Virus record (IMG/VR): IMGVR_UViG_3300006841_000093
Location: 32,001-96,000 of that record
DNA from: a virus
Length of the DNA: 64,000 bases
Reading direction: 5' to 3' (one strand)
Shown: piece by piece, positions 1-64,000 of the stretch
How positions within the stretch are numbered: the stretch's first letter is position 1
Layout of the letters: each line of letters opens with the position of its first letter
Notes under the pieces: generated by a model
Database searches by the model: none
Told to the model about the DNA's origin: nothing
Seen by the model: the letters and a program-made list of their open reading frames with translations, nothing else
Position numbers and translations under genes: made by a program

Positions 1-1
1 A

Positions 2-205
2 AATGTTCCAGGTGATGTAGTGAATAAAGTTGAAACTATCAAGATGCAATGGATTCAAGATGATCTAGGTACATACTTTCCTTTTGATCAAGGAGTTACA
101 AAAGCAGATGGTAGTACAGTTGGTAAAGGTGAAATTGCAAGACCTCAATTAGAAACTATGCAATATTTTGTCAAAGGAGTGGCTTCACCATTTCCTGTAA
201 AATAA
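2..205 (+). CDS. C-terminal fragment of a BMP-family (purine nucleoside) ABC substrate-binding protein; start lies upstream of the window
   Basis: Frame is open from position 2 (NVPGDVVNKVETIK...). The tail FPFDQGVTKADG...GE...LETMQYFVKGV resembles BMP/PnrA C-termini, and purine permease and PRTase genes follow. Confidence 0.55.
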   Translation, partial: NVPGDVVNKVETIKMQWIQDDLGTYFPFDQGVTKADGSTVGKGEIARPQLETMQYFVKGVASPFPVK

Positions 206-263
206 TAATTGGGGATGCCCTCATGGATGAGAAATTCCCCCCAAAAGAAAATGAAAGGTTAAT

Positions 264-1397
264 ATGGAAGGTCTGTTAGAAAGCATTTTAACAGCGGTTG
301 CGGTGGTGATTAATGGTATACCTCAAGGGATTTTAGCACTATCTTTTGGGTTTGCCGCCTTTCCTACTGCAATAGCATTCGTTATTGGTATTATAGGATC
401 AATAGCATTTGCTTCAGTAGCAACTATTTCGTTTCAAGCAGAAACGATTACATTAGCCGGTACTTTAGGTAAAACTATGAAAGAGAGGTTATCTCTCATA
501 TTTTGGGGTGCCGCATTATTGTTGATTCCGTCATTGCTAGGAATGAACGAAGCACTTGTACAGTTTATCGGTCCGATTGTTGTCACATCGATGATGTGTG
601 GAGTTGGATTGATGCTTGCAAATGTGTCAATAGATTTGTTTAATTCAGAAAAATGGACAGGCATAGTCTCTATGGTTAGTGCCTTGGCTGTTTGGTTTTG
701 GACAAAAGATTTGGCATGGACAATTATTTCTTCTGTACTTATTTCTACTGCATTTTACGTTTTACTTAAACAAAATGCAATGTTACGAGAAACATTGGGA
801 GTAGAAATAGAAGAGATTGAAGTTGATAAGTCAAGAGAAAAATTCACTACAGGAAATATTGAGTGGAAGTTTTGGACAAATAAAAATATTGTTTTAGGCG
901 CATTATCTCTTGCGTGTCTAAACATTGGTGCAAATATCTCATTTGGTAAGATTACAGGATCTATTGCGGGTGCAAATACAAATATAGACCATTTAGCAAT
1001 TTATTCAAGTCTTGCAGACATGGGATCTGCATTCTTTGGTGGTGGGCCGGTTGAGGCAATCATCTCAGGAACTGCTGCAGCTCCAATGCCTATAGTTGCA
1101 TCTTGTATTATGATGGGAATTATGGCAGTCATACTTTTGACTAAATTACTTCCTGTTATTGGACAATATGTTCATCGTGCATCTATTGCGGGATTTCTTT
1201 TTGTCTTAGGAGTATTCGTTACTTTCATGACAAACATTAATGGTGCAATAGCTCAAGGTGGTGAATTTGCTGGCCCATACGGATTCGGTCCAATGGGAAT
1301 GGTAATTGGTGCAACCGCCTTTGTAACTATGAAGTGGAATCCTTTTTATGGATTAGTTGCAGGATTTGTTACTCAAATGATTTTTGTGGGAGCATAA
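264..1397 (+). CDS. NCS2-like nucleobase (xanthine/uracil/purine) permease
   Basis: 377 aa with many hydrophobic segments and an NCS2-like motif (SSLADMGSAFFGGGPVEAIIS); next to PRTases. Confidence 0.7.
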   Translation: MEGLLESILTAVAVVINGIPQGILALSFGFAAFPTAIAFVIGIIGSIAFASVATISFQAETITLAGTLGKTMKERLSLIFWGAALLLIPSLLGMNEALVQFIGPIVVTSMMCGVGLMLANVSIDLFNSEKWTGIVSMVSALAVWFWTKDLAWTIISSVLISTAFYVLLKQNAMLRETLGVEIEEIEVDKSREKFTTGNIEWKFWTNKNIVLGALSLACLNIGANISFGKITGSIAGANTNIDHLAIYSSLADMGSAFFGGGPVEAIISGTAAAPMPIVASCIMMGIMAVILLTKLLPVIGQYVHRASIAGFLFVLGVFVTFMTNINGAIAQGGEFAGPYGFGPMGMVIGATAFVTMKWNPFYGLVAGFVTQMIFVGA

Positions 1398-1952
1398 ATG
1401 GAAACGTATACTCTTAACGTAGCAGGTCTACAACGAGAGTTACCCAAAGTACAAATTAATGACGAGCTCGCAATAGCGAGCTTTGTCATGTTTGGTGACA
1501 CTCAGTTGATAGAATCTTGTGCAGAAGCAATTATTTTACATGCAGATTTTCCAAATCCTGTAAGTCAAATTGATATTTTGTGTTCGCCTGAAGCAAAATC
1601 AATTCCTTTAGTTCATGCTGTTGCGAGAAGATTAAATGTAGATTATGTGATTGCAAGAAAATCTGTTAAAGGATATATGTCTGAACCAATGGTTGAGAAA
1701 GTTCAATCTATCACGACAATAGGAGCTCAAACTCTTGTACTTGATAAGAGTGATGTTGAAAAATTAGAAGGTAAAAATATTTGTATAGTTGATGATGTTG
1801 TATCTACTGGTGGTTCAATTATTGGATTAGAAAATATGTTAAAAAAGATTGAATGTAATATAGTATGTAAAGCGGCGGTCTTATTGGAAGAGGCCGGTTA
1901 TGATAAAGATGATCTAGTGTATCTAGAAAAATTACCAATTTTTAAAGTATGA
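1398..1952 (+). CDS. Type I phosphoribosyltransferase (adenine/xanthine PRT-like)
   Basis: PRPP-binding motif CIVDDVVSTGGS, with PEAKSIP and ARK loops typical of Apt/Xpt. Confidence 0.85.
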   Translation: METYTLNVAGLQRELPKVQINDELAIASFVMFGDTQLIESCAEAIILHADFPNPVSQIDILCSPEAKSIPLVHAVARRLNVDYVIARKSVKGYMSEPMVEKVQSITTIGAQTLVLDKSDVEKLEGKNICIVDDVVSTGGSIIGLENMLKKIECNIVCKAAVLLEEAGYDKDDLVYLEKLPIFKV

Positions 1953-2338
1953 TTGATTTATTTCAAAAGGTAGATTTCAAATCCCACGCAGGATTAGATT
2001 TGAAATGGAAAATCGAAATGGATGCACTTTCACATGGAGAGTGGGAGTGTATTGCTCAAATGATTATGGAACTTTCTCCCCCATTTAAAGAAGCAATTGG
2101 AATTCCTAGAGGTGGTAATATACTAGGAAAATTAATGAATAAACACGGCACAGGAAAAAGAGAAGATCCAATATGTATTGTTGATGATGTCCTTACTACA
2201 GGCGGATCAATGAATGAATTTAGAACAAAGAGACATTGGAGAAACCCATCTAAGTACATTGGATGGGTAGTTTTTGCTAGATCAAAACCTCCAGATTGGG
2301 TAACTGCCCTTTTTCAAATGCCATCAACTACTAAATAG
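1949..2338 (+). CDS. Short phosphoribosyltransferase (orotate-PRT-like)
   Basis: FKSHAG, GIPRGG and CIVDDVLTTGGS motifs. Confidence 0.8.
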   Translation: MIDLFQKVDFKSHAGLDLKWKIEMDALSHGEWECIAQMIMELSPPFKEAIGIPRGGNILGKLMNKHGTGKREDPICIVDDVLTTGGSMNEFRTKRHWRNPSKYIGWVVFARSKPPDWVTALFQMPSTTK

Positions 2339-2345
2339 TTTTTTA

Positions 2346-2422
2346 TGGCTGCGGGGGTAGGATTCGAACCTACAGATTTTCTGCCAACAACAGATCGCGT
2401 TTGCCGGTTTCGCCACCCCGCA
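2346..2422 (-). tRNA. Atypical tRNA-Asn(GTT)-like gene
   Basis: Minus strand folds as: acceptor TGCGGGG/CCCCGCA, G73, CCA; D-arm GCG..CGC; anticodon arm ATCTG-TTGTTGG-CAGAA; T-arm GTAGG-TTCGAAT-CCTAC. The loop is UU-GUU-GG rather than CU-GUU-AA. Confidence 0.6.
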
Positions 2423-2545
2423 GTAAGTTTTTCAGCTCTTTTCGTTTGTTCTTCTAATGTTAGTTTTCCTAATTCACGTGCTCCTCTATTTAATTCCTCA
2501 ATAACTTTATAAATATCGTTTGGCTCATAAATTGGAATAACTTTC

Positions 2546-3433
2546 TTACTCTTCATCATTTTTAAGAATCAAATTAGCACGTTTCATTGCACTAATCATT
2601 CTAGTTACACCGATTCCGCCCCCATATCTAGGTATAAAATCGTGTGATAAAAATTCATCGAGTTCAGCTTCTACTCTTTCTTTTCCGAATAGATTAAATA
2701 ACAAGTCTGCATAACCGCCTTCAGAGATAGTATAGAATTGTTTTCTCATTTCATCAACATCTGTACCACGTTCAGCACTACCGATAGTTTCCATGCCTCC
2801 CATGATAACATCACATTTATTAGCAAGCTTATGTTGTTTTTTTACATCCATTTCACCAAGTTTCATATTCCAAAAAGGACTTGTAGATTGGGGAAAATGT
2901 GTTAGAAAAAATACATCACCATATTCTTGATACATTTCTTCTTCATGGTGGGCTTCTAATTCTGAGCCAGTATATTTTGCTAATACACTCTGATAAAATC
3001 CGCCAGGAAAATCTTCAGTATACATATTTTTTTCAATTCCGGCTTTAAATCCAAGATGTTTACAAAGATCATTTTCCATTTGAAGAAGATCCTCAAAATC
3101 ACCAGGAGCTTCAAATTCAAACATAGGAAAAATTAATTCATGTCTCCCCTCTTTTGGATTTTGTTCTTGTCGATATGAAGTTGATAAACAATAACATCCA
3201 GCAAGTTCAGGTCTTGTCAGTAGTTCATATTCTAACCACATTTGACCAGTTTGAGGAAGTGGCCAGATTTGTCCTGAATATTCGTATGTAGCAACAGTAG
3301 TAGGATCTTCACATGCTGCTAAAATAGATAATCTGTTTTGGGTATGTACTTCTTGAAATCCTCTATCATCAAAAAAGGATCGTAGTTGGCGAGTTACTTC
3401 TGTGAAATCATAAGGTGATATAATTGAGCTCAT
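2546..3433 (-). CDS. Class II aaRS catalytic-domain-only paralog (Asp/Asn/Lys family; archaeal-type asparagine synthetase AsnRS2/AS-AR-like)
   Basis: 295 aa with motif 2 (SYRQEQNPKEGRHELIFPMFEFE), GMETIGSAER and motif 3 (RYGGGIGVTRM); no N-terminal OB-fold; strong RBS AAGGAG. Confidence 0.75.
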   Translation of the reverse strand: MSSIISPYDFTEVTRQLRSFFDDRGFQEVHTQNRLSILAACEDPTTVATYEYSGQIWPLPQTGQMWLEYELLTRPELAGCYCLSTSYRQEQNPKEGRHELIFPMFEFEAPGDFEDLLQMENDLCKHLGFKAGIEKNMYTEDFPGGFYQSVLAKYTGSELEAHHEEEMYQEYGDVFFLTHFPQSTSPFWNMKLGEMDVKKQHKLANKCDVIMGGMETIGSAERGTDVDEMRKQFYTISEGGYADLLFNLFGKERVEAELDEFLSHDFIPRYGGGIGVTRMISAMKRANLILKNDEE

Positions 3434-3486
3434 TTCTCCTTTCCAAAAAAATAATCACTAGTGAGCTTTCAGTAGAGATTTCTTTT

Positions 3487-3494
3487 TATTTATA
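3487..3494 (-). promoter_or_regulatory. T4-type late promoter (TATAAATA) upstream of the aaRS paralog and tRNA unit
   Basis: TATTTATA on the + strand, about 55 nt upstream of the minus-strand ATG. Confidence 0.5.
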
Positions 3495-3506
3495 AAATTT
3501 GATTTC

Positions 3507-3534
3507 TTGACAAAATGGAAAACTATGATATAAT
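3507..3534 (+). promoter_or_regulatory. Sigma70-like promoter
   Basis: TTGACA-N16-TATAAT with TG extended -10. Confidence 0.6.
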
Positions 3535-3563
3535 AATAGTAAATAAATATTTAAAAGGAAGAA

Positions 3564-4529
3564 ATGCGATTAAAATCTAACAAAGTACCACACGGACAAG
3601 ATATATTGAACCCAGAATGGCCAGATGCTAAATGGGATGTTGGTGGACTGTTTGTACATGATGATAATATTTTTCAGCTTTTAGATAATATAAAGCAAAG
3701 ATATGATTGTGTATTACCAATTACTTCAGTATTTGGATGTTATAATGTGAGATGGCAGGGAGGTAGAACCGCCTGTACTTCACCTATTAGTAATTATAGT
3801 GGATGGACACCAGAAGATTTAATTAGACAATATAACGATAGAGGAATCGGAGTTACATTTACTTTTTCCAATACTTTAATCAAAGAAGAACATTTATCAG
3901 ATCCAAGTTGTAATTATTTGTTAGATATTTTAGCAACACAAGGATATGAAAATAATGCAGTTGCTATTACTTGTGATATTTTGTCAGATTACATTAGAAA
4001 TAAATGGCCACATGTAACACAAAAAGCATCGATTGTAAAACTAGCATCAGAAATGCCTAAGAGAAGAACATTTGAATATTACGAAAGTTTATTTGAAAAA
4101 TATGATAAAATATATTTACATCCAGATGATAATCTTAATCTTAGACTATGTGAAAAAATAGCAGAATCTGGAAAAGTTGATAAGTATGAACTTTTAGTGA
4201 ACGAAAAATGTACTATAAATTGTAGTATACGAAAAGAACATTATGATGAAACTTCTTCAGCAGTTATAGAAGGATGGCATGGAATGTTTAATTTTTCTAA
4301 TGTTGATTTTATTCATAATCCTAGTCACCCCAATAGTATATGTGAAAGGTGGACAAAATCAGACTTAAGATCGTGTGTGCTCTCTAAGGCCGAATTTAAA
4401 GAACTTTATGATATGGGATTTCGAAATTTTAAATTACAAGGAAGAGATGCACCGTGGGGATTTGTAAATTATAATATTTCAGATTGGTTAGTAGAACAAG
4501 ATACCATTGCACCAATGTTAAATTTTTAA
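3564..4529 (+). CDS. U32-like TIM-barrel protein with Cys cluster (putative Fe-S)
   Basis: ELLVNEKCTINCSIRKEHY...C...FKLQGR pattern; paralog of 52840..53676. Confidence 0.55.
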   Translation: MRLKSNKVPHGQDILNPEWPDAKWDVGGLFVHDDNIFQLLDNIKQRYDCVLPITSVFGCYNVRWQGGRTACTSPISNYSGWTPEDLIRQYNDRGIGVTFTFSNTLIKEEHLSDPSCNYLLDILATQGYENNAVAITCDILSDYIRNKWPHVTQKASIVKLASEMPKRRTFEYYESLFEKYDKIYLHPDDNLNLRLCEKIAESGKVDKYELLVNEKCTINCSIRKEHYDETSSAVIEGWHGMFNFSNVDFIHNPSHPNSICERWTKSDLRSCVLSKAEFKELYDMGFRNFKLQGRDAPWGFVNYNISDWLVEQDTIAPMLNF

Positions 4530-4530
4530 T

Positions 4531-5715
4531 ATGTTAAATTTAAAATCATTCATTGTGGATGATGAGTTGATAATTGATAAACCAAATTGGTATAAACTCA
4601 AAAATGAGTATTCACAACAAGAATTGAAAGATGCAATATCTGATACTATTGAGGGCTTACCATTACCATTATTTCCAATTACCGAAAAAGAAGCTAAAGA
4701 AGAATTTGAAGAATTAGTAAAGTTTGATGCAAGAACTTTATTAACTAAAGACAATCTGTATTCCAAAGCAGATTACAAGTATGAGTTGTCTCATTGGTAT
4801 TTAAAAAATAGTGTAGTGGGTAGAAAATCATCTAATTATTTTCATCAACTTGCTAGGTGGAGAGTACAACATGCAAGACATACTAGCCCCTATCGTTCTT
4901 GGACTATTAAAAAATTCCATCAAACATTTTTAAATCCTCTATGGACATTAAGTATGCCAGAGGTAAATAGTAAATATTTAAGAATGTGTATTCAAATGAG
5001 AATGTATATGGCGGCACAATATCCACCAGCAGTAGCAAAATCTCTTTACAATTTATTTGAAGCAAAAGATGTTTTAGATTTTTCTATGGGGTGGGGTGAT
5101 AGATTGGCAGGATTTCACGCCTCTAATGCAGAAAGTTATACAGGCATTGATCCTAATGAAGAAGTGATGAAAAATTATCCAAGACAAAATGAACTTTATG
5201 AAACTTATAAGAAAACAAAATTTATACAAGCTCCTGCTGAAGATGTGGACTTGAGTGATAGTGAATTTGATATGGTCTTTACATCGCCACCATATTTTCA
5301 TGTTGAAAGATATGCAGATGATGAAACACAATCTTGGAAACGATATGGAAAAGATATAGATGTTTGGTTAGGAGATTTTCTATTTCCAGTTTTGGAAAAA
5401 TGTTGGAACTCCTTAAAGGATGGTGGAACAATGATTGTCAATATAGCAGATGTATATGCAACAGATAAAGGACAAAATAAATCTTATGTATCTATTTGTG
5501 ATCCTATGAACGATTTTATAAAAACCCTTCCACAATCAGAATATACGGGATGTATCGGACTACAATTAAATCGAAGGCCTGGAAGTAATAATGATAAGCC
5601 AGAGTCAAAGAATAAAAAAATTATTGAACCAATGTGGGTATGGAAAAAAGGAGATGATAGGACATTGGATCAAATAATTGATGATACTTCCCCCTTAAGC
5701 AAATTTTTTCAATAA
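4531..5715 (+). CDS. DNA amino-methyltransferase (N4C/N6A)
   Basis: Motif I DFSMGWGDRL and motif IV TSPPYF; ends SPLSKFFQ. Confidence 0.8.
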   Translation: MLNLKSFIVDDELIIDKPNWYKLKNEYSQQELKDAISDTIEGLPLPLFPITEKEAKEEFEELVKFDARTLLTKDNLYSKADYKYELSHWYLKNSVVGRKSSNYFHQLARWRVQHARHTSPYRSWTIKKFHQTFLNPLWTLSMPEVNSKYLRMCIQMRMYMAAQYPPAVAKSLYNLFEAKDVLDFSMGWGDRLAGFHASNAESYTGIDPNEEVMKNYPRQNELYETYKKTKFIQAPAEDVDLSDSEFDMVFTSPPYFHVERYADDETQSWKRYGKDIDVWLGDFLFPVLEKCWNSLKDGGTMIVNIADVYATDKGQNKSYVSICDPMNDFIKTLPQSEYTGCIGLQLNRRPGSNNDKPESKNKKIIEPMWVWKKGDDRTLDQIIDDTSPLSKFFQ

Positions 5716-5720
5716 AAGAC

Positions 5721-5765
5721 TTGACATTTCACCCCAATTGTGCTATACTATAAGTAAACAATGAG
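5721..5765 (+). promoter_or_regulatory. Sigma70-like early promoter with conserved downstream AAACAATGAG
   Basis: TTGACA-N17-TATACT with extended -10 TG. Confidence 0.7.
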
Positions 5766-5841
5766 AATTGTTGATGTGGGCCGGTGAGTGTAGGTACTTA
5801 CTGGGAGCCTATGAGGATGGGGCGGGTCATAGGATTTCAAT

Positions 5842-5926
5842 GGGGAGGCTGAGCACGTGGTGAGCCCAACGGACTGTAAATCCGCCGGATATTCCTGTGA
5901 AGGTTCGACTCCTTCTCTCCCCACCA
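5842..5926 (+). tRNA. tRNA-Tyr(GTA)
   Basis: GGGGAGG/TCTCCCC acceptor stem, CT-GTA-AA loop, long variable arm, GAAGG-TTCGACT-CCTTC T-arm, A73, encoded CCA. Confidence 0.92.
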
Positions 5927-5940
5927 AAAAAAACTTTTAA

Positions 5941-5993
5941 TAAACACTTGACATTTTCCCTATTTTCATGGTATAATATAATTAAACAATGAG
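5941..5993 (+). promoter_or_regulatory. Conserved phage early promoter cassette, copy 1
   Basis: TAAACACTTGACA-N18-TATAAT-ATAATTAAACAATGAG; near-identical copies at 8331 and 21770. Confidence 0.75.
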
Positions 5994-6019
5994 AGAAAAA
6001 CTTCTTTTAGAGAGAATTT

Positions 6020-8320
6020 ATGAAAATGGAATTAGCCAATAAACAGTCAAAGTCAATTCTGGCGAAACTTCTCGCCACAGAAAACGTGACTGTTGAACAC
6101 GGCAAATACAATACAGCATCATTTGACGTAAAGAATCGTGTCCTCAGACTTCCAATTTGGAAAGAGATGAGCGGGAATCTTTACGATTTACTTGTGCTAC
6201 ACGAAGTTGGACACGCCCTGTTCACTCCTGAAGAAGGTATGCACGATGCAAAAGGAGTTGGAAGGGGTTTCAAATCTTTTCTTAATGTAGTTGAAGATGC
6301 ACGAATTGAGAGAAAAATTAAAGTTAAATATCCAGGTGGTCGCCGTTCCTTTATTGAAGGATATTCGAATTTGATGGAACGAGATTTTTTCGGCCTCAAA
6401 GATATGGATATAAGTGGTTTGGGTTTGATTGACAAGATTAATCTTCACTACAAAGTGGGAGATCATGTTGATCTTACTTTTTCTGATGAAGAAAGTGTTT
6501 TTCTTGATAGAATTGATAAAGCAAATACTTGGAAAGAAGTTGTCAAGATTTGTGAAGATCTTTACGATTATGCAAAAGAAAATGAATCTGAAACCGATAT
6601 GTCTGACCACGATTGGGAAGAACAAATGATGGAAGGTGATGAAGAATCAGATGATTATTTTGAAGATTATGAAGATTCAGAAGATGATTCAGAAGAAAAT
6701 CCTATGGAGAATGAAGCCGGTGGAGAAAATGAAGAAGGCGAGGAAGAAGAAAAAGAAGGCGAAGGTTCTGAAAAAACTCCTGCAGATGAAGGTGAAGAAG
6801 CCTTAGAAGATGATATGAGATCATTTGGTGATGAAGGTGGAGAAGATGGAGATTTTGAGCCTGAGTCAAAGACCGATAACAATTTTAGGAATAATGAAAT
6901 AGAATTGGTTTCAGAAGAATCAAAGCCTTATCGATATGTTGATCTTCCAAACAAAGTTGATTTAAAGAAAATTATTGTTTCTCACAAAGAAATTTACGAG
7001 AAGTATGTAAAATATTATTCAGCAGGTTACACAAGCCGATATAGTGATGGAGTTACTGGTGATGAATTAAAGAACGAAGCTACAAAGTTATTTCAAGAGT
7101 TTCGTAGTAAGAATAAAAAAGTTGTTGAATATCTCGCAAAAGAGTTTGAGTTGAAAAAAGCAGCGAAAGAACACGCGAGAACAGCAACGGCTAATTCAGG
7201 AATACTTGATTCCGAAAGACTTTACACTTACAAGTATAATGAACATATTTTCAAAAAGTTGAATGTTGTTCCAGATGGAAAGAATCACGGCTTGGTAATG
7301 TTTGTCGATTGGTCTGGTTCAATGTCAAGAAATATGAAAGGAACTATCGAACAAATGATGACCTTAGTTATGTTTTGTAAGAGAGTCAACATTCCTTTTG
7401 AAGTATATGCCTTTAGTGATTCTTACACAAGGTATGATGATGAAGTTAAGAACAAGTGGTATCGTGATAATTATATGTCAGATGAAAGAATTATGGATCA
7501 TGGTACTGTAGCAGTTACTCGTTTCAATCTTTTGAACTTGTTTTCTTCAAAGATGAGAGCGAAAGAACTTCACGAAGCATATATCTATATGACAGCTACC
7601 GCAGAATATTATACTGACCGATACAGATGGGATAGATCACATGATTTTAATATTCCTGATGTGATGCATTTAGGTGGAACTCCTTTGAACTCTACTTTGT
7701 TTGTTGGATTTTCAGTAATGAGAGAATTTCAAAAGAAAAATCAAGTTGATGTTATTAACAGTATTTTTCTTACTGATGGTGATTCACATTCCAGCAATGG
7801 ATATTGGAATACTGAAGGAAAGATAAGTAATTTTGATATAAGAGATGAAAATGTTATTCTTAGAGATTCAGTTTCTAAAAAATCAGTAAGGTTACAATCA
7901 AACGGACATAATCGAACAAAAGATGTAACAACTTCATTAGTTAAATTTTATAGAGAGGTTTTTGATATTAATATTGTAAACTTCTTCTTGATAGGTAGTA
8001 TGAGAAAATACGATATGGCACATTACCTTGATTCTCAAAAAAGAGCAGAAGGAGAAATTTTGGGAGCCAATTACGAAGAAATAAATACCTCACTCAGAAA
8101 ATTTCGTAAAGACAAATATATGATTATGCCTGAAATGATGGGATTCAATGAGCAGTATTTGGTTCAAGGTGGAAAGGCCTTAGAAGTTGCAGATCAACCT
8201 TTGGAAGTTGCAGAAGGAGCAACAGTAGCCCAAATGGCAAAAGCATTTAAGAAGTTCTCTACTGGAAAATTACAAAACAGAAAGCTTCTTTCAAGATTTA
8301 TTGATATGGTAGCGGCGTAA
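6020..8320 (+). CDS. CobT-like protein: N-terminal HExxH domain, acidic linker, C-terminal vWA domain
   Basis: LHEVGHAL; E/D-rich linker; MIDAS-like FVDWSGSM, LGGTPL and FLTDGDS; upstream of a CobS-like ATPase. Confidence 0.75.
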   Translation: MKMELANKQSKSILAKLLATENVTVEHGKYNTASFDVKNRVLRLPIWKEMSGNLYDLLVLHEVGHALFTPEEGMHDAKGVGRGFKSFLNVVEDARIERKIKVKYPGGRRSFIEGYSNLMERDFFGLKDMDISGLGLIDKINLHYKVGDHVDLTFSDEESVFLDRIDKANTWKEVVKICEDLYDYAKENESETDMSDHDWEEQMMEGDEESDDYFEDYEDSEDDSEENPMENEAGGENEEGEEEEKEGEGSEKTPADEGEEALEDDMRSFGDEGGEDGDFEPESKTDNNFRNNEIELVSEESKPYRYVDLPNKVDLKKIIVSHKEIYEKYVKYYSAGYTSRYSDGVTGDELKNEATKLFQEFRSKNKKVVEYLAKEFELKKAAKEHARTATANSGILDSERLYTYKYNEHIFKKLNVVPDGKNHGLVMFVDWSGSMSRNMKGTIEQMMTLVMFCKRVNIPFEVYAFSDSYTRYDDEVKNKWYRDNYMSDERIMDHGTVAVTRFNLLNLFSSKMRAKELHEAYIYMTATAEYYTDRYRWDRSHDFNIPDVMHLGGTPLNSTLFVGFSVMREFQKKNQVDVINSIFLTDGDSHSSNGYWNTEGKISNFDIRDENVILRDSVSKKSVRLQSNGHNRTKDVTTSLVKFYREVFDINIVNFFLIGSMRKYDMAHYLDSQKRAEGEILGANYEEINTSLRKFRKDKYMIMPEMMGFNEQYLVQGGKALEVADQPLEVAEGATVAQMAKAFKKFSTGKLQNRKLLSRFIDMVAA

Positions 8321-8330
8321 AAAAATTGAA

Positions 8331-8383
8331 TAAACACTTGACTTTTTACCCCAAACCGTGGTATAATATAATTAAACAATGAG
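8331..8383 (+). promoter_or_regulatory. Conserved phage early promoter cassette, copy 2
   Basis: TAAACACTTGACT-N18-TATAAT-ATAATTAAACAATGAG. Confidence 0.75.
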
Positions 8384-8421
8384 GGAATAATCCCAAAACC
8401 ATATAATGAGAGAAAAGTGAT

Positions 8422-9636
8422 ATGGAATATACTGACAAACAAATGAGTTTTCTTAGTGCAGCAGTTACCAAGTATGGTGAAGGCGCAGTTGTTTCTAAGG
8501 AAAACATTACAGAAACCGCCGAAGAAAATGGATTGAAATTTCCATTTTGGTTGACAGATACAAGGCGTATGGGTTCTTTTACTAAGGTTGATAAGGACAC
8601 ATACCGATTACCGGCGCTTAATGGTGGTGAGGGAGCTACAATAGCTGATGTTGTTGAAACAACAGTAGTAGTTGATAAAGCATCTGAAGTTGTCGTTGAA
8701 TCTAAGAATTCAGAAAGTTCAATGGATATGAGTACATATTTTAATCCAGCAGAATTGATTCCTAAAAAAGATCCGTTGTTTGTAGCACATGGACATTTTG
8801 GTGATTTGACTAAAGTTATTCAGTCAAGGAAATTCTATCCAGTATTTGAAACTGGAGAATCTGGAACTGGTAAAACTTATATGACCGAACAAGCGTGTGC
8901 CAAACTCAAGAGAGAATTTATCAGAGTAAACATTACTGTTGAAACCGATGAAGATGATCTTTTGGGTCACTACGCATTGATTGATGGTAATACAGTTTGG
9001 CAGGACGGCCCTGTAGTCATCGCAATGGAGCGTGGAGCAGTTCTTCTCCTTGATGAGATTGACTTGGCATCCAACAAAGTGATGTGTCTACAACCAATAC
9101 TTGAAGGTAAAGGTGTTTATCTGAAGAAGGTAAATCGAATGGTAAAACCAGCTGATGGTTTCACAGTAGTCGCAACCGCCAATACTAAAGGTAAAGGTTC
9201 TGAAGATGGAAGATTCGTTTTTACAAATATTTTGAACGAAGCTTTCCTTGAAAGATTTCCGATTACAATGGAAGTTGGATATCCTTCAGCACAAACCGAA
9301 AAGAAAATCGTGAACAAAGTTCTCGATTCACTTGGTGTTTCCGATACTGATTTTTCAGAAAAGTTAGTAAATTGGGCAAACGCCATTCGCAAGACTTTTT
9401 ATGATGGTGGAATTGACGAAGTTATCGCAACTCGCCGATTGGTTCATATCTCTAACGCATTCGCAATTTTCAGAGATAGAATGAAAGCCATTGAAATGTG
9501 TGTCAATCGTTTTGATGAAGACACAAAAACTAGTTTCTTGGATTTGTATTCCAAGATTGACGCCGGTGTTGACCTTGAAGAAACTGAAGAAGTTTCAGAA
9601 GAGGAATATCCCGAAGAAAATGTTAATCCTTATTAG
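8422..9636 (+). CDS. cobS: CobS/MoxR-like AAA+ ATPase
   Basis: Walker A GESGTGKT, Walker B LLLDEID, ATANTKGKG and AFLERF, as in T4-like phage CobS. Confidence 0.85.
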   Translation: MEYTDKQMSFLSAAVTKYGEGAVVSKENITETAEENGLKFPFWLTDTRRMGSFTKVDKDTYRLPALNGGEGATIADVVETTVVVDKASEVVVESKNSESSMDMSTYFNPAELIPKKDPLFVAHGHFGDLTKVIQSRKFYPVFETGESGTGKTYMTEQACAKLKREFIRVNITVETDEDDLLGHYALIDGNTVWQDGPVVIAMERGAVLLLDEIDLASNKVMCLQPILEGKGVYLKKVNRMVKPADGFTVVATANTKGKGSEDGRFVFTNILNEAFLERFPITMEVGYPSAQTEKKIVNKVLDSLGVSDTDFSEKLVNWANAIRKTFYDGGIDEVIATRRLVHISNAFAIFRDRMKAIEMCVNRFDEDTKTSFLDLYSKIDAGVDLEETEEVSEEEYPEENVNPY

Positions 9637-9644
9637 GAGAGATA

Positions 9645-9881
9645 ATGAAAATAAATGTTGAAACTCTTGTGGCAAATAACTATAAATATGTCGCAAGAGA
9701 TATGAATGGTGAAATTTACGCCTTTGAAAATGAACCGAGTCTCGCAACAGACATTGCTTGTGATACTTGGGATGTTAAAGAAGGTGAAATTTTAAAACTT
9801 ACTTCTGCAATCGAAGGAGAAACCGCAGTTGCGATTGATTCTGAGTTAGGTGATTGGAGAGATTCTTTAGTGGAGTTATAA
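9645..9881 (+). CDS. Hypothetical protein
   Basis: RBS AGGAG; contains a YVARDMNGEIYAF motif. Confidence 0.6.
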   Translation: MKINVETLVANNYKYVARDMNGEIYAFENEPSLATDIACDTWDVKEGEILKLTSAIEGETAVAIDSELGDWRDSLVEL

Positions 9882-9882
9882 T

Positions 9883-9969
9883 ATGAAAATGTGGTTAGAA
9901 GAAATAGGAACATTTGTCTTAATGATGGGATTGTTATATCTTGTCGTAGTATTAATGTTTAGTCTATAA
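9883..9969 (+). CDS. Small single-TM peptide (28 aa)
   Basis: MKMWLEEIGTFVLMMGLLYLVVVLMFSL fills the gap in a packed operon; below the ORF-track cutoff. Confidence 0.4.
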   Translation: MKMWLEEIGTFVLMMGLLYLVVVLMFSL

Positions 9970-9976
9970 AATAAAT

Positions 9977-10180
9977 ATGTTAACCTATATTTGGAGCCAA
10001 GGTATGGTCGATAAAATAGCAAAAAAAGTTGCTGAAGAACCAATAGAAGATATGAAGTCTCAGCACATTGATCACGTTGAAACTGAAAGATTAGTTGATC
10101 TTGCAAGAGAACGAGAACGTGATCGCAGACAAATGGAAATGTTTGATGATCCGTGGGAAAACTGGAGTGGACATCGATGA
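9977..10180 (+). CDS. Hypothetical protein
   Basis: Co-directional ORF in a packed small-gene cluster. Confidence 0.5.
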   Translation: MLTYIWSQGMVDKIAKKVAEEPIEDMKSQHIDHVETERLVDLARERERDRRQMEMFDDPWENWSGHR

Positions 10181-10274
10181 TAATTGGTTTATGGTGGGCA
10201 TATTTTTACATAAGAATAATGCTTTATTTACAATATGGAAACATTTAAAAATATGCTGACTGAGGAGAAGTTTA

Positions 10275-10496
10275 ATGAAAGCAATACTTGAATTTGAATT
10301 TCCAAGAGATCAGATAAAATTTGATACAGCTTCAAGGGGTTTGGATTGGGCACTTGTAGTGCGGGATATGGATCAAATAATGCACAAGAAGGTGAAATAT
10401 TCAGAACTATCCAATGAGGCCAAATTGGCGATAGAACAACTTAGATTAACAATGAGTGATATGTTAATTAATAGGGGGTTACTATATCCAGAATAA
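10275..10496 (+). CDS. Hypothetical protein
   Basis: RBS GAGGAG; MKAILEFEFP start typical of small phage proteins. Confidence 0.6.
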   Translation: MKAILEFEFPRDQIKFDTASRGLDWALVVRDMDQIMHKKVKYSELSNEAKLAIEQLRLTMSDMLINRGLLYPE

Positions 10497-10513
10497 ATTT
10501 AAAAGAGATAATT

Positions 10514-10648
10514 ATGAATCCGTTTAAACCAAATACTAGTAGAGTTGATAAACTAGAAAACCAAATAATAAATCTCAGAGAACGGGTAGCAACGTTGGAA
10601 AGAGATTTACATTTTTTTATGAGACATTATGAAAAAAGCAACGATTGA
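10514..10648 (+). CDS. Small coiled-coil hypothetical protein (44 aa)
   Basis: MNPFKPNTSRVDKLENQIINLRERVATLERDL...; fills the operon gap. Confidence 0.4.
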   Translation: MNPFKPNTSRVDKLENQIINLRERVATLERDLHFFMRHYEKSND

Positions 10649-10811
10649 AATTTTACATGAAGGTGAAACTATTTTTGGTTCTCCTACAAATGGTCCATAT
10701 TTTGTACAGGAATATGAAAACGGAGAAGTGATGGGCGCCAGTTTCCACAAGTATCTTCACGATGCAGTATCTCATGTAAAGAAATATCAGGAGATGGATT
10801 ATGAAGATTAA
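10629..10811 (+). CDS. Hypothetical protein
   Basis: Overlaps its neighbours in an operon-like way. Confidence 0.5.
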   Translation: MKKATIEILHEGETIFGSPTNGPYFVQEYENGEVMGASFHKYLHDAVSHVKKYQEMDYED

Positions 10812-11136
10812 TGAATTTATACAGAAGTACAGAACAGTTAAAAAAATTATTCCAGGCATGACTAGTAGTTATTGTCCTTATGTGATTTGTAAAGATGGAT
10901 TTAAAATGTCTGTTCAAGCAGGACAATCTAATTATAGTGAACCGAAAGAGGTGGCAGATCATTACGAAGAAGCTGAAGTTGGTTATCCATCTAAAGAAGA
11001 ACATTTACTTGCAAGGTATGCAGAAGACGGCGAAAATCTTTGTGATACTGTATATGGTTATGTTCCGTGTTCAGTCATTGATAAAGTGATTGAAAAACAT
11101 GGTGGAATAGATGAGTCTAAAATTAAAAGTATATAA
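10801..11136 (+). CDS. Hypothetical phage protein
   Basis: CKDGFKMSVQAG...Y..P...EVGYPS...VYGYVP...HGG pattern common in phage hypotheticals. Confidence 0.65.
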   Translation: MKINEFIQKYRTVKKIIPGMTSSYCPYVICKDGFKMSVQAGQSNYSEPKEVADHYEEAEVGYPSKEEHLLARYAEDGENLCDTVYGYVPCSVIDKVIEKHGGIDESKIKSI

Positions 11137-11139
11137 ATA
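11132..11139 (+). promoter_or_regulatory. T4-type late promoter
   Basis: TATAAATA about 40 nt upstream of the 11181 ORF. Confidence 0.5.
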
Positions 11140-11180
11140 TTTTAGTGATATTGATTATTAATTTATAATAGGAAAGTGAA

Positions 11181-12128
11181 ATGAAAATTTCTATTGATAT
11201 AAATGAATTAAGAGAAAAGAAAATATTTGTAGGTACACCGATGTATGGTGGAATGTGTACGGGAATGTACACTAAAGCATCAGCTGATTTAGCAACCACT
11301 GCTACAAAATATGGTATGGACATAAAGTTCTTTTATCTCTTTAATGAAAGTTTAATTACAAGAGCAAGAAATTATCTAGTCGATGAATTTTTGCGTTCCC
11401 CATATACCCACCTGATGTTCATTGATTCGGACATTAATTTTAATCCACAAGATGTATTAGCACTCGCTTCATTGTGTAATGAGGACAAACCTATTATTGG
11501 TGGTCCGTACCCAAAGAAATGTATTGCATGGGAAAAAGTTCGAAACGCAGTTGATGCAGGACTTGCAGATGAAAATCCCAATGAGTTAGAAAAATATACT
11601 GGTGATTTTGTATTTAATCCAACAGCAGGAACAACTCAAATTAAAATCGATGAACCTACAGAAGTATTAGAAGTTGGTACTGGATTTGTAATGATTAGGC
11701 GAGAAGTGTTTGAAAAATTTAGAGAAGAATATCCTCAATTTTCATATAAGCCAGATCATAACCGCTCAGAACATTTTGATGGTTCACGTTATATACACGC
11801 CTTTTTTGATACTGTCATTGATAATGATACTTATGCAGGAAAAGGTTCAGGAGGTTCAGATCGTTATTTGTCTGAAGATTATATGTTTTGTCAATGGTCT
11901 AGAAAGATTGGTTTTACAACTTGGTTGTGCCCCTGGATGGAAGTAAATCATGTAGGTACTTATGTGTTTAATGGAACATTAAAAGAATTAGGTAAGTTAG
12001 AATATGCTTCACATGGTGTAGATATTACAACTAGACCTCAACAAGAAGAACGAAAGAAAAATAGAGCAGAAAGGAGGGCTGAAGCAAAGAAAGGAAAGAA
12101 GAAAAAAATAACGCAACCTCATGGTTGA
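11181..12128 (+). CDS. GT-A fold glycosyltransferase-like protein
   Basis: GTPMYGG, ESLITRARN, DxD motif FIDSDI, VGTGFVMI and SEDYMFC. Confidence 0.7.
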   Translation: MKISIDINELREKKIFVGTPMYGGMCTGMYTKASADLATTATKYGMDIKFFYLFNESLITRARNYLVDEFLRSPYTHLMFIDSDINFNPQDVLALASLCNEDKPIIGGPYPKKCIAWEKVRNAVDAGLADENPNELEKYTGDFVFNPTAGTTQIKIDEPTEVLEVGTGFVMIRREVFEKFREEYPQFSYKPDHNRSEHFDGSRYIHAFFDTVIDNDTYAGKGSGGSDRYLSEDYMFCQWSRKIGFTTWLCPWMEVNHVGTYVFNGTLKELGKLEYASHGVDITTRPQQEERKKNRAERRAEAKKGKKKKITQPHG

Positions 12129-12152
12129 CAAATCAAAAATATATGTTATAAT
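12125..12152 (+). promoter_or_regulatory. Sigma70-like promoter for gp45/gp44
   Basis: TTGACA-N16-TATAAT with TG extension. Confidence 0.65.
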
Positions 12153-12191
12153 AAGAGAATATACAGTTAATAAATCAACATACGGAGTTAT

Positions 12192-12851
12192 ATGAAACTT
12201 ACAGCAGAAACAGTCGCGATACTTAAAAATTACGCAGCAATAAATCAAAACATACAGTTTAAGGAAGGTAAGACATTATCAACCATTTCCCCCCAAAAAA
12301 ATATTTTATCAAGTGCAGAAATTAGTGAAGAGATTTCACAAACATTTGCTATCTATGATCTTAATAGATTATTAGCGGCAATGAGTGCTTATGATAAAAT
12401 TCCAGAATTAATACTTGAAGAGAATCGATTGTTAATTAATGGTCAAACAAAATATACTTATGGTGATCCGGCCATGTTAGTATTACCTCCAGAGAAAAAA
12501 CTTGATTTTCCGGAGCCGGAGATACAATTTAAAATGCCAAAAGATAAGTATGATATGTGTTTGAAAATGGCATCGATTTTACAAGTTCCAGAATTAGTTG
12601 TACAAGGAGATGGAAGTAAAATATTTTTAGTTGCAACTGATACTAATAATTCTTCAGCAGATCAACATCCAGAAGAAGTTGGAACTACAGATAAACAATT
12701 TCAGATGGTTTTCAAGATTGAAAATATGAAACTTTTAAGTGGAAATTATGAAGTTGGAATCTCTTCTAAAGGTATTTCACATTTTTCACATGAACATTCT
12801 AAATTACAATATTGGATAGCAACAGAACAAAATTCAACGTTTAATGGATAA
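12192..12851 (+). CDS. gp45: Sliding clamp
   Basis: MKLTAETVAILKNYAAINQNI, FAIYDLN and FKIENMKLL; immediately before gp44. Confidence 0.9.
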   Translation: MKLTAETVAILKNYAAINQNIQFKEGKTLSTISPQKNILSSAEISEEISQTFAIYDLNRLLAAMSAYDKIPELILEENRLLINGQTKYTYGDPAMLVLPPEKKLDFPEPEIQFKMPKDKYDMCLKMASILQVPELVVQGDGSKIFLVATDTNNSSADQHPEEVGTTDKQFQMVFKIENMKLLSGNYEVGISSKGISHFSHEHSKLQYWIATEQNSTFNG

Positions 12852-12853
12852 AC

Positions 12854-13792
12854 ATGGAAAACTTTTTATGGGTCGAAGAATTCCGTCCTAAGACTGTAGC
12901 GGATTGTATTCTTATAGAACCAACTAAAGAAGTCTTTCAAGGTTTCGTTGATGATGGTAAAATTCCTAATTTACTTTTATCTGGCGGAGCGGGAGTAGGT
13001 AAAACTACTGTTGCTCGTGCTATGTGTGATGAAATTGGTGTAGACCATTTAATGATCAACGGATCTAATGAGGGAAGAAATATAGATACAGTAAGAACTA
13101 CTTTACAACAATACTGTAGTTCAGTTTCCATGTCAGGTGGAAGAAAAGTAGTAATAGTCGATGAGGCAGATTATATGAATGCTGATTCGGTACAACCTGC
13201 ATTAAGGGGGTTCATTGAAAAATTTAGTGCCAATGTTAGTTTTATCTTTACTTGTAATTTCCGTAATCGGATTATTGATCCTATCCATAGTCGTTGCTCT
13301 GTAGTAGAATTTATTACTCCAAGATCAGAGAAACCAAAACTCGCTCAAGAGTGTTTAGTTAGGGTTAAAGAAATTCTAACACAAAAAGGAATTAAGTTTG
13401 AAGAAAAAGTACTTGCAGAATTAGTTTTGAAACATTTTCCAGATATGAGGAGAGTGATAAATGAACTTCAAAGATATGCAGCGGGTGGAATTATTGATGC
13501 CGGTATCTTAGCACAGATTGGTGAAATCAATCTTCTTGAACTGATGAAGGCGTTGAAGGAAAAACATTTTTCAGAAGTTCGTAAATGGGTTACACAAAAT
13601 ATCGATAATGATCCAGTAAAGATTTTTAGAAAGATTTATGATGGTGTACATGAACATCTCAAAGATACTTCAATTCCACAAGCTGTTCTTGTTATTGCAG
13701 AATATCAATATAAATCTGCGTTTGTTGCAGATCAAGAAATTAACTTAGTTGCCTGTCTCACAGAGATGATGGTTGATTGCGAGTTTAAATGA
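12854..13792 (+). CDS. gp44: Clamp loader large subunit
   Basis: LWVEEFRP, GGAGVGKTT, DEAD, SRC and FPDMRR. Confidence 0.95.
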   Translation: MENFLWVEEFRPKTVADCILIEPTKEVFQGFVDDGKIPNLLLSGGAGVGKTTVARAMCDEIGVDHLMINGSNEGRNIDTVRTTLQQYCSSVSMSGGRKVVIVDEADYMNADSVQPALRGFIEKFSANVSFIFTCNFRNRIIDPIHSRCSVVEFITPRSEKPKLAQECLVRVKEILTQKGIKFEEKVLAELVLKHFPDMRRVINELQRYAAGGIIDAGILAQIGEINLLELMKALKEKHFSEVRKWVTQNIDNDPVKIFRKIYDGVHEHLKDTSIPQAVLVIAEYQYKSAFVADQEINLVACLTEMMVDCEFK

Positions 13793-15237
13793 ACGAAGAA
13801 CTATTAAAAATATATGAAGATAATACAAATGAATATGGATTGCCGGTATTCGATTTATTTACTTGGCAAAATATAAATACAAAATATATTGATCCTGATA
13901 CTTCTTTGCCTATGTCTAAACGGGCTAAAGTCATGATCGATACTATGATACATTTCTTTGAAAAACACAAACCTAAATTTCCATTTAGAGATTTTGATGA
14001 GCACGATGTTAGACAAAACTTTTATACTTTATGTAATCTCAATCTAAAAGATAATATCTTCCCTAAAGAAAAATGTAAAACTGTACATGAAAAATACGAT
14101 GACTATGTAGGAAATTTTCCAGAATGGGGAATGGGTATTTTAAATTTTAGTTCAAATTATAATAATATTTCAGATATGTTCATGAATCGTGAACGAATGA
14201 AATGTAGTTATGATCGTTCACCTAGCCCAATTACTATGTGGAATGATCAAACAGATTTAAAACAAATTCTTTCTCCAATATGGAGACTTCATCCTGATTG
14301 TGGAATGCCACTCAAGAATAATTTATATATTGAGGGTGTTAGAGTCGGAGCATATTTTGCTACTCAGTTTAAACCTTCAGTAGCAAAAGCCTTTTATGAT
14401 TTTACTAAGTCTAAAAAAGTTCTTGACACAAGTTCAGGATGGGGTGATCGAATGGCAGGATTCTTTGCATCAAATGCCGAAGAATATTATGGTATGGACC
14501 CGAATGGTGATCTACATCAAAACTATCACTCAATGGCCGTACAATATAATAATTGGTTAGGTGCAGAGAATCCCCAAACTACAACTGGAGATAATTGGTT
14601 TCAAGTTGAAGGTAAAAAGAAAGTAAAAATTTATAGATCACCGGCAGAGGATTTGCCGTGGGATGAAATTCCAGATGATATTGATATCATGTTTAGTTCA
14701 CCTCCGTATTTTGCTACTGAAAAATATGCAGAAGGAAGCAAGTTCGAAAATGATCAATCATGGAGTCGTTATAATTCTTATGAAGCATGGAGAGATGGGT
14801 TTTATCTTCCAGTAATGAAAAAAGCATTTGAGAAATTATCTCCCGGTGGATGGTTAATGGTGAATATCATGGACCCAAAAGTTAAAGGTAAAAGACATAA
14901 ATCTTGTGATGATTTGGTAAATGATCTTAAAGAATATTTTGTAGGTCAAATTGGAATGAGAATTATGGCTAGACCTAAAAGTATTAAATCTTTTGAGGGA
15001 GATACCCATGAAGAAAGAAAAGCAAAATATGATGAATGGCAAGCAAAATGGTTTATTGAATCAGTTTGGTGTTTTAGAAAGCCTGATCCTAGTAATAATA
15101 ATGTTGATATCTTTGCTCCTTATAAAGATTCTACTTTGGATGGCATGGGGCCAATCGTTGTTCAACAACCTATTAAAAAGAAAAAGTTATCAGAAGCAAC
15201 AACTGAGAAATCTTCATTAGAGGGGTTTTTTGATTAA
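13789..15237 (+). CDS. DNA amino-methyltransferase
   Basis: ATQFKP, DTSSGWGDRM and FSSPPYF; ends SSLEGFFD; paralog of 4531 and 17107. Confidence 0.8.
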   Translation: MNEELLKIYEDNTNEYGLPVFDLFTWQNINTKYIDPDTSLPMSKRAKVMIDTMIHFFEKHKPKFPFRDFDEHDVRQNFYTLCNLNLKDNIFPKEKCKTVHEKYDDYVGNFPEWGMGILNFSSNYNNISDMFMNRERMKCSYDRSPSPITMWNDQTDLKQILSPIWRLHPDCGMPLKNNLYIEGVRVGAYFATQFKPSVAKAFYDFTKSKKVLDTSSGWGDRMAGFFASNAEEYYGMDPNGDLHQNYHSMAVQYNNWLGAENPQTTTGDNWFQVEGKKKVKIYRSPAEDLPWDEIPDDIDIMFSSPPYFATEKYAEGSKFENDQSWSRYNSYEAWRDGFYLPVMKKAFEKLSPGGWLMVNIMDPKVKGKRHKSCDDLVNDLKEYFVGQIGMRIMARPKSIKSFEGDTHEERKAKYDEWQAKWFIESVWCFRKPDPSNNNVDIFAPYKDSTLDGMGPIVVQQPIKKKKLSEATTEKSSLEGFFD

Positions 15238-16036
15238 TGAAATCACACCATTAGAACAGTATAAAATAAAAGATAAAACTGTTCATGTAAAACGTGATGA
15301 TCTCATGGGAGATGGAGTTGAACATCCACCGTGGGGTAAACTGACTGCTCTACGTAAGGTGTTAGAGACTATTAATCCTCAAAAACCATTAATACATCTT
15401 TCTGTTTATGGGTCTTGGTCTGGATGGGCACTCTCTGAAGTGTCAAAAGAATTAGATTATGAATTTATTATGGCCTATCCTGACTCTAAGAAATTCCCAA
15501 AACATATTTTAGACAAATCAGAAAATGTTCTTCCTATTAAACCTAATATGATGAACGTGATGTATAATAAAGTGGGACAGATAGCAAGAGAAAAAGATTA
15601 CATTAGATTACCATATGCGTTTGATCATCTAGAGTATATTAAAACACAAAAAGCTAGACTATACGAAGTTAAACAAGAATTAGAGTTTGATCATTTAGTA
15701 GTTTCTTCTGGATCGGGAGTTACTTGTCTTGGAATGGTGATGGAACATGAACCGTGGCCACAATTATTTGATACAGGAAATACAAGAACTTTTCATACTG
15801 TATGTGTATCAAGTGAAGGAACTATTAAAAAGAAATTTAAAAAATATGGTATCGAACCAACAGAACAAGTTGAAATAGTCAAGAGTAAATTTGCATTTGA
15901 TGATATGATGGATTCGTATGAAACTCCATTTCCTTGTAATGAATTTTGGGATAAGAAGGCTTGGTATTGGTTAGAACAAAACATTGACAAATTTAAAGGT
16001 GAAATTTTATTTTGGAATCTGGGAGGTAACTGGTGA
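15230..16036 (+). CDS. PLP-dependent fold-type II enzyme (ACC deaminase/D-Cys desulfhydrase-like)
   Basis: HVKRDDL...GKL (Schiff-base Lys), SSGSGVT phosphate loop and FWNLGG. Confidence 0.7.
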   Translation: MINEITPLEQYKIKDKTVHVKRDDLMGDGVEHPPWGKLTALRKVLETINPQKPLIHLSVYGSWSGWALSEVSKELDYEFIMAYPDSKKFPKHILDKSENVLPIKPNMMNVMYNKVGQIAREKDYIRLPYAFDHLEYIKTQKARLYEVKQELEFDHLVVSSGSGVTCLGMVMEHEPWPQLFDTGNTRTFHTVCVSSEGTIKKKFKKYGIEPTEQVEIVKSKFAFDDMMDSYETPFPCNEFWDKKAWYWLEQNIDKFKGEILFWNLGGNW

Positions 16037-16245
16037 AAAAATTAGATGAAGATGTAATTAGAGTTTGTGGATGGGTATGTTCTTTGTTATGTGTATTAAT
16101 AGGATCATATTTTGTTTGGCCACACATTCATGTAGCACTATTAGGAATTGCATTTTTTTACTTTGCAGTGAGAATTTTCAATTTCTCCACTTTTAAAGAA
16201 TACGCAGAAGATCGTAAAAAACTTTTACATAGATTACAGGGGTAA
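16033..16245 (+). CDS. Small two-TM membrane protein
   Basis: Two hydrophobic segments; overlapping GTGA start. Confidence 0.5.
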   Translation: MKKLDEDVIRVCGWVCSLLCVLIGSYFVWPHIHVALLGIAFFYFAVRIFNFSTFKEYAEDRKKLLHRLQG

Positions 16246-16247
16246 CT

Positions 16248-17126
16248 GTGAGTAGAGTTGTATTAAAAGACAAAAAAGATATGAATGAAATCCATCAATT
16301 TGGTGATCACTTCAAAACGTGGGATGAAGTTACAGATAATGGAATGGAGTGGGAAGATTATAAAATCATGGGCTCACAAGATGAAATTGAACGTGATCTT
16401 GAAACACAAGTATTGAGTGTTAAGTTTTCCAAGATAGGACAAAAAACATTTGATGCATATCCAAATCTAAAATGGATTCAATGTAGAGCACACGGATCGG
16501 ATAATATCAATTTAGAATTAGCTGAAGCTCGTAGAGTGGGAGTTGTTTGTTTAGATCCAGATACAGAAAATGTTGCAAATTGGATTAACCGATGGAAAAG
16601 GGGTAAACGAATTTTATTATTAGGTGCAGGTAAAATTGGTAAGATGTTAGCTCTTGGTTTAGATCATGAAGTAACAGAAGTGACTTCCCAAACTGATTAT
16701 AATACAATTTATCCATACATGGACACGTTTGATACAATAATCGTTGCTTCATCACCTACATCTCAACCAATCGTAGATCACGCATTGTTAGAAAAATTTA
16801 ATGGAAGTATTATTTCTATATCAAGACCGGCGTGTATAGATAATGAGGCATTACTTGAAGCGGCGAAGGATGGTAGAATAACACATGCTCAAATGGATAT
16901 GTTAGATCCTAAAGGAAGAGAAGAATTAATAGAAACAGGAAAAGTAAAGTATCATAAACACACTGCATGGGAAGCACAAGGACTAAGCCAATATGATATG
17001 AGATATTTTGCTATGGTGTTTCAAGAAATACAATGGTTATTAGTGGATAAACCAACGTATGAACCGCCCATACGAAATAGTAGAATTGTTTTAGAACGAA
17101 AAGGTAATGCATTGTTTGGAGACTAA
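16248..17126 (+). CDS. D-2-hydroxyacid dehydrogenase-like protein
   Basis: CRAHGSDNI, Rossmann LLGAGKIG, SISRPACID and His in KYHKHTAW. Confidence 0.7.
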   Translation: MSRVVLKDKKDMNEIHQFGDHFKTWDEVTDNGMEWEDYKIMGSQDEIERDLETQVLSVKFSKIGQKTFDAYPNLKWIQCRAHGSDNINLELAEARRVGVVCLDPDTENVANWINRWKRGKRILLLGAGKIGKMLALGLDHEVTEVTSQTDYNTIYPYMDTFDTIIVASSPTSQPIVDHALLEKFNGSIISISRPACIDNEALLEAAKDGRITHAQMDMLDPKGREELIETGKVKYHKHTAWEAQGLSQYDMRYFAMVFQEIQWLLVDKPTYEPPIRNSRIVLERKGNALFGD

Positions 17127-18051
17127 CGAATTTCCTTATTATCCTACAGATGATGTTTGGAGGAGAGAAGAATTTTCTAAATTTATTCAGTATCAAGGAA
17201 ACTTATTGGATAATAAAATAATAAAACAGACTATGCATGGTCTAGCACTTTCGTGGTCTTATATGCCACACGCCTTTGATGTTAAATGTGGTAATATGAA
17301 TACACCTTTACAAACTTTTCTTAATGACAAAGAAAAGATCAAAAAGAAGATGGAGCAACTTGGTCATGTTGATTCGCCTTCAGGTTTGAGAAAAGCATTA
17401 AAGGTTATGTCAGGCTCACAAGGAGTTAGTAATTTTAGACCTACTGCGGCTCAAGCAATATATGAAAAGTTTTTACCAAATGGTGGAACTACATGGGATA
17501 TGTCTGGAGGTTATGGTGGAAGATTATTGGGAGCAATAAAAACTCAAATAAATTATATTGCTACTGAACCGGCGAAAGAAACGTTTGATGGATTGACTCA
17601 GATCGCAAAGGATTGGGGTCAACAATCAAACCTTTTTGGAATAAAACAACGTTTAGAAATAGTTCAGAGTGGAAGTGAAGATTATGTTCCAGAGGAAGAT
17701 TCATTAGATTTGTGTTTCACTTCACCGCCCTATTTTGATACAGAAAAATATTCTAATGAAGATACTCAAAGTTATAAAAAGTTTCCAAAGAAAGTAGATT
17801 GGTTAGAAGGTTTTTTACGAAAGACAATTCAAAACTGTCACCGAGGCTTAAAGAAAAATCGTTATTTAATTATCAATATAGCTAATGTTAGCTCATTTGA
17901 TACATTAGAAGATGAAACTGGAAATATAGTTTTGTCTGAAGGATTTGAATACTTAGATACATTTCAACTTTCTCTGTCAAAGATGCCAGGAAAGAATATT
18001 GCAAATGATGTATTCAAATATGAACCCGTATTTCTTTTCAGAAAGAAATGA
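17107..18051 (+). CDS. DNA amino-methyltransferase
   Basis: SNFRPTAA, DMSGGYGGRLLG and FTSPPYF. Confidence 0.8.
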   Translation: MHCLETNEFPYYPTDDVWRREEFSKFIQYQGNLLDNKIIKQTMHGLALSWSYMPHAFDVKCGNMNTPLQTFLNDKEKIKKKMEQLGHVDSPSGLRKALKVMSGSQGVSNFRPTAAQAIYEKFLPNGGTTWDMSGGYGGRLLGAIKTQINYIATEPAKETFDGLTQIAKDWGQQSNLFGIKQRLEIVQSGSEDYVPEEDSLDLCFTSPPYFDTEKYSNEDTQSYKKFPKKVDWLEGFLRKTIQNCHRGLKKNRYLIINIANVSSFDTLEDETGNIVLSEGFEYLDTFQLSLSKMPGKNIANDVFKYEPVFLFRKK

Positions 18052-18069
18052 AATTCGGATATAGTACAC

Positions 18070-18097
18070 TTGACAAATTAAAAAGTCATGATATACT
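18070..18097 (+). promoter_or_regulatory. Sigma70-like promoter
   Basis: TTGACA-N16-TATACT with TG extension. Confidence 0.55.
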
Positions 18098-18194
18098 ATA
18101 TAATAGTAGATAACAATATGGTTTTGTTATCAAGTAAGTTGTTATACCTTAAACGTGGTGGACGCAACTCTAAATAACTTTTTTGGAGATAGTA

Positions 18195-19229
18195 ATGGAA
18201 AATTACACAAATGGCAGTAGACTGCTACAAAATAAGACTGTACCTATTACAGTTATAGCTGAAAGATTAAATCTCTCACCTAAAAGAAAATCGTTCAATA
18301 AAAACGATTACCTACCAATAACTTACCTCAAAGCAAGTCAACTTAAAGTAGCCACAGATATTCAGAGAATAGTCATAATCTCGATGATTAAAGGGGCTAA
18401 AGTTTTTAATGGTAAATTAGCAAGACCTTTATATGTCTTTAAAAGACCAAATGGTGATTATGTTGTAACAGATGGACAACATACTGCAATTATTGCAATT
18501 TTGTATACTGAGGAACGTGGTGATGTTATATTGCCTTGTCAAATAGATATACATCCCTCACATTATACCATTGAAGAATGTGAAGCGGCGGAAGCCCAAA
18601 AGTTTAGGGAGTTAAACAGTAAACGTAGACAAGCTGGTAAAGTAGATAGACTTAGGGCAGATATTGCAGAAGGACTTGAAGAGGCCTTACAGACTTTATC
18701 AGACCTAGTAGATATGGGTGTCCATGTTGAAAGACTTGGAAACGAAGATGGGCCTGAAGTTCATGGTTATTCTAAGTTAATGGAGGCACATAAAGCCTAT
18801 GGACTTAAAAGTGTTTGTTTAGCAATCGAACTATATCAAAAACTTCAAAACGATTCCAAATTTAGGAAGTGGAATAATATTGAAAAACCCCTTAATGGTG
18901 GTTTAATTGGTGGACTGGCAGCAGTTTACTATTTTATCAGAGAATATCTTGGAGAAGGTGATAAAAGGTTCGCTCTTGAAACTTTTTTAGATGATTATCT
19001 GGGTAAATTCAAACCAAAAGATTTGTTAGAGGGTACAGCAGGTGTTTCACAAGCTGTTCTTATTGCCCGAAAAATTATTATTAGTTGCAATACCCAAATA
19101 GATCTAGAACATATAACAAAGAAAAATGGTAATGTTCTAGAAGTAAATATTGGAGAAGAACTTTTGTCTCAAGCTGGATTGGGTGATCCTAGTAAAATGA
19201 AAAGGGAATTGACCAACTCCAGAACCTGA
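18195..19229 (+). CDS. ParB/Srx-like domain protein
   Basis: ATG at 18195 after GGAG; DIQR and YVVTDGQHT (DGQHR-like) motifs. Confidence 0.55.
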   Translation: MENYTNGSRLLQNKTVPITVIAERLNLSPKRKSFNKNDYLPITYLKASQLKVATDIQRIVIISMIKGAKVFNGKLARPLYVFKRPNGDYVVTDGQHTAIIAILYTEERGDVILPCQIDIHPSHYTIEECEAAEAQKFRELNSKRRQAGKVDRLRADIAEGLEEALQTLSDLVDMGVHVERLGNEDGPEVHGYSKLMEAHKAYGLKSVCLAIELYQKLQNDSKFRKWNNIEKPLNGGLIGGLAAVYYFIREYLGEGDKRFALETFLDDYLGKFKPKDLLEGTAGVSQAVLIARKIIISCNTQIDLEHITKKNGNVLEVNIGEELLSQAGLGDPSKMKRELTNSRT

Positions 19230-19238
19230 AAATATTAA

Positions 19239-20675
19239 ATGTGTGGATTCGTAGCTGGAAATATTTTTAAAGATACAAAACACTTTCATGCCGCGTTGAG
19301 TCTTATTGATCATCGCGGTAGAGATTATAAAGGTGTTAATTATTGTATTAAAACAAATACTTACTTAGGTCATAATAGACTTTCTATTCAGGGGTTGACT
19401 GAGGAATCTAATCAACCTATGATTAAAGATAATTATACATTAGTTTATAATGGTGAATTATGGCACAGTATGAATCCACATAAAGAAAAATTCAATTTAC
19501 AGACTAGTAGTGATACAGAGTTGTTACTCAATATGTTTCACTTAGACCAACAAGATTGTATCAAAACACTTGATGGTATGTTTGGGTTTGCGGTCTTGGA
19601 TAATAAAAGAAATTACTTGACCTTTGCTAGAGATTTTATGGGTAGAATTCCCTTGTACTTTTTCAAGAGAGGTAAAGAAATTATCGTAGCAAGTGAACTA
19701 AAAGCAATTACAAACTCATTGAACATTAATGCTTCTGATGTAGTATTAGCAGATCCAGGTTGTTACTATCAATTTGATTATGTAACAGGAGAATTGACAA
19801 AGAGAACATATTATGAATTTCCTGCAATGGATGATATTGAAGATATGTCAGAAGAAGAAGTGATGGATGGTATACGTAATTTATTAACTGAAGGTGTACA
19901 TAATGAGTTAATAAGTGATGTACCTGTTTGTACAATTTTGTCAGGCGGAGTAGATTCTACTGTCGTTACATATCTACTCAAACAAAAAATTCCAGATCTA
20001 CAAGCATTTGTAGTGAGTATGGGTGATACTGGAAAGAAAGATGATTTGTACTATGCAAGAATGGCGGCTAAAGAAATTGGTGTTCCACTCCATGAAGTTA
20101 TTATTGATGAGGAGTGGGTAGAACAAAATTTAACTGAAGCAGTCTATGCAGTCGAAGATTTTAGTTGGACACAAGTTTCTCCGGCGGTTGCTCAATTAGC
20201 ACTTTCCAAAAGAATTCATGATGAAGGGTTTAAGGTCGTCTTTGGTGGAGAAGGTAGTGATGAATTGTTTGCTTCCTATGGACATGTATTTGCGTGGAAC
20301 TATGAAGATAAAGATTACATCAAAGAACGATATAAGCTGGTAGTAAATCTCCACAAAAACAATTTAATACGAACCAACAAAGCAATGATGTATGGTGGAA
20401 CAGTAGAATTAAGAACACCATTTCTTCACAAAGATTTGGTCGAATTTTGTTTGAGAATTCCCCCGAAGTATAAGCAAACAGCCGATAGAGTGTGGAAACC
20501 AATGTTAAGAAAAGCTTTTTCTGGCAAACTTTCAGATGAATTATTATTCAGACCAAAAAAGACTTTTCAAGATGGTTGTCACACTATCTACCTCAAGAAT
20601 CATAAGGAAAGAATTAAAGAAACGTATTTGACGCATTATGGTCAAAAAAATCCATTAGAGAGTTTTTTCGGATGA
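19239..20675 (+). CDS. asnB: AsnB-family glutamine amidotransferase / ATP pyrophosphatase
   Basis: Cys1 Ntn domain (MCGF, HRGRD, GHNRLSI, NGE, SDTE), SGGVDS PP-loop, GEGSDELF and RTPFL; ends NPLESFFG. Confidence 0.85.
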   Translation: MCGFVAGNIFKDTKHFHAALSLIDHRGRDYKGVNYCIKTNTYLGHNRLSIQGLTEESNQPMIKDNYTLVYNGELWHSMNPHKEKFNLQTSSDTELLLNMFHLDQQDCIKTLDGMFGFAVLDNKRNYLTFARDFMGRIPLYFFKRGKEIIVASELKAITNSLNINASDVVLADPGCYYQFDYVTGELTKRTYYEFPAMDDIEDMSEEEVMDGIRNLLTEGVHNELISDVPVCTILSGGVDSTVVTYLLKQKIPDLQAFVVSMGDTGKKDDLYYARMAAKEIGVPLHEVIIDEEWVEQNLTEAVYAVEDFSWTQVSPAVAQLALSKRIHDEGFKVVFGGEGSDELFASYGHVFAWNYEDKDYIKERYKLVVNLHKNNLIRTNKAMMYGGTVELRTPFLHKDLVEFCLRIPPKYKQTADRVWKPMLRKAFSGKLSDELLFRPKKTFQDGCHTIYLKNHKERIKETYLTHYGQKNPLESFFG

Positions 20676-21772
20676 AATTATATAATGAAGATTGCATGAA
20701 ACAAATGCAAGAGATGATTGATGATGGAATTCAAGTTGATTCTGTTGTTACAGATCCCCCATACGGTATTCATTTTATGGGTAAGGATTGGGATAAATTT
20801 AAAGGTACTAAAGTTACCAAGAGTCAAGTAGTTACAAATTTGGGAGCAGGAATGAGAATGACTACTCACAAAGAAAATATGGATTTTCAGAAATGGTGTA
20901 ACGAATGGGCAATTTTGTGTTTAGAGTTATTAAAGCCAGGTGGTTATATTTTAGCATTTAGTTCTTCAAGGACTTATCATCATTTGGCTTGTGGTATTGA
21001 ATCAGCAGGATTTGAAGTACGAGATCAACTTATGTGGTTGTATGGTTCAGGATTTCCAAAGAGTATGAATATCGGAAAAGGTTGGGGAACTGCACTCAAA
21101 CCAGCACACGAACCTGTTGTTATGGCGAGGAAACCAGTTGAAGGAACTGTCGCAGATAATGTTTTGAAACATGGAACAGGTGGTATCAATATTGATGATT
21201 GTAGAATAGATTTATCTGAAGGTGATGATCCAAGATTGGGCGGTAAAGGAACTTGGAAAACTGATAAGATGGCAAAAGATGTTTATGTTGGTGGATATGC
21301 AGGAGAAGATCAAGGATCAAGTGAGTTGGGTAGATTTCCAGCAAATGTGATGCACGATGGTTTAGAACAAGAGTGGGCACGATTCTTCTATTGTCCAAAA
21401 GTTTCTAGAAATGAAAGGAACGGGGGATTGGAAAATATGGAAGAAAAGATACACAATACAGAAGATTGTACTAATTTACCATCTATAAGAACTAATAGTG
21501 TAAATACTTCTAGTGGGAAACAAAGAACAGTCAATCCTACCAAAAATAATCATCCAACAGTCAAACCGATTGAGTTGATGAAATACCTTTGTCGCCTTGT
21601 AACTCCAAAAGGTGGAATTGTTCTTGATCCATTTATGGGTTCAGGTTCTACTGGAATGGCTGCGAAGGATGAAGGATTTGATTTTGTGGGAATTGAACGG
21701 GAGAAGGAATATTTTGAGATTGCAGAAGCACGTATCAATGCTTCTTCACCTTTATTGGATTTTTTTGAATAA
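20672..21772 (+). CDS. Beta-class DNA methyltransferase
   Basis: TDPPY, GSGFPK, HPTVKP and DPFMGSGST; ends SPLLDFFE. Confidence 0.9.
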   Translation: MKLYNEDCMKQMQEMIDDGIQVDSVVTDPPYGIHFMGKDWDKFKGTKVTKSQVVTNLGAGMRMTTHKENMDFQKWCNEWAILCLELLKPGGYILAFSSSRTYHHLACGIESAGFEVRDQLMWLYGSGFPKSMNIGKGWGTALKPAHEPVVMARKPVEGTVADNVLKHGTGGINIDDCRIDLSEGDDPRLGGKGTWKTDKMAKDVYVGGYAGEDQGSSELGRFPANVMHDGLEQEWARFFYCPKVSRNERNGGLENMEEKIHNTEDCTNLPSIRTNSVNTSSGKQRTVNPTKNNHPTVKPIELMKYLCRLVTPKGGIVLDPFMGSGSTGMAAKDEGFDFVGIEREKEYFEIAEARINASSPLLDFFE

Positions 21773-21822
21773 ACACTTGACTTTTTCATCAAAACCGTGG
21801 TATAATATAACTGAACAATGAG
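21770..21822 (+). promoter_or_regulatory. Conserved phage early promoter cassette, copy 3
   Basis: TAAACACTTGACT-N18-TATAAT-ATAACTGAACAATGAG. Confidence 0.75.
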
Positions 21823-21833
21823 TAATAACCTTA

Positions 21834-22103
21834 ATGAGAGAGAATATGTTTGAGTTCAGAGCGGGTAGAAAACGAGTCGTAAAAACAGTTGAAACTGTAG
21901 ATGAAGCTAACAAATTGATGAGAGCAATGATTGCGATTCGCAATAACGATTCCCTTTGGGAAAATATTAATGTGAAAACTGGACATCTCCGTGCAGTTGA
22001 TGAATTGGAAAAGTTAGTCGGCACTATCTTTGATGTGTTTGATACTATGTCCATTTATGTAAATGGTAAATCTGTAAGGAAAATTTGGGCGAGGGGTTTC
22101 TAA
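21834..22103 (+). CDS. Hypothetical early protein (start may be 21846)
   Basis: First ORF after the conserved promoter. Confidence 0.55.
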   Translation: MRENMFEFRAGRKRVVKTVETVDEANKLMRAMIAIRNNDSLWENINVKTGHLRAVDELEKLVGTIFDVFDTMSIYVNGKSVRKIWARGF

Positions 22104-22654
22104 TGAGAGACTTTAGTATTGTAGAAACTGCTTCTAGGGCAGAAATGAAAGAAATTTTATTTTATGTTTTGAAGTGGTTTAAGAAAAAAACACTTGGTAA
22201 TCCATTTAATTATAATCGAGCATTTGAGTGGTTACAGGCTGAAATTCTTGGTTTTGAATTAGAGAAAGTAGGTGGTGGTTCTGATGGAAAAGATAAAGAT
22301 GGTGTAACAGCGGAGTTTAAAGCTTCTGCTTGGAAAGGTCTTGGCGCGAAGGGTCAAGAATTGACAAACTCTTTTACATACAATGGAACAAGTCGATATG
22401 AAGATTGGAATGAACAAGAAGATTATTGTCTGAAAAAGATTTTTCGTGATCCTTTTCATTTTTGGTCTATCATCAATTATGAGGAAGGGAAATTCGTAAA
22501 AACATTTAAAGTTCCTGCAGAAACAGTTTGTAATTTACTTATGCCTAAATGGACAAATAGTTGGAAAAATCCTAGTAAAAAAGATCCGAGAATAGGTGGT
22601 TCAGTTTCAACTAAAGATTTAGCAGGAGAAAATTTTGAAATCATCAATCACTAA
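22103..22654 (+). CDS. Putative PD-(D/E)xK restriction-endonuclease-like protein
   Basis: GSDGKDKDGVTAEFKAS fits D-x(n)-E-x-K; overlaps a methyltransferase gene. ORF track start is 22085; 22103 is the TAATG-coupled ATG. Confidence 0.5.
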   Translation: MRDFSIVETASRAEMKEILFYVLKWFKKKTLGNPFNYNRAFEWLQAEILGFELEKVGGGSDGKDKDGVTAEFKASAWKGLGAKGQELTNSFTYNGTSRYEDWNEQEDYCLKKIFRDPFHFWSIINYEEGKFVKTFKVPAETVCNLLMPKWTNSWKNPSKKDPRIGGSVSTKDLAGENFEIINH

Positions 22655-23363
22655 ACAAACAGATTTAGAATTACTTTCTACGATTAAAAATAATTCTGTT
22701 GATCTGGTTCTTACAGATCCACCGTATATTATCTCTAGAAAATCTGGGATGCAATCCTATAAAAATAGTTTAGAGAAGGGTGGAAAGGTAGATGAAAAAT
22801 TTGGAAAGAAATATGCTATAACTACTGAATTTGGTGAGTGGGATAATTCTTACACTATAGATGATTTAGAAAAAGCGATAAATGAATTTTATAGAATACT
22901 AAAATCTGGTGGTTCATGTATTATATTTTTTGATATATGGAAAATAGAAACTCTGTCAAAGTTGTTAAGTAAATTTTCCAAACATAGATTTATTGAATGG
23001 GTTAAATCAAATCCAATGCCAGTCAATCAATATGCAACATATCTATCAAATGCAAGAGAGATAGCTATTAGTTGTGTAAAAGGTGGTAAGGCAACATTTA
23101 ACAGTAAATATGATAATGGAATTTATGATTATCCAATATATGGCGGAAAAGATAGATTTCATCCTACTCAAAAATCTTTACCGATGTTTGAGGAATTAAT
23201 TAAAAAACATTCTAATGAAGGAGATACAGTAGTTGATCCTTATGCCGGAAGTGGTACTACTGCGGTAGCCGCTATAAACACAAATAGAAATTATTTGTGC
23301 TGTGAACCCTCTGATGAATATTTTGAGAAGGGGAAAAAAAGATGTGAAGATGCAAAAGCATAA
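22635..23363 (+). CDS. Beta-class DNA methyltransferase
   Basis: LTDPPY, FHPTQK and DPYAGSGTT. Confidence 0.9.
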   Translation: MKSSITKQTDLELLSTIKNNSVDLVLTDPPYIISRKSGMQSYKNSLEKGGKVDEKFGKKYAITTEFGEWDNSYTIDDLEKAINEFYRILKSGGSCIIFFDIWKIETLSKLLSKFSKHRFIEWVKSNPMPVNQYATYLSNAREIAISCVKGGKATFNSKYDNGIYDYPIYGGKDRFHPTQKSLPMFEELIKKHSNEGDTVVDPYAGSGTTAVAAINTNRNYLCCEPSDEYFEKGKKRCEDAKA

Positions 23364-23371
23364 ATAATTTT

Positions 23372-24472
23372 ATGGAATTACAGCAGTTTAAAGAAGTTAG
23401 TCAATTATTCATGGATTATGATGGAGAAGTTCAGATTAATCCATTTGCAAAGGTTCATTGGGGTACTGTTCAAGAGAATCACCTCAATGGAAAACTGTTT
23501 GTTGACAATGATAAAAACTATGGTATAATAGGTAGTGAGGCTAAAACAAGTAGAGAAGTAAAAGATTTTTCTAATCAAGTTGTTGGTCAAATTAAAGTAG
23601 GAGATATCTGTATCAAGAGATTTTTCTACAAAGAAGGATATAGAGAAAATGTAGTAAATCATATTTCGAAAATGAGAGAATCAACATTCGGAGATCGTGA
23701 TTTATGGTTTACTCATATTAATATGGAACATGAAGGAGATAAAGCGGTTGCTAAAGAATTTAATGCAACTTGGTTATCTTCAAGAATAGACGCGGTAGCA
23801 GCAGAAGTTAGAGGAGTATATTATTCTGGAGAACAAAAACAAATAGGATTAGGAAAACATGAAAATATTCCTTGTTGTAGATTAGATTATCCATATATTG
23901 AAGGATTAGATGAATTTTCAGAAGAATTAGATGAATACGTGAAAGATGGATGGGGAATAGCAGATCATCAAAAATCTTATGGTGGTAAAGATAAAACGTG
24001 GACATCTATCGAAATAATACCATTAATAGTTACTTATGGTACTAAAAAAGCAAAACAAGGTCTTAGGGGCGATTTAAACGAAGAATATATTAAGAGATTT
24101 CCTATTATTGAGAATATTATCAATCAGATAACCACTTTTGATGACTGTTTGTGGTTAGCAGTTGCTAAAGTATCTCCAAAAGGTGGTAATATATCAAGAC
24201 ATAGTGATAAAGGTATCGACAAAATGAATGCCGGAATACAGATTGGTAAAACGGCAAGAATACATTATGTGATGAAATCTAATCCTGAAACATATTTTCA
24301 ATTACAAGACCTTCAGGGAAAGACTCATAAATATTCTATGAAACAAGGTGAATATTGGTATATGGATAAGAGAAAACCCCACTCCGTATACAATAAAGGT
24401 GATACATTTAGGTATCACATGATTTTTGATATGAAAGTAACACAAGATTTATGGGACCATTTGATTTTATAA
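23372..24472 (+). CDS. Fusion of an N-terminal GNAT-like domain and a C-terminal Asp/Asn beta-hydroxylase-like 2OG-Fe(II) domain
   Basis: C-terminal ISRHSD...RIH...GEYWYMDKRKPHSVYN...RYHMIFD; N-terminal beta/alpha pattern like acetyltransferases (weaker). Confidence 0.6.
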   Translation: MELQQFKEVSQLFMDYDGEVQINPFAKVHWGTVQENHLNGKLFVDNDKNYGIIGSEAKTSREVKDFSNQVVGQIKVGDICIKRFFYKEGYRENVVNHISKMRESTFGDRDLWFTHINMEHEGDKAVAKEFNATWLSSRIDAVAAEVRGVYYSGEQKQIGLGKHENIPCCRLDYPYIEGLDEFSEELDEYVKDGWGIADHQKSYGGKDKTWTSIEIIPLIVTYGTKKAKQGLRGDLNEEYIKRFPIIENIINQITTFDDCLWLAVAKVSPKGGNISRHSDKGIDKMNAGIQIGKTARIHYVMKSNPETYFQLQDLQGKTHKYSMKQGEYWYMDKRKPHSVYNKGDTFRYHMIFDMKVTQDLWDHLIL

Positions 24473-24855
24473 AAGCAATCAATACACATAAAAATATCAT
24501 GAAAGATGGTGATCCATTGGCTGAAAAGGATTATGTACCTTTTCTTGTTAATCGTGGTTTATCGTTTTTTCAAGATACTGTTATACAAGTCAATGAAATG
24601 AATAGGTTACATTTTATTGACCACAAGCTCCAATTCGATTATTTGCTAAATAACATTAGACCAAGAAAGAGATGGTCTAAGTGGTTGAAACCAGACAAAA
24701 TTGATAATCTAGAACTAGTCAAAGAGTATTTTGGTTTCGGTAATGAAAAAGCAAAGGATGCTCTTGAAATCCTTTCTAGTGAGGATATCGAAGAGATTAA
24801 GAGAAAACTTGCAAAAGGTGGAATGGAGAAAAATAATGACAGTAAACATAGATGA
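24451..24855 (+). CDS. gp62: Clamp loader small subunit
   Basis: PFDFIKAIN, YVPFLVNRGLS, NEMN, QFDYLLNNIRPRKR and KEYFG..NEKA. Confidence 0.9.
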   Translation: MGPFDFIKAINTHKNIMKDGDPLAEKDYVPFLVNRGLSFFQDTVIQVNEMNRLHFIDHKLQFDYLLNNIRPRKRWSKWLKPDKIDNLELVKEYFGFGNEKAKDALEILSSEDIEEIKRKLAKGGMEKNNDSKHR

Positions 24856-25270
24856 GATGGTGGAATGTACATTAACAGAACCTGATGATTTTTTAAAAAT
24901 TAGAGAGACATTGACTAGAATTGGAGTAGCATCCAGAAAAGATAAAACTCTGTATCAATCATGTCATATATTACATAAACAAGGAAGATATTTTATTGTA
25001 CACTTTAAAGAATTATTTGCACTTGATGGTAAACCAACCAATTTTTCAGAAAATGATCAAGCGAGAAGAAACACAATAGCAAACTTATTAGCAGAATGGG
25101 GATTAATTAAATTAGTAAATCCTGATCAATCTTCTGCATTAGTTGTCCCGTTAAATCAATTAAAAATTCTAGCATATAAAGAAAAAGATGAATGGGCATT
25201 AACCGCAAAATACAATATTGGAAGTAAGAAAGTAAATTATGAGTACGGCGAAGAAGAAGGTGGTAACTAA
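24836..25270 (+). CDS. regA: Translational repressor RegA
   Basis: PDDFLKIRETLTRIGVAS, LYQSCHILHKQGRYFIVHFKELF; ATG at 24836. Confidence 0.95.
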   Translation: MTVNIDEMVECTLTEPDDFLKIRETLTRIGVASRKDKTLYQSCHILHKQGRYFIVHFKELFALDGKPTNFSENDQARRNTIANLLAEWGLIKLVNPDQSSALVVPLNQLKILAYKEKDEWALTAKYNIGSKKVNYEYGEEEGGN

Positions 25271-25823
25271 AACAGAGTCATCACCAACAACCAATACAAG
25301 TACATCTTTAAAATTTTACAGATTGAACGAACAAGCCATATTACCAACATTTGCAACAAAACAATCAGCTTGTTTTGATTTATATGCAAATTTGATAAAT
25401 GGTGAGGAAGTTCAGTATTATCAGGCAATAGCTACTAAAGTACTACCCAGAAAAGTTTCATTTGATATAAATAGTAATAGATCATTTATACCAATCAATA
25501 ATGAAGAAAGAATGTTGATCCCTCTAGGGCTTATCGCAGATATACCAGAGGGATTTTCTGTTAGATTACATTCGAGATCTGGTATGGCATTTAAACAGGG
25601 AGTTTATCTTACAAATTGTGAAGGGATTATCGATAGTGATTATGTTGATCCAATGTTTGCAATGGTTACGAATATGAGTAATGTACCCGTAAAGATTTAT
25701 GATGGAGACAGGATATGCCAAGGAGAACTAGTTCGATGTGAAAAATATACATTGGATGAGTCTGATGAAGCACCAACTCAAAAAACAGATAGAGAAGGTG
25801 GATTTGGTTCAACTGGTACGTAA
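25239..25823 (+). CDS. dut: dUTPase (trimeric)
   Basis: ACFDL, RSGMA, GIIDSDY, GDRICQG and REGGFGSTG. Confidence 0.95.
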   Translation: MSTAKKKVVTKTESSPTTNTSTSLKFYRLNEQAILPTFATKQSACFDLYANLINGEEVQYYQAIATKVLPRKVSFDINSNRSFIPINNEERMLIPLGLIADIPEGFSVRLHSRSGMAFKQGVYLTNCEGIIDSDYVDPMFAMVTNMSNVPVKIYDGDRICQGELVRCEKYTLDESDEAPTQKTDREGGFGSTGT

Positions 25824-25865
25824 ATAACTACCAGTTAGTCTTTAACTTAATTTAACGGAGTTTAT

Positions 25866-26096
25866 ATGTTAGATAAAGCAGTCGGATGGATGCGCAGCCT
25901 TACCGAAGCCGGAATTGCATTAATCGCTCTTGGAGTGGTTTTACAAATAATCTGGCCAGGAGCCGCAGCGATTCCATTTATTGGAATAGACATTGTAGGA
26001 AACGTTCTTGCCCTAGTTGCAAAACTTGGTGGAGAAGGTCTTGTAGGTCTAGTTGCGTTATGGGTTCTTTGGGGCATCTATAGTAGAGGTCAGTAA
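25866..26096 (+). CDS. Small membrane protein
   Basis: RBS GGAG; Gly-rich hydrophobic helices. Confidence 0.65.
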   Translation: MLDKAVGWMRSLTEAGIALIALGVVLQIIWPGAAAIPFIGIDIVGNVLALVAKLGGEGLVGLVALWVLWGIYSRGQ

Positions 26097-26102
26097 AGGA
26101 TC

Positions 26103-26130
26103 TTGACAAATCCAAATTCCATGATATAAT
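26103..26130 (+). promoter_or_regulatory. Sigma70-like promoter
   Basis: TTGACA-N16-TATAAT. Confidence 0.6.
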
Positions 26131-26166
26131 AAACCTAAGTGAATTTTATATTATGGAAGTAGAACT

Positions 26167-26201
26167 GAAGGGGTACAAACTACTGTTTGGCCCCTTCTTT
26201 T
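26167..26201 (+). terminator. Rho-independent terminator or attenuator-like hairpin
   Basis: GAAGGGG..CAAAC-TACT-GTTTG..CCCCTTC followed by TTTT. Confidence 0.55.
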
Positions 26202-26345
26202 AATTACAAATAATGATGAAAACAAAATTTAAGTTAGTAGTAAAAGACTCTGGTGAATATACAGCAGATTCGTTTAGTGAACTAATTTGGATAGTTATAA
26301 AACACAGATTTGGACACTTCTTCAAAGGAGAAGGGTTCATTGACT

Positions 26346-26438
26346 GAGGTTGTCCATAGTGGAAACCTCTTTTACACAACGATTGCTCAAGCGAAAGAGA
26401 ATCGTTATTTTATTAACCTCGCTTTATAAGGAGGAATT
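26346..26438 (+). promoter_or_regulatory. ROSE-like RNA thermometer in the hsp20 5' UTR
   Basis: Three hairpins; the last, CCUC-G-CUU-UAU-AAGGAGG, pairs the SD with a bulged G (U(U/C)GCU signature). Confidence 0.65.
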
Positions 26439-26915
26439 ATGGTACTTCGCGCAGCACACACCCCTTTAAATTTTGGTGATTTAGAAAAAGTTCTAGGATT
26501 TTCCGTAGGATTTGATTCAATGTTTGATCGTTGGGAATCGGTTTTTGATTTCAATACGGCGAACAATACAAATTATCCCCCATACAACATTCGGAGAGAA
26601 GGAGATGAAAAATATTTCATCGAACTTGCGATTGCTGGTCTAAATGAAGATGATTTGGAAGTTTCATTACAGAGTCAAGTTCTTAATATTCGTTCTAAGA
26701 AGGAATCGGATCAGGAACCAGAAGATAATTATGTACATCGTGGAATTGCTAAAAGGCAATTTGAAAGAGAATTTACATTATCTGATGACATTGTAGTTAA
26801 GGGTTGTGATTTAACGAATGGAATGTTAACCATTGAACTTGAAAGAATAATTCCAGAGGAAAAACGAGCACGTTTAATTCCTATTGGAAAAAATAAAGTC
26901 AAGTCGATTAACTAA
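26439..26915 (+). CDS. hsp20: Small heat shock protein Hsp20
   Basis: NYPPYNI, IELAIAG, VHRGIAKRQFEREF and NGMLTIEL. Confidence 0.95.
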   Translation: MVLRAAHTPLNFGDLEKVLGFSVGFDSMFDRWESVFDFNTANNTNYPPYNIRREGDEKYFIELAIAGLNEDDLEVSLQSQVLNIRSKKESDQEPEDNYVHRGIAKRQFEREFTLSDDIVVKGCDLTNGMLTIELERIIPEEKRARLIPIGKNKVKSIN

Positions 26916-26923
26916 TTCGATGC

Positions 26924-26957
26924 GCCCATCAATACTTTTGTATTGGTGGGCTTTTTT
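26924..26957 (+). terminator. Rho-independent terminator
   Basis: GCCCATCAATAC-TTTT-GTATTGGTGGGC followed by T6. Confidence 0.85.
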
Positions 26958-26989
26958 GTTATCTAAATATTAGAAAAAAAGGAGAAAAT

Positions 26990-27076
26990 ATGTGTAATAA
27001 CGAACATTGTCATTGTGAGGGTTGTACTTGTGATCCTTGTGAATGTTCAGCAGATGATCTGTGTGGATGTGAATAA
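26990..27076 (+). CDS. Metallothionein-like Cys-rich peptide (28 aa)
   Basis: MCNNEHCHCEGCTCDPCECSADDLCGCE: 9 Cys, 2 His, four CxC motifs; strong RBS AAGGAG; absent from the ORF track. Confidence 0.7.
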   Translation: MCNNEHCHCEGCTCDPCECSADDLCGCE

Positions 27077-27092
27077 TTTTTGAAAGGTTATA

Positions 27093-27554
27093 ATGCTTAC
27101 AATATTAGGAAGTGTATTAGGATTTGCTACTTCTACTGTACCTACCATAATGGACTTCTTTAAAGAAAAAGAAGAGAAGAAAGCAAAACAAGAAGAATTT
27201 AAATTACAGATAGAAGCAAAAAAAGCAGGTGTAGATTTAGACATTAAATTGTTTGAAGCAAAAAAAGATTTTGATGAACAGAAAATGCTTCTTGAACATG
27301 ATAAGGCATTAGGTCAACAAGGGGGTTTTATAAACTCGTTAAGAGCATTTGTAAGACCTTTTATAACTTATGTGTTTGTATTGACATTTATAGGTATTAA
27401 AGTAGTACTTGTATGGCAAGCAATACAAATAGATGCAGATTTAAATCAAACTATTGATATTGTGTGGGATGATGAAACTGAGGCTCTATTTGCAGCAATA
27501 ATTAGTTTTTGGTTCGGTTCTCGCGCAATGCCAGCGAAAAAGACCAATAAGTGA
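27093..27554 (+). CDS. Putative holin (3TM-type)
   Basis: N-terminal TM, coiled coil, VRPFITY TM and IISFWFGSR; directly upstream of the endolysin. Confidence 0.6.
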   Translation: MLTILGSVLGFATSTVPTIMDFFKEKEEKKAKQEEFKLQIEAKKAGVDLDIKLFEAKKDFDEQKMLLEHDKALGQQGGFINSLRAFVRPFITYVFVLTFIGIKVVLVWQAIQIDADLNQTIDIVWDDETEALFAAIISFWFGSRAMPAKKTNK

Positions 27555-27563
27555 GGAAATGAA

Positions 27564-28040
27564 ATGGCAGGAAATATACAATTATCAAAGAACTTTTGGC
27601 TTAGTGAATTAATCAAGAGTTCTACTGCAGAAAGAAAGGGTATTGATAATACACCAGAGACAGAACATTTAGTTAATCTTACAGTAATAACACAACAAAT
27701 TTTACAACCGGTCAGAGAACATTTCGGAGTAATCACAGTCAATTCTGGATATCGAGGACCCAAATTAAATGCAGCTATTGGTGGATCAAAAACCTCTCAG
27801 CACATGAATGGTGAGGCGGTAGATTTTGAGCAATTAGGTACTCCTAATCCAACAGTAGCAAAATGGATAACAGAAAATCTAGTATGGGATCAAATCATAT
27901 TAGAGTTTTATAAAAAAGGTGAACCTAATTCGGGGTGGATACATTGTTCATACAAAAAAAATGGTCAAAATCGAAAGAAGATAACTACAGCATTAGTACA
28001 AAATGGAAAGACAGTTTACAAAAACGGGTTTGTTGTTTAA
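27564..28040 (+). CDS. Peptidase M15A endolysin
   Basis: LSKNFWLSEL, SGYR, SQHMNGEAVD and WIHCS zinc motifs. Confidence 0.85.
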   Translation: MAGNIQLSKNFWLSELIKSSTAERKGIDNTPETEHLVNLTVITQQILQPVREHFGVITVNSGYRGPKLNAAIGGSKTSQHMNGEAVDFEQLGTPNPTVAKWITENLVWDQIILEFYKKGEPNSGWIHCSYKKNGQNRKKITTALVQNGKTVYKNGFVV

Positions 28041-28109
28041 TCGAATTTTACATTAAATTTTATCTTCAAATACTTTTCACGGTGGGCGCGTTCATGGGTC
28101 GCTCATGGG

Positions 28110-28138
28110 TTGACAAACACATAAAACTGTGTTATAAT
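28110..28138 (+). promoter_or_regulatory. Sigma70-like promoter for gp43
   Basis: TTGACA-N17-TATAAT with TG extension. Confidence 0.7.
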
Positions 28139-28204
28139 AGGTTAGATGAAATTAATAGTGATTATGATAAAGAAACGCGAACAAACTGGTATCCCAAAAA
28201 CTAA

Positions 28205-30679
28205 ATGTCAAAATTTTATACTAACGTAGTATGTCTAGGTAATTATATTTTCGAAAGGGGAATAGAAAATGGATTACCTTTTGAAGAAAGACATGAATTT
28301 AAACCTACCTTATATATTCCTACCACAACTGAAACTAAATGGCGAACACTTGAAGATGAGCCAGTAGCCCCTGTTCAATGGGGATCTATTAAAGAAACCC
28401 GCGAATCAGTAAAAAAGTATGAAGGTGTAGATAACATGAAAATCTACGGCCATACAAATTATAATTATTCTTTTATTGCTGAAACATATCCAGAAAATAT
28501 TGATTACAATTTAGAACATCTTAAAATGATGTTTCTAGATATTGAAGTTGCTTCTGAACAAGGATTTCCTGATCCTGAAAACGCATCAGAAGAAGTAGTT
28601 GCCATTACTACAAAGATGGGTGATGATATTCAAGTTTGGGGTTGTAATGAATTTAAGAATGATAAAGAGGATATTACATATAATAGATGTTTTGATGAAC
28701 GACAATTATTAGAAGAATTTGTCATGTATTGGCAGAAGAATTGTCCTCATGTAATTTCTGGTTGGAACACAAAAACATTTGATACTCCATATCTTATTAA
28801 CAGAATTCGTAATATCTTAAATGAAACGTGGGTCAAGAAACTTTCACCGTGGGGATTTGTTAAAGAACAAAAAATCTTTGGTATGGGTGGTCGTGAAGTT
28901 CAGACTTATGAAATCTATGGTGTGTCTGAAATTGATTACTTGGATGCCTACAAGAAGTTTACTTATACTAATCAAGAGTCATATAGATTAGATCATATTG
29001 CTTATGTAGAATTGGGTCAAACTAAACTAGACTTTTCTGAAGTAGCAACACTCCATGAATTGTACAAGAAAGATTTTCAAAAGTTCATTGAATACAATAT
29101 TCAAGATACATTATTGGTTAGTCGCCTTGAAGATAAATTAAAACTTTTAGAATTGATTATTTCTCTGGCATATCTGTCGAAGTGTAATCTCACAGATGTA
29201 TTTGCACAGACTAGAATGTGGGATTGTATTATTTACAATCATCTTTTGAGAGAGAAAATTGTAATTCCTCAAAAGACTAAACATAGTAAAGGTGATATGT
29301 ATGAGGGTGCTTATGTTAAAGCACCACAATGTGGTAGACATGAATGGATTGTGAGTTTTGATTTAAACAGTCTATATCCACATTTGATTATGCAATATAA
29401 TATTTCTCCTGAAACCATCTTAGGACAATGGAAAGATGAAATAGGAGTAGAAGGTTTAATCGATAAAGAATTTGATACATCAGTTTGGAAACAAAAAGAT
29501 ATAACAGTTACACCGAATGGATCTGTTTATCGTAGAGATAAGCAAGGGTTTCTTCCCCAATTAATGGAAAGTATGTACAATGATAGGGTGAAATATAAAA
29601 AGAAAATGTTAGATGAACAGAAAAAGGGAAGAAACTCTGATCCAAATAAATTATCACAATATTACAACTATCAACAAAATTTAAAGATTGCATTAAACTC
29701 CGCCTATGGAGCAATGGGTAATCAATGGTTTCGTTATTATGATGAACGTAATGCAGAAGCAGTTACTGCAGCAGGTCAGTTATCAATTCAATGGGCCGAG
29801 AATGCAGTAAACAATTATTTAAACAAAACATTAGGTACACAAGATGTTGACTATATTGTTGCTATGGATACTGATTCTTTATATGTTCGTCTTGATGATC
29901 TTGTTTCTAGAATTGGTATTACCGATAAGGAAAAAATCATTGGATTCTTGGACAAGGCCTGTGGAAGAATCGAAGAAGTAATTGAAAAATGTTATACTGA
30001 ATTAGCGGAGTACATGAACGCCTATCAACAAAAGATGGTCATGAAACGTGAGGTCATTGCTGATACAGGAATTTGGACAGCAAAGAAACATTATATTCTG
30101 AACGTTCACGATTCTGAGGGTGTTCGATATGAAGAACCAAAATTAAAGATTGTGGGTATTGAAGCAATTAAAAGTTCAACACCAGAAGCATGTAGACAAT
30201 CACTTAGAGAGATTTTCAATATTATTATTTCAGGCACAGAAGATGATGTTATTGGTTATATTGAAAAGTTTAAAGAGAAGTTTTTTGGTTTGAATATGGA
30301 AGCTGTAGCATTTCCAAGATCTGTTAATGGATTAAAAAAATATAAAGATTCAGCAACAATTTATAAAAAATCAACTCCAATTCATGTTAAGGGAAGTTTA
30401 ATTTATAATCACATGTTGAGGACTAAGAAATTAACTAGAAGATATCCTGTTATACAAGAGGGTGAAAAGGTTAAGTTCACTTATCTCAAAGATCCAAATC
30501 CAGCAGGTGATAAAGTAATTTCTGTATTAAATAGTTTACCAAAAGAATTTGAATTAGAGAAATATATAGATTATGATACCCAATTTGAGAAAGCATTTAT
30601 CGAACCATTAAAAGGTGTATTAGATGTAATTGGGTGGGAAACAGAGAGAAAGTCAAGTCTTGACAATTTTTTTATATAG
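28205..30679 (+). CDS. gp43: Family B DNA polymerase
   Basis: Exo DIE, SFDLNSLYP, KIALNSAYG and MDTDS; C-terminal clamp-binding SSLDNFFI. Confidence 0.97.
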   Translation: MSKFYTNVVCLGNYIFERGIENGLPFEERHEFKPTLYIPTTTETKWRTLEDEPVAPVQWGSIKETRESVKKYEGVDNMKIYGHTNYNYSFIAETYPENIDYNLEHLKMMFLDIEVASEQGFPDPENASEEVVAITTKMGDDIQVWGCNEFKNDKEDITYNRCFDERQLLEEFVMYWQKNCPHVISGWNTKTFDTPYLINRIRNILNETWVKKLSPWGFVKEQKIFGMGGREVQTYEIYGVSEIDYLDAYKKFTYTNQESYRLDHIAYVELGQTKLDFSEVATLHELYKKDFQKFIEYNIQDTLLVSRLEDKLKLLELIISLAYLSKCNLTDVFAQTRMWDCIIYNHLLREKIVIPQKTKHSKGDMYEGAYVKAPQCGRHEWIVSFDLNSLYPHLIMQYNISPETILGQWKDEIGVEGLIDKEFDTSVWKQKDITVTPNGSVYRRDKQGFLPQLMESMYNDRVKYKKKMLDEQKKGRNSDPNKLSQYYNYQQNLKIALNSAYGAMGNQWFRYYDERNAEAVTAAGQLSIQWAENAVNNYLNKTLGTQDVDYIVAMDTDSLYVRLDDLVSRIGITDKEKIIGFLDKACGRIEEVIEKCYTELAEYMNAYQQKMVMKREVIADTGIWTAKKHYILNVHDSEGVRYEEPKLKIVGIEAIKSSTPEACRQSLREIFNIIISGTEDDVIGYIEKFKEKFFGLNMEAVAFPRSVNGLKKYKDSATIYKKSTPIHVKGSLIYNHMLRTKKLTRRYPVIQEGEKVKFTYLKDPNPAGDKVISVLNSLPKEFELEKYIDYDTQFEKAFIEPLKGVLDVIGWETERKSSLDNFFI

Positions 30680-30687
30680 TGTATAAT
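30660..30687 (+). promoter_or_regulatory. Sigma70-like promoter
   Basis: TTGACA-N16-TATAAT. Confidence 0.6.
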
Positions 30688-30698
30688 AGGGGGTATAC

Positions 30699-30929
30699 AT
30701 GGCAGGAAGTGTAATGGTAAGATATGCAAAGAAGACTACAAAACAATTAAGAAAAGAAAATTCAGGGTCACATGCTCAAATGTCAAAACAATTAAATTAT
30801 TCAATAGATATAGATCCAGATTCAATTAGTTATATGACTTTTGAAACTCAATCAGAAGCAAAGGCTTTTGCACAAAGAATGCAAGAAGATGGAAACCATA
30901 TAATTGAGATAAAAGATGATTACAGATGA
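30699..30929 (+). CDS. Hypothetical protein
   Basis: RBS GGGG after a promoter. Confidence 0.6.
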   Translation: MAGSVMVRYAKKTTKQLRKENSGSHAQMSKQLNYSIDIDPDSISYMTFETQSEAKAFAQRMQEDGNHIIEIKDDYR

Positions 30930-31083
30930 TTTTGGTGGTTGGCTCACAGAAGATTTGCTACTTTTATTATCAGATTTAAAATTTCAAAGAGATCGTGTGG
31001 AAACATATTCTGAACGAGTAGATATAAATCAAGAAATTAGAGCAGTTAAAACAGAACTTAGATTAAGGAAAGATAATGAGTGA
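30916..31083 (+). CDS. Small hypothetical protein (55 aa)
   Basis: [21 protein letters not shown]... bridges the gap to uvsX with overlapping ends. Confidence 0.45.
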
Positions 31084-32134
31084 TTATTTAGATAATTTAG
31101 TAAAAGTGACAGGTAATGAATTCGCAACAAAAGTTTCAGATGGGGTTGAAGCTGGTGATGTTACTGGTCATGTAGATACAGGAAGTTATATTTTAAATGC
31201 ATTAGTTTCAGGAGACATTTATGGAGGAATCCCATCAAACAAAATTACAGCTCTGGCAGGAGAAACTGCAACGGGTAAAACATTTTTCGCTCTTGGTATG
31301 GTCAAACAGTTTCTTTCAGATAATCCTAGCGGCGGCGTTTTGTATTTTGAGTCTGAGTCTGCACTCACTAAAGACATGATTGAGAGTAGGGGAATCGATT
31401 CAAAACGAATGATAATTCTCCCCGTAACTACTATACAAGAATTTACTCACCAAGCAGTTAAAATAGTAGAAAATCATACAGAAGATAAACCGATAATGAT
31501 GTGTCTCGATTCACTTGGAATGTTATCAACAACAAAAGAAGTTGGTGATATTACAGAAGGTAAGGAGACTAAAGATATGACACGGGCACAACTTGTTAAA
31601 GGGTGTTTCAGGGTCTTGACATTGAAATTAGGTAAAGCAGGAATTCCATTATTAGTAACCAATCATACATACAAACAAGTTGGAACTATGTTTCCACAAG
31701 ATGTGATGGGTGGTGGTAGTGGACTACAGTATGCAGCATCTACAATTATTTTCCTTTCCAAGAGAAAAGAAAAAGAGGGCACAGATGTTGTTGGTAATGT
31801 AATACATTGTAAGAATTTTAAATCTAGATTAACGAAAGAAAATAAAAAGGTAGATGTTCTCTTGAGGTATGATCAAGGTTTGAATAGATATTATGGGTTA
31901 CTTGAATTAGCAGAAGAAGCGGGGATTTTTAAAAAGGTTTCTACAAGATATGAGATGCCGGATGGTGGTAAAATTTTTGGAAAGGCAATACTGAATGAGC
32001 CTGAAAAATATTTTACAAAGGAAATTCTTGATAAATTAAATGATTATGCAAAAACAGTATTTCTCTATGGTGGAAAAAGTGAAGAAAGAAACGAAACTGA
32101 GGATGAGACAGTCCCAGTCAACGAAACCAACTAA
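31076..32134 (+). CDS. uvsX: RecA-like recombinase UvsX
   Basis: [22 protein letters not shown] and MGGGSG. Confidence 0.95.
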
Positions 32135-32531
32135 AGATCCTTTTTTTAAAGGTACTAACGAAACTGATACAGATTTAAGGACAGTATTAAATGATCCTTA
32201 TTTTGAAACAGGTGGGGCACTTTATAAAGAATGTACTAATCCAAATGATCCGAATGATAAATCTTTGTGTATAGTAGTACAAGACGCATCACCATTTGAT
32301 GGAGCAGTGATTAGATACACTTCATTTAAATTGGTAGAACAAGAACTAGGTGGAAATGATATTGCATGTCAATATGAATATGATATTGAAGTGCCGCCAC
32401 ATGATTTGGGATATGAAATTACCGATAAGGATGGTCAAGAATTTGAAAAACGATTAGGGGAATGGGTTATAGAAATCTTACAACGACAAATGGAAAAACA
32501 TGCAGCAGAGGATAGAAACAATAATACTTAA
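32040..32531 (+). CDS. Hypothetical protein in the gp40 position
   Basis: Lies between uvsX and gp41; exact start uncertain. Confidence 0.55.
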
Positions 32532-33915
32532 AAATCTAATTCATAATGAAGAATATTCTAGGAAAGTTATACCCTTTCTTAATAAAGAATATTTTATGGA
32601 ACATACAGATAAAATATTATATACAGAAATTAATAAATTTATTGAGAAATATAATAATTTACCTACTAAAGAAGCATTAGTAATTGAATTAGATTCTTCA
32701 TCATTGAAGGAAGAAGAATTTTCTAATGTAACAGAATTATTAACTTATATAGAGGGTCAAGAAGATGAGAAATCGGACTTGGTATGGTTGTTGGAGACAA
32801 CAGAAAAGTTTTGCCAAGACAAAGCAATCTACAACGCCGTTGTCAACTCAATTAAAATATTGGATGAACCCGAAAAATCTAACGCTGACAAAGGTGCTAT
32901 TCCTGAGTTGCTTACCGATGCTCTTTCTGTTAGTTTTGATCCTCATGTCGGCCATGACTATCTTTTGGATTCTGATGATCGTTATGATTTTTATCACAAG
33001 GTTGAAAAAAAGATTCCTTTTGATCTTGACTACTTCAACAAGATAACTCAAGGTGGACTCTCTTCTAAAACTTTAAATGTAGCTCTTGCCGGAACAGGTG
33101 TTGGTAAATCATTATTTATGTGTCATGTAGCAGCTAATGCATTATCTCAAGGTAATAATGTTTTGTATATTACATTGGAGATGGCAGAAGAACGTATAGC
33201 AGAACGTATTGATGCAAATTTAATGAACATTAGATTAGATGATTTGATTAGTTTACCCAAAAAAATGTATGAGAAGAAAATTAATGATCTCAAGAATACA
33301 GTTAAAGGTAGATTAATCGTTAAAGAATATCCTACTGCTGCAGCGAATACAAATCATTTTAGGGCATTATTGAATGAATTAAATCTTAAGAGAAATTTTA
33401 AAGCTGATATGATTCTAGTCGATTATATCAATATATGTTCTTCTTCACGAATTAGACCAGGACAATATGTAAATTCTTATAGTTATGTGAAATCTATTGC
33501 CGAAGAACTTAGGGGATTGGCAGTAGAGTTTGATGTTCCAATTTTATCGGCCACTCAAACCAATAGACAAGGATTTCAAAATACAGATGTGGGTCTTGAA
33601 GATACAAGTGAAAGTTTCGGACTTCCTGCAACAGCAGATTTTATGTTTGCGATTATTAGTAATGAAAACTTGGAAGAAGCGGGACAAATATTAATCAAAC
33701 AGTTAAAAAATCGATATAGTGATCCTACCACAAATAAGAAATTTTTAGTGGGAGTAGATAGAGCAAAGATGAGACTTTCCGATTTAGGGGAAGAATCACA
33801 AAAGGGATTAGTTGATACTGGAGGAAAAGAAGAAAAAGAAGATGTTCCACTATTTGATGCATCTACTGGTGGTAGGATGAAGAGTAAAAAAGATTTTGGG
33901 GAGTTTAAATTTTGA
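32500..33915 (+). CDS. gp41: Replicative helicase
   Basis: AGTGVGKS, YITLEM, KEYPT, VDYINI, SATQTNR and QLKNRY. Confidence 0.96.
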   Translation: MQQRIETIILKNLIHNEEYSRKVIPFLNKEYFMEHTDKILYTEINKFIEKYNNLPTKEALVIELDSSSLKEEEFSNVTELLTYIEGQEDEKSDLVWLLETTEKFCQDKAIYNAVVNSIKILDEPEKSNADKGAIPELLTDALSVSFDPHVGHDYLLDSDDRYDFYHKVEKKIPFDLDYFNKITQGGLSSKTLNVALAGTGVGKSLFMCHVAANALSQGNNVLYITLEMAEERIAERIDANLMNIRLDDLISLPKKMYEKKINDLKNTVKGRLIVKEYPTAAANTNHFRALLNELNLKRNFKADMILVDYINICSSSRIRPGQYVNSYSYVKSIAEELRGLAVEFDVPILSATQTNRQGFQNTDVGLEDTSESFGLPATADFMFAIISNENLEEAGQILIKQLKNRYSDPTTNKKFLVGVDRAKMRLSDLGEESQKGLVDTGGKEEKEDVPLFDASTGGRMKSKKDFGEFKF

Positions 33916-34244
33916 GTGATGATAATATAGTAGATTTAGATGAATATAGAAAGGAAAAACATAAGGTAGACGCAAAACCTATTTCCAACCTCAAGACATT
34001 TGTGCCAGATCAATACTACATTTACCCTGACATGGGGATAATGATCCACGTATTGTTTATTACAGATCAAAGTATACATTTCGGAGAAGCAGTTTATATA
34101 ATGGAAGACCAATATGGGAATTTCTTTGCAGATATTGTCGAAGAAGAGACTTGTGAAGGTTGGCATTTACTACATAAAGATGTTTTTCTAAAAGCTGTTG
34201 AAAATAATAGACCCCCAGATCCCCCAGAGCCACAAGTTGGATGA
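33912..34244 (+). CDS. Hypothetical protein
   Basis: Overlapping start; packed operon. Confidence 0.6.
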   Translation: MSDDNIVDLDEYRKEKHKVDAKPISNLKTFVPDQYYIYPDMGIMIHVLFITDQSIHFGEAVYIMEDQYGNFFADIVEEETCEGWHLLHKDVFLKAVENNRPPDPPEPQVG

Positions 34245-34252
34245 CTTGTTAT

Positions 34253-34260
34253 TATAAATA
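34253..34260 (+). promoter_or_regulatory. T4-type late promoter
   Basis: TATAAATA, 33 nt upstream of the 34294 ATG (RBS AGGAG). Confidence 0.65.
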
Positions 34261-34293
34261 TATCAGTAAAGTGTATTTTAATGCTAGGAGAAA

Positions 34294-36063
34294 ATGAAAC
34301 GTTTTAAACAAATTACTGCAGATTTATATGATGCCTCTAAATCAGAGAAACTTGCTCATGATTTAGCACTTATTACCGAAAAGGGTGAAGATATATGTGC
34401 AGTAGACATAACTCAGTTAAGGTCTAAAGTTTTACGTGACAGACACGCAAAAATGTGTAAGCCTGAGCCAAAACATTGGAGTAATACAAAGAAAAAACTT
34501 AAAGATACACCTATACAACGAGCAGCAAAACGTGCCGGAATGCAAACAAAAGCACGAAAAGGATTATATAATCAAAAACAACATGATTTTAAAGATTTTT
34601 TAATAGAAGATATTCTCAATGAAGGCCGGAAAGAAATCCAAGCTCAAATAATCTCCGCTGGGAAAGCCGCAGGATTAGAAAAACATTCTAATCTCGCAAG
34701 AGTTTACAATCCTAAAGGAATGAAAAATGGTGATTTTGTTAAACTGATTAAACAAACATTTGAAGTGGATGATGTTGTAGTTCTTGCTCCCAAAGATCAA
34801 GGTAATCCTAGTTCTTCATTTTATACTTTCCTATGGAACGAAAATCAAATAACTCTTGCAGGAGCAGTTAAAGGTAGAGGTAGTAGACAAACAGAAGAAC
34901 AAGAAATATCTTGGCTTTTAGTATTAAGTGGTTATCATCAAGGTTATGGTGAATTAGTAGATGATGAATTTTTAGAAAAATTGTCGGGTGAAGCAAAAGT
35001 ATATTCAAAAATCACTAATTCAAAGGGAAAATTCTTAGGAGAAAGTGACGCACAAGGTTTAGTTTTTTGGTTATCTAATAATAATGATTGGTTACAATCT
35101 CATAGAAAACAGGCAAATAAGTTCATTAAAAGTGTTTCATCAGCACCATTAAGATATGTTAAAGATTATTCTAAACTTGATATAGTTCAACATGCAAAAG
35201 CACTTTTTCCGAAAGCTGTCCCTGGACAAATATTTGATAAAGATAAATGGAATCCAGCAGATGTTTGGCTCTATTATGAAGATTTAACAGAACAAGCAAG
35301 TTTAGCAGACTTAAATAACTATCTCTTAGCTTCTATAGAAGGTGGTAAAGGTATCATAGGTATATCTTTAAAATTAGGTGGAGGTAACGTAAATACAATA
35401 AATGCCAGAAAACGTCCAGTTTATGTTGTTGATGATTTTGATATGAAATTTGGTGATTTATTTGCCCAAAATGTTAATACAGAATATGGTGGAATGGGAA
35501 TGGAAGGCTATTCTGTTATGTATAGACTGTTTAGCCCAAAAATTGGAGAACTTATTAGGGGAGAAGCACAACAGAAAGCGGCTCTAGCGGCACAAGGGAA
35601 AGTTTATTTAAAATATATTGATCATTTAACGGGAGGGGCGCAAGCATCAAAAGCTGTTGCAGGTGTAGCAAAGAAAATTGTAGAGAAAGATAAAAAAACA
35701 GGAGTTTATAAATTTACAACAGATGGTGCAAGGACATTTAATAAAGTCAAGAGAGCATGGCCACTTGTAAGAGATAATAATATAATTGAGTGGGCATCAA
35801 CTGCAAATCCTGCCAATTATGATAGACTTGTAGATTCTAAAACATTTTTAGAATATGTTAATGAATATGCAATAAAAAAGAAGTTGAGAGAAAGTGAAAT
35901 GCAAGTAAGAGTTATGGCACGATTTCAAACTATTATGTTAGGAGCGGTGTTTTCTTCTATAAAACGAAAAAGTGTAGACAAATTACATGAAATTGTATTA
36001 GGTATGTTACTATTTGCTAAATCAGAATCAGTTTGGTCTGCACCACACATGAAGGCACAATAA
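34294..36063 (+). CDS. Large hypothetical protein, possible PD-(D/E)xK nuclease domain
   Basis: EQE...DKWNPADVW...IGISLK pattern; capsid-targeting-like N-terminus MKRFKQI. Confidence 0.5.
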   Translation: MKRFKQITADLYDASKSEKLAHDLALITEKGEDICAVDITQLRSKVLRDRHAKMCKPEPKHWSNTKKKLKDTPIQRAAKRAGMQTKARKGLYNQKQHDFKDFLIEDILNEGRKEIQAQIISAGKAAGLEKHSNLARVYNPKGMKNGDFVKLIKQTFEVDDVVVLAPKDQGNPSSSFYTFLWNENQITLAGAVKGRGSRQTEEQEISWLLVLSGYHQGYGELVDDEFLEKLSGEAKVYSKITNSKGKFLGESDAQGLVFWLSNNNDWLQSHRKQANKFIKSVSSAPLRYVKDYSKLDIVQHAKALFPKAVPGQIFDKDKWNPADVWLYYEDLTEQASLADLNNYLLASIEGGKGIIGISLKLGGGNVNTINARKRPVYVVDDFDMKFGDLFAQNVNTEYGGMGMEGYSVMYRLFSPKIGELIRGEAQQKAALAAQGKVYLKYIDHLTGGAQASKAVAGVAKKIVEKDKKTGVYKFTTDGARTFNKVKRAWPLVRDNNIIEWASTANPANYDRLVDSKTFLEYVNEYAIKKKLRESEMQVRVMARFQTIMLGAVFSSIKRKSVDKLHEIVLGMLLFAKSESVWSAPHMKAQ

Positions 36064-37280
36064 TGTTCGCATTTGCTTCATTTTTAACTGAACAAAAGAA
36101 TCTCCACATGGAACACCTTGAAGATGAGGTGTTAAATGGTGGAGTAGAAGGAACTAGGGGAGCAATAAATTTCCTTCAAGGATTGAGGGATATGTTAGCA
36201 GGAAGTTCAGCTTCTTCTGTAGATGTTACAGTAAAATGGGATGGAGCACCCGCAGTGTTTGCAGGAATTAATCCTGAGAATGATCAATTCTTTGTAGGAA
36301 CAAAAGGTGTATTCGCTAAGAATGCAAAGATAAATTATACTGATACAGATATAGATAATAATCATTCAGGAGGATTAGCAGAGAAACTTAAAGTTGCACT
36401 TAAAGAATTATCCAAAGTAAACATACAAGGTGTTTTACAGGGTGATATGATGTATACTCATAATGATATTACAAAAGAAACGATTGATGGTGAACCTTAT
36501 ATTACTTTTCAACCAAATACTATCGTTTATGCAATACCAGTGAAATCAAAGTTGGCGGCTAAAATCCTGTCCTCTAATATGGGAATCGTATGGCACACCA
36601 CTTATAGTGGAGATACGATGGAGGACATGACCGCCTCCTTTGGTGTTAGTTCGGGGGCGTTTAGTGAAAGTAGTTCAGTATGGCAAGCAGATGCATCATT
36701 CAAAGATCATTCTGGAAGTGCCACTATGACAAGTAAAGAGACTGGTGATGTTACTAAAATATTAAGTCAAGCTGGTAAACTGTTTAGAGAAATAGACTCT
36801 AATACTCTGGCTATGGTAGCGGGAGATCCTACACCAAAAGAATTGATAAAGACGTATAACAATAAAATGGTGAGAGAAGGACAGAAGATTTCAAATCCTA
36901 AAAGACATACTGCAGGAGTGATTAAATTTGTATATGATAAGTTGAAAGCAGATGTAGATAAGGTAAAAAGAGAAAATACGAAAAAAGAGAAACAACGTAA
37001 GATGGATTTATATGTTGACTTTTTCAGAAAACATTCTTCAGATTTAGTCAAGATATTTGCATTACAAAATTTACTTATTGATGCAAAATTAATAATTCTT
37101 AGAAAATTAGAACAAGTTAAATCTATCAAAACGTTAATGAAAACATCTACAGGATTTAAAGTTACTTCTCCAGAGGGGTTCGTTGCTATAGACAAACTCA
37201 AAGGTGGTGCAGTCAAGTTGGTTGATCGAATGGAATTTTCAATGCAAAACTTCAACGCAGCAAAGAATTGGGATAAATGA
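36063..37280 (+). CDS. Conserved T4-like phage protein with covalent nucleotidyltransferase (ligase/capping) motifs
   Basis: KNLHMEHLED, KWDG (motif I), LQGD, FQPN, EGFV and VKLV; start MFAFASFLTE. Confidence 0.55.
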   Translation: MFAFASFLTEQKNLHMEHLEDEVLNGGVEGTRGAINFLQGLRDMLAGSSASSVDVTVKWDGAPAVFAGINPENDQFFVGTKGVFAKNAKINYTDTDIDNNHSGGLAEKLKVALKELSKVNIQGVLQGDMMYTHNDITKETIDGEPYITFQPNTIVYAIPVKSKLAAKILSSNMGIVWHTTYSGDTMEDMTASFGVSSGAFSESSSVWQADASFKDHSGSATMTSKETGDVTKILSQAGKLFREIDSNTLAMVAGDPTPKELIKTYNNKMVREGQKISNPKRHTAGVIKFVYDKLKADVDKVKRENTKKEKQRKMDLYVDFFRKHSSDLVKIFALQNLLIDAKLIILRKLEQVKSIKTLMKTSTGFKVTSPEGFVAIDKLKGGAVKLVDRMEFSMQNFNAAKNWDK

Positions 37281-37489
37281 AAACATTTTCAAAGTATCTA
37301 GAAGAAAATTCCAAGTATATTGTTTCCAAGAACCCAAGCGACAAGAAATGGTATGTAATGGGTCATGTGGGAAGAAACAAATGGATGCCGGTTTCTAGTG
37401 GATTTAAAAACAAAGCCCAAGCTCAGAAGTGGGCAAAGAGTCAAGATAAGGTGGATGACGCGGCTCGCGGAGAAATAGGTGGTGTATAA
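37277..37489 (+). CDS. Small hypothetical protein with CTS-like leader
   Basis: Starts MKTFSKYLEE. Confidence 0.65.
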   Translation: MKTFSKYLEENSKYIVSKNPSDKKWYVMGHVGRNKWMPVSSGFKNKAQAQKWAKSQDKVDDAARGEIGGV

Positions 37490-37661
37490 GATGAAAAAAG
37501 TTATAATACCACATATAGACCACGGTGTTGATATTATTGGTGATGAATGGGAAGATGAAGAAGATGAATCTGAGATGTATGAACAACGAGAAGATCCAGA
37601 TCATCCATACTGTACAAATTGGCCAGTAAATAAAAAAAAGGAAAAACATGGAAACATTTAA
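37479..37661 (+). CDS. Small acidic hypothetical protein
   Basis: Packed operon. Confidence 0.45.
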   Translation: MVYKMKKVIIPHIDHGVDIIGDEWEDEEDESEMYEQREDPDHPYCTNWPVNKKKEKHGNI

Positions 37662-37926
37662 AGAATTTTTTGGTAAAAAGGCTGTAATCGATAAAGATCA
37701 AGAAGAATTAGAAAAACTTGGTTTGAAAGCTGCTGGTAGAGGTGGTTGGTCTAAAAAAGAACAAGATCGATATAATGATCTTTGGATGAAGATGCACAAA
37801 AAGGGTCAAACTCCATTAATGACACCACCAAGTGTATATGATGATGATTCGTGGGGAACTAAAACTACAAAACTTCATAAGAAGTTAAGATTAACTAAAA
37901 AAGATCATTCAAGTGTATTAGCATGA
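37648..37926 (+). CDS. Small hypothetical protein with CTS-like leader
   Basis: Starts METFKEFFGK. Confidence 0.6.
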   Translation: METFKEFFGKKAVIDKDQEELEKLGLKAAGRGGWSKKEQDRYNDLWMKMHKKGQTPLMTPPSVYDDDSWGTKTTKLHKKLRLTKKDHSSVLA

Positions 37927-38951
37927 GTACAGCTGTATTTGCTTTTGGGAGATTTAATCCTCCTACTATCGGACATGAAAAGTTGATAAACGCAGTAATT
38001 GCTACTAATCAACGTGAGGGTGGAACTGCCTACATTTATGGAAGTCATTCACAAGATAGTAGAAAAAATCCCCTTTCACATTCAGAAAAAATGGGATATT
38101 TACAAAAAATGTTCCCACGAATTAAAAAGTCGATACAAACTAAAGCAAAAGAACGAAATGTACTACAAATCGCACATACATTAAATGAAAAATATGATAA
38201 ATTAATATTAGTAGTGGGTAGTGATAGAGTCGATGACTTTACCTCTTTACTAAATAGTTACAATGGGATAAAGTCTAAACATGGATTTTATGAATATAAA
38301 GAAATAAAAGTATATAGTGCAGGTGAAAGAGACCCAGATGCAGATGGTGCTTCTGGAATGTCAGCATCTAAGATGAGATCAGCCGCAACAAAGGGTGATT
38401 TTGAGTCGTTTATATCAGGCGCATCAAGTGAATTAACTATAAAAGAAAAGAGAAATCTAATGAATGATGTACGAAAAGGATTGAAATTAGATTCATTACG
38501 TGAAGCAATGAAACGCCGAAGAGGTTATGAGAAACCTGTTATAGTTGAACATAAAGATAATATTGAAACAAAAGAACTATCTTGGCAAGGTTATGATACT
38601 GTAAATTTATCTACTTGTGTAGAGGCGTTTGAATTATTTGATGAAATAGTTAATAGTGTCGGTGATGGAACGTTTACTGCCCCAGAAAAGGGGTATCTTA
38701 AAGAAGCACTAATGTTGACAGATAAATGTCTTTGTATTTCACAAGTACCAGAAGAAGAAATAACAGAAGAAGATGAAGTGAATTACATAAAAAGTTCAGA
38801 GAAAGCAATAAAACTTTTGGAGACTGTTAAAAAACGAACAGGCATACCATTTGAATATTCGTTTTTGAATGATCTTCAAGTAAAAGTTGCACCTAATGCA
38901 CAACCACGAAAAACATTTACACAATTTTCAGGAGAAATGTATGGCCTCTGA
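37923..38951 (+). CDS. HIGH-superfamily nucleotidyltransferase (cytidylyl/NMN adenylyltransferase-like) with C-terminal extension
   Basis: FGRFNPPTIGHEKL, VVGSDR, SAGERD and SASKMR. Confidence 0.75.
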   Translation: MSTAVFAFGRFNPPTIGHEKLINAVIATNQREGGTAYIYGSHSQDSRKNPLSHSEKMGYLQKMFPRIKKSIQTKAKERNVLQIAHTLNEKYDKLILVVGSDRVDDFTSLLNSYNGIKSKHGFYEYKEIKVYSAGERDPDADGASGMSASKMRSAATKGDFESFISGASSELTIKEKRNLMNDVRKGLKLDSLREAMKRRRGYEKPVIVEHKDNIETKELSWQGYDTVNLSTCVEAFELFDEIVNSVGDGTFTAPEKGYLKEALMLTDKCLCISQVPEEEITEEDEVNYIKSSEKAIKLLETVKKRTGIPFEYSFLNDLQVKVAPNAQPRKTFTQFSGEMYGL

Positions 38952-40077
38952 TAGCCTATTAACAGTAATTCAAGGACTAGTCAAGAGAGATGGTCGAATT
39001 GCAAAAGAAGACGCCAAGAAAGCTAAAGAAGCAGTAAAGGCGCAAAAAGAACAAGAAGATGAAGAAGATGAGGATGAAGAACCAGTAGGAGAACCTGCTG
39101 ATAATCAACCGCCTGCAGATGAGCCACCACCTGAAGAGGGTGAAGATGAAGAAGGTGAAGAAGAGGACGAAGAAGAGGGTGATTATGATAATAAAGTTTC
39201 TGGACCCGATCCTGCATTAGTTCAACAAGTTTCCCAAATAGTTATGCAACAAATACAAGATATGTTGCAGGCAGCAGACGATGCTCAAAAAGATAGAACA
39301 AAAGACGATATTAAACTTTCTGGTAAGAAAGAAAAAATAGATACTAAACCCAAAATGGAACAAATAGTAACAAGGAGAGAAAGAATGAATTTCCAAGAAG
39401 CAATCCGTTTGGCCGTCACGGACACACATCTAGAAGAAGGTTATGAATCTGTTGTCCTTGATATTCTAGAAGATGAAGGTATAGATGGCCCTTTAGGTTA
39501 TGAACCATTTTTTGAAAAAGGTAAATTATATGTAGAAAAAGGTTCAGAAAAGAAAGCCGCAAAGGTACTTAAAAACTCTAAAGATATTCGAAAAGTTCCT
39601 AAAATTGTAGGAGAAGAATTATCAGAAGAAGAGTATCTTCAAATGGAATCAGTAGCCGTTGATGGTAGACTAAAAGGATTTAGAGAAGCCCTTAAACGTT
39701 TAACTTATGAAAAAATTAAAGCAATGAAGGCTAAAGAAGAAGTCAAAAAAGAACATTTGAATGCAGGTCTTGGAAAAGAAGGTGTTGAAAAAGATACTAA
39801 AGGTGATGGAGATGAATATCAAAAGTTCTTCAAAGCAGCACTCAAGAAGTTTGGGGTAGATGAGCCTGATCAACTAGAAGGTGATAAGAAAAAAGAATTC
39901 TTTGATTATGTTGATAAAAATTGGAAGGCCGATAATGAAAAGCCTGAGCCAGAAGATAAAAAAGAAGAAGTTGATATCGAAGAAATGAGAAATATTCTTC
40001 AAAATATGGATATTGATCAACTAACTGATGATATCATTGAGAAAGCCACAAAACTTGTCCAAAAGGCAAAAAAATGA
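38941..40077 (+). CDS. Acidic modular protein, possibly prohead-core related
   Basis: ATG at 38941; D/E/P-rich linker; YQKFFKAALKKFGV...KKKEFFDYVDKNW module. Confidence 0.55.
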   Translation: MASDSLLTVIQGLVKRDGRIAKEDAKKAKEAVKAQKEQEDEEDEDEEPVGEPADNQPPADEPPPEEGEDEEGEEEDEEEGDYDNKVSGPDPALVQQVSQIVMQQIQDMLQAADDAQKDRTKDDIKLSGKKEKIDTKPKMEQIVTRRERMNFQEAIRLAVTDTHLEEGYESVVLDILEDEGIDGPLGYEPFFEKGKLYVEKGSEKKAAKVLKNSKDIRKVPKIVGEELSEEEYLQMESVAVDGRLKGFREALKRLTYEKIKAMKAKEEVKKEHLNAGLGKEGVEKDTKGDGDEYQKFFKAALKKFGVDEPDQLEGDKKKEFFDYVDKNWKADNEKPEPEDKKEEVDIEEMRNILQNMDIDQLTDDIIEKATKLVQKAKK

Positions 40078-41285
40078 AGAGATTTGGAGAGTACATCTCA
40101 AACCAAGATGAAAAAGTAGCTCCATCAATAGAAAAGACAGTAGAAAAGAAATCTATTGATGAAGCTGCTTCTCTTGGAGATTTATTAATTGGTTTAGCTG
40201 CTGCGGGTGGAGCCGCGGGTTTTAAAGCTGCTTGGAATAAATGGGCTCCAACTAAGGGAGCAAGGGCAAAGAGAAAAGAAAAAGCCGATGATAAAGAGGA
40301 ACGAAGACAAGAAAAAATTGCAAAGGCAAAGAAGAAGGGGAACGAAAAGAAGTTAAAAAAATTAATGTCTCCTGATGAATATAAGAAATATGGTGATGAA
40401 AAAACACAAAAGAAAAAAGATGATCAAAAAGCCAAGTTAGATAAAAAGGGTGAAAAAGAAAGAGGTGGAATTGAAGATCCTAAAGATGCTGAAGCATATT
40501 TCAAAAAACATGGTGAGGCGCCAAGAGGATGGAGAAACGCCGCTGCAGATGGTGAAGCTCCAGAGTTGATGACAAGAGCCGATTATGCAAAAGAATTAAA
40601 ACGGCGAAGGAAAATTAACACAAAACAAGAACCAGACAAGAAACCTGAACCAAAAGATAATACTAATGATTCATTTAAACCGGAGGGGGATATGGCTCTA
40701 AAAGAAAGTCCAGAACTTCAAGCAATTATGTCTTTAGATGATGAAGGAATAAAAGCCGATATCAATCGTAAAGGTCAAGTGGTTGTTAAGAAAAAAGATT
40801 TAAAGAAAGCCGAAAAGAAACTGAAAAAAGAATTTGGTGGTAAATTCAAATCATTATTACCAAAACTTGTAGGTGAAGAAGTTCTAGAAGATGGAACTGA
40901 TGCAATGATAAATCAATATAAAAAAGATACTCCAGGACAGAGAACTGCATGGGAAGTAGTATCTAAAGCTCGTGCAAAAATAATTGAAGCGGTTGACGCC
41001 GAGGCAGCAAGAGAATTATACTTATTCATGCAAAATGAAAGATCTTTAATGAGACAAAAAGACTCTATCATTAAGAATATTTCAAATAAAATGAAGAGTG
41101 GTAAATATGATCATAAACAAGCACCTAAACTATGGATGTATTGGGTAGATAATGGCGCAAAAGAATATGATAAATTGTACAGCTCTCCAGGCGTGAAAAC
41201 TTTTGATAAAGATACAAAGATGTCGGTGGCTATTCAGCTAGGTGATGAATATAAAGCCGAAATCGAATTAGGAAATTACAGTTAA
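40074..41285 (+). CDS. Modular K/E-rich protein with CTS-like leader
   Basis: Starts MKRFGEYI; modules bounded by xxE sites. Confidence 0.55.
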   Translation: MKRFGEYISNQDEKVAPSIEKTVEKKSIDEAASLGDLLIGLAAAGGAAGFKAAWNKWAPTKGARAKRKEKADDKEERRQEKIAKAKKKGNEKKLKKLMSPDEYKKYGDEKTQKKKDDQKAKLDKKGEKERGGIEDPKDAEAYFKKHGEAPRGWRNAAADGEAPELMTRADYAKELKRRRKINTKQEPDKKPEPKDNTNDSFKPEGDMALKESPELQAIMSLDDEGIKADINRKGQVVVKKKDLKKAEKKLKKEFGGKFKSLLPKLVGEEVLEDGTDAMINQYKKDTPGQRTAWEVVSKARAKIIEAVDAEAARELYLFMQNERSLMRQKDSIIKNISNKMKSGKYDHKQAPKLWMYWVDNGAKEYDKLYSSPGVKTFDKDTKMSVAIQLGDEYKAEIELGNYS

Positions 41286-41293
41286 GGAATCTA

Positions 41294-41548
41294 ATGGAAA
41301 AAAATGATAATTACTTTGATAATAAATCAGAGGCCGAGAAGTTAAGAAATGTTGCATCTATGGTCAATGATATTGTAAATACTAAACCTGATGATTCACT
41401 TGAAGTAAAAGAGTCAGATACCGAAACTAAAGAAGAATTGCCTGAAGTAGATCCTGTAGTAGATTTAGTAGGTAAAGCAATATCTACACATAATCCAAAT
41501 AGAGGAGCATTCTTTCAAGGGGTACAAAAACAAGGAACAACGAAATGA
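41294..41548 (+). CDS. Hypothetical protein
   Basis: RBS AAGGA. Confidence 0.55.
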   Translation: MEKNDNYFDNKSEAEKLRNVASMVNDIVNTKPDDSLEVKESDTETKEELPEVDPVVDLVGKAISTHNPNRGAFFQGVQKQGTTK

Positions 41549-41727
41549 CACAGTATAATTATGAATTAGATCTCGTTAATGAGCGTCTAAAACAGATTGA
41601 TGACATCATGGAAAAGTTTTCGGGGTTTCCTGAAGTTAAACAAAAATTACAAGGTGCGAGAGACGCATTAGTAGAAAGCGAAGAAGAAATTATGACATAT
41701 TATGATCTTACAAGTTTAGAGAAGTAA
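41545..41727 (+). CDS. Hypothetical helical protein
   Basis: ATGA overlap with the previous gene. Confidence 0.55.
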   Translation: MTQYNYELDLVNERLKQIDDIMEKFSGFPEVKQKLQGARDALVESEEEIMTYYDLTSLEK

Positions 41728-41733
41728 ATAAGT

Positions 41734-41741
41734 CATAAATA
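41734..41741 (+). promoter_or_regulatory. Late promoter variant
   Basis: CATAAATA upstream of a structural-like gene. Confidence 0.5.
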
Positions 41742-41775
41742 TTATAATAACAACTCAATTTAATAGGAGAAAAAC

Positions 41776-42399
41776 ATGCCTTTATGGGGAACAGCTCATG
41801 CATCGGCAACAAACAAACCCAAGTTTTTGCCAACTGATGAGGATTCAGATTATGCCAGAGCAGACAGCTATGCAACACAAGCTGGATGGGTAATGCAACC
41901 AGGACACGTTTCATCTGGAAATGACAATACAGCTGCAGATCCGGAAGTTTTAGTTGCAAGTGGTGGTCTTGCAGGAGCAGACGCGACTAGTGGTCTTAGA
42001 GCACCAACTATTACATCAATGAGATTTGTCAAAGGAACAACTGCTACTACAGATTTAACTGCCGCTGATTCAACAGCAAGAGTTCGTGTTGAAATCACAT
42101 GGGATGAGGAAGTAACTGTTGCAGGTACACCACAAGTTGTAGTTGCTAATAGTAACGCCTCAGGTGGTGGATTTGGTAACTATACACTTAGTTATATTGC
42201 ATCTGGTTCAACTGCAAATAGAAAACTATTTGAAGCAACAAGTCAAAGTTTGGGTAATACTGATGTTCTGACATTAGGTGGATCAAACATTACACTTAAT
42301 GGTGGAACAATTTCTGATACAGTAGTAGGTGGAACAACTCTTGCTGCATCATTAGTACTTTCCGGTCTTTCAGCAGTTGCAGTAACAATTGCATCATAA
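41776..42399 (+). CDS. Putative virion structural protein (Ig-like, A/G/S/T-rich)
   Basis: MPLWG...KPKFL start, WDEEVTVAGTP Ig-like strand, late promoter and AGGAG RBS. Confidence 0.6.
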   Translation: MPLWGTAHASATNKPKFLPTDEDSDYARADSYATQAGWVMQPGHVSSGNDNTAADPEVLVASGGLAGADATSGLRAPTITSMRFVKGTTATTDLTAADSTARVRVEITWDEEVTVAGTPQVVVANSNASGGGFGNYTLSYIASGSTANRKLFEATSQSLGNTDVLTLGGSNITLNGGTISDTVVGGTTLAASLVLSGLSAVAVTIAS

Positions 42400-42405
42400 T
42401 AATTA

Positions 42406-42666
42406 ATGTTTGGAGTTAAAATGGCAAAAAGTTTATTAAAGAAGGCTAAGAAAGCCTCTAAAAGTGTGAAGAAGGAAGTTAAAAAGGAAGTACACAAACT
42501 TACTAATAAGCCCTCTTCTGCCAGAGATCATATAGAATCCCTTTCAAAACAACGCAGAGATGCGGCAGTTATATGGGGGATGATTCAAAATGGAAACCAT
42601 AGTGATTCAGAGATCAAAAAAATGGTTGAAGAAAAAGGTTTTCATACACTATTAGGTGAATTGTAG
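42406..42666 (+). CDS. Basic hypothetical protein
   Basis: Lys-rich N-terminus. Confidence 0.55.
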   Translation: MFGVKMAKSLLKKAKKASKSVKKEVKKEVHKLTNKPSSARDHIESLSKQRRDAAVIWGMIQNGNHSDSEIKKMVEEKGFHTLLGEL

Positions 42667-42781
42667 TCTAATAGTTTTTTTACAGAGTTACGTCTAGAGC
42701 ATTCCCTTCCGCAAGAATGTGGAGCTCTAGCGTAATGTCTTTAACGGTGGCGAGTCCCGTCACATAGCCGTAGGAGAAAAA

Positions 42782-43225
42782 ATGGCTGATAAGAAAATTA
42801 CCGCACTTAATGCTTCAACCGCATTAAGTACTGATGATCTTTTACACGTAGTTGATGATCCAAGTGGATCACCTACTAACAAGAAGATCACCGCCGCGAA
42901 TGTGTTCAACAAGATCCCAACATGGATCGCATTTGCTGGAACACCTCAAGCACTTTCCGGTGCTGGAGCCGCAAATCTCACCACAGCAATTACTAACTGT
43001 ACCTCTACTGGTGCAGCACAAGTAGTTAGCCTTGCTGACTCAACACAAGCAGGTCAAGTTAAAATCATCACACATACTGTTGATGGTGGAGATGTGAGAG
43101 TTACACCAACTACTTTAGATGGTGGAACTTATGCAACTCTTGATGCTGTTGGTGATACTGTTGTTCTACTTTGGAACGATAGTGCATGGCAGATTATCGG
43201 TGGAAATGGTTACGCAGTAACTTAA
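42782..43225 (+). CDS. Putative virion structural or fiber protein
   Basis: MADKKITAL...DDLLHVVDD...NKKIT motif typical of phage fiber N-termini; beta-rich C-terminus. Confidence 0.6.
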
Positions 43226-43244
43226 TCCATAGTTTTTTAATGTG

Positions 43245-43271
43245 GAGTAGGTCGAAAGACCTACTCTTTTT
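43245..43271 (+). terminator. Rho-independent terminator
   Basis: GAGTAGGTC-GAAA-GACCTACTC followed by T5. Confidence 0.85.
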
Positions 43272-43286
43272 GATGATAGGTTTATT

Positions 43287-43544
43287 ATGGCAAAAGAAAT
43301 GACAATTAGTATTACAGAATTAAAAGCAGAAAAAGCAAAACTTGAAGGAGATCGTGCAGTTCTAGGTGAAAGAGTTGTAGCACTTAATGCAGAACGAGAT
43401 AAATCTCAACAACAATTAATAATGATTGCAGGAGCAATTCAAGCAATCAATCAACTTATTGAGAGACATGATCCAGAAGTAGTCGAGCTTGGTAGTGATT
43501 TATCAGATGAAAACCACGGACCTGGCCCCGATGAAGAAAAATGA
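43287..43544 (+). CDS. Coiled-coil hypothetical protein
   Basis: Heptad pattern. Confidence 0.6.
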   Translation: MAKEMTISITELKAEKAKLEGDRAVLGERVVALNAERDKSQQQLIMIAGAIQAINQLIERHDPEVVELGSDLSDENHGPGPDEEK

Positions 43545-43939
43545 TATTTGATGATCTAAATGATGATAATTTCCTCATGTATGCCATGAAGGAATATAAT
43601 GATGTACAATGTACAGATATTGAAGAATTTTATGATGACTTAAAGAAAATTAAGTATATCAAGAGACTCTTTAATATTTACAAAAATAATGGTCAATTAA
43701 AGGAACGATTAATTCTTAATCACCTTATAGTATTTTACAATGTTTTTTCAGTACAGGCAGGCACACGAATATTGTTTTATAAGATTGAAAAAGACTTTTG
43801 GCCAATGTTAAAAACATTCTTAATTTTCTTGGATCGAATGCCTGAAAAGATAGATTCGATTAGGGGTGAAACAATACTAACATCCAATATTAAACTGGAC
43901 GATGGTATTGTTACTCGATTAAGATCAATAAAGGTTTAA
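43541..43939 (+). CDS. Conserved T4-like phage hypothetical protein
   Basis: FLMYAMKEY...EEFYDDLKKIKYIKRLF...LKERLILNHLI. Confidence 0.75.
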   Translation: MIFDDLNDDNFLMYAMKEYNDVQCTDIEEFYDDLKKIKYIKRLFNIYKNNGQLKERLILNHLIVFYNVFSVQAGTRILFYKIEKDFWPMLKTFLIFLDRMPEKIDSIRGETILTSNIKLDDGIVTRLRSIKV

Positions 43940-46681
43940 ATGGGCGTAATCACTGGAGCAGCAAATTTATATTTTATCTATAAATTTATAAGGATTCTTA
44001 CTACTCCTTTTAATAAGACTGATGCGTTTAAATTGGGAATTGTAGATGAAAATGGTAAAATTCTCAAGAAAAAGGCAAAATTAAAAACTGATGAAGAAAA
44101 AGATGCCTATACCATGATGCATCGATTGGTATGGAAACTAAAACGATTAATGGAGAAAATTCCATTTGGTAAATCACGTTTAGCATCTTACGCCGCCGCT
44201 CTTTGGTTGATTAAAGAAAACAAAGAAGATAATATTTCAGAAGAAGAATTACAAGAATCATTTTTGTCCTTCTTAGAAACTGATTGGGAAAATGATGCAC
44301 TCATTCTCAAAGAAAACTACGAAGGTGATTTAGATAAAAAAACATTTGAAGATTTAAAAGAAGGTCATAAGAAGGTAAAATTACCACCACACCTCGCAAA
44401 ATTCTTTGACAAAAAAGGTAATCTAAAAAAGGATGCAGCAGATCGTGTCCAAAAAGGTAGAGCACAAAGAGGTGTAAAAATAACAGATAGAACTCCCGAT
44501 TGGATGTTTGAAATAGCACCGCCTGGTTGGGAAGGTACTGTTAAAGCAATGAAAAAGAAAAAAGGAATAGATAATCCTTATGCACTCGCATGGCATATGC
44601 ATAATAAAGGAATGAAACCACACATACCAGAAGAATTGGGAGGAATAATGGGTCAAGCTTTTCAAACCTATCTTGATGAAAAACGAAAATCTTTAAAAAA
44701 TACAAAAGATGTTGGAATGGAATGTCAAGAATGTGGTAAAAAATTTAGAGCCAAATTATCTACATTAGAATATGGTAAAACTAAATGTCCAAAATGTAAG
44801 AGTACAGATCTAGATTTTCAATTTGGTGAGCAAGTAGTAGAGGGGTGGAAAATAGTAGAACATAAGGGTACTAAACCCCATAAACATCCACATGAAGATG
44901 ATGAAGAAATGGATGAAAAGAAAATAATGAAATTAAAAATTAAACCAAAGAAGATTAAAAAGATGAAGGACTTGAGACTTTATGCCCCCTCTAAGAAGAA
45001 AAGTAGTTCACCTTCTTCATCTCCCCACACTCCAGCGTATGGTATATCAAGAAAAGGTGGATTTGGTGCTGGTAAAGGATATGGCACAACTTTCTCAGGA
45101 AAAACACGTTCACCTATTATGTTTGGTGAAGAAGAAATTAATGAAAAGGAAGTAGCAGTACAACCAACAGTAGATAATCTTAAACAGATTGTAAAGGACA
45201 AACAGAATGCAGTGTTCATGTTTAAGGATGGTAAAGCAAGAGTTGATCTTTTCTCTGCATCTGCTTTAATGGGAGTATATAATGCATTAAAACCCGCCAC
45301 AAGAAAGAAGTTTGAAACAATGATTAAGACCAAAGGTGGTTTTATGAAATCGGCAGAATTTGCATTCAAGATGGCGAAAGAAGAAGTAGATCCTCACGCA
45401 AAAGTAATGGCGAAAAAAGGAGATAGTCCAGAAAAGATTAAAGACATGCATCCAGAAATTACGGATGATGAACTAGAAAAACTGTTTAAAGAGGAATTTA
45501 ATATTAAACCTGAAATACCAAAATTTAGTCAATTCTTAAAAGAAGGACGACCATCATTAGATCCCGATTATGTACCTTCGGCCACTTTAACTGATAAAAT
45601 GAGAGCAAAGCTATTATCTACACAGAAAAAGCTTTATTCATCAAAAGACATCGAATCAATGGCCCGGAAGTATAAACAAAAACTTGTCGGAGATCCTGTT
45701 GGTGGAAAATCATGGGGAGGAGATTGGGAAATCGTATTAAGAAATGGTGTAAGTTTATCGTATGAATACGGTCCAAATTCTACTTATATTAAAGGGTGGA
45801 AGTTTGATAGAAAAGCAATACAGAAGTATATTGGTAAATATGCAAATGAGCATGAAACTCCAAGAGACTATGCACCAATGGGAGGAAAAGTTCTAGTCGG
45901 TGGTCTTGAAGCGGCTTTTGAAGTAATTTCTGAGGCAGCAGGGTTTCATAATTATCCAAAAAGAAATAAAGTGGGTGATGAAATAGAAAAACTTGCAAGT
46001 AAAGGTGGAGCGGAAGCAGATAAACTTTTCGTAATAGCTACTGCATTACAGAAAGGTAGAATTCCAAATAAATTTATTAAAGAACTTAGCCCTAAGAGGA
46101 AAAAAGAAGTTCATGCTATTATGAAAGATTTTAAATGGAAAATATTACCAGAAGAAGATGAACTTAATGAACGGAAATATAACTGGGCCGTTATTGATAC
46201 CGCAGATAAAAATAGAGTTCAAGCACTCACAAGTGATGAGAAAGGAGCCCGTGATTCTGTCAAATCTTCTACTATTTCAAAACATGATTATCATTATGGG
46301 AAAGATCCTAAAACTCTGAAGGTTGTTAAACTTAAAAAGGCACATAAAGATAATGATATTGGAGATCCATTAAAAGAAGAAGCACCCGCAAATAGTGTAG
46401 CAGGTGGAAACGTTAATTTAGATCCCTTTAAGAAGAAAAGGAAAAACGCAAAAGTAGAAACAGAATCTTTTGCAGGACAAAAGGTATTCGTAGTTACTCC
46501 AGATGTATATTATCAATCACGATTGGGAAAATCTAGATATTTGAGATATGAAAAATTCGTTGGAAACGATAAATTAGGAGAAGCAATCCGTCAATACGGA
46601 AGAGAAAATCCTAAAGCAGCAATTATTTTAAAGAATTCAGTAAACGGAGCTATGTTATATTTAAAATATGGAAAGAAATAG
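43940..46681 (+). CDS. 913-aa mosaic multi-module protein
   Basis: Conserved N- and C-terminal modules, a Zn ribbon CQECG..CPKC, a GIDNPYALAW module and many (L/I/F)xE junctions. Confidence 0.65.
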   Translation: MGVITGAANLYFIYKFIRILTTPFNKTDAFKLGIVDENGKILKKKAKLKTDEEKDAYTMMHRLVWKLKRLMEKIPFGKSRLASYAAALWLIKENKEDNISEEELQESFLSFLETDWENDALILKENYEGDLDKKTFEDLKEGHKKVKLPPHLAKFFDKKGNLKKDAADRVQKGRAQRGVKITDRTPDWMFEIAPPGWEGTVKAMKKKKGIDNPYALAWHMHNKGMKPHIPEELGGIMGQAFQTYLDEKRKSLKNTKDVGMECQECGKKFRAKLSTLEYGKTKCPKCKSTDLDFQFGEQVVEGWKIVEHKGTKPHKHPHEDDEEMDEKKIMKLKIKPKKIKKMKDLRLYAPSKKKSSSPSSSPHTPAYGISRKGGFGAGKGYGTTFSGKTRSPIMFGEEEINEKEVAVQPTVDNLKQIVKDKQNAVFMFKDGKARVDLFSASALMGVYNALKPATRKKFETMIKTKGGFMKSAEFAFKMAKEEVDPHAKVMAKKGDSPEKIKDMHPEITDDELEKLFKEEFNIKPEIPKFSQFLKEGRPSLDPDYVPSATLTDKMRAKLLSTQKKLYSSKDIESMARKYKQKLVGDPVGGKSWGGDWEIVLRNGVSLSYEYGPNSTYIKGWKFDRKAIQKYIGKYANEHETPRDYAPMGGKVLVGGLEAAFEVISEAAGFHNYPKRNKVGDEIEKLASKGGAEADKLFVIATALQKGRIPNKFIKELSPKRKKEVHAIMKDFKWKILPEEDELNERKYNWAVIDTADKNRVQALTSDEKGARDSVKSSTISKHDYHYGKDPKTLKVVKLKKAHKDNDIGDPLKEEAPANSVAGGNVNLDPFKKKRKNAKVETESFAGQKVFVVTPDVYYQSRLGKSRYLRYEKFVGNDKLGEAIRQYGRENPKAAIILKNSVNGAMLYLKYGKK

Positions 46682-46691
46682 GAAATAAAAT

Positions 46692-47075
46692 ATGGCAGAA
46701 GGGAAGGAGCTCCAAGATGTTAAGCTCGAAGTCGGTCTGTTAAAAAATGAGGTCGAAGCCAGAGGAAAACAAACAGAGGTTCTTCTTTCTAAACTTGATC
46801 TCACCACAGACAAACTTCAACAGCTTACAGTACAAATAATAAAGTTAAATACTCGACAGGAAGATCATCTCAAACATGATACTACTGTGCGTGATGAACT
46901 AAAAATTCTTCATACAAGAATTGGTGATCTTCATGATAAGCAATTATCTGCACAGAAAGAAATAGAACACAGACTTGATCGTTTAGATCAATATAAATCA
47001 AAACTTATGGGTATGATTGTTGTAGTGGGAGGTGCACTTGGTGTAACTGTTACACTTGCACTACATTTTCTATAA
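46692..47075 (+). CDS. Coiled-coil protein with C-terminal TM helix
   Basis: Heptads followed by MIVVVGGALGVTVTLALHFL. Confidence 0.65.
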   Translation: MAEGKELQDVKLEVGLLKNEVEARGKQTEVLLSKLDLTTDKLQQLTVQIIKLNTRQEDHLKHDTTVRDELKILHTRIGDLHDKQLSAQKEIEHRLDRLDQYKSKLMGMIVVVGGALGVTVTLALHFL

Positions 47076-47086
47076 AGAAAGGTAAT

Positions 47087-47365
47087 ATGAAAACTTTTAA
47101 AGAATTAACAGATGAATTAATTTCACGTTGGAGTGAGGCCGTAAAGAGAAAGGTAGTATTCAGAGGTGGAAAACGACAGGTGAAAAAAGTTACCGATAAA
47201 GCGGGATTTAAAATGGTAGGTGGTAAAGAAGTTAAAATGGATGCTAAAGAAAAAATGAAACGTAAAAAGGGTGCCAAAATTGCTGCAAGAAAAGCAAAAA
47301 GTAAAAAAGGAGTAGCAGCAAAGAAGCGTCTTAAGTCATTGAAAAAAGGTGGACATATAAAATGA
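47087..47365 (+). CDS. Basic prohead core protein-like (gp68-like)
   Basis: MKTFKELTDE leader, then VFRGGKRQVKK..GFKMVGG..KM..KEK.KRKKGAK..ARK..KRLKSL, resembling gp68-family C-termini. Confidence 0.5.
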   Translation: MKTFKELTDELISRWSEAVKRKVVFRGGKRQVKKVTDKAGFKMVGGKEVKMDAKEKMKRKKGAKIAARKAKSKKGVAAKKRLKSLKKGGHIK

Positions 47366-47619
47366 AAACGTATTCAAGGTTTAAAGAAGGTTCATTAGAC
47401 GACAAACTTGATAAGTACGTTAGTAACGAAATCAAGAAAAGGAAACTCGCAAGATTTCCTGTGAATGCTACTGATGACTACCAAATGAAAAAGAAGAAAC
47501 CTGCGTTTACTTTTCCATCACCAACAGGCGAAATGATAATTAAAGTGTGGTTAAGACCTATGGCAAAACCCGCAAAGAGCCATACAAAAGCATTTAATTA
47601 CGAATTGGATGATAAGTAA
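47362..47619 (+). CDS. Small hypothetical protein with CTS-like leader
   Basis: Starts MKTYSRFKE. Confidence 0.6.
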   Translation: MKTYSRFKEGSLDDKLDKYVSNEIKKRKLARFPVNATDDYQMKKKKPAFTFPSPTGEMIIKVWLRPMAKPAKSHTKAFNYELDDK

Positions 47620-48473
47620 TGTTAACCCTAAAAGAATATGCTGTATACAGTACTTCAGATTATGTATTCACATGGGATGATCACATACCGATATCTGGTC
47701 CTATGTTAAAAAGAATCTGGCCAAATTCAATTCGTGCCACAGTCTTTCATGCTACTGATTTAAAAGGACTTCATTCATTGATAAGAATGGAAGGAAGTAA
47801 AAAAACTATTTCTGCATTTTTCTCAATGATGGGAAAATATATGGGAACTGGTGTAGCTACAGGAGGGGGTATCGTTGCAGAGTTAGAAGCCGATGTTCTT
47901 GTATCTGCAAGAGATGATATAATGAGTAAAGTAGATAAAACGGGTAGAAGATGGGTTACATTAGATTTCTTTTCATCTGCCGCAAGAAACTACTTAGGTC
48001 GTGACCGATTCGCTATGGTAGAAAAAGAGTTTTTATCATTAAAACAATACTTAGTTTCTAAACATGTAGATAAAAATCTTTATAATCAAAATATGTGGAA
48101 AGATGTCTGGAAAGAAATGAAAGATTATCTAAAATATGATGGTAGAAAAATAGCTGCGGTGATAAAAGATTATTTTGATGGTGTAGAGAAAATTCTTAAA
48201 AGACATGAAGATATAATGGGTAGTATTATGTATGGTTATGCAAGATCAAAAAGACAAACTGATAATTCATGGGATGAACAAATAGTCAATAACTTCACGA
48301 TTAAGAAAATTCATGTTCTTGAAGTAAAAGGCTATGAAGATGCAGATTATGTATATCATGATGAAATAAAAGATATTGGAAGACCAATTAAGAAATGGGA
48401 TTCTGATGTAGATTTGGAAATGTATACAAGACAAGTCGTTGCAAAAGAAGTACCAGCAAGGAAAAAGAGATGA
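47619..48473 (+). CDS. Hypothetical protein, ADP-ribosyltransferase-like (paralog A)
   Basis: VFHAT..ISAF..GGIVAELEAD..WDEQIV; paralog of 49657. Confidence 0.4.
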   Translation: MLTLKEYAVYSTSDYVFTWDDHIPISGPMLKRIWPNSIRATVFHATDLKGLHSLIRMEGSKKTISAFFSMMGKYMGTGVATGGGIVAELEADVLVSARDDIMSKVDKTGRRWVTLDFFSSAARNYLGRDRFAMVEKEFLSLKQYLVSKHVDKNLYNQNMWKDVWKEMKDYLKYDGRKIAAVIKDYFDGVEKILKRHEDIMGSIMYGYARSKRQTDNSWDEQIVNNFTIKKIHVLEVKGYEDADYVYHDEIKDIGRPIKKWDSDVDLEMYTRQVVAKEVPARKKR

Positions 48474-49042
48474 TATCTTTCAAAAAATATTCAGATATTT
48501 CAACTAAGGTAGCAAAGAAATTAAAACTTTCAAAAGATAAGGCTCTTGAACTTATTGTGAAAGCACAACAAAAAGGTTATGATCCTTTAAAGTGGCAAAG
48601 AAATCTATCAATATTAACCACTATGTCTGCTGAATATGATCCAGAGATAAAGGAAAAAACAATGTCATCAAGACAAAAACTTCAACAGATGCAACACTAT
48701 TGGGATAATCTTTGGCACATGGCATCAGATGTAGTAAAAAAGAAAAACATGTTTATGAGATTTGGTATTAAAAATATTAAATTGGGTAAGGGTGGAAGAA
48801 AGATATTATCATTTGATGAAGATAGAGATTATAAAGCAGAATATAAAAAATTCCAATCATCTAAAAAGATGAAGAAATATAGAGCAGAATTAAATAAATA
48901 CAATCGAGATAAGGGAACTTATGGAAATGGTGATGGTAAAGATGCATCTCATAAAGGCGGAAAGATTGTGGGAATGGAAGACCAAAGTGTTAATAGGGGT
49001 AGAGCAGAAAAAAGTAGATTAGTAGGATCAAAGAGAAAATGA
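48470..49042 (+). CDS. Protein with C-terminal HNH-like domain
   Basis: RDYKAEY...GDGKDASHK...VNRGR. Confidence 0.5.
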   Translation: MISFKKYSDISTKVAKKLKLSKDKALELIVKAQQKGYDPLKWQRNLSILTTMSAEYDPEIKEKTMSSRQKLQQMQHYWDNLWHMASDVVKKKNMFMRFGIKNIKLGKGGRKILSFDEDRDYKAEYKKFQSSKKMKKYRAELNKYNRDKGTYGNGDGKDASHKGGKIVGMEDQSVNRGRAEKSRLVGSKRK

Positions 49043-49097
49043 TGGGGCTGACTTACCAAAGGCCAACCCCTGACAGTTTTTCATGCCATAGGTATTT

Positions 49098-49274
49098 ATG
49101 AAAGAAGAAAGATTAATTTCAAGTATAGTTATGATAACTTTTTTAGGATTGTGGTTTATAGTTTTATTTACATTTGGATTACTTGTATATCAAACATCAT
49201 CATATCAAGGTCAAGTTGATGAACTTATAAAAGAAAATGCCAAGATAACAACATTATGGATGGAAAAAAATTAA
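49098..49274 (+). CDS. Small TM protein (58 aa)
   Basis: MKEERLISSIVMITFLGLWFIVLFTFGLLVY...; its TAA overlaps the next ATG (TAATG). Confidence 0.5.
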   Translation: MKEERLISSIVMITFLGLWFIVLFTFGLLVYQTSSYQGQVDELIKENAKITTLWMEKN

Positions 49275-49660
49275 TGAAAACATTTTCTACATATATCTTT
49301 GAAAGAATATCAAAGTCAGATTTAGATCAAGTAGAAAAATATGCAGATAGATTATTTGCAGCAGTTGGAATAGATGTTGAATTTACTAGACATTTTCATG
49401 ATAGAGTGAACGATGAACGAAATAAGAAACCAATCAATTCAGCGGAGTTGGTTAGATTATTTCGTTTAACATACAAGAAGTATGGTAAGAAAATTGCACA
49501 GATGAATCCAGATGCAGAAGCAGTCATTACAGATATGGAAACAGATGTTAATATGCCATTTGTAATCAATCTTGATAAAGGTGGAATGTTAGATCTCGTT
49601 GCAAAAACAGTAATGAGAAAGAAAGATTTTAAAACTAGTAGTCAGAAATTAAGGGTATGA
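49274..49660 (+). CDS. RegB/RelE-like (BECR-fold) ribonuclease candidate
   Basis: MKTFSTYIFE leader; VEFTRHFHDRVNDERN...I and LVAKTVMRK. Confidence 0.4.
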   Translation: MKTFSTYIFERISKSDLDQVEKYADRLFAAVGIDVEFTRHFHDRVNDERNKKPINSAELVRLFRLTYKKYGKKIAQMNPDAEAVITDMETDVNMPFVINLDKGGMLDLVAKTVMRKKDFKTSSQKLRV

Positions 49661-50547
49661 AATCATTTAGAGGATATTTACAAGAACGTGCACCGGCGTG
49701 GACAGAAAGTTTGTCTACTGCGTTGTTTGATCTTACACGAACACACTACATGATACCATTATCACCTTCAATCTTGAAGAGGATATGGCCTAAACTGCCT
49801 CGTACAACTGTATTTCATTTAACAGATCGAGTTGGTGTTCAACATTTAAAAAAGATGCAGGGGGGCAAAAGATCAATTTCAGCATTTTGGAATATAACTG
49901 CTAGAGCCATTGATGATGGAATCAGAACAGATGGTGGTTATGTTGTAGAATTAGAAGGAGATATTCTTGCGGCGAATCCCGATGATATAATGAGTCAACC
50001 GGATAAAACAGGAAGAAGGTGGTTAACTTTAAGTACATTACTTGATCCTGTTGATAAACATGGTATGGGTGGTGGAGTAAAACTCAAGAGAATGGAAAAT
50101 GATATAGAAGAAATGATGATAGAAATTATTATGAAATATGCAGATGATCCGATACACATGCCGAATGTTAAGAATTCTTGGATTGCTCTTGGTAAAGAAT
50201 ATGGAAGCAGAAGTCCAGAAGATAATAAAATTAAAGGTCAGATCATAGGAGATTATATCGATGGTATGGAAGGTGTTATGAAAAAGCACTCTAAACAATT
50301 AAAATCGGTACTTTTAGATTACTCTAAGAAAAAAATACAAGAACCGGATGAAGATAGTGGAGATACACCAGAATGGGATGAAGTAGTGGTTAATAATTTT
50401 AAAATTCAAAGGATTCATGTTACTCCCGAATTTTCATTAGACTTTGAGGGTGATAAAGATATATATGGATTTCCATTTGAACTATATCATGAAACAGAAG
50501 AAATGGTAGATTACATCAATAGAACAGTACAACCTATAAAGATATGA
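49657..50547 (+). CDS. Hypothetical protein, ADP-ribosyltransferase-like (paralog B)
   Basis: MKSFRGYLQE leader; VFHLT..ISAF..GGYVVELEGD..EWDEVVV. Confidence 0.4.
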   Translation: MKSFRGYLQERAPAWTESLSTALFDLTRTHYMIPLSPSILKRIWPKLPRTTVFHLTDRVGVQHLKKMQGGKRSISAFWNITARAIDDGIRTDGGYVVELEGDILAANPDDIMSQPDKTGRRWLTLSTLLDPVDKHGMGGGVKLKRMENDIEEMMIEIIMKYADDPIHMPNVKNSWIALGKEYGSRSPEDNKIKGQIIGDYIDGMEGVMKKHSKQLKSVLLDYSKKKIQEPDEDSGDTPEWDEVVVNNFKIQRIHVTPEFSLDFEGDKDIYGFPFELYHETEEMVDYINRTVQPIKI

Positions 50548-50553
50548 TAAAAG

Positions 50554-50916
50554 ATGATCTCATTTACTGAAAAAGCCGCTAGTAAAGTATTAAGTATTAT
50601 GGATGAACAAAAAGTAGATGATGACACAAGAGTACGAGTTGGTGTTAAGGGTGGTGGTTGTTCGGGATTTACTTATACAGTAGATTTCGATAGTAGGAAG
50701 AATAGGTTTGATTTAGAATTTGAATCTTTTGGACTTAATGTATTAGTAGATAAAAAAAGTCATTTATATATTAAAGGTACAGAAATTGATTGGTCTAATG
50801 AATTAAATGATCGTGGATTAAAATTTAATAATCCATCTGCAAAAGGTAGTTGTGGATGTAGAACATCATTTATGCACGAAGGAGTAAATGGAGCAAAAGA
50901 GCCAAGTTGGTTGTGA
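50554..50916 (+). CDS. iscA: A-type Fe-S carrier (IscA/HesB family)
   Basis: VKGGGCSGFTY and CGC motifs. Confidence 0.9.
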   Translation: MISFTEKAASKVLSIMDEQKVDDDTRVRVGVKGGGCSGFTYTVDFDSRKNRFDLEFESFGLNVLVDKKSHLYIKGTEIDWSNELNDRGLKFNNPSAKGSCGCRTSFMHEGVNGAKEPSWL

Positions 50917-51298
50917 ACTTAAAATAACAGAAAAAGCCGCTGTAGAATTTAAACAAATGTGTATTGGTGAAGATAAACATTGGGCGGATTCATATTTAAG
51001 GATAGGAGCAAATTCAGGCGGATGTTCTGGTTGGAAGTATAGTTTAGATTATGAAGATACAGTAGATGATTCTACTGACTTGATTTTTGAACAATATGGT
51101 GTTAAACTAGTAGTTGATGAATACATACTTAACGATATAATTGGTGATGTAGAAGTAGATTATAAAATAGGAAATTTAGTAGAACAAGGATTTATATTTA
51201 AAAGACTTAAATATGAACATGTCTGCGGGTGTGGAGAAAGCTTCACACCAATAAAGGATATTCCTGCAGATGGTAAGCAGAATTTAGGTTGGAAATAA
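50888..51298 (+). CDS. Second A-type Fe-S carrier (IscA/HesB family)
   Basis: SGGCSGWKYSL and CGCGESF. Confidence 0.85.
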   Translation: MEQKSQVGCELKITEKAAVEFKQMCIGEDKHWADSYLRIGANSGGCSGWKYSLDYEDTVDDSTDLIFEQYGVKLVVDEYILNDIIGDVEVDYKIGNLVEQGFIFKRLKYEHVCGCGESFTPIKDIPADGKQNLGWK

Positions 51299-51299
51299 A

Positions 51300-51692
51300 A
51301 TGGCATATTCAGATAAGGTATTAAAGCATTATGAACGACCAAGTAATGTTGGTAGTTTGGATAGTGGGAGTAATTCTGTGGGCACTGGCCTTGTGGGTGC
51401 TCCAGAGTGTGGTGATGTAATGAAACTCCAAATCCAAGTAGACGATAAAGGAACAATAGTTGATGCCAAGTTTAAAACATTTGGTTGTGGGTCGGCTATT
51501 GCTGCGAGTTCATTAGCAACAGAGTGGATTAAAGATAAACCACTTGATGAAGCAGAAACAATTAAAAACACAGAGATAGTTAATGAACTATCTTTACCTC
51601 CAGTTAAAATACATTGTAGTGTTCTTGCTGAAGATGCAATTAAAGCTGCAATCAAAGACTATAAGAGTAAAAATGGCTATGAGAACGTTTAA
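51300..51692 (+). CDS. iscU: Fe-S scaffold IscU
   Basis: MAYSDKVLKHY, GAPECGDVMKLQI, FGCGSAIA and LPPVKIHCSVLAEDA. Confidence 0.95.
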   Translation: MAYSDKVLKHYERPSNVGSLDSGSNSVGTGLVGAPECGDVMKLQIQVDDKGTIVDAKFKTFGCGSAIAASSLATEWIKDKPLDEAETIKNTEIVNELSLPPVKIHCSVLAEDAIKAAIKDYKSKNGYENV

Positions 51693-52317
51693 ATCATTCT
51701 TGACAGAAGACATATCAGCAGTAACAAAAGAATTTACAGAACTTTTAGTTGATAATGTATATTCTCAATATGTAAAACAATATAGTAAACATTCAGAAAA
51801 ATGTGTAGGTTGGTTAGATGGAGAAGAAAATTCTCAATTAAGACTTCAAAAAATATATGAAGGTGGAATCGGTGACAATGATTCTATTTTAGATGTAGGT
51901 TGTGGAGTGGGTCATCTTCATAGATACTTAAAAGAACAGGGGTGGAACGGAAAATATTTAGGATTTGATCCAAATAAAAAAGCAATTGATTTGATTGATG
52001 AAAGTATCAATGCAATACATGGTACAATAGAAGATTTGGATGAAACAAAATATGATTGGGCTATTTCAAATGGTGTTTTTAATTTAGGATTAAAAGAATC
52101 ACATACATTTTGGATTATTGAAAATATGGTAAGACTTACCAATAAAGGAATTATATTCAATATGTTACAAGCACCATACGAAGATTCACAATATGAGGCA
52201 TATAATCCAATGTGGATTCATTATAGATTACAAGAACATAATCACAAAAGAATAGAAATTGTTCAAAATTATATGGATAAGGATCAAGAATTTACTGTTT
52301 ATTTTTATAAGGTATAA
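51679..52317 (+). CDS. Class I SAM-dependent methyltransferase with CTS-like leader
   Basis: Start MRTFKSFLTE at 51679; LDVGCGVG and SNGVFN. Confidence 0.75.
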   Translation: MRTFKSFLTEDISAVTKEFTELLVDNVYSQYVKQYSKHSEKCVGWLDGEENSQLRLQKIYEGGIGDNDSILDVGCGVGHLHRYLKEQGWNGKYLGFDPNKKAIDLIDESINAIHGTIEDLDETKYDWAISNGVFNLGLKESHTFWIIENMVRLTNKGIIFNMLQAPYEDSQYEAYNPMWIHYRLQEHNHKRIEIVQNYMDKDQEFTVYFYKV

Positions 52318-52833
52318 ATGGATAAAAAATTTAAACATTATATAGTAGAATTCGATACACCACAAATTTATTGTGATATGGATGGAGTGTTAGCAGATTT
52401 TGAAAAGGGAGTAAAAAATATGATTGGGGGCAAATTTTCTGATGCTAGATGGGCAGAATTACCAGATGATTTTTTCTTACAATTAGAACCAATGAAAGAC
52501 GCACAAAAATTGTGGGATTTTATTGGAAAATATGATCCACTTATTTTAACTGCCGTTCCAAGATCCTCTAGAGGACCTATTGCGGCAAGGGCAACAGAAG
52601 ATAAAACTAGATTTATGAAAAGGTGGTTTGGTGTTTCTCCCAATAGGATGTATCCTGTCATGAGAGCGGATAAAATGAGATTCGCAAAAGATGGTAGAGA
52701 TGGAAGACCCAATTTACTCATTGATGATCACTCTAAGAATATTGCACAATTTAGGGCCGCTGGGGGTATAGGAGTACATCATCTAAGTGCAAGTGGAAGT
52801 ATTAAACAACTGAAAGACATTGGTTATAAGTGA
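52318..52833 (+). CDS. HAD-family 5'(3')-deoxyribonucleotidase-like phosphatase
   Basis: YCDMDGVLADF, ILTA and LLIDDHSKN. Confidence 0.85.
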   Translation: MDKKFKHYIVEFDTPQIYCDMDGVLADFEKGVKNMIGGKFSDARWAELPDDFFLQLEPMKDAQKLWDFIGKYDPLILTAVPRSSRGPIAARATEDKTRFMKRWFGVSPNRMYPVMRADKMRFAKDGRDGRPNLLIDDHSKNIAQFRAAGGIGVHHLSASGSIKQLKDIGYK

Positions 52834-52839
52834 GGTGAA

Positions 52840-53676
52840 ATGATATCTTGTTCTGCAAGAAAGATGGTCCAATTTCATATTAGAGATTGGTTGGATTTAC
52901 AACGTAGTTATGCAAAAATACATGGTGGAATAGAGTTTGAATTTGAAGACATAGATTATGCATTCGGTGTAGTGGAAGGATTTTCTACACTATGGGGAGG
53001 CAGAGCACAAATGGCCGGGCACGGCGATTTGGAACTTACTAAGGTAGATGAATATTGGTTATATGATCATAATATTGGTGTAAAGTTACCTTTCACCACA
53101 AAAGTATTTAGTGATGAATTGTACAATAAAAGTCTAGATATCCTGAAATGGTATCATCGAAAAGGTAACGCAATCATTACTTACCACGATGAACTTGGAA
53201 GAAGAATTAAGGAAGATTTTCCAGATTATAAAATAGAAGCAAGTTGTATACAAGATATTAATAATATTGAAAAATGGAATGAAAAGATTTCATTAGGAAT
53301 TTATGATGAGATTGTTTTACCTATACATTTAAATGATGATATAGAATTTCTTAAAAGTATTAAAGAGAAGGAAAAACTCAGACTATTTCTTAATGTAGAA
53401 TGTTCTTATAATTGTCCACAAAAAGTTTGTTATGGTGTGACCTCAAAAATTAATGCAGGTCTACGAGAACAGGGTACCATGTTGTGCAGTCTTTTGGATT
53501 TTGGTATGCCACGTACATTTTATAATGATGAAATTGATTGGAGCACTTTTTATTTTGATAAACAACTATTTGATGGGATGGGTATTGATAAATACAAATT
53601 AGTTCCCCCTATTGAAAATGCACAAAGAATACCTCTTATGTTAGAAAAAAATAAGGATATGAGGCGTGGGGATTAA
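52840..53676 (+). CDS. U32-like TIM-barrel protein with Cys cluster
   Basis: LFLNVECSYNCPQKVCY...C; paralog of 3564. Confidence 0.5.
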   Translation: MISCSARKMVQFHIRDWLDLQRSYAKIHGGIEFEFEDIDYAFGVVEGFSTLWGGRAQMAGHGDLELTKVDEYWLYDHNIGVKLPFTTKVFSDELYNKSLDILKWYHRKGNAIITYHDELGRRIKEDFPDYKIEASCIQDINNIEKWNEKISLGIYDEIVLPIHLNDDIEFLKSIKEKEKLRLFLNVECSYNCPQKVCYGVTSKINAGLREQGTMLCSLLDFGMPRTFYNDEIDWSTFYFDKQLFDGMGIDKYKLVPPIENAQRIPLMLEKNKDMRRGD

Positions 53677-53700
53677 ACAAATAGATAATTAAGGATTTCA

Positions 53701-54045
53701 ATGGAACATTTATTTACGTTTGATGAATTAATGATGATGGGGCTTGTCGTTTTTTCTTCATTTTGGATCTTTCTATTTAATTATAGACAAGACAACAAAG
53801 ACAAATATGCGGGGGCTAAATCATTAATCGTATTAGACTTATTCATTAATATGGGAATGTCTGTTACGGGGTACTTATTGGTATCAGTAGTATTCAAAAA
53901 TGTTCCGCAACTCGCACAATATGAAAGTTATAGATATCCGATTGGATATTTGTTTGGACTCACTTCTAATGTAAGTATACCAATAGTTTTAAAGTGGTTT
54001 CAAGAACAAATAACTAAAAAACTTAGAGAAGCAGGAAAAAAGTGA
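53701..54045 (+). CDS. Three-TM membrane protein
   Basis: Hydrophobic segments. Confidence 0.6.
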   Translation: MEHLFTFDELMMMGLVVFSSFWIFLFNYRQDNKDKYAGAKSLIVLDLFINMGMSVTGYLLVSVVFKNVPQLAQYESYRYPIGYLFGLTSNVSIPIVLKWFQEQITKKLREAGKK

Positions 54046-54053
54046 GGTAGATT

Positions 54054-54491
54054 ATGGCAAAACAAGACAAAGAACATCAACATGAAGAAACCTTAGTAGA
54101 GTTAGAACCAGTAAAAGCGATTGAGAGAGAAACTAAGAATCTAGTTGCATCTAGTAAGGTTTTTATTTACTTAATTATTGGACTATTAGCATATTTAATA
54201 TTCTTGGTTATTCCATCTATTGAAGAAAAAGTTACATGGATGGAGAAAGACTTAAATTCTGTTTTAGTACAATCAGAACGATTTAAGAAATCTACTAGAG
54301 TATTTGCAAGAGATAATCAATGTGCATCTTGTCATTTAAGCCCCGATTATCTACTCCACAACTTACTCACCAAATATCCTAGTTTTTCTGATATTAAAGC
54401 TTTCATGCAAGTAGGACATCAAAGGTATTATACAATGCAAACTCCGATTCCAGATGATGAATTACTAGAAATATATCGGGCACTACAATGA
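54054..54491 (+). CDS. Membrane-anchored monoheme c-type cytochrome-like protein
   Basis: Single TM helix, then CASCH heme motif and a downstream Met candidate (YTMQTP). Confidence 0.6.
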   Translation: MAKQDKEHQHEETLVELEPVKAIERETKNLVASSKVFIYLIIGLLAYLIFLVIPSIEEKVTWMEKDLNSVLVQSERFKKSTRVFARDNQCASCHLSPDYLLHNLLTKYPSFSDIKAFMQVGHQRYYTMQTPIPDDELLEIYRALQ

Positions 54492-55579
54492 TAATGTTTG
54501 GAAAAGTAATTGTATCATTAGTATGGGTAGTATGGATAGTTATAGTTGGTTCTACTGCTGAAGGACAAAATGTAAGTCCAGAATATATTCCCACATATAG
54601 TACAACTTACGATAGGGTAAAGGCAAGAGGATATGTCATTTGTGGAACTAATGATGAGTTTCCAGGCTTTTCTCAAGAAATGATACTTGGTGGTGGTGGT
54701 GAAGAAAGGTGGGAAGGTTTTGATGTTGATCTTTGTCGAGCAATTGCAGCAGGAATATTTGGAGATCCAGATGCTATAGAATTTGAAATAGTCAATGGAA
54801 AAACTAGATTTGAATTTTTGTTAGATGGAACGATAGATGTACTTTCAGCAGCAACGACATATACCTATACAAGAAATGTACAGAAAAAATTAGAATTCAT
54901 GCCCACAACCTATTACGATGGTCAAGGATTCATTGTAAGAAAAACTCTTGGTGTATCTTCTGCGAAACAGATGGAAGGTGCAAGAATATGTTTTAGTTCA
55001 TCTGGAACTGCTGCAAAAAACATAAAAGATTTCTTTAAATTACATGAAATAAATTACATACCAGTCCCCGTTCCCTCAAATGAAAAAACAAGAAACGTTT
55101 ACAAGAGGGGTGACTGTGATATGTATGGAACAGATAGATCAGGATTAGCATCAAATAGATTAAGTTTTAGTGATCCTGACAGACATTTGATTTTACCAGA
55201 GATAATTTCAAAAGAACCTCTTGGTATGGTAGTTCGTTATGGAGATCAGAAATGGTCAGATATAGTTCGATGGACAGTTTATGTATTGTTCATTGCAGAA
55301 GAAATTGGATTAAATTCAAATAATATTGATGATTTTGAAAACAATAGTGATCCAAATGTACAACGATTTATGGGTGAATTAAATGGAACAGATCATCCTC
55401 ATCTTGGATCTAAACTCGGTTTGGGCAAAAACTGGTCATATAATATTATTAAGTTAGTAGGAAATTACAAAGAAATATATGAACGAAATGTGGGGGTAAA
55501 TACTCCTATTGGACTAGAACGTGGTTTGAATAAATTATATACTCATGGAGGATTATTGTACGCCCCGCCTCTTAAGTAA
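54488..55579 (+). CDS. General L-amino acid ABC substrate-binding protein (AapJ/BztA-like)
   Basis: GFDVDLCRAIAA, TYTYTRN, YYDGQGF, LPEIISKEPLG, GNYKEIYERN and GLLYAPP. Confidence 0.9.
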   Translation: MIMFGKVIVSLVWVVWIVIVGSTAEGQNVSPEYIPTYSTTYDRVKARGYVICGTNDEFPGFSQEMILGGGGEERWEGFDVDLCRAIAAGIFGDPDAIEFEIVNGKTRFEFLLDGTIDVLSAATTYTYTRNVQKKLEFMPTTYYDGQGFIVRKTLGVSSAKQMEGARICFSSSGTAAKNIKDFFKLHEINYIPVPVPSNEKTRNVYKRGDCDMYGTDRSGLASNRLSFSDPDRHLILPEIISKEPLGMVVRYGDQKWSDIVRWTVYVLFIAEEIGLNSNNIDDFENNSDPNVQRFMGELNGTDHPHLGSKLGLGKNWSYNIIKLVGNYKEIYERNVGVNTPIGLERGLNKLYTHGGLLYAPPLK

Positions 55580-55590
55580 AGGAATAACAC

Positions 55591-56184
55591 ATGGGCCACG
55601 TTACCCGCTTTTCTAAACCAGAATACGGAACTGGAAGAAAAAAACATTTCGAAGATGTTCCAGAAAATAGAACAGCAGTAGATAACATTCTGCGAGTCAA
55701 TCATGGTAATCAAATGAGACTAGGATTGATGGCAGATGCAAAAGCTAATATTATGATTACTGTTGCATCGATAGTATTTTCAATAACTATTGCAAATTTA
55801 GATAATGAAGTAATGCGTTATACTCTTCTAACATTTGCCGTTGGTAGTTTTTTCTCTTTGTTATTTGCTATATTTGCAATTATACCAAATACAGACTATC
55901 CTAGAGTAAAATGGTCTAAGGAAATTGATAGAGATTCACCTATATTCAATCCGTTGTTCTTTGGTCACTTTGCACATTTGGATATAGATGAATATAAAGA
56001 AGATTACGCAGAAATTTTAAGTACTGATGACAGTATATATGATTCAATGGCAGGAGATATCTATGGTCAAGGAAAGATACTTGCATTAAAGAAATATAAG
56101 TATTTGAAATGGTCATATAACTGTTTTCTCACAGGAATGTCATGTGCAATTATAACATTTGTAGTACAACATGTAATTTTATAA
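55591..56184 (+). CDS. Pycsar-type membrane effector domain protein (PycTM/DUF5706-like)
   Basis: ADAKANIMIT-TM1, TM2-AIFAIIP, PLFFGHF, DIYGQGKILALKKYKYLKWSY-TM3. Confidence 0.75.
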   Translation: MGHVTRFSKPEYGTGRKKHFEDVPENRTAVDNILRVNHGNQMRLGLMADAKANIMITVASIVFSITIANLDNEVMRYTLLTFAVGSFFSLLFAIFAIIPNTDYPRVKWSKEIDRDSPIFNPLFFGHFAHLDIDEYKEDYAEILSTDDSIYDSMAGDIYGQGKILALKKYKYLKWSYNCFLTGMSCAIITFVVQHVIL

Positions 56185-56191
56185 AAATGAA

Positions 56192-56515
56192 ATGAAATTA
56201 GGTATCAATAAAACGATTAATAGACATTGGAGAGATTGGGCAGGATTAGTTTATCTATTCATTTGCCTGATAGATTTTTTTGTTGCTCCTTTGATATGGA
56301 ATCTTAAAATGGAAGCTTATTGTTATGATATAAAGATGACAGCACTTGAAAAAGGTTTGGATGGTAGTGAATGTGATATTACTAGGTGGACTCCTTTAAC
56401 ATTAGGAGCAGGGGCAATGTTTCACTTATCATTCGGAGCTATATTAGGTGCAACTGCTTGGAAGAAAAAAGAAGAACTGGAAGCTCATCATAATAATAAG
56501 TCTGATACTACTTAG
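56192..56515 (+). CDS. Putative holin-like membrane protein
   Basis: WR.WAGLVYLFICLIDF..P and PLTLGAGAMFHLSFGAILG pattern. Confidence 0.5.
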   Translation: MKLGINKTINRHWRDWAGLVYLFICLIDFFVAPLIWNLKMEAYCYDIKMTALEKGLDGSECDITRWTPLTLGAGAMFHLSFGAILGATAWKKKEELEAHHNNKSDTT

Positions 56516-57317
56516 TGGATGTTCGATAACGAATTGGTTTATATATAAAGATGGAGAAAGTGGAAATCGAGATACATTACCAGTAACATTAGATTCCCTT
56601 ATTGAAATGGGTGAATATTCTAAACTGATTTATACAAATAAGGGAATATTTGCTGATGGTACAGTATCGCCTGAAGAACCAGAATTCTATGGTTTGAATA
56701 GGATGATCGCAGATCAACACCGCGTTAAAAAAGATCAATTTTCTTATTTTGTAATACAAGAGGATGGTGTTACTATTCTCATCTTTAGAGGAACATCAAA
56801 TTGGAAAAATGTATTATCGGATCTTGATGCAAGACCATTTATTGATGACAATTTAGATACAAAACTTCATAGAGGTTTTAGAGATGCGGCTGAATCTATT
56901 TATAGTGACATTAAAAGAAATTATGAATTAGATCACACAGTATTTTTGACAGGACATTCACTAGGTGGTGCAATAGCACAAATCATAGGATTATGGTTAC
57001 ATTCGACAGGGAGTCACAATGTTCAAATTTATACTTTCGGAAGCCCAAAAGTCAGTACTACATTTACTTTTAACGAACCCAATCATTGGCGGGTGGTTGA
57101 TAGGAGCGATCCTGTGCCTTTTCTGCCTACTCTTCCTTATGTTCATTCAGGCGTGGTGATTGATATTGATACATTATCATGGAGTGAAAATCATGAGGAA
57201 AGAGGAATTTTACAGACAGATGCTTTAGAACATTCTGTTAAGGACTACCTTGATATACTATATAATCATTCAGAATGTGATGCTGAATGTAGAGGCTCTA
57301 GGGACATAAGAGAATAA
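56448..57317 (+). CDS. Class 3 lipase lipoprotein
   Basis: Lipobox LLSGC, FRGTS, HRGF, GHSLGG, TFGSP and DPVP. Confidence 0.85.
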   Translation: MQLLGRKKKNWKLIIIISLILLSGCSITNWFIYKDGESGNRDTLPVTLDSLIEMGEYSKLIYTNKGIFADGTVSPEEPEFYGLNRMIADQHRVKKDQFSYFVIQEDGVTILIFRGTSNWKNVLSDLDARPFIDDNLDTKLHRGFRDAAESIYSDIKRNYELDHTVFLTGHSLGGAIAQIIGLWLHSTGSHNVQIYTFGSPKVSTTFTFNEPNHWRVVDRSDPVPFLPTLPYVHSGVVIDIDTLSWSENHEERGILQTDALEHSVKDYLDILYNHSECDAECRGSRDIRE

Positions 57318-57320
57318 ATA
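57313..57320 (+). promoter_or_regulatory. Possible late promoter
   Basis: AATAAATA upstream of 57348. Confidence 0.35.
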
Positions 57321-57347
57321 TTACAAAAATAAACAAAAGGGGAAAAA

Positions 57348-58220
57348 ATGGCAGAAGAAATGATGGATTTCGGATTTAGTGCCGTAACCGCAGATGAATA
57401 TGAAAAAGACCAGACAGATGGTGAAAATACTGGACTTGGAGGGGCTGCCAGTCCTGAAGCACTTGCTGCATTAGATTATAAGATTGAACAAATTATAGGT
57501 CATTTATCAACTAAAGCAGATGAATCAAGTAGTAGTGATTTTGGATTTACTCAAGAGGATAAAGATAAACAAGAGGGAAAATTACAAGATATTGAAGAAA
57601 AAATTGATAAGATTCTTTCATTAGAATTAGATGAAGAACGAGCACAAACTACAGCAGATATTCTTTCACAATTAAATGATGCAACTGGAGATTCTAGAAC
57701 AGCTTCAGCAGAAGCAAAGAAGTCAGTAGGAAAACAAGATGAGATCATGAAGTTCCTACAAGATATGTCACCAAAGGTTGATAAGATTCTTAAACTAGAG
57801 AGTCTTGAAAGTCTTCTAGAAGGTACTTCAGGTAAGTTAGATAGTTTATCAGAAGTCGCAGGAGCAGTACAAACTGTTTCGGCTGATCCTCCCGATTTAT
57901 CACCAATCGTAGAAAAATTAGAATTCATGGATAAAGATATCCAAAAGATTCTAAAGATGGAACAGTTAGAAGCTGTTACTGCACTACAAAAATCCTCTCA
58001 TGATATGACATCATTAGCAAAAGAACTCGAAGAAAGAAAAAAGGATATAGATATTAAATATAAAGCTCGTATGTTAGCAGTAGAAAAGTTAATTCTTCCT
58101 TTGATAGAGAACCTTCAAAAAGATGGAAATACAAAAGAATATATTAGATGGCCAAATAGAATACCTATCTTAGAAGCTCAAAAACAAAAAATTATACAAG
58201 TTACAAGGTCTGAACTATGA
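57348..58220 (+). CDS. Coiled-coil protein with internal repeats
   Basis: Three K(I/V)xKIL(S/K)(L/M)E-like repeats; C-terminal LPLIENL..KEYIRWPNR. Confidence 0.65.
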   Translation: MAEEMMDFGFSAVTADEYEKDQTDGENTGLGGAASPEALAALDYKIEQIIGHLSTKADESSSSDFGFTQEDKDKQEGKLQDIEEKIDKILSLELDEERAQTTADILSQLNDATGDSRTASAEAKKSVGKQDEIMKFLQDMSPKVDKILKLESLESLLEGTSGKLDSLSEVAGAVQTVSADPPDLSPIVEKLEFMDKDIQKILKMEQLEAVTALQKSSHDMTSLAKELEERKKDIDIKYKARMLAVEKLILPLIENLQKDGNTKEYIRWPNRIPILEAQKQKIIQVTRSEL

Positions 58221-58960
58221 GATTTGGAGATTTAAAACAAGAACTTTTAGAAGGTGTATATGATCCTGGCATTTTTAAAGCATTCTTCTTAGCAGGAGGT
58301 GCGGGAAGTGGTAAGTCATATTCAGCAGAAAAAGCAACTGGATCAGCTGCAGGAAAATTTTCTTGGGATTCTTCTATGGAGAAGATTACTCCTGGTAAGG
58401 TCGGTCCTTTTGGATTGAAAGTAGTCAACTCTGATGAACAATTAGAATATGGTTTGATGAAAGCAAAGATGTCTTCTAATATGAAGGCATATACTGATGA
58501 TGATACTACAAGAAAAGAACTGATTAGAGCAAAAGCCAAAAAGAAGACAGCAAAAAAAGAACAGTTATGGGTCAATGGAAGATTAGGATTAATCATTGAT
58601 GGTACTGCTAAAGATATAACTAAACTTAGTATAAAGAAAAAAGCACTAGAAGATGTTGGTTATGATACTCACATGATATTTGTTAATACTTCCCTTGATG
58701 TTGCAATTCAACAAAATAATTCAAGAAAAAGAAAACTTCCTGATGAAATTATTAGACAAACATGGAATGAAGTTCAAGGAATTAAAAATGAACTTGCTAA
58801 TCTATTTGCTGGAGGATTTGTTGAAATTGTTAATAATAGAGCAGGAGAAGATGTATTTCGAAAATCATTTGTCGAAGTAGGTAAACTTATAAAACGCCCA
58901 CCAACTAAACCTGCCGCAAAAATGTGGATCGCTCAAGAACTAGAACAGAAAAAGAGGTAA
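58217..58960 (+). CDS. P-loop kinase (zeta-toxin/AAA_33-like)
   Basis: GGAGSGKS, VNSD, IIDGT and RKRKLP. Confidence 0.75.
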   Translation: MRFGDLKQELLEGVYDPGIFKAFFLAGGAGSGKSYSAEKATGSAAGKFSWDSSMEKITPGKVGPFGLKVVNSDEQLEYGLMKAKMSSNMKAYTDDDTTRKELIRAKAKKKTAKKEQLWVNGRLGLIIDGTAKDITKLSIKKKALEDVGYDTHMIFVNTSLDVAIQQNNSRKRKLPDEIIRQTWNEVQGIKNELANLFAGGFVEIVNNRAGEDVFRKSFVEVGKLIKRPPTKPAAKMWIAQELEQKKR

Positions 58961-59569
58961 TTGCCTATGGTAGCCTTCTCACATTTGTCTATGGTTGCAT
59001 TTGTGATTTTGGGTTTGTCTATGGTTCGATTGATGATAAATTATAGTTCGTTATTAGCAAAAAATTACAATGATAGTCCAGATGATGATGTGTTCTTTTA
59101 CTGGCCACATACAGCAATGAGTCTTATAACTTTTTTTACTATTATATTATTTTGGTGGACTTCATATCCTTTAAGAGATTTGACTTATTATCCAAACGAA
59201 GGATGGAATTTATTCACGTTTATATTGTATCTTTCTGTACCATTTTTGTTTTTTATGGTTACTGAAATAATTGCTCCACAACCTGACACATATAAAGATA
59301 TAGAAGTTGATTTAAAAAAATATTATTATGACAATCATAAAGTTATATTAGGCTTGGCAGTAGTATTACAAGTTTGTCTCCTTGCGAATCTTTTTGTATT
59401 CTTTAAAGGAGAATTAATGTCAATGAAAGTAATAGGAAGAGTTATTATGTTATGTATTATGACTCCAATGGTATTCATTAATAATAAAAGATTACATGAA
59501 ATTGGTATGACTATATTCTTTTTAGGATTCATTTATACCATAATAAAGTATCATATCTTTATGGTATAA
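58961..59569 (+). CDS. Multi-TM membrane protein
   Basis: About 6 hydrophobic segments; YWPH...FWW motif. Confidence 0.65.
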   Translation: MPMVAFSHLSMVAFVILGLSMVRLMINYSSLLAKNYNDSPDDDVFFYWPHTAMSLITFFTIILFWWTSYPLRDLTYYPNEGWNLFTFILYLSVPFLFFMVTEIIAPQPDTYKDIEVDLKKYYYDNHKVILGLAVVLQVCLLANLFVFFKGELMSMKVIGRVIMLCIMTPMVFINNKRLHEIGMTIFFLGFIYTIIKYHIFMV

Positions 59570-59572
59570 CCT

Positions 59573-59818
59573 ATGGTTTACATTGTACGCAAATGGACTG
59601 TTGCTACTGTTCAAGTTATATATTACATTCCCGATTATCTACATATCCTCAATGAATTCGCTTGGCAAACTGAAGATCGCCTTCCCGAATATCCACGTAT
59701 AACCCAATTTTTAGATTATTGGGATAAACACATTGACGGCCCAATCAAAGAAGCATACATTTATGATCATGATGAATCAAAAATAAGGCATGTAGATAGA
59801 AGATACAAAATCAACTGA
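59573..59818 (+). CDS. usg: Usg-family protein
   Basis: T..V.YYIPD..HIL..F.WQ..D..P.YP....FL.YW...IDGP pattern. Confidence 0.7.
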   Translation: MVYIVRKWTVATVQVIYYIPDYLHILNEFAWQTEDRLPEYPRITQFLDYWDKHIDGPIKEAYIYDHDESKIRHVDRRYKIN

Positions 59819-59819
59819 C

Positions 59820-59847
59820 TTGACTTATCATCATTTCGTGGTATAAT
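59820..59847 (+). promoter_or_regulatory. Sigma70-like promoter
   Basis: TTGACT-N16-TATAAT with TG extension, upstream of primase. Confidence 0.6.
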
Positions 59848-59853
59848 TATAGT

Positions 59854-60879
59854 ATGAGTTTATACACAGATCAAAAATACGTGGGATTACTCTCACCTCG
59901 CCTAGACTTATTCAAACAAGTACGCCAAAATTTGTGGAATTCTCGATGTCCTATTTGTGGTGATTCCTCAAAAAATAAATCCAAAAAAAGACTGTATATT
60001 TATGAAAAGAAACAGAGCTTATTTGTAAAATGTCATAATTGTGGTTATGGATCTAATCTTGGAAATTTTATAAAGGAACTTGATCCTCATTTACATGGTC
60101 AATATGTAGTAGAAAGATATGGTGAAGGAACTAAACACATGGTATTTGGTAAAAAGGAAAAAATACCAGAATTTAATTTTGAGAAACCAAAGTTCAAACC
60201 ACAACCTACAAAGATAAATTTACCCTCAATAGATGAACTTGATGGAGAACATTTTGCTCGTAAATATTTTGAGAGTAGAAAAATTCCAGAAAGTTTTAAG
60301 GATAAAGTTTACTTTGCTGAAGACTTTAGAGAATGGGCACAAGAGATATCCAAAATAGATTATTCTAATTTGGGTAAAGATGAACCAAGAATGGTTATTC
60401 CTTTTTTTGATATGGAAGGAAAACTCATCGCAGCTCAAGGTAGAGCATTAGGTAAATCTGAACTTAGATATATCACAGTTAAGGTTGAAGAAAGCTATCG
60501 TAAAATTTATGGACTCGATAGATGGAATCCTGAAGACACTACATATATTACAGAGGGGCCAATAGATTCTATGTTTCTTCCAAATTGTTTAGCGGTTGCC
60601 GGAGGTGATCTACAAACAATAAAAATGGATAAGGAACAGACTGTATTAATATTCGATAATGAGCCAAGAAACGAACATACTGTTAAAAAATTAATGAAAG
60701 CAATTGATGATGGTTGGTCTGTTGTCATTTGGGGTAAGGAAAGAAAATTCAAAGATATTAATGATTTAATTATGAGTGGGCTGTTAACTGATGAAATCTT
60801 GTTTATAATAAATAAAAGAACGATGAGGGGATTAGAAGCAGATTGGGCAGCTAGAGAGTGGAGAAATGTCCAATACTGA
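59854..60879 (+). CDS. gp61: DNA primase
   Basis: Zn finger CPICGDS..CHNCG, TEGPIDS, FDNE and KDIND. Confidence 0.95.
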   Translation: MSLYTDQKYVGLLSPRLDLFKQVRQNLWNSRCPICGDSSKNKSKKRLYIYEKKQSLFVKCHNCGYGSNLGNFIKELDPHLHGQYVVERYGEGTKHMVFGKKEKIPEFNFEKPKFKPQPTKINLPSIDELDGEHFARKYFESRKIPESFKDKVYFAEDFREWAQEISKIDYSNLGKDEPRMVIPFFDMEGKLIAAQGRALGKSELRYITVKVEESYRKIYGLDRWNPEDTTYITEGPIDSMFLPNCLAVAGGDLQTIKMDKEQTVLIFDNEPRNEHTVKKLMKAIDDGWSVVIWGKERKFKDINDLIMSGLLTDEILFIINKRTMRGLEADWAAREWRNVQY

Positions 60880-61696
60880 AACTATTACGATTGATGAAAG
60901 TGGTGAACTCCATGAGGAAATCCAAGTACACGAACATGGATTTGTAAAACTCTTGGATGTAATGGGGAATGATGAAGTAGAGAACGCCGCAAGAATTAGT
61001 TATGGAGAAGGAACAAGAAAAACAAGTCAGACACGTAATCTAATACGTTACTTGATGAGACACAAACACACCTCACCCTTTGAGATGTGCGAGGTCAAGT
61101 TCCATTTGAAACTCCCAATATTTGTTATGCGCCAGTTAGTCCGTCATAGGACGGCAAATCTGAACGAGTACTCTGGAAGATACTCAGTCATGTCAGATGA
61201 CTTTTATTTCCCCAAAGGGAAAGAATTAAAACCTCAATCAACATCGAATAAACAAGGTAGAGAAGATGGCGAATTACGCAATCCAGGAGAAATTCAATTT
61301 GAAATATTTCGAATTTTTGATGGTGCGAAGAACGCCTACCACAATCTATTAGATTGGGATCTATCAAGAGAGTTAGCACGAATAGTACTTCCCGTGGCTA
61401 ACTATACTGAAGTTATATGGAAAATAGATTTACATAATTTTTTCCATTTTTATCGCTTGAGGGGTGATGACCATGCTCAAGATGAAATACAACATTTTGC
61501 AGATGCTATGTGGCAATTAGTTGAACCACATTTCCCTATATGTTGTGAAGCATTTACAGATTATGTGTTAGAAGCAAAGACCTTTTCTAAGAAAGAAATG
61601 GCAATAATAAAGGACAATCTAAATGGAAGCTGGGTGATGTCAAAGTATGGATTGTCAGAACGAGAATCAAGAGAATTTTTAGACAAATTAAAATAG
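60866..61696 (+). CDS. thyX: FAD-dependent thymidylate synthase
   Basis: HTSPFE, RHRTANLNEYSGRY and ELARIVLP. Confidence 0.95.
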   Translation: MSNTETITIDESGELHEEIQVHEHGFVKLLDVMGNDEVENAARISYGEGTRKTSQTRNLIRYLMRHKHTSPFEMCEVKFHLKLPIFVMRQLVRHRTANLNEYSGRYSVMSDDFYFPKGKELKPQSTSNKQGREDGELRNPGEIQFEIFRIFDGAKNAYHNLLDWDLSRELARIVLPVANYTEVIWKIDLHNFFHFYRLRGDDHAQDEIQHFADAMWQLVEPHFPICCEAFTDYVLEAKTFSKKEMAIIKDNLNGSWVMSKYGLSERESREFLDKLK

Positions 61697-61709
61697 AAAG
61701 AAAGTAATC

Positions 61710-63674
61710 ATGCTACCTACCGAATACCAACAATTTATTCACTTATCAAGATATGCACGATGGGATTATATCAAAGGAAGAAGAGAAACATGGGATGAGA
61801 CTGTTGAACGTTACTTTGATTTTTTTAAAGGACATTTGAAAGAAACGTGTGGTTATGATCTAGAAAATGGTGAAAGAGTAGAGTTGGAAAATGCAGTCAA
61901 GGAATTAAAAGTAATGCCTTCAATGAGATGTTTAATGACAGCTGGACCAGCGTTGGAGAAAGAAAACGTTGCGGGCTACAACTGTAGCTATGTTAAGATA
62001 GACAACTTACGTTCATTTGATGAAATACTCTATGTACTGATGAATGGTACGGGTGTGGGATTTTCAGTAGAAGAAGAATATTGTAATAAACTACCACAAG
62101 TTCCTGATGAACTATACGAAACAGAAACTACTATAGTTGTAGCAGATTCTAAGTTAGGTTGGGCGAGAGCATTTAAAGAACTGATTTCATTACTGTATGG
62201 TGGACATATACCTAAGTGGGATATAAGTAAAGTTAGAGAGGCGGGAGCACCATTAAAGACTTTTGGAGGTAGAGCTTCAGGACCTGAACCCCTTGTAGAC
62301 CTTTTTAATTTCACAACTAGTACAATTAAAAACGCATTAGGAAGAAAACTTAAACCAGTAGAATGTCATGATATAGTTTGTAAGATAGCAGAAATTGTTG
62401 TAGTAGGTGGTGTACGAAGATCGGCTCTCATTAGTCTTTCAAATCTTAATGATAGAGAAATGAGATTCGCCAAACATGGTGAATGGTACAAAGATAACGT
62501 ACAGAGAGCACTCGCAAACAACTCAGTTAATTATAAAGAGAAACCAGATGTAGGAACTTTCATGAGAGAGTGGTTATCACTCTACGATAGTAAGTCTGGA
62601 GAGCGTGGTATTTACAGTAGTTTAGCAAGCAAATCCCATGTAAGTGAACTAAATAATAGAGAAAAGGATAAAGATGGCACATACATTCAAAGAAGATTGG
62701 CAAGAGATGATTTTGGCACAAATCCTTGCAGCGAGATCATTTTACGATCCCGAGAATTCTGCAACTTGTCCGAAGTCGTCCTCAGATCCAACGATAATTT
62801 GCAGTCTATCAAAGACAAAGTTAGGGTTGCAACTATCCTTGGCACATTCCAATCTACTCTCACAAACTTCAAATACCTCTCTAGAGAGTGGCAACGAAAT
62901 TGTGAAGAAGAACGATTACTTGGAGTTAGTCTCACCGGAATCATGGATAATTCCTTAACGAATGGGTCAAAAGATAATATAAAAAAGACATTAAATGAAC
63001 TTAGAGATATCGCAGTAGAAACAAATAAAGAATATGCGAAAAAACTTGGAATCGAAAGAGCCGCCGCCATTACGTGTGTCAAACCTAGTGGTACTGTATC
63101 TCAGCTCGTTGATTCTGCTTCTGGTATTCATGCCCGCCATAATCCTTATTATATTAGGACAGTAAGGGCCGATAATAAAGACCCACTCTGTAAAATGATG
63201 AAAGCAGAGGGGTTTCCACATGAGCCTGATGTAAGTAAGCCTGAACATACTACTGTCTTTTCATTTCCACAAAAAAGCCCAGAAGGGGCGGTTTGTAGAA
63301 CAGAAATGACTGCATGGAAGCAGTTATCCTTATGGCACACCTACGCCAAAGAATGGTGTGAACATAAACCAAGTGTTACTGTCTCTATCAAGGAAGATGA
63401 GTGGGTAAATACAGCGGCTTGGGTATATGAAAATTTTGATGACATAAGTGGTATTAGTTTTTTACCATTTAGTGATCATACATATAGACAAGCACCGTAC
63501 CAAGATTGTACAGAAAAAGAGTATAAAGAACTATTAGATCAGATGCCAAAAGATGTAAATTGGGCATCTTTAGCAGATTACGAAACTCAAGACTATACTA
63601 GTGCTAGTCAAGAGTTTGCGTGTACTTCAGAGAAAGGTTGTGAAATAGTAGATATTTCACCTGCAGTCTCATAA
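61710..63674 (+). CDS. nrdJ: Class II (B12-dependent) ribonucleotide reductase
   Basis: MPSMR, YNCS, GVRRSA, TNPCSEI, CVKPSGTVS and WCEHKPS. Confidence 0.92.
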   Translation: MLPTEYQQFIHLSRYARWDYIKGRRETWDETVERYFDFFKGHLKETCGYDLENGERVELENAVKELKVMPSMRCLMTAGPALEKENVAGYNCSYVKIDNLRSFDEILYVLMNGTGVGFSVEEEYCNKLPQVPDELYETETTIVVADSKLGWARAFKELISLLYGGHIPKWDISKVREAGAPLKTFGGRASGPEPLVDLFNFTTSTIKNALGRKLKPVECHDIVCKIAEIVVVGGVRRSALISLSNLNDREMRFAKHGEWYKDNVQRALANNSVNYKEKPDVGTFMREWLSLYDSKSGERGIYSSLASKSHVSELNNREKDKDGTYIQRRLARDDFGTNPCSEIILRSREFCNLSEVVLRSNDNLQSIKDKVRVATILGTFQSTLTNFKYLSREWQRNCEEERLLGVSLTGIMDNSLTNGSKDNIKKTLNELRDIAVETNKEYAKKLGIERAAAITCVKPSGTVSQLVDSASGIHARHNPYYIRTVRADNKDPLCKMMKAEGFPHEPDVSKPEHTTVFSFPQKSPEGAVCRTEMTAWKQLSLWHTYAKEWCEHKPSVTVSIKEDEWVNTAAWVYENFDDISGISFLPFSDHTYRQAPYQDCTEKEYKELLDQMPKDVNWASLADYETQDYTSASQEFACTSEKGCEIVDISPAVS

Positions 63675-63693
63675 CAATTAATAGGGGGTTCAC

Positions 63694-63882
63694 ATGTCAC
63701 TTAAAGATAAATTTGATGTGTGGTATGAGGATGTTAAAGATAAAGTATATTTTACTTTTCACAGAGACAAATTAGAGAAAGATCAACTCTATGAGACTAG
63801 GTGGGTATGGTATCATACTGTGCTAGTCGTAGAGTTAGCTATAATAATACTGTTATTGCTTTATATTGGATTTGCGATATGA
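63694..63882 (+). CDS. Small membrane protein
   Basis: C-terminal TM helix; RBS GGGGG. Confidence 0.55.
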   Translation: MSLKDKFDVWYEDVKDKVYFTFHRDKLEKDQLYETRWVWYHTVLVVELAIIILLLLYIGFAI

Positions 63883-64000
63883 AAAAGATTTTGATGATGT
63901 TTATTATTGTATTTTTGTTTATGTTCCTACCTTTTATATGGGCAGAACATGGAACAAAACATATTAGTGATTTTGATAAAGTACCTGATGATGGTTGGCC
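63879..64000 (+). CDS. Partial ORF with signal-peptide-like N-terminus, runs off the window end
   Basis: MKKILMMFIIVFLFMFLPFIWAEH... Confidence 0.45.
   Translation, partial: MKKILMMFIIVFLFMFLPFIWAEHGTKHISDFDKVPDDGW

Follow-up and report, generated by a model that had tools for sequence, protein, structure and literature searches.

Catalytic cores of class IIb aminoacyl-tRNA synthetases that lack an anticodon domain are known from more than one system. The archaeal AsnRS paralog AS-AR, or 'AsnRS2' (PDB 3P8T, 1NNH), is a precedent for such a core acting on free amino acids without a tRNA, and is found in genomes that encode AsnRS and lack both AsnA and AsnB. EpmA/GenX (PoxA) is a paralog of the LysRS core that acylates EF-P, an acceptor shaped like a tRNA, with an activated amino acid. 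Charged tRNA can also be diverted to metabolism, as by cyclodipeptide synthases, by FemXAB with non-proteinogenic tRNA-Gly, and by glutamyl-tRNA reductase, and staphylococci use, outside the ribosome, special tRNA isoacceptors that serve translation poorly. To our knowledge, AS-AR is not linked to tRNA or pyr genes, and no class IIb enzyme charges a tRNA without its anticodon domain. A table in Sullivan et al. 2010 (PMC3037559) lists T4-GC 194 as 'tRNA ligase'; beyond that entry, literature searches found nothing on the enzyme-tRNA pair described here or on an alternative dihydroorotate route.

The locus lies within a window of 64,000 nt (positions 32,001-96,000 of IMG/VR record IMGVR_UViG_3300006841_000093), and the source virus is a marine T4-like phage. 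All of the elements named in the initial annotation of this DNA were confirmed to be present (Table 1). The enzyme gene was indeed the only minus-strand open reading frame of at least 250 amino acids in the window, the motif that had been taken for a promoter was present and is promoter-like by sequence, and the gap between the enzyme stop codon and the tRNA, described earlier as about 120 nt, measured 123 nt.

Table 1. Features of the enzyme-tRNA locus; positions are those of the 64,000-nt window.
Feature	Position	Strand	Basis or remark
TATAAATA	3487-3494	-	T4-late-promoter-like motif, 54 nt 5' of the enzyme ATG; read from sequence
Class IIb aaRS core, 295 aa	2546-3433	-	PF00152, PHROG 29758
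Conserved micro-ORF	2422-2559	-	Homologous peptides in ~45 phage loci
tRNA(GUU), 77 nt, encoded CCA	2346-2422	-	ARAGORN, Rfam, covariance model R1
Short phosphoribosyltransferase-like gene, 129 aa	1949-2338	+	Convergent; PRPP-loop motif in translation

The only Pfam match of the enzyme was to tRNA-synt_2 (PF00152, E 1.3e-19), with residues 11-287 aligned to profile positions 26-296, which leaves no space for an N-terminal OB fold. No OB anticodon domain was found fused to the core among the longer homologs either, in agreement with the initial description of a catalytic core without an OB fold. The enzyme matched PHROG 29758 (E 2.7e-102) and was 54-56% identical to the 'tRNA ligase' of P-SSM2, P-SSM5 and P-SSM7. 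The family is the same as T4-GC 194, the 'tRNA ligase' of cyanophages. An AlphaFold2 model of the enzyme (pLDDT 94.3) matched AspRS and AsnRS cores in Foldseek (E ~1e-18), and in a profile search of the PDB the top sequence matches were to AsnRS (E 7e-16). Alignments to AsnRS of the PDB and the family consensus showed class II motifs 2 and 3 and an amino acid pocket of the AsnRS type. The consensus motifs were S-Y-R-x-E...G-R-H, G-G-G-I-G-x-T-R, Q-T-G-Q-M-W-L-E, and S-A-E-R; the pocket included Q-x-x-Q, a Leu at the position of the AspRS aspartate-binding Lys, and the Arg of a G-S-x-R element, residues which we take to have the roles assigned to them in AspRS and AsnRS structures. Two further motifs, TSPFWNMK and ETIGSAERS, were family-specific and nearly invariant. 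The pocket and catalytic motifs were at least 90% identical across the tRNA-linked, DHODH-linked, CPR, and tRNA-less viral groups. Against the AsnRS equivalog TIGR00457 (asnS), the enzyme scored 33.8 bits, below the cut-off of 342.6, and in the tree it was set apart by a very long branch from the outgroup cores of AspRS and LysRS. The tRNA-linked enzymes were the most acidic of the family (median net charge -19), which gives no hint of an added RNA-binding surface, although this is weak evidence. The enzyme is best explained as a member of a tight, uncharacterized family that probably derived from the AsnRS/AspRS catalytic core, with an apparently complete ATP and amino acid site.

ARAGORN, one of the checks that had been suggested earlier, called a tRNA-Asn(GTT) at the expected position. 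The tRNA scored 51.3 bits against the Rfam tRNA model (gathering score 29) and 81.7 bits against the covariance model R1 built in this study. The peculiarities that had been read from the sequence were all there: U1-A72, G73, the encoded CCA, GUU, the loop UUGUUGG, and an A27/A43 mismatch, also flagged by Infernal. The tRNA further has G37 and a 5-nt variable loop, and its D-arm, previously called Leu/Ser-like, is of the tRNA-Leu type with 3 bp. Genuine phage tRNA-Leu(UAA) genes scored 58-68 bits on a model made from GUU tRNAs alone. A tRNA-Leu identity was rejected, with G73 and GUU present rather than A73 and a Leu anticodon; only the body is Leu-like. In E. coli tRNA-Ser, G73 is an antideterminant against LeuRS (PMC9976931).

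Among 38 distinct homologous tRNAs, 99.3% of cells paired and compensatory changes occurred in 16 of the 20 pairs, a level matched by none of 500 shuffles. U1-A72, G73, and GUU were invariant in these 38 aligned sequences. In a larger set of 52 distinct tRNAs, G73 and GUU remained invariant, and A1-U72 replaced U1-A72 in a small clade (L113-L118); the other invariant positions were core elbow bases. GUU and G73 make up the bacterial Asn identity set, and U1-A72 is the GatCAB determinant (PMC9976931), so the invariants coincide with both, and the initial attribution of U1-A72 and G73 to bacterial tRNA-Asn fits. Host AsnRS or ND-AspRS and GatCAB recognize exactly these bases, so the tRNA could be serviced by enzymes of the host. 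The family did not keep to the canonical features of an elongator tRNA-Asn, which are U33, A37 (the t6A site), a class I body with a short variable loop, and a 4-bp D-stem. At position 33, U, C, or A occurred; position 37 was U in 37, G in 11, and A in 4 of the 52 sequences, and the variable arm ranged from 6 to 39 nt. With a non-U33 and mostly U37, the tRNA looks unfit for normal decoding, which fits the use outside the ribosome that had been suggested.

The enzyme and the tRNA were found together as a unit in hundreds of marine phages, P-SSM2, P-SSM5, and P-SSM7 among them. The tRNA lay just 3' of the enzyme in approximately 72 of 85 phage loci, and in the reverse test the enzyme was immediately 5' on the same strand in 78 of the 87 tRNA pattern hits with room for it (~90%), which bears out the co-oriented unit proposed earlier. 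The pair also co-occurs in related phages, a check that had been suggested, and the structure of the tRNA was kept, not degenerate, beside the orthologs. The arrangement was present in two separate enzyme clades, down to approximately 54% enzyme identity, and the cassette occupied differing genomic neighborhoods. At 12 phage loci, including those of two megaphages, no tRNA(GUU) was found within 3 kb with filters off; both megaphages carry ordinary tRNA-Asn genes elsewhere in the genome. The enzyme without the tRNA, with identical active-site motifs, was also found in Patescibacteria, Bacteroidota, and other viral contigs. The dependence is thus asymmetric, with the tRNA depending on the enzyme and the enzyme not on the tRNA. 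The family is large: all 8000 candidate clusters that were scored in a search of metagenome proteins passed E 0.001, and of 599 viral stretches hit by a search pattern, 594 were confirmed as relatives.

Between the enzyme and the tRNA, the start of the micro-ORF overlaps the last enzyme codons, and in the window its frame is open through the tRNA to position 2314. Its homologs lie between the two genes as well, share the core K-x-IP-[IV]-Y-x-x-G-x-GI-[HY]-x-x-[IL]-x-x-L-x-[RK]-[QG]-A-x-EL, and often carry an added C2H2 zinc-finger module. A predicted complex of the enzyme and the micro-ORF product scored 0.00, with the fold of the micro-ORF product itself uncertain, and speaks neither for nor against an interaction. 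The 129-aa phosphoribosyltransferase-like protein on the other side of the tRNA had no Pfam, PHROG, or PDB sequence match. Homologs were found beside the cassette in 12 phage loci, in 5 of which they were adjacent to and co-oriented with an OMPdecase gene. Because it is directly upstream of OMP decarboxylase in related phages, this protein is a candidate orotate PRTase, its specificity being assigned from gene order alone. The window phage has an OMPdecase of its own (G000, 109723-110337).

Analysis of the enzyme family outside this phage showed a repeated association with genes of pyrimidine synthesis. Fusions of DHO_dh (PF01180) with the enzyme core made up nine protein clusters (584-661 aa), which came from several different sources and contigs, and one cluster (P0135) was a fusion of the core with OMPdecase, for which no close relative was found in viral contigs. 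Gene orders included pyrF-pyrE fusion <> pyrD-enzyme in Bacteroidota, pyrD <> pyrE-pyrF-enzyme in two viral loci (L107 and L122), and enzyme-pyrE-pyrF in another (L112), and in T4-like phages enzyme-microORF-tRNA was convergent with pyrF-short PRT. PyrB was not found above cut-off in any of 21 enzyme-positive genomes and was present in 29 of 32 enzyme-negative relatives (9 of 9 in the order Chitinophagales and 20 of 23 in Weeksellaceae). The same was true of PyrC (0 of 11 enzyme-positive and 9 of 9 enzyme-negative genomes), while DHODH was present in all 20 genomes of that comparison. Because the enzyme-positive genomes belong to a few clades and many are MAGs, the PyrB/PyrC anticorrelation does not represent 21 independent events. 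In one Chitinophagales genome (G002), the sole transcarbamylase was an N-acetylornithine carbamoyltransferase and the PyrC-like gene encoded a dihydropyrimidinase. The association was less complete in enzyme-positive Patescibacteria, where DHODH was undetected in 11 of 16 genomes and OMPdecase in 9 of 16, including a complete 716-kb chromosome; the product may be useful outside the UMP pathway there, or analogs may be used. A Dus-family flavoenzyme was encoded directly 5' of the enzyme in 17 Patescibacteria loci.

The explanation favored here, and favored tentatively, is that the enzyme is an Asn/Asp-activating ligase that would feed dihydroorotate synthesis, with the phage tRNA as a host-chargeable substrate carrier. 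The anatomy of the cassette, its linkage, the one-sided dependence, the fusions, and the anticorrelation with PyrB and PyrC are what the data show; the substrate, the product, and the carrier role are what we infer. In favor of this reading are the fusions, the gene orders, the PyrB/PyrC profile, the active-site motifs common to all groups, the AsnRS-like pocket, the one-sided dependence, and the invariant bases of a tRNA with an aberrant anticodon loop; the Patescibacteria in which DHODH or OMPdecase was undetected and the acidity of the tRNA-linked enzymes count against it. The conserved role of the enzyme would most likely be metabolic: starting from asparagine or aspartate, ATP-dependent amide formation or ring closure would yield dihydroorotate or another compound equivalent as a substrate of PyrD, with aspartate carbamoyltransferase (PyrB) and dihydroorotase (PyrC) bypassed. 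For the phage, the enzyme would supply UMP synthesis together with the phage short PRTase, the phage OMP decarboxylase, and host PyrD. The tRNA(GUU) would be accessory to the enzyme, not the reverse, and most likely a dedicated host-charged carrier that brings Asn (or Asp) to it, having retained the bases for host AsnRS/ND-AspRS (GUU, G73) and GatCAB (U1-A72) and lost features for good decoding. Such a carrier would be unnecessary in G002, which has its own AsnRS and AsnB. A more specific scheme, which we consider rather doubtful, is a PyrB/PyrC-independent route in which Asn-tRNA(Asn), made by ND-AspRS/GatCAB or AsnRS, would be converted with CO2 and ATP to dihydroorotate by this class IIb-derived enzyme, the non-decoding phage tRNA-Asn being the dedicated carrier. 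For ring-forming chemistry as proposed in either scheme, we know of no precedent in the class II fold.

Other explanations fit parts of these data. The core-only enzyme might charge the adjacent tRNA with Asn through its acceptor end (U1-A72, G73), so that the tRNA would decode AAY in late proteins of the phage whether or not the host supplies Asn-tRNA or its defenses attack tRNA-Asn. The tight, co-oriented, and probably co-transcribed linkage, kept through the divergence of the enzymes, speaks for such a pair, and a class IIb core would contact the tRNA at just those acceptor-end bases that are invariant. The retained G-R-H of the motif-2 loop, the AsnRS-like pocket, and the absence of canonical AsnRS from enzyme-positive CPR genomes are in line with it, as is the fact that the only two tRNAs of the phage are Asn and Tyr, with Asn codons making up 5.3% of its codons. 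However, near-identical enzymes function without such a tRNA, fused to DHODH, and the pyrimidine or G at position 37 and non-U 33 would be poor for decoding. GUU is also invariant even though the enzyme lacks an anticodon reader, and the enzyme is strongly acidic. Such a pairing is considered unlikely.

It is similarly improbable that the enzyme is an ammonia-dependent asparagine synthetase, analogous to AS-AR or AsnA, and the tRNA an extra host-charged tRNA-Asn, the two being linked only because both raise the supply of Asn-tRNA. The architecture of ~295 aa without an OB fold is that of AS-AR, whose structures are detectable (3p8t at E 3e-7 by profile, 3rex at Foldseek rank 47), and the tRNA bears the full host identity set. 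The comparison with AS-AR made in the initial annotation did not extend to membership by sequence, however: there was no match at E<=0.01 to NCBIfam NF005052 or NF005054. Bacterial AsnA was rejected as well (no PF03590 match to the enzyme at E<=0.01), and PF03590 was found in none of five carrier genomes, all five of which, as the tested cellular carriers, had GatB. The genomes also differ from the AS-AR pattern. CPR genomes with GatCAB and without AsnRS, where free Asn cannot enter translation, retain the family, and G002 already has AsnB. Nor would asparagine supply explain the DHODH fusions, the pyr clustering, the PyrB/PyrC anticorrelation, or the aberrant anticodon loop. Distinctly less credible is a tRNA with no functional tie to the enzyme that merely travels in a mobile cassette. 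It would replace, or act as a decoy for, a host tRNA-Asn under attack by an anticodon nuclease, provide a site for recombination or landing, or help to process mRNA 3' ends. Changes in the anticodon loop are known to let phage tRNAs evade anticodon nucleases (PMC10264068), non-syntenic regions of cyanomyophages are marked by tRNA genes (PMC3037559), and the neighborhood of the cassette varies. A hitch-hiking tRNA would be expected often to occur alone, though, and this one was mostly found with the enzyme, immediately 3' and on the same strand, in an arrangement that survives deep enzyme divergence and occurs in both clades.

On the preferred reading, that of a ligase with a tRNA carrier, the cassette may be an undescribed tRNA-linked nucleotide route rather than a spare synthetase. 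Although very abundant and present in cultured Prochlorococcus phages, the family is annotated only as 'tRNA ligase'. If the enzyme replaces aspartate carbamoyltransferase and dihydroorotase, Bacteroidota, candidate-phyla bacteria, and viruses of the ocean would have an unrecognized alternative pyrimidine pathway, and it would be wrong to label these organisms pyrimidine auxotrophs in metabolic reconstructions. Conversion of Asn-tRNA to dihydroorotate would be the first tRNA-dependent step of nucleotide biosynthesis, and a tRNA that is a metabolic carrier would be a new non-ribosomal use of tRNA in a natural, compact enzyme-tRNA pair. The conservative alternatives, a private AsnRS or an asparagine synthetase, would still account for an auxiliary cassette that is among the commonest of those left unexplained in marine myoviruses.

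Compared with the known systems, the enzyme shares with the class IIb domain of AsnRS (PDB 2XGT/2XTI, 8TC8/8H53, 1X54, 9SH8) motifs 2 and 3, the Q-x-x-Q, the Leu that replaces the AspRS lysine, and the R-H of the motif-2 loop, but it differs in its lack of an OB domain, its long branch, its own motifs, and its pyrimidine-gene context. AS-AR is, like the enzyme, a core-only protein (~294 aa) of the same superfamily, but only a distant relative, 3p8t ranking behind approximately 20 AsnRS and AspRS chains. EpmA, too, has a class IIb core and lacks an anticodon domain; here the role of acceptor would fall to a real tRNA or to a small molecule. EpmA/GenX itself, which is LysRS-derived, was rejected as an identity for the enzyme (20 bits against cut-offs of 287 for TIGR00462 and 264 for NF006828). 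The enzymes that divert charged tRNA to metabolism may be analogs in function, but none of them is known to use a class IIb core or tRNA-Asn or to feed pyrimidine synthesis. Although the enzyme is unrelated to GatCAB, the phage tRNA retains the determinants of the ND-AspRS/GatCAB pathway, GUU, G73, and U1-A72 (PMC9976931).

The virus record that contains the window is 134.5 kb long and complete according to CheckV, and its DNA polymerase was about 51% identical to cyanomyophage DNA polymerases; the source virus is a divergent marine T4-like phage. The details that the initial annotation gave for the minus-strand unit (the ORF, the upstream motif, the tRNA features and the 27/43 mismatch) were all correct, and the tRNA was also called by ARAGORN. 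The sole Pfam match of the enzyme was tRNA-synt_2 (E 1.3e-19), and because this match begins at residue 11, no anticodon-binding OB fold is possible ahead of the core, in agreement with the earlier description of a catalytic core lacking this domain. The enzyme is a member of PHROG 29758 (E 2.7e-102), which is annotated as 'unknown function'. The tRNA scored 51.3 bits against Rfam tRNA, with the 27-43 pair marked as mismatched by Infernal, and has U1-A72, G73, an encoded CCA and the anticodon loop UUGUUGG.

Features of the cassette (enzyme, micro-ORF and tRNA) and its surroundings, in window positions unless marked
Feature	Position	Strand	Remarks
Permease-like ORF	264-1397	+	
Adenine-PRTase-like gene	1398-1952	+	PDB 5ZGO, E 3e-38
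Short PRTase	1949-2338		Operon partner of OMP decarboxylase in the window's phage clade; in this phage OMP decarboxylase is encoded elsewhere
Micro-ORF	2314-2559	-	Between enzyme and tRNA; start at 2559 overlaps the enzyme's last codons
tRNA(GUU)	2346-2422	-	123 nt 3' of enzyme stop codon; ARAGORN call tRNA-Asn(GTT)
Enzyme ORF, 295 aa	2546-3433	-	Sole long minus-strand ORF of the window
TATAAATA motif	3487-3494	-	54 nt 5' of enzyme start codon
tRNA-Tyr(GUA)	5842-5926	+	Rfam 35.6 bits; mismatches marked in D-stem and anticodon stem
OMP decarboxylase homologue	109723-110337 of the phage genome (G000), outside the window		43% identical to the cassette-flanking one in related phages

Only two tRNAs, that of the cassette and a tRNA-Tyr, were found in the whole phage genome. 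Both read NAY codons, of which the phage strongly favours the U-ending forms (AAT 4.26% versus AAC 1.0%, TAT 3.36% versus TAC 0.75%). Together, the adenine-PRTase-like gene and the permease-like ORF make up a packed run for nucleobase salvage, convergent with the cassette.

The enzyme-tRNA pair is almost certainly real and conserved. The 'tRNA ligase' (T4-GC 194) of the Prochlorococcus phages P-SSM2, P-SSM5 and P-SSM7 is homologous to the enzyme at 54-56% identity, and in each of these phages a GUU tRNA of 85-88 nt lies within about 10 nt 3' of this gene. At least 594 stretches in IMG/VR encode a relative of the enzyme (594 of the 599 pattern-matched stretches listed), and all 8000 candidate clusters scored from a metagenome protein database passed E 0.001. 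In most of the best 80 loci, ARAGORN placed a tRNA-Asn(GTT) in the same orientation just 3' of the enzyme, which bears out the co-occurrence in related phages that the initial annotation had named as a check. When 38 distinct tRNAs were aligned, 99.3% of the cloverleaf cells were paired and compensatory changes were present in 16 of 20 pairs; none of 500 shuffles did as well, and pairing in slid controls was 38-55%. This alignment served to build a covariance model, which found the element in 16 further loci that ARAGORN had missed on account of their very long variable arms. With filters off, no such element was found within 3 kb in 12 loci, two megaphages included. In the reverse direction, a tRNA-specific pattern had 87 matches in IMG/VR with room upstream; 78 of these were immediately preceded by the enzyme, and four of the other nine were due to chance.

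A short ORF lies between enzyme and tRNA in about 45 loci. Its conserved core is IP-[IV]-Y-K-N-G-x-G-I-H...E-L-Q-R-Q-A-R-E-L, and a C2H2 zinc-finger module (C-x2-C...H-x3-H) is often present in its relatives. The frame continues through the tRNA in the window; in relatives the stop is a UGA from tRNA positions 8-10.

Comparison of 52 distinct tRNA sequences showed a variable region of between 6 nt, the length in this window, and 39 nt. No variation was seen at G34-U35-U36, at G73 or in the elbow bases; U1-A72 was invariant too, except in one small clade with A1-U72, and the encoded CCA was missing in just a few. Features needed on the ribosome, namely U33, a purine at 37 and the t6A site, were not kept: position 33 was U, C or A, and at position 37 there was U in 37 sequences, G in 11 sequences and A in the other 4. 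In bacteria, the anticodon and G73 suffice for Asn identity, U1-A72 is the GatCAB determinant, and G73 is listed as a LeuRS antideterminant (PMC9976931). The invariant bases match this identity set, so the conserved positions are exactly those read by host AsnRS or ND-AspRS and GatCAB. In one phage locus (L038, 3940-4036) a hairpin of about 19 nt is inserted in the D-loop; this tRNA and those with variable arms up to 39 nt were missed by ARAGORN. One phage lineage (L084/L085, 993-1375) carries upstream of the enzyme a permuted tmRNA with the tag AVNEDFALAA (ARAGORN), adjoining tRNA-Ala, tRNA-Glu and tRNA-Asp genes.

A prokaryote scan with one genome per species yielded 254 relatives of the enzyme (52-62% identity), complete chromosomes included. 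The carriers were Patescibacteria (Saccharibacteria, Paceibacteria, Kaiserbacteria and others), Chitinophagales/Aureispira and Weeksellaceae, along with MAGs labelled Bdellovibrionales and Alphaproteobacteria. No GUU tRNA was found beside the bacterial enzyme loci except at L124, L125 and L153, which are phage cassettes carried inside MAGs. Since 78 of 87 tRNA-pattern matches are linked to the enzyme and bacterial enzymes stand without the tRNA, the tRNA depends on the enzyme, not the enzyme on the tRNA. Directly 5' of the enzyme in 17 Patescibacteria loci (L126, L129, L133 ... L200) lies a gene for a flavoenzyme of the Dus family (PF01207, E 6e-55) in the same orientation, with SerRS further upstream. 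Dus, like dihydroorotate dehydrogenase (DHODH, PyrD), acts on the C5-C6 bond of the uracil ring. Three Patescibacteria genomes (G001, G003 and G005; loci L204, L209 and L210) have GatB, no AsnRS, and an AspRS of only 465-475 aa, from which the bacterial insertion domain is apparently absent because the aspS model matched in two pieces.

An AlphaFold2 model built from 51 diverse homologues had a pLDDT of 94.3. Besides the pocket residues, whose roles we take to be those assigned from AspRS and AsnRS structures, the enzyme keeps the motif-2 arginine, the G-R-H loop, the Arg of S-A-E-R and the motif-3 arginine. Catalytic and pocket motifs were at least 90% identical across all context groups, so the same chemistry is expected in each. 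In a maximum-likelihood tree, the family was a single compact clade, separated from AspRS and LysRS cores by a very long branch, with Patescibacteria enzymes basal, tRNA-linked phage enzymes in one large and one small clade, and DHODH-linked and Bacteroidota enzymes in a sister group.

Gene fusions, gene order and gene absence all suggest that the enzyme is functionally tied to the pyrimidine pathway, which we consider likely. Nine protein clusters (584-661 aa) consist of DHODH fused to the enzyme core and one of the core fused to OMP decarboxylase (PyrF); no cluster fusing the core to an OB domain was found. A 614-aa homologue (P0280) joins the core to a PF22945 domain. In Bacteroidota, pyrD is directly 5' of the enzyme and a pyrE-pyrF fusion is divergent; viral contigs show the orders pyrD <> pyrE-pyrF-enzyme and enzyme-pyrE-pyrF. 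In the window's phage clade, the cassette is convergent with OMP decarboxylase and short PRTase genes arranged as an operon, and no DHODH was found in the phage genome. Within the order to which the Chitinophagales chromosome G002 belongs, PyrB (aspartate carbamoyltransferase) and PyrC (dihydroorotase) each exceeded the cut-off in 0 of 11 enzyme-positive genomes, both were present in 9 of 9 enzyme-negative ones, and DHODH was present in all 20. The sole transcarbamylase of G002 is N-acetylornithine carbamoyltransferase, and its PyrC-like gene is a dihydropyrimidinase. PyrB was present in 0 of 2 enzyme-positive versus 20 of 23 enzyme-negative Weeksellaceae (25-genome sample), and was absent from five more enzyme-positive genomes (three Weeksellaceae, one labelled Bdellovibrionales, one labelled Alphaproteobacteria) and four enzyme-positive Patescibacteria. 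The total was 0 of 21 enzyme-positive genomes versus 29 of 32 enzyme-negative relatives; the genomes include many MAGs, and the events are not independent. Still, the anticorrelation was seen in two or more Bacteroidota families and fits both the fusions and the gene order. Eight phage loci (L054, L056, L057, L059-L061, L067, L068) have a NodU/CmcH-type carbamoyltransferase (PF02543 + PF16861) about 2 kb 3' of the enzyme, which could matter to a ureido-forming pathway.

On the simplest interpretation, the family provides the substrate of PyrD by a route without PyrB or PyrC. The substrate would probably be Asn or Asp rather than a pre-formed ureide, since the site is AsnRS-like and the alpha-amino-binding glutamines are kept. 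The N3-C4 amide of dihydroorotate is already present in asparagine, and insertion of one carbonyl with ATP could close the ring. The phage tRNA may be a dedicated carrier of this Asn or Asp; such a role, doubtful as it is, best explains a tRNA that is host-chargeable, poor for decoding and almost never without the enzyme, and would fit best in hosts that make asparagine on tRNA only. Against the combination of PyrB/PyrC-free supply and a tRNA carrier, many enzyme-positive Patescibacteria lack detectable DHODH or OMP decarboxylase and have the Dus flavoenzyme as a neighbour, G002 itself encodes both AsnRS and AsnB, and within the family acidity is highest in the enzymes linked to a tRNA; for these reasons we propose it only tentatively.

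In profile searches with the enzyme, AsnRS ranked best (E 7e-16), ahead of archaeal AspRS, AS-AR (3e-7) and EpmA (6e-6); no curated NCBIfam cut-off was reached (asnS 33.8 against 342.6, EpmA 20 against 287), and in Foldseek the catalytic domains of AspRS and AsnRS matched the model about equally well (E ~1e-18). Other explanations appear less probable. A private AsnRS-tRNA pair is unlikely. We give similarly little credence to an asparagine synthetase accompanied by a decoder tRNA; AS-AR is among the profile matches, the archaeal asparagine synthetase 3REX was only rank 47 in Foldseek, NCBIfam asparagine synthetase A models gave no match at E<=0.01, and the tRNA is poorly suited to decoding. 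That the tRNA is functionally unlinked to the enzyme is improbable; the reverse test ties it to the enzyme. A literature search found no paper that describes the enzyme-tRNA pair or another route to dihydroorotate, and the gene's sole appearance was a table entry, 'tRNA ligase', in Sullivan et al. 2010 (PMC3037559).

Both members of the pair resemble known systems in part. The tRNA has a class II tRNA-Leu type body, with a 3-bp D-stem and tRNA-Leu D-loop architecture, and true tRNA-Leu(UAA) genes from these phages reached 58-68 bits against the covariance model; unlike tRNA-Leu, it keeps the GUU anticodon and G73. The enzyme pocket is like that of AsnRS, with Q-T-G-Q-M-W-L-E present, and differs from that of AspRS in having Leu in place of the aspartate-binding Lys.

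Follow-up and report, generated by a model that had tools for sequence, protein, structure and literature searches.

A short C-terminal peptide, [STN][STP]LxxFFx, is shared by the DNA polymerase gp43 of a marine T4-like phage, three methyltransferase-fold enzymes (MTase394, MTase482 and MTase366) and an AsnB-type glutamine amidotransferase. Sequence comparison suggests, with a probability of roughly three in four, that this tail is the clade's T4-type gp45 clamp epitope and that its carriers form a gp45-tethered line of DNA hypermodification. The genome examined is complete (134.5 kb, 216 greedy ORFs), and all coordinates refer to the window, the stretch of 64,000 nucleotides that was analysed (Table 1). 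Among the 175 plus-strand proteins of at least 60 aa (39,594 residues), the motif matches five times, each time at the exact C-terminus. The five ends, SPLSKFFQ (5715), SSLEGFFD (15237), NPLESFFG (20675), SPLLDFFE (21772) and SSLDNFFI (30679), are as quoted in the sequence-only reading, and its Pfam identities hold: three N6_N4-type methyltransferases, a GATase_7 plus Asn_synthase protein and a family-B polymerase. LxxFF by itself matches 11 times genome-wide, and 5 of the 11 lie at −6..−2 of a C-terminus. By chance, about 0.03-0.05 matches of [STN][STP]LxxFF are expected (Poisson P(≥5) = 2.2e-9), and in 20,000 composition-preserving resamplings the count never exceeded 2. The enrichment check that had been suggested along with the motif was run on these proteins: the motif occurs only at the C-termini of gp43, the three methyltransferases and AsnB, and no structural or other non-DNA protein among the 175 carries it. 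No published account of such clamp tails was found in the literature.

Table 1. Coordinates of the clamp, clamp-loader, polymerase and modification genes in the window
Feature	Coordinates	Strand	Family evidence	C-terminus or tail (coordinates)
MTase394	4531..5715	+	Pfam Methyltransf_25, N6_N4_Mtase	SPLSKFFQ (5689-5712)
gp45 sliding clamp, proposed docking platform	12192..12851	+	PF09116 gp45-slide_C	
gp44 clamp-loader large subunit, left island border	12854..13792	+	Pfam Gp44_lid, AAA	
MTase482, first core-cassette gene	13789..15237	+	N6_N4_Mtase	SSLEGFFD (15211-15234)
PLP-dependent enzyme, Pseudomonas phage M6 gp52 homolog	15230..16036	+	phrog_7093	untailed
D-2-hydroxyacid dehydrogenase	16248..17126	+	Pfam 2-Hacid_dh, 2-Hacid_dh_C	NALFGD (17106-17123), candidate
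MTase314, paralog of MTase394/482	17107..18051	+	alignment	EPVFLFRKK, untailed
348-aa phrog_2558 protein, weakly ParB-like	18183..19229	+		untailed
AsnB-type glutamine amidotransferase	19239..20675	+	Pfam GATase_7 + Asn_synthase	NPLESFFG (20649-20672)
MTase366, beta-class DPPY DNA methyltransferase	20672..21772	+	N6_N4_Mtase	SPLLDFFE (21746-21769)
MTase242, beta-class DPPY DNA methyltransferase	22635..23363	+		untailed
Cupin/Asp_Arg_Hydrox-like oxygenase, last island gene	23372..24472	+	PF05118, E = 2.5e-10	untailed
gp62 clamp-loader small subunit, right island border	24451..24855	+	phrog_225, E = 2.8e-40	
gp43 family-B DNA polymerase, reference clamp client	28205..30679	+	Pfam	SSLDNFFI (30653-30676)

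In T4, the clamp epitopes of gp43, gp33 and gp55 can be swapped for one another, which bears out the statement that these proteins of T4 and RB69 carry interchangeable C-terminal clamp epitopes; the site on gp45 bound by the epitopes was left open by the T4 work (PMC2988020). The phage gp45 gives a full-length match to the clamps of RB69 (1b77/1b8h) and T4 (1czd), with E = 1e-18, and the C-terminus of gp43, KSSLDNFF, aligns column for column with KASLDFLF of T4 and KASLFDMF of RB69. The late sigma factor gp55 (phrog_234), a positive control, ends in a related tail, TALELFMSAA, and 59 of the 64 distinct gp55 homologs have LE[LM]FM followed by 2-4 residues. Like the epitopes of T4/RB69 gp43, gp33 and gp55, the tail is an extreme C-terminal hydrophobic/acidic peptide with a divergent linker before it, although its consensus is LxxFF rather than LDFLF (T4) or LFDMF (RB69). 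Unlike in T4, the tail is carried by three enzymes of the MTase fold and by the AsnB-type amidotransferase, to which relatives add a Mom-family protein and a GNAT, and none of these modification enzymes is a known T4 clamp client.

On the evidence of the alignments, the tails are add-ons, located after variable linkers and beyond the ends of the Pfam and PDB alignments. MTase394, of the SPPY-type class I SAM-dependent amino-methyltransferase fold (SPPY at residue 252), has a 21-aa linker and the tail beyond the fold; its AF2 model (pLDDT 90) is of lower confidence across the last 14 residues, and its orthologs retain the tail as SPLNKFFV. In its paralog MTase482 (SPPY at residue 304) the tail follows a linker of ~50 aa, and 13 distinct close orthologs share L-6, G-4 and F-3 without exception while the linker varies. 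Within this family, which includes MTase314, the fold ends at EPxWxFxK, and tailed members continue with 13-50 non-conserved residues and LxxFFx, whereas MTase314 stops at the fold's last strand and clade-B members likewise end at the fold. The N6_N4_Mtase match of MTase366 (E = 7e-38) covers residues 22-352, and among the phage matches listed the alignment mostly ends at residues 355-359. Selection on the tails is suggested by their conservation across IMG/VR relatives, in which the linkers drift, and by an HNH gene inserted directly before the tail codons of MTase482: a duplicated tail accompanied the insertion, so that the methyltransferase still ends in TTLDGFFE. The shortness of the motif is the one point in favor of a chance resemblance, against which stands P ~2e-9, and a structural element of each fold would not be expected past the alignment ends, after variable linkers. 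Both explanations are effectively refuted by these statistics and alignments.

Among AsnB homologs, the tail is present in all those of at least 64% identity with an intact C-terminus, and in 58 of 58 distinct viral homologs from two distant lineages, some relatives ending in SLE[EK]FM. The match of AsnB to E. coli AsnB (1ct9) stops at residue 457. The 548-aa relatives, presumed to be cellular (contigs up to 566 kb), are untailed. In the second phage lineage, whose polymerase is ~30% identical and ends in KFFxF, each of the 62 AsnB ORFs terminates in KF[FW] followed by 0-4 residues, a neighbouring GNAT ends in a KFF-type tail (mostly EKFFxF), and beta-class methyltransferases end in NKFF[SG]. 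Clients of the bacterial beta-clamp carry the motif QL[SD]LF, and two of the four inspected MTase366 homologs, from Pseudomonas phages, carry a beta-clamp-type peptide (QLNLF or QLDIF) close to the terminus instead of the tail. These are likewise short terminal peptides, although the clamp and the motif differ and the present phage encodes its own gp45. Taken together, the gp43 and gp55 tails, the add-on architecture, the conservation, the second lineage and the beta-clamp-type motifs elsewhere support docking on the clamp. That the tail instead marks early replication-phase proteins for degradation, timing or localisation, as a protease degron or packaging signal with no relation to the clamp, is very unlikely. 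Short hydrophobic C-termini can act as degrons and the tailed genes are all in the early/replication region, but only 5 of ~175 proteins are tailed and most other early/replication proteins are not (gp44, gp62, UvsX, helicase, regA and dUTPase lack the motif); the homology to proven epitopes and the beta-clamp-type motifs in other phages would also be left unexplained.

Complex prediction with the gp45 trimer and AsnB residues 436-478 gave an ipSAE of 0.41 (runs 0.41, 0.45 and 0.41), with at least 44% contact agreement and a partner pLDDT of at least 40, whereas in controls with the clamp replaced the best value was 0.01 and the predicted interface was gone. Of 80 solved complexes 58 reach the pass mark, as do 2 of 110 mismatched pairs, but passes at or below 0.60 comprise only 7 of the 80 solved complexes and both passing mismatches. 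The gp45-AsnB pass may also reflect likeness to a solved structure (1b8h) in which RB69 gp45 binds the peptide of its polymerase. The modelling proposed for the tails, as run for AsnB, puts it above the controls but supports the interaction weakly. The claim of the sequence-only reading that modification enzymes ride the clamp is partly supported, several independent comparative lines being in its favor. The weak score, as well as the observation that clamp binding of gp33 homologs in cyanophage-type phages is not obvious by sequence (PMC2988020), would fit a different partner, either another hub of the replisome or nucleoid (such as gp32, gp59 or the helicase) or a phage assembly factor. We consider this improbable: the gp43 tail would need a second or altered function in the clade, yet it is positionally homologous to the T4/RB69 clamp epitopes and the gp55 epitope is related; the cognate gp45 and clamp loader genes flank the island, and the clamp swap abolishes the predicted interface.

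Under clamp docking, the epitope [ST/N][ST/P]-L-x-x-F-F-x would have been added via flexible linkers to DNA-modification enzymes. The gp45 trimer, loaded by gp44/62 at replication forks, would act as a tool-belt carrying the polymerase, gp55 and the transferases MTase394, MTase482 and MTase366 over freshly made duplex, with AsnB, and possibly the 2-hydroxyacid dehydrogenase, as tailoring enzymes on the same belt. If the enzymes bind gp45 and are coupled to replication in this way, new DNA may be modified during copying. The tailed MTase482, AsnB and MTase366 are inside an island of 10.7 kb bordered by gp44 and gp62, and a Mom-family DNA-modification protein ending in SNLNDFFK occupies the same slot in a relative. 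The core of the island is a mobile cassette of an MTase-fold enzyme, the M6-gp52-like PLP enzyme, the 2-hydroxyacid dehydrogenase and AsnB. The PLP enzyme has 62 phage-collection matches, nearly all in M6/YuA-like and Bordetella phages (24-26% identity, 99% length), and its M6 match adjoins a radical-SAM gene. The dehydrogenase ends in NALFGD (stop at 17126), as had been read, which is a conserved though weaker candidate tail: 19 of 19 related ORFs end in N[AS]LF[GR]D, and more distant ones in KSFFED, NILFGN or NPLFGD. Since MTase314, MTase242, the PLP enzyme and the oxygenase are untailed, tethering would not be required for every step. The oxygenase gene also follows AsnB at another locus.

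As a guess at its chemistry, the core cassette might, in the simplest reading, use the MTase-fold transferase to decorate an exocyclic amine with an amino-acid-like group; the adduct might then be remodelled by deamination or decarboxylation, keto-acid reduction and amidation, with a carboxylate on a DNA base as the AsnB substrate. A DNA-borne substrate for AsnB and the dehydrogenase is plausible by analogy with CmoY and M6 gp52. AsnB, with Ntn Cys2 and the PP-loop SGGVDS, scores 284 bits against TIGR01536 (the NCBI asparagine synthase equivalog; cut-off 267) and is ~45% identical to presumed cellular AsnB-like proteins, and fusions of AsnB with a 2-hydroxyacid dehydrogenase occur in metagenomes, some among these presumed cellular relatives. 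Together these results point to descent from enzymes of small molecules, and the substrate of AsnB may itself be a small molecule. An AsnRS-like catalytic core, encoded at 2546-3433, would also suit small-molecule enzymes that make asparagine or a donor, their tails gathering them close to the replisome in a clamp-assembled metabolon or persisting as relics; DNA would then not be their substrate. That explanation is unlikely, though of some weight: against it, the tail is kept in the viral AsnB homologs and absent from the presumed cellular ones. Furthermore, TT[IV]R of the E. coli and human enzymes is aligned to TQVS in the phage AsnB and its presumed cellular relatives. Boehlein et al. reportedly found in 1997 that formation of beta-aspartyl-AMP requires Thr322, Thr323 and Arg325, so perhaps no member of this AsnB subfamily makes asparagine.

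Amidation of a DNA base by an AsnB homolog is on record and also speaks against a small-molecule role. In the 5-carboxymethylcytosine-glycine pathway of Synechococcus phage S-B43 (CmoA/CmoX/CmoY), CmoY amidates 5-carboxymethylcytosine in DNA; the same paper describes a second, uncharacterised ligase cluster that has a glutaminase domain (PMC12783734), as does the AsnB studied here. The scheme proposed here is similar in that an MTase-fold enzyme would set a handle on a DNA base and an asparagine-synthetase homolog would amidate it. Unlike in S-B43, the transferases are of the SPPY/DPPY amino-MTase types, and the genome has no CmoA, C5-MTase (SPPC) or ParB_N protein, the Pfam ParB_N profile finding no match in it. 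The clamp goes unmentioned in the S-B43 paper (PMC12783734), and the C-termini of the experimentally characterised CmoX and CmoY are without a clamp-type tail. In M6, gp52 decarboxylates base-linked amino-acid adducts in DNA (PMC8989533, which likewise does not mention the clamp). Our proposal shares with M6/ViI thymidine hypermodification the post-replicative tailoring of an amino-acid-like DNA adduct and the gp52-type PLP enzyme. It differs in its MTase-fold entry enzyme; the genome has ThyX but no ThyA-family hydroxymethylase, and neither 5-HMUDK nor aGPT-Pplase is among the annotated genes of the island. In animals, DNMT1, like PIP-box clients in general, binds PCNA through a PIP-box in replication-coupled maintenance methylation (PMC7225939, PMC9690074). 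The docking predicted here would similarly join a DNA methyltransferase to a PCNA-fold trimeric clamp via a short LxxFF-like peptide. The phage enzymes are unrelated to DNMT1, their peptide forms the extreme C-terminus without the PIP-box glutamine, and the putative clients include hypermodification tailoring enzymes besides methyltransferases.

Five C-terminal peptides had been singled out in the sequence-only reading as a polymerase clamp-binding tail, those of the DNA polymerase gp43, three methyltransferases (MTases) and an AsnB-type protein, and all five are found where that reading placed them. We called a greedy, non-overlapping set of 216 ORFs in the whole genome and counted motifs in the 175 plus-strand proteins of at least 60 aa (39,594 residues). 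The motif [STN][STP]LxxFF occurs exactly five times in these proteins, every time at residues −8 to −2, and the looser LxxFF occurs 11 times, 5 of them terminal. Only about 0.03–0.05 terminal occurrences are expected by chance (Poisson P(≥5) = 2.2×10−9), and composition-preserving resampling (n = 20,000) never gave more than two. The genome-wide enrichment at C-termini that had been set as a check is therefore clear, and none of the structural proteins among the 175 carries the motif. The shared tail is a solid observation, far beyond chance.

Features discussed in the text (positions are those of the window unless a locus of the complete genome, G000:C1, or of an IMG/VR relative, L and number, is named)
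Feature	Position	Description	C-terminus
Phosphoribosyltransferase gene	1398–1952
aaRS-core gene	2546–3433 (−)	295 aa, class II aaRS catalytic core (tRNA-synt_2)
MTase394	4531–5715	N6_N4-type MTase, 394 aa	SPLSKFFQ
CobT/CobS-like pair	6020–9636	766-aa protein without family, then MoxR/CbbQ-type AAA_5 ATPase (404 aa)
phrog_1574 gene	11181–12128	315 aa
gp45	12192–12851	sliding clamp, PF09116
Island	13789–24472	10.7 kb, between gp44 and gp62
MTase482	13789–15237	N6_N4-type MTase, 482 aa	SSLEGFFD
PLP enzyme	15230–16036
Dehydrogenase	16248–17126		NALFGD
MTase314	17107–18051
AsnB	19239–20675	GATase_7 + Asn_synthase, 478 aa	NPLESFFG
MTase366	20672–21772	N6_N4-type MTase, 366 aa	SPLLDFFE
MTase242	22635–23363	DPPY motif IV
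Oxygenase	23372–24472	last island gene
gp62	24451–24855	clamp loader
gp43	28205–30679	PF00136/PF03104	SSLDNFFI
gp44–gp62 slot in relatives	L062:1166–5880; L047:5843–7453; L044:9651–13633	differing cargo
HNH insertion in relatives	L005:6902–7405 (cf. window 15190–15260)	HNH homing-endonuclease gene	ASLAGFFD
Clade-B 237-aa gene	L113:14595–15305; L101:8050–8766	directly after the polymerase
C-terminal pair	G000:C1:123055–123929 (L066:11055–11929)	197-aa and 94-aa proteins, 27 kb past the window end

The window covers bases 32001–96000 of a single viral contig of 134,505 bp that is rated complete by CheckV, with a GC content of about 33% and nearly all genes on the plus strand. The polymerase shares 51% identity with its counterparts in cyanomyoviruses, and megablast gives no DNA-level match of the island to cultured phages. 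These results mark the genome as that of an uncultured marine T4-like phage.

Clamp-binding peptides are textbook features of polymerases, T4 late-transcription factors and eukaryotic DNMT1. The phage gp45 has full-length matches to the RB69 and T4 clamps (1b77, E = 1×10−18), and the clamp loader is encoded too, with gp44 directly after gp45 and gp62 behind the island. In HMMER alignments the phage polymerase reaches the end of T4 and RB69 gp43, placing KSSLDNFF over KASLDFLF of T4 and KASLFDMF of RB69, which are the clamp-binding tails of these polymerases. The clamp-binding epitopes of T4 gp43, gp33 and gp55 are mutually interchangeable (PMC2988020). In the phage studied here, the late sigma factor gp55 (phrog_234) ends in TALELFMSAA, and 59 of 64 distinct homologs keep LE[LM]FM followed by 2–4 residues; gp55, with its F-M version of the tail, thus serves as a positive control within the genome. 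No gp33 was found in the genome; a 94-aa Cys-rich protein ending in DLGKFMT was considered as gp33, but it has no PHROG or Pfam match and the GKFM end is present in only some relatives. Two adjacent, unrelated proteins past the window end have another common C-terminal peptide: a basic 197-aa protein ends in ITDKQFTADL-stop, and a 94-aa Cys-rich CxxC protein ends in VTDKQFSADLGKFMT-stop. Among relatives, the C-terminus of the 94-aa protein is either TDKQFTxxL or a GKF[ML][TK] extension. The common peptide may be a second docking tag or may mark a gp33-like clamp client.

Structure prediction of gp45 with the tails, also proposed in the sequence-only reading, was carried out for the AsnB tail, pairing a gp45 trimer (alignment A1) with AsnB residues 436–478 (alignment A2). 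The ipSAE values are 0.41, 0.45 and 0.41 versus 0.01 for the best control; contacts agree by at least 44% between runs, and the pLDDT of the partner is at least 40. Of 80 solved complexes, 58 reach the pass mark used, as do 2 of 110 mismatched pairs, and passes at ipSAE ≤0.60 comprise 7 of the 80 solved complexes and both passing mismatched pairs; we rate the result as weak support. Likeness to a similar solved complex, 1b8h, may contribute to this score. The proposed clamp docking gains from the alignment of the gp43 tail with its T4 and RB69 counterparts and from the gp55 variant, and the predicted complex adds a little. We consider it probable (roughly three in four) that the tail is the gp45-docking epitope of this clade, reused by DNA-modification enzymes.

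The tails are added modules. MTase314 is a paralog of MTase394 and MTase482; all three have SPPY as motif IV and a motif I of GWGDR type. Their common fold ends at EPxWxFxK (alignment A4), which is where MTase314 and the members from a second phage lineage, clade B, stop; MTase394 and MTase482 continue for 13–50 non-conserved residues and then end in LxxFFx. The AlphaFold2 model of MTase394 (pLDDT 90, pTM 0.88) is less confident in its last 14 residues. Searched with Foldseek, the model finds generic class I MTase and amino-MTase folds alone (such as RlmLK, Trm11 and CmoB; TM ~0.3), which give no clue to the group transferred. MTase366 is a beta-class enzyme (DPPY and DPFMGSG) whose Pfam domain ends at residue 352, and alignments with its homologs in other phages mostly end at residues 355–359 among the matches listed. 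Two of the four homologs inspected, a small sample, end in beta-clamp-type motifs; both are from Pseudomonas phages (QLNLF-SA in one, QLDIF near the end in the other). N6/N4 MTase Pfam scores (PF01555 family) exceed the cut-offs for these four MTases and for MTase242.

Orthologs of MTase482 in IMG/VR end in [ST][ST]LxGFF[DE] in 22 of 23 ORFs, and among 13 distinct sequences L−6, G−4 and F−3 are invariant while the linker columns drift. The IMG/VR relatives keep NPLE[SN]F[FLY] on AsnB, and N[AS]LF[GR]D closes the dehydrogenase in 19 of 19 related ORFs, with KSFFED, NILFGN and NPLFGD as more distant ends. In one group of relatives, an HNH homing-endonuclease gene has been inserted directly in front of the final 8 codons of the MTase482 ortholog. 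The HNH ORF now ends in the old MTase482 tail plus the first part of the following gene, and the MTase482 ortholog ends in another copy of the tail codons (TTLDGFFE), so that both ORFs end in xxLxGFFx. The duplication of the tail codons indicates that the MTase482 tail was retained through the insertion, and for the same reason the HNH endonuclease was rejected as a further clamp client.

All AsnB homologs of at least 64% identity with a complete C-terminus carry [SP]L[ED]xF[FMLI] followed by 0–3 residues. Relatives of 548 aa (~45% identity) end in ARIKVTELA without a tail; they are taken to be cellular solely because their contigs reach 566 kb. A further metagenomic clade of 478-aa AsnB proteins (P0039–P0050, ~52% identity) ends in KESIFW-stop, possibly an aromatic tail of a third kind. 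An AsnB profile scan (alignment A3) gives about 60 loci from quite different phages. The polymerase of clade B is about 30% identical and ends in KFFxF, with a gp44-like loader nearby, and the 237-aa gene behind it, which has a weak beta-clamp-fold match (DNA_pol3_beta_3, E = 1×10−3), probably encodes the divergent sliding clamp of that lineage. All 62 clade-B AsnB ORFs end in KF[FW] plus 0–4 residues, the GNAT acetyltransferase adjoining AsnB has a KFF-type tail (mostly EKFFxF), and the beta-class MTases end in NKFF[SG]; the MTase394-family members have no tail. Strict covariation of tail and polymerase (LxxFF in clade A, KFFxF in clade B) would be too strong a claim: the pattern is only partial, because many clade-B AsnB tails also read LxKFF. 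Across all viral loci, an F-aromatic tail is present in 58 of 58 distinct AsnB homologs. No single MTase is thus associated with the tail as constantly, or from as early on, as AsnB.

The tailed genes from MTase482 to MTase366 (13789–21772) lie within the island. L055, a more distant relative, has a 128-aa ORF (presumably gp62) straight after gp44, with regA next. In other relatives the same slot holds differing cargo: three Mom-family genes, one ending in SNLNDFFK, and a DruA-like gene in one, a GmrSD_N/HNH protein in another, and several proteins without family. The gp44–gp62 slot is a hotspot. In two relatives (L072 and L076), a core set of a tailed 420-aa MTase, the PLP enzyme, the dehydrogenase and a tailed AsnB lies directly behind gp43 instead of in the slot; the core set is thus a mobile cassette.

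The phage AsnB starts with MCGFV, which supplies the Ntn cysteine, and has the PP-loop SGGVDS; its alignment with E. coli AsnB reaches only residue 457. It scores 284 against TIGR01536 (cut-off 267.1) and 287 against NF006949 (cut-off 499). The phage AsnB has TQVS at the place of E. coli TTIR and human TTVR, and so have its closest relatives, both viral and presumed cellular; the E. coli residues (Thr322-Thr323-x-Arg325) are reportedly needed for beta-aspartyl-AMP formation. In three metagenomic proteins of 768–779 aa (P0051, P0094 and P0095), all lacking an aromatic tail, an AsnB of this subfamily is fused to a D-2-hydroxyacid dehydrogenase; these fusions tie both enzymes to one pathway. A scan of genome contigs with P0095 found no relative. 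Two other proteins (P0070 and P0077) are also ~760 aa long, with a C-terminal half that has no assigned family.

CmoY, an asparagine-synthetase homolog, amidates 5-carboxymethylcytosine in DNA, and a glutaminase-bearing cluster, sister to CmoY, is still uncharacterised (PMC12783734). The 5cxmC system relies on CmoA and the C5-MTase homolog CmoX (SPPC) besides CmoY, whereas CmoA (TIGR00740) and C5-MTase (PF00145) have no match in the complete phage genome. ParB_N and ThyA (PF00303) have no match there either, ThyX is present, and neither 5-HMUDK kinase nor aGPT-Pplase is among the Pfam and PHROG matches of the island. We therefore place the phage in neither the CmoA/X/Y system nor the 5-hmdU pathways. 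On inspection, CmoX and CmoY of Synechococcus phage S-B43 show no clamp-type tails.

Matches of the PLP enzyme in the phage collection come almost solely from M6/YuA-like and Bordetella phages (24–26% identical across 99% of the length, lowest E 3×10−17), and the M6 match adjoins the radical-SAM gene, so the PLP enzyme is a homolog of M6 gp52. M6 gp52 has been shown to decarboxylate amino-acid adducts carried by DNA (PMC8989533). By homology, a gp52-type PLP enzyme is common to M6/ViI thymidine hypermodification and the phage studied here, but the ThyA-family supply of 5-hmdU is lacking here. Action of AsnB and the dehydrogenase on groups carried by DNA is plausible, though less certain than clamp docking. 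In a coherent scheme, an MTase-fold enzyme would attach an amino-acid-like group to an exocyclic amine, and the amine, keto acid and carboxylate of this group would afterwards be altered by the PLP enzyme, the dehydrogenase and AsnB. A tentative idea, which we hold to be rather unlikely, is that gp45 is an assembly platform: transferase, 2-hydroxyacid dehydrogenase and amidotransferase would each dock on it through a tail of the polymerase type and give newly replicated DNA a so far undescribed adduct larger than methyl, perhaps a SAM-derived amino-carboxy-alkyl group on an exocyclic amine that is turned into a hydroxy-amide. On this idea, DNA-acting enzymes in phage genomes (AsnB, GNAT, Mom and dehydrogenase) could be recognised quite generally, from sequence alone, by a C-terminal tail like that of the polymerase.

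We found no paper in the literature reporting clamp-binding tails on phage DNA-modification enzymes, and the clamp is unmentioned in both key hypermodification papers (PMC12783734 and PMC8989533). If the docking is real, the tail would offer a cheap sequence rule for telling which metabolic-looking genes (AsnB, dehydrogenase and GNAT) act on DNA. Fork-coupled chemistry would explain whole-genome modification fast enough to escape host nucleases, and would suggest why recombinant hypermodification enzymes may perform poorly without their clamp. In abundant marine phages, the four-gene cassette would then probably produce a base modification not yet described.

Several other genes of the window deserve mention. 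The aaRS-core gene, its sole sizeable minus-strand gene, adjoins the phosphoribosyltransferase gene; its product is closest to AsnRS and AspRS, has weak EpmA similarity and is without an anticodon-binding domain. The CobT/CobS-like pair lies directly after MTase394, and in one relative (L044) a tryptophan-halogenase-like gene lies between the MTase394 ortholog and this pair. The phrog_1574 gene, directly upstream of gp45 in a position kept in relatives, has a weak glycosyltransferase-like (Anp1) match and may be a further DNA-modification gene.

Follow-up and report, generated by a model that had tools for sequence, protein, structure and literature searches.

Why does an uncultured marine T4-like phage carry a block of modification-type genes between its clamp-loader genes gp44 and gp62? 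We analysed a window of 64,000 nucleotides from its genome (134.5 kb, 100% complete according to CheckV), for which the original prediction had proposed a single multi-step base hypermodification pathway of 11 genes, co-expressed with the replisome. The most likely answer, judging from sequence comparison, is that a conserved set of enzymes builds an undescribed chemical decoration on the bases of the phage DNA. We consider it probable (roughly 0.6) that the island is composite and that its core is a post-replicative DNA base hypermodification pathway working at the replication fork. We favour hypermodification because the PLP enzyme and AsnB are related to enzymes with a known or predicted action on modified DNA bases and because the core genes repeatedly co-occur in divergent phages; the replication fork is suggested by the polymerase-like tails of MTL0, MTL1, AsnB and MT3.

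The insertion itself was confirmed. Pfam matches identified gp45, gp44, gp62, regA and dUTPase, and thereby the borders of the island. The gap between gp44 and gp62 (13789-24472) contains 12 ORFs, one more than first counted, all on the + strand and mostly overlapping. Eight start/stop overlaps (at 13789, 15230, 16033, 17107, 20672, 22085, 22635 and 24451) bear out the translational coupling that had been noticed for many of the genes. In 12 of the 18 loci of more distant relatives having both genes, gp44 and gp62 are separated by about 200 nt at most, indicating that the insertion is real and clade-specific. ThyX and dUTPase were both found, as anticipated. The lack of hmU/hmC synthase and DpdA, initially noted for the window, extends to the whole complete 134.5-kb genome, where no homologs of PF00303, PF00145 or PF01702 and no TS-like hydroxymethylase, 5-HMUDK, aGPT-Pplase, CmoA or C5-MTase were detected.

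Features of the island and its surroundings (positions in the window)
Feature	Position	Strand	Evidence and remarks
MTL0, third SPPY MTase-like paralog	4531..5715	+	Outside island; clamp-type tail SPLSKFFQ
Promoter, perfect sigma70-like, extended -10	12125-12152		Upstream of gp45
gp45 sliding clamp	12192..12851	+	PF09116 gp45-slide_C, E 2.6e-9; presumed docking platform
gp44 clamp-loader large subunit	12854..13792	+	PF21328 Gp44_lid E 1.4e-17 + AAA; left island border
MTL1, SPPY MTase-like, core	13789..15237	+	PF01555, N-terminal part only
PLP enzyme, phage M6 gp52 family, core	15230..16036	+	phrog_7093 E 4e-21, full length
70-aa hydrophobic TM ORF	16033..16245	+	On 212-nt insert specific to window
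D-isomer-specific 2-hydroxyacid dehydrogenase (2HADH), core	16248..17126	+	PF02826 + PF00389
MTL2, shorter SPPY MTase-like paralog	17107..18051	+	phrog_12517, weak PF01555; no tail
Promoter, strong sigma70-like, extended -10	18070..18097	+	11/12 matches + TG; precedes ParB-like gene
ParB-like / DUF6551 protein, accessory	18183..19229	+	phrog_2558 E 5e-57; weak phrog_1033, DUF6551
AsnB-type glutamine-dependent amidotransferase, core	19239..20675	+	PF00733 E 1.7e-52 + GATase
MT3, canonical beta-class N6/N4 DNA methyltransferase, accessory	20672..21772	+	PF01555 E 7e-38, full length
Promoter, strong sigma70-like	21777..21806	+	11/12 matches + TG; precedes 89-aa ORF/nuclease/MT4 cassette
89-aa ORF	21834..22103	+	tblastn 80-95% identity in L004, L006, L008-L011
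189-aa PvuII-like endonuclease candidate, accessory	22085..22654	+	phrog_35715
MT4, canonical beta-class N6/N4 MTase	22635..23363	+	PF01555 E 4e-33; no tail
GNAT (1-157) fused to 2OG/Fe(II) hydroxylase (160-362)	23372..24472	+	PF05118 E 2.5e-10
gp62 clamp-loader small subunit	24451..24855	+	PF16790 E 2.2e-13; right island border
regA	about 24857-25270		Pfam
dUTPase	25239-25823		Pfam
gp43 DNA polymerase	28205..30679	+	PF00136 + PF03104
ThyX	60866-61696		

The island is composite, made of a conserved core, frequent members and promoter-bounded accessories. Only MTL1, the PLP enzyme, 2HADH and AsnB were kept in every informative close relative, so that the idea of a single 11-gene pathway did not stand; MTL2 and the GNAT/2OG fusion are frequent, yet present in only some relatives. 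Gene-neighbourhood analysis in IMG/VR, the check suggested with the original prediction, revealed the order gp44-MTL1-PLP-2HADH-AsnB-...-gp62 wherever the contig covers it in all 17 close relatives found with AsnB, and, with the same proviso on coverage, in further relatives found with MTL1 or PLP. The minimal island, in loci L005, L016/L111 and L109, consists of exactly these four genes. Homologs of the PLP enzyme at 45-75% identity were found at 64 loci with at least seven architectures. Of these, 26 are well flanked, with 5 kb or more to either side; 24 of them have an MTL paralog, and all 26 have AsnB, a glutaminase-less ligase or the dehydrogenase. Even where identity falls to 33-50%, the PLP, MTL, AsnB or ligase, dehydrogenase and 2OG genes are found together, arranged in several different orders; in architecture D the module adjoins pol and gp44, placing it in replisome clusters of unrelated arrangement too. 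Independent assortment of the non-methyltransferase genes, which would have counted against the original prediction, was not seen: these genes travel together with MTL paralogs in divergent phages. Homology and gene neighbourhood support the proposed multi-step, replisome-coexpressed hypermodification, with a chemistry other than that of the hmU/hmC and deazaguanine pathways.

The ParB-like gene, MT3 and the nuclease/MT4 pair form separate add-on cassettes bounded by promoters. The ParB-like gene and MT3 were found in the window and in L004 only, the former at 47% identity. The match to ParB is weak (phrog_1033 E 7e-4, DUF6551 E 0.024); an S-RIM2 homolog adjoins a Dam-type MTase, and we read the product as an activator-type protein. 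Four DNA methyltransferases had been announced. MT3 and MT4 are indeed canonical N6_N4 enzymes (both PADLOC MTase_II, MT4 with E 3e-43), and the remaining two, MTL1 and MTL2, are divergent paralogs of the SPPY type. MT3, which ends in the clamp-type tail SPLLDFFE, is read as a clamp-tethered ordinary methylase. The nuclease call comes from a structural lead in the ESM Atlas, where the 189-aa ORF matches PF09225 clusters of PvuII-type endonucleases (TM 0.71, feature score 0.94); MT4 is its probable partner, and the two probably resemble a Type II restriction-modification pair. The 70-aa ORF probably lies outside the pathway: none of the relatives has it, their PLP stop directly adjoining the dehydrogenase start, and its 212-nt insert is bounded by GG(A/G)GGTAACTG repeats.

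Catalytic residues are intact in all core enzymes. MTL1 has an additional N-terminal domain of about 200 aa and the clamp-type tail SSLEGFFD, and its position was conserved in all close relatives covering the site. MTL1 and MTL2 match just the first third of PF01555, with motif I (GWGDR) and motif IV (FTSPPYF) invariant in MTL alignment A1, which includes MTL2. The PLP enzyme, with K37 invariant, was related to M6 gp52 by tblastn (E 4.5e-20) and by hhalign (probability 99.8, E 1.2e-28, 261 columns), the Schiff-base Lys and the C-terminal signature of the family being aligned. It has no NCBIfam match, the family profile has no PDB match, and a pattern-seeded scan of a genome collection of 185,579 species did not find the PLP/gp52 family. 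M6 gp52 and ViI gp226 are decarboxylases of amino-acid:nucleobase conjugates on DNA (PMC8989533). The dehydrogenase conserves R193, D217, H238 and G126xG128, and its C-terminal N(A/S)LFGD is retained even at 49% identity. In AsnB, C2, the PP-loop S235GGxDS and E338/D341 are conserved. The predicted structure confirmed the GNAT/2OG-oxygenase fusion (AF2 model, pLDDT 84). Through this model the 2OG part matches proline hydroxylases (Z 15.4 and 15.1) and AspH (Z 14.4), and residues 1-157 match GNATs (Z 10.5-12.1). H277xD279, H337/H349 and R347 are invariant. As modelled, a GNAT joined to an amino-acid-type 2OG hydroxylase fold would fit the tailoring of an amino-acid-like moiety.

Several island enzymes seem to travel with the replication sliding clamp. 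The motif [STP]L..FF.?$ ends five of 213 ORFs, namely gp43, MTL0, MTL1, AsnB and MT3 (by shuffling, 0.0145 expected and a maximum of 2 in 2000). The C-terminus of gp43, a polymerase 51% identical to cyanomyovirus gp43, is SSLDNFFI and served as the reference clamp-binding tail. The AsnB tail, NPLESFFG, was kept in 16 of the 16 close relatives reaching the C-terminus, and tails of the pattern [ST]L[DE]xF[FLWM] recur on MTL proteins in the majority of some 80 loci at 40% identity. Residues 449-482 of MTL1, including the tail, are disordered in its AF2 model (pLDDT 88), like the linker of T4 clamp-binding epitopes (PMC2988020). Complex prediction for the gp45 trimer with AsnB residues 434-478 gave 0.47 versus 0.00 for the best of three controls, with runs agreeing in at least 55% of contacts and a partner pLDDT of at least 40. 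The prediction tool rates this as weak support. The pass mark was reached by 51/78 solved complexes and 2/108 mismatched pairs, and passes at or below 0.60 comprised only 5/78 solved complexes and every one of the 4 passing mismatches (of 180). An RB69 clamp-peptide complex has been solved, so that the pass may reflect memory.

We propose that the tails would dock the enzymes on gp45, so that nascent DNA would be modified as it emerges. An SPPY MTase-fold enzyme would use SAM to place a group on the exocyclic amino of A, C or G; this group would carry, or become, an amino-acid-like side chain tailored by the other enzymes. An alpha-amino acid would be the substrate of the PLP enzyme and a 2-oxo/2-hydroxy acid that of the dehydrogenase; AsnB would make a carboxamide from a carboxylate, with N-acylation and hydroxylation contributed by the GNAT/2OG fusion. 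A decarboxylation of the gp52 type would strip the carboxylate needed by AsnB, which counts against the scheme; the order and nature of its steps are accordingly tentative.

It is unlikely that the MTL paralogs, MT3 and MT4 make only m6A, m4C or m2G while the PLP enzyme, dehydrogenase, AsnB and GNAT/2OG fusion use free host amino and keto acids and are co-located incidentally, for example as a threonine/serine dehydratase followed by 2-oxoacid reduction, or for asparagine supply. A PLP dehydratase of fold type II feeding a 2-hydroxyacid dehydrogenase would make sense as a free-metabolite pair, some loci (architecture C) do have 2HADH-PLP pairs with no MTL nearby, and AsnB, with all glutaminase and PP-loop residues kept, scores 284 against the 267-bit cut-off of NCBIfam TIGR01536 (genuine glutamine-hydrolysing asparagine synthase). 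Furthermore, most members of the MTL family (about 40% identity) are solitary, with no PLP, AsnB or 2HADH gene within 10 kb; its members may thus simply be ordinary methyltransferases, in which case the tailoring enzymes would be without an obvious handle. However, the PLP enzyme groups with M6 gp52 rather than with cellular dehydratases and lacks the NCBIfam and PDB matches mentioned above, the AsnB tail is of polymerase type, and MTL accompanies nearly all well-flanked PLP loci. The phage also already has a separate AsnRS-like, asparagine-synthetase-A-type gene, and the nearest phage relative of AsnB, Streptomyces phage TurkishDelight gp124 (AsnB-like, 33% identity over 93% of the length, E 3e-61), is housed in a DNA-modification cluster.

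This cluster, in which gp124 neighbours two ParB genes, a C5-MTase and a CmoA-like MTase gene, has the CmoA/CmoX-type carboxymethylcytosine architecture, and the AsnB-like ligases associated with such clusters are proposed to amidate 5-carboxymethylcytosine (PMC12783734). With carboxy-SAM from host CmoA, MTL1 might thus carboxymethylate an exocyclic amine that AsnB would amidate to an N-carbamoylmethyl base, a Mom-like product made by CmoX/CmoY-like logic on N rather than C5. The ParB-like gene of the island is in keeping with this route, ParB-like genes being companions of CmoA/CmoX clusters, but we judge it very unlikely. The complete genome has neither a CmoA homolog nor a C5-MTase, neither carboxymethyl nor carbamoylmethyl provides the PLP enzyme with a primary amine or the dehydrogenase with a 2-oxo/2-hydroxy acid, and candidate N6-A or N4-C carboxymethyltransferases were not found by the authors (PMC12783734). 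Highly improbable, in our opinion, is a substrate other than DNA, such as tRNA/rRNA, the nucleotide pool or a replisome protein, with the tails binding another partner. The weakness of the docking prediction leaves room for it, RNA and protein supply the best aminocarboxypropyl precedents, and the closest solved folds to the MTL1 model are the tRNA/rRNA amino-methyltransferases TrmN, Trm11, Trm1, RsmC and METTL5, matches that do not separate methyl from aminocarboxypropyl or carboxymethyl transfer. Nevertheless, the tails match that of the phage's own gp43 and one ends the canonical DNA methylase MT3; in several lineages the genes are part of the clamp-loader operon or adjoin pol, and the PLP/AsnB relatives with known or proposed substrates target DNA.

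Hypermodification of the phage DNA itself thus remains the preferred reading. Its chemistry may differ between variants, since a divergent thymidylate-synthase-like gene is present in many related modules and absent from the present genome. Tyw2 transfers a 3-amino-3-carboxypropyl group from SAM in wybutosine synthesis. By analogy, our tentative guess, possible rather than probable, is that the transferred group may be 3-amino-3-carboxypropyl; later tailoring would then resemble the hydroxylation by Tyw5 and the amidation by Dph6.

The window (bases 32001-96000 of its source record) lies in a 134.5 kb virus genome, 100% complete by CheckV, of a T4-like myovirus with about 33% G+C. Its polymerase gp43 shares only 51% identity with those of cyanomyoviruses, and no close cultured relative was found, megablast against isolated phages giving only a 180-nt patch in gp44. 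Pfam searches recognised gp45, gp44 and gp62, as well as regA and dUTPase, and set the borders of the island, the group of genes separating the clamp-loader genes gp44 and gp62. More distant relatives have 18 loci holding both gp44 and gp62, and in 12 of these the two genes are no more than about 200 nt apart, which confirms the insertion described by the original prediction; the interval contains 12 plus-strand ORFs instead of the 11 then counted, with overlapping start and stop codons in most cases. G+C content and skews of the island are the same as those of its flanks, indicating that it is not a recent foreign arrival.

Positions of the features discussed in the text (window coordinates; 2HADH, 2-hydroxyacid dehydrogenase; MTL, methyltransferase-like; MT, methyltransferase)
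Feature	Position	Strand	Basis
Adenine phosphoribosyltransferase	1398-1952		NF005592
Asn/Asp-tRNA-synthetase-like protein	2546-3433	-	
MTL0	4531-5715		
phrog_459 'peptidase'	6020-8320		
CbbQ/NirQ-type ATPase	8422-9636		AAA_5 + CbbQ_C
Promoter before gp45	12125		Predicted
gp45	12192-12851		Pfam
gp44	12854-13792		Pfam
MTL1	13789-15237	+	
PLP enzyme	15230-16036	+	
212-nt insert	16033-16245		
2HADH	16248-17126	+	
2HADH C-terminal peptide	17096-17126	+	
MTL2	17107-18051	+	
Promoter before ParB-like gene	18070		Predicted
ParB-like protein	18183-19229	+	
AsnB	19239-20675	+	
MT3	20672-21772	+	
Promoter before small-ORF/nuclease/MT4 cassette	21777		Predicted
Nuclease-like ORF	22085-22654	+	
MT4	22635-23363	+	
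GNAT/2OG protein	23372-24472	+	
Promoter inside GNAT/2OG gene	23502-23529		Predicted
gp62	24451-24855		Pfam

The original prediction listed four DNA methyltransferases in the island. This holds for MT3 and MT4, which are canonical beta-class N6/N4 methylases, and does not hold as such for MTL1 (482 aa) and MTL2 (314 aa), each of which matches just the first third of PF01555. Together with MTL0, encoded outside the island, they form one family in which motif I (GWGDR) and the following motif IV (FTSPPYF) are both invariant; none of the 1746 database matches of this family carries an informative functional name. The AlphaFold2 model of MTL1 (pLDDT 88, pTM 0.84) was closest, by VIA, to TrmN (Z 14.0, rmsd 2.7 A over 170 residues) and Trm11 (Z 13.8), with Trm1, METTL5, RlmKL and RsmC also matching (Z 13-14 for TrmN, Trm11, Trm1 and METTL5). 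These best structural relatives are exocyclic-amino methyltransferases of RNA; generic small-molecule O-methyltransferases match the model with equally high scores, and Trm5a, a Tyw2 relative, is one among many methyltransferase folds matching at Z of about 12. Foldseek with the same model returned only generic class I methyltransferases at low TM, and a single-sequence PDB search with MTL1 gave no match. The MTL proteins thus have the Rossmann fold, motif I and (D/N/S)PP(Y/F) motif IV of class I SAM-dependent exocyclic-amino methyltransferases, a combination of sequence and modelled fold that cannot separate methyl transfer from aminocarboxypropyl or carboxymethyl transfer. At about 40% identity, the majority of MTL1-type relatives are solitary genes near the replisome genes, and the family is therefore broader than the module described here. 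In a genome collection of 185,579 species, all MTL matches were MAG contigs assigned to many unrelated phyla, which suggests mis-binned phage DNA.

The PLP enzyme (268 aa) is a full-length member of phrog_7093 (E 4e-21, residues 1-265 of 268). It matched gp52 of phage M6 by tblastn (E 4.5e-20 over 1-277 of 278), and the profile of its family aligned with M6 gp52 from end to end (hhalign probability 99.8, E 1.2e-28, 261 columns). The Schiff-base lysine K36 of M6 gp52 is aligned with K37 of the window enzyme, which is invariant in 48 homologs, and the family-specific C-terminal signature of gp52 is aligned as well. Decarboxylation of amino acids attached to thymidine in DNA has been proven for both M6 gp52 and ViI gp226 (PMC8989533); at 25% identity to gp52, the window enzyme may differ in reaction type. 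Isolated phages gave 64 matches, all covering at least 80% of the protein, of which 52 belong to M6/YuA-like Pseudomonas phages and nine to Bordetella phages. No PDB chain was matched by the single sequence or the family profile, and a pattern-seeded scan of the collection of 185,579 species did not find the family. Between the PLP stop and the 2HADH start, the window carries a 212-nt insert that encodes a 70-aa hydrophobic ORF and is flanked by imperfect direct repeats GG(A/G)GGTAACTG; it is missing in all relatives, in which the PLP and 2HADH genes abut at this place.

AsnB (PF00733, E 1.7e-52) is complete: Cys2 nucleophile, PP-loop and glutaminase residues are all present, as are those residues that align with invariant positions of E. 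coli AsnB. It is about 75 residues shorter than the E. coli protein at the C-terminus, where it ends in a clamp-type tail. When curated cut-offs were applied, AsnB scored above that of TIGR01536 (284 bits, cut-off 267) and below that of PRK09431 asnB (287, cut-off 499). Its best match in an isolated phage is TurkishDelight gp124 (33% identity over 93%, E 3e-61), which sits between a C5-MTase and a CmoA-like MTase in a neighbourhood of ParB, ParB, C5-MTase, AsnB-like and CmoA-like MTase genes; similarity to S-B43 CmoY is only marginal (E 4e-4). The dehydrogenase, 2HADH, has both 2-Hacid_dh domains and conserves R193, D217 and H238. Its C-terminal peptide N(A/S)LFGD is kept at 49% identity (L013 and L014), and ELFGDK ends an unrelated 278-aa HD-phosphohydrolase-like protein (cluster c16) encoded next to PLP in another clade (L171 and similar loci). 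These endings may represent a second type of docking peptide.

The last island gene encodes a GNAT domain (residues 1-157; Z 10.5-12.1 to many acetyltransferases) followed by a 2OG/Fe hydroxylase, as had been predicted; the fusion was settled by the AF2 model and VIA, the ESM Atlas GNAT lead for the N-terminal half being below a useful score. The hydroxylase part is closest to proline hydroxylases acting on the free amino acid (Z 15.4 and 15.1), then to Asp/Asn beta-hydroxylase (Z 14.4), and its HxD...H triad is invariant. The 189-aa ORF upstream of MT4, which MT4 follows with an overlap, gave an ESM Atlas structural lead to PvuII-type endonucleases (PF09225 clusters, TM 0.71, feature score 0.94) and no Pfam or PADLOC match; with MT4 it would form a candidate Type II restriction-modification pair. 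PADLOC likewise gave no match for the ParB-like, GNAT/2OG or small ORFs. The ParB-like label of the original prediction could be retained on weak matches only (phrog_1033, E 7e-4; DUF6551, E 0.024). ParB-like proteins activate a phage DNA dioxygenase on double-stranded DNA (PMC13229309). Homologs of the ParB-like/DUF6551 protein, 36% identical, occur in 64 phage records, all of Synechococcus phages, those among the matches listed being all S-RIM2; in the one S-RIM2 record examined (L002, 40451-42369) a Dam-type (D12 class) methylase directly follows the homolog. Such gene order suggests a conserved pairing of ParB-like protein and methyltransferase, separate from the hypermodification core.

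Some genes outside the island were also considered. The minus strand, which has few genes, encodes a truncated class II Asn/Asp-tRNA-synthetase-like protein of 295 aa that consists of the catalytic core alone. This protein shares 54-56% identity with the 'tRNA ligase' of Prochlorococcus phages P-SSM2, P-SSM5 and P-SSM7, and may be of asparagine-synthetase-A type, which would give the phage two different 'asparagine synthetases'. As an amino-acid donor for the island enzymes it was set aside, because these three phages carry homologs and gave no match to MTL1, PLP or AsnB in the searches made. The adenine phosphoribosyltransferase (218 bits, cut-off 143) might, speculatively, salvage adenine from SAH or MTA under heavy SAM use. 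A CbbQ/NirQ-type AAA+ ATPase adjoins a 766-aa phrog_459 protein, and this pair is kept in relatives (clusters c21 and c20).

We then compared the island among related phages. Through AsnB, 17 close relatives were found at 83-97% identity, and more through MTL1 or PLP. The order gp44-MTL1-PLP-2HADH-AsnB-...-gp62 is kept in all close relatives where the contig covers it, and the smallest islands (L005, L016/L111 and L109) consist of exactly these four core genes. MTL2 and GNAT/2OG occur only in subsets of relatives, the ParB-like gene and MT3 only in the window and L004, and the full nuclease/MT4 cassette only in the window, the end of the L004 contig bearing the start of the nuclease gene; since the IMG/VR scans were pattern-seeded, absences in short contigs mean little. 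Near-perfect sigma70-type promoters with an extended -10 were predicted before the ParB-like gene and before the small-ORF/nuclease/MT4 cassette, and a third before gp45. Their positions fit with promoter-bounded add-on cassettes. Another predicted promoter of this type, a perfect 12/12 match that also has an extended -10, falls within the GNAT/2OG gene, some 950 nt before gp62, and may supply gp62 and regA with a separate transcript. In several relatives divergent alleles have replaced core genes while the neighbours stayed about 90% identical (PLP, 39% identical in L005; 2HADH, 49% in L013 and L014), and the ParB-like gene is also swapped (47% in L004), indicating that function is selected for at a given position.

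Scanning with a profile for PLP homologs added 64 loci (45-75% identity), which show at least seven architectures: (A) MTL-PLP-2HADH-AsnB(-2OG); (B) 2OG-PLP-c15-2HADH-MTL; (C) 2HADH-PLP; (D) Trx-TSlike-AsnB-PLP-MTL-pol-c13-MTL; (E) MTL-TSlike-AsnB-PLP-c16-c26; (F) Trx-TSlike-ligase-PLP-MTL, the ligase being without a glutaminase domain; and (G) gp44-MTL-TSlike-AsnB-PLP-gp62, c numbers designating protein clusters. The module is abundant among T4-like phages of marine and other aquatic habitats. The original prediction took independent assortment of the non-methyltransferase genes in relatives as evidence against a common pathway. No such assortment was found, because in the 26 PLP loci having at least 5 kb on either side, PLP is accompanied by an MTL paralog in 24 and by AsnB, a ligase or a dehydrogenase in all 26. 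A divergent 232-aa TS-like gene (PF00303, E 3.8e-6) lies directly upstream of AsnB or the ligase and PLP in L119, L120 and L143-L178, in the first two again between gp44 and gp62; it was never seen in the same locus as 2HADH. Compared with architectures D to F, the window module is TS-less, dehydrogenase-bearing and placed inside the clamp-loader operon, and has a full glutamine-dependent AsnB and clamp-type tails.

These tails were recognised from the C-termini of gp43 (SSLDNFFI), MTL0 (SPLSKFFQ), MTL1 (SSLEGFFD), AsnB (NPLESFFG) and MT3 (SPLLDFFE). The motif [STP]L..FF.?$ ends 5 of the 213 ORFs of the genome, for an expectation of 0.0145 and a maximum of 2 in 2000 trials in which the last 40 residues were shuffled. 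The AsnB tail is kept in all 16 close relatives whose sequence reaches the C-terminus. AsnBs at 66-71% identity end in SLE(K/E)FM, alongside polymerases ending in TLEDFF, and tails of the form [ST]L[DE]xF[FLWM] were found on the MTLs of most of about 80 loci at 40% identity. Tail and linker of MTL1 (residues 449-482) are disordered in the AF2 model, and the clamp-binding epitopes of gp43, gp55 and gp33 are likewise described as disordered in T4 (PMC2988020). When the gp45 trimer was modelled together with AsnB residues 434-478, the complex received a score of 0.47 (best of three controls, 0.00), which the tool grades as weak support. Of 78 solved complexes, 51 reach the mark, but only 5 do so at 0.60 or under; 2 of 108 mismatched pairs reach it, and the 4 mismatches that passed (of 180) were all at 0.60 or under. 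The runs agree in at least 55% of contacts, and the pLDDT of the partner is at least 40. The prediction may echo the solved RB69 clamp-peptide complex, remembered by the model. A full-text literature search found no report of base-modifying enzymes or of an amidotransferase with a clamp epitope.

We searched the complete genome for the entry enzymes of known modification pathways. There was no TS homolog with PF00303 at E <= 1, no match to S-B43 CmoA at E <= 1, no C5-MTase (PF00145) and no TGT/DpdA. The M6 TS homolog and the genes flanking M6 gp52, read by position alone as aGPT-Pplase, kinase and rSAM, gave only chance matches by tblastn at E <= 1. ThyX and dUTPase are kept. Since none of these genes was found, the entry chemistry must differ from every characterised route, as the original prediction had suggested it might.

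The best-supported reading is replication-coupled hypermodification. In this reading, nascent DNA would be the target of enzymes docked on gp45; a SPPY SAM-dependent transferase would set a handle on an exocyclic amine, and the remaining enzymes, typical of amino-acid or keto-acid side chains, would tailor it. The aminocarboxypropyl group of SAM is the only obvious source of a side chain, because the genome is without an amino-acid:DNA transferase; as the handle, it is a tentative and rather unlikely candidate, suggested by analogy. Spelled out, clamp-tethered SPPY enzymes would put the 3-amino-3-carboxypropyl group of SAM, not methyl, on the exocyclic amine of a DNA base, and PLP, 2HADH, AsnB and GNAT/2OG would convert it on the polymer to a hydroxy- or acyl-amide side chain. 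We give this proposal a probability of about 20%. It is weakened by the fact that gp52-type enzymes are decarboxylases, as decarboxylation would compete with amidation. The many MTLs without tailoring genes and the presence in related modules of a TS-like gene absent from this phage also count against it.

Less probably, carboxy-SAM could be provided by host CmoA, a route for which the AsnB-like ligases of CmoA/CmoX clusters speak; Yang et al. found no candidate N6-A or N4-C carboxymethyltransferases (PMC12783734). Plain methylation combined with auxiliary metabolism is another alternative, kept alive by the score of AsnB above the TIGR01536 cut-off; the tail on AsnB and the MTL paralogs found with PLP in 24 of 26 loci count against it. 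A substrate other than DNA is a further, unlikely alternative. In its favour, the closest folds to MTL1 are those of RNA enzymes; against it, the characterised PLP relatives act on DNA.

Under the reading of replication-coupled hypermodification, the module combines a gp52-like PLP enzyme, of a family for which on-DNA tailoring is shown, an AsnB-like ligase, for which it is proposed, and amino-directed SAM transferases. As known entry enzymes are missing while these tailoring families join amino-directed transferases, the gene content suggests a modified base not described before, probably a modification of A, C or G. The polymerase-type tails make it testable that the sliding clamp brings base-modifying enzymes, including an amidotransferase, to nascent DNA. 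If the aminocarboxypropyl proposal were true, this would be the first DNA base derived from that group, and its enzymes the first base-hypermodifying ones recruited as sliding-clamp clients. Phage DNA hypermodifications counter restriction and CRISPR systems and are a source of DNA-labelling enzymes. To our knowledge, all characterised routes begin from 5-hydroxymethyl-pyrimidines, 7-deazaguanine, Mom or, recently, 5-carboxymethylcytosine.

Aminocarboxypropyl pathways are known on RNA and protein, namely those of wybutosine (Tyw2, Tyw5) and diphthamide (Dph2, Dph5, Dph6). There, the amino-acid portion of SAM is transferred by an enzyme of methyltransferase fold and modified by a 2OG hydroxylase and by SAM methylases, and its carboxylate is amidated by an enzyme that depends on ATP. 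The analogy with the window is one of working principle only, and the substrate here would be DNA. With the thymidine hypermodification of M6 and ViI (Lee et al., NAR 2021/22, PMC8989533) the window has in common a member of the gp52/gp226 family and the idea that, after replication, PLP, acetyltransferase and redox enzymes reshape an amino-acid-like group carried by a DNA base. In contrast to M6 and ViI, it is without dUMP hydroxymethylase, 5-HMUDK kinase, aGPT-Pplase amino-acid:DNA transferase and radical-SAM isomerase, has SPPY methyltransferase-like proteins, AsnB and 2HADH instead, and its thymidine synthesis looks canonical (ThyX, dUTPase).

In the S-B43 CmoA-CmoX-CmoY system, CmoA makes carboxy-SAM, CmoX carboxymethylates C5 of cytosine, and the new carboxylate is then amidated by an asparagine-synthetase-family ligase, the primary-amide product of the glutaminase-bearing ligase cluster being a proposal only (Yang et al., Nat Commun 2025, PMC12783734). 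The likeness lies in an asparagine-synthetase-family enzyme acting, or proposed to act, on a DNA carboxylate installed by a SAM transferase, and in ParB-type genes nearby, ParBc genes being frequent neighbours of CmoA/CmoX clusters (PMC12783734); the TurkishDelight gp124 cluster has such an architecture. Unlike S-B43, the window has no CmoA and no C5-MTase, its transferases are SPPY amino-directed and not SPPC enzymes, and the PLP, dehydrogenase and GNAT/2OG genes are extra. Phage Mu Mom, whose product is N6-carbamoylmethyl-adenine, is likewise a GNAT-fold enzyme linked to an amide-bearing group on an exocyclic amine, and the window, compared by function, has a GNAT domain and an amide-forming enzyme; Mom acts alone, whereas in the window the GNAT domain is optional and joined to a 2OG hydroxylase (PMC7261163). 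Finally, the tails resemble those of the T4/RB69 'tool-belt' in being short hydrophobic/acidic C-terminal peptides after a variable flexible linker (PMC2988020). The T4/RB69 clamp clients gp43, gp55 and gp33 are replication and transcription proteins, whereas the clients predicted here are base-modifying enzymes and an amidotransferase.
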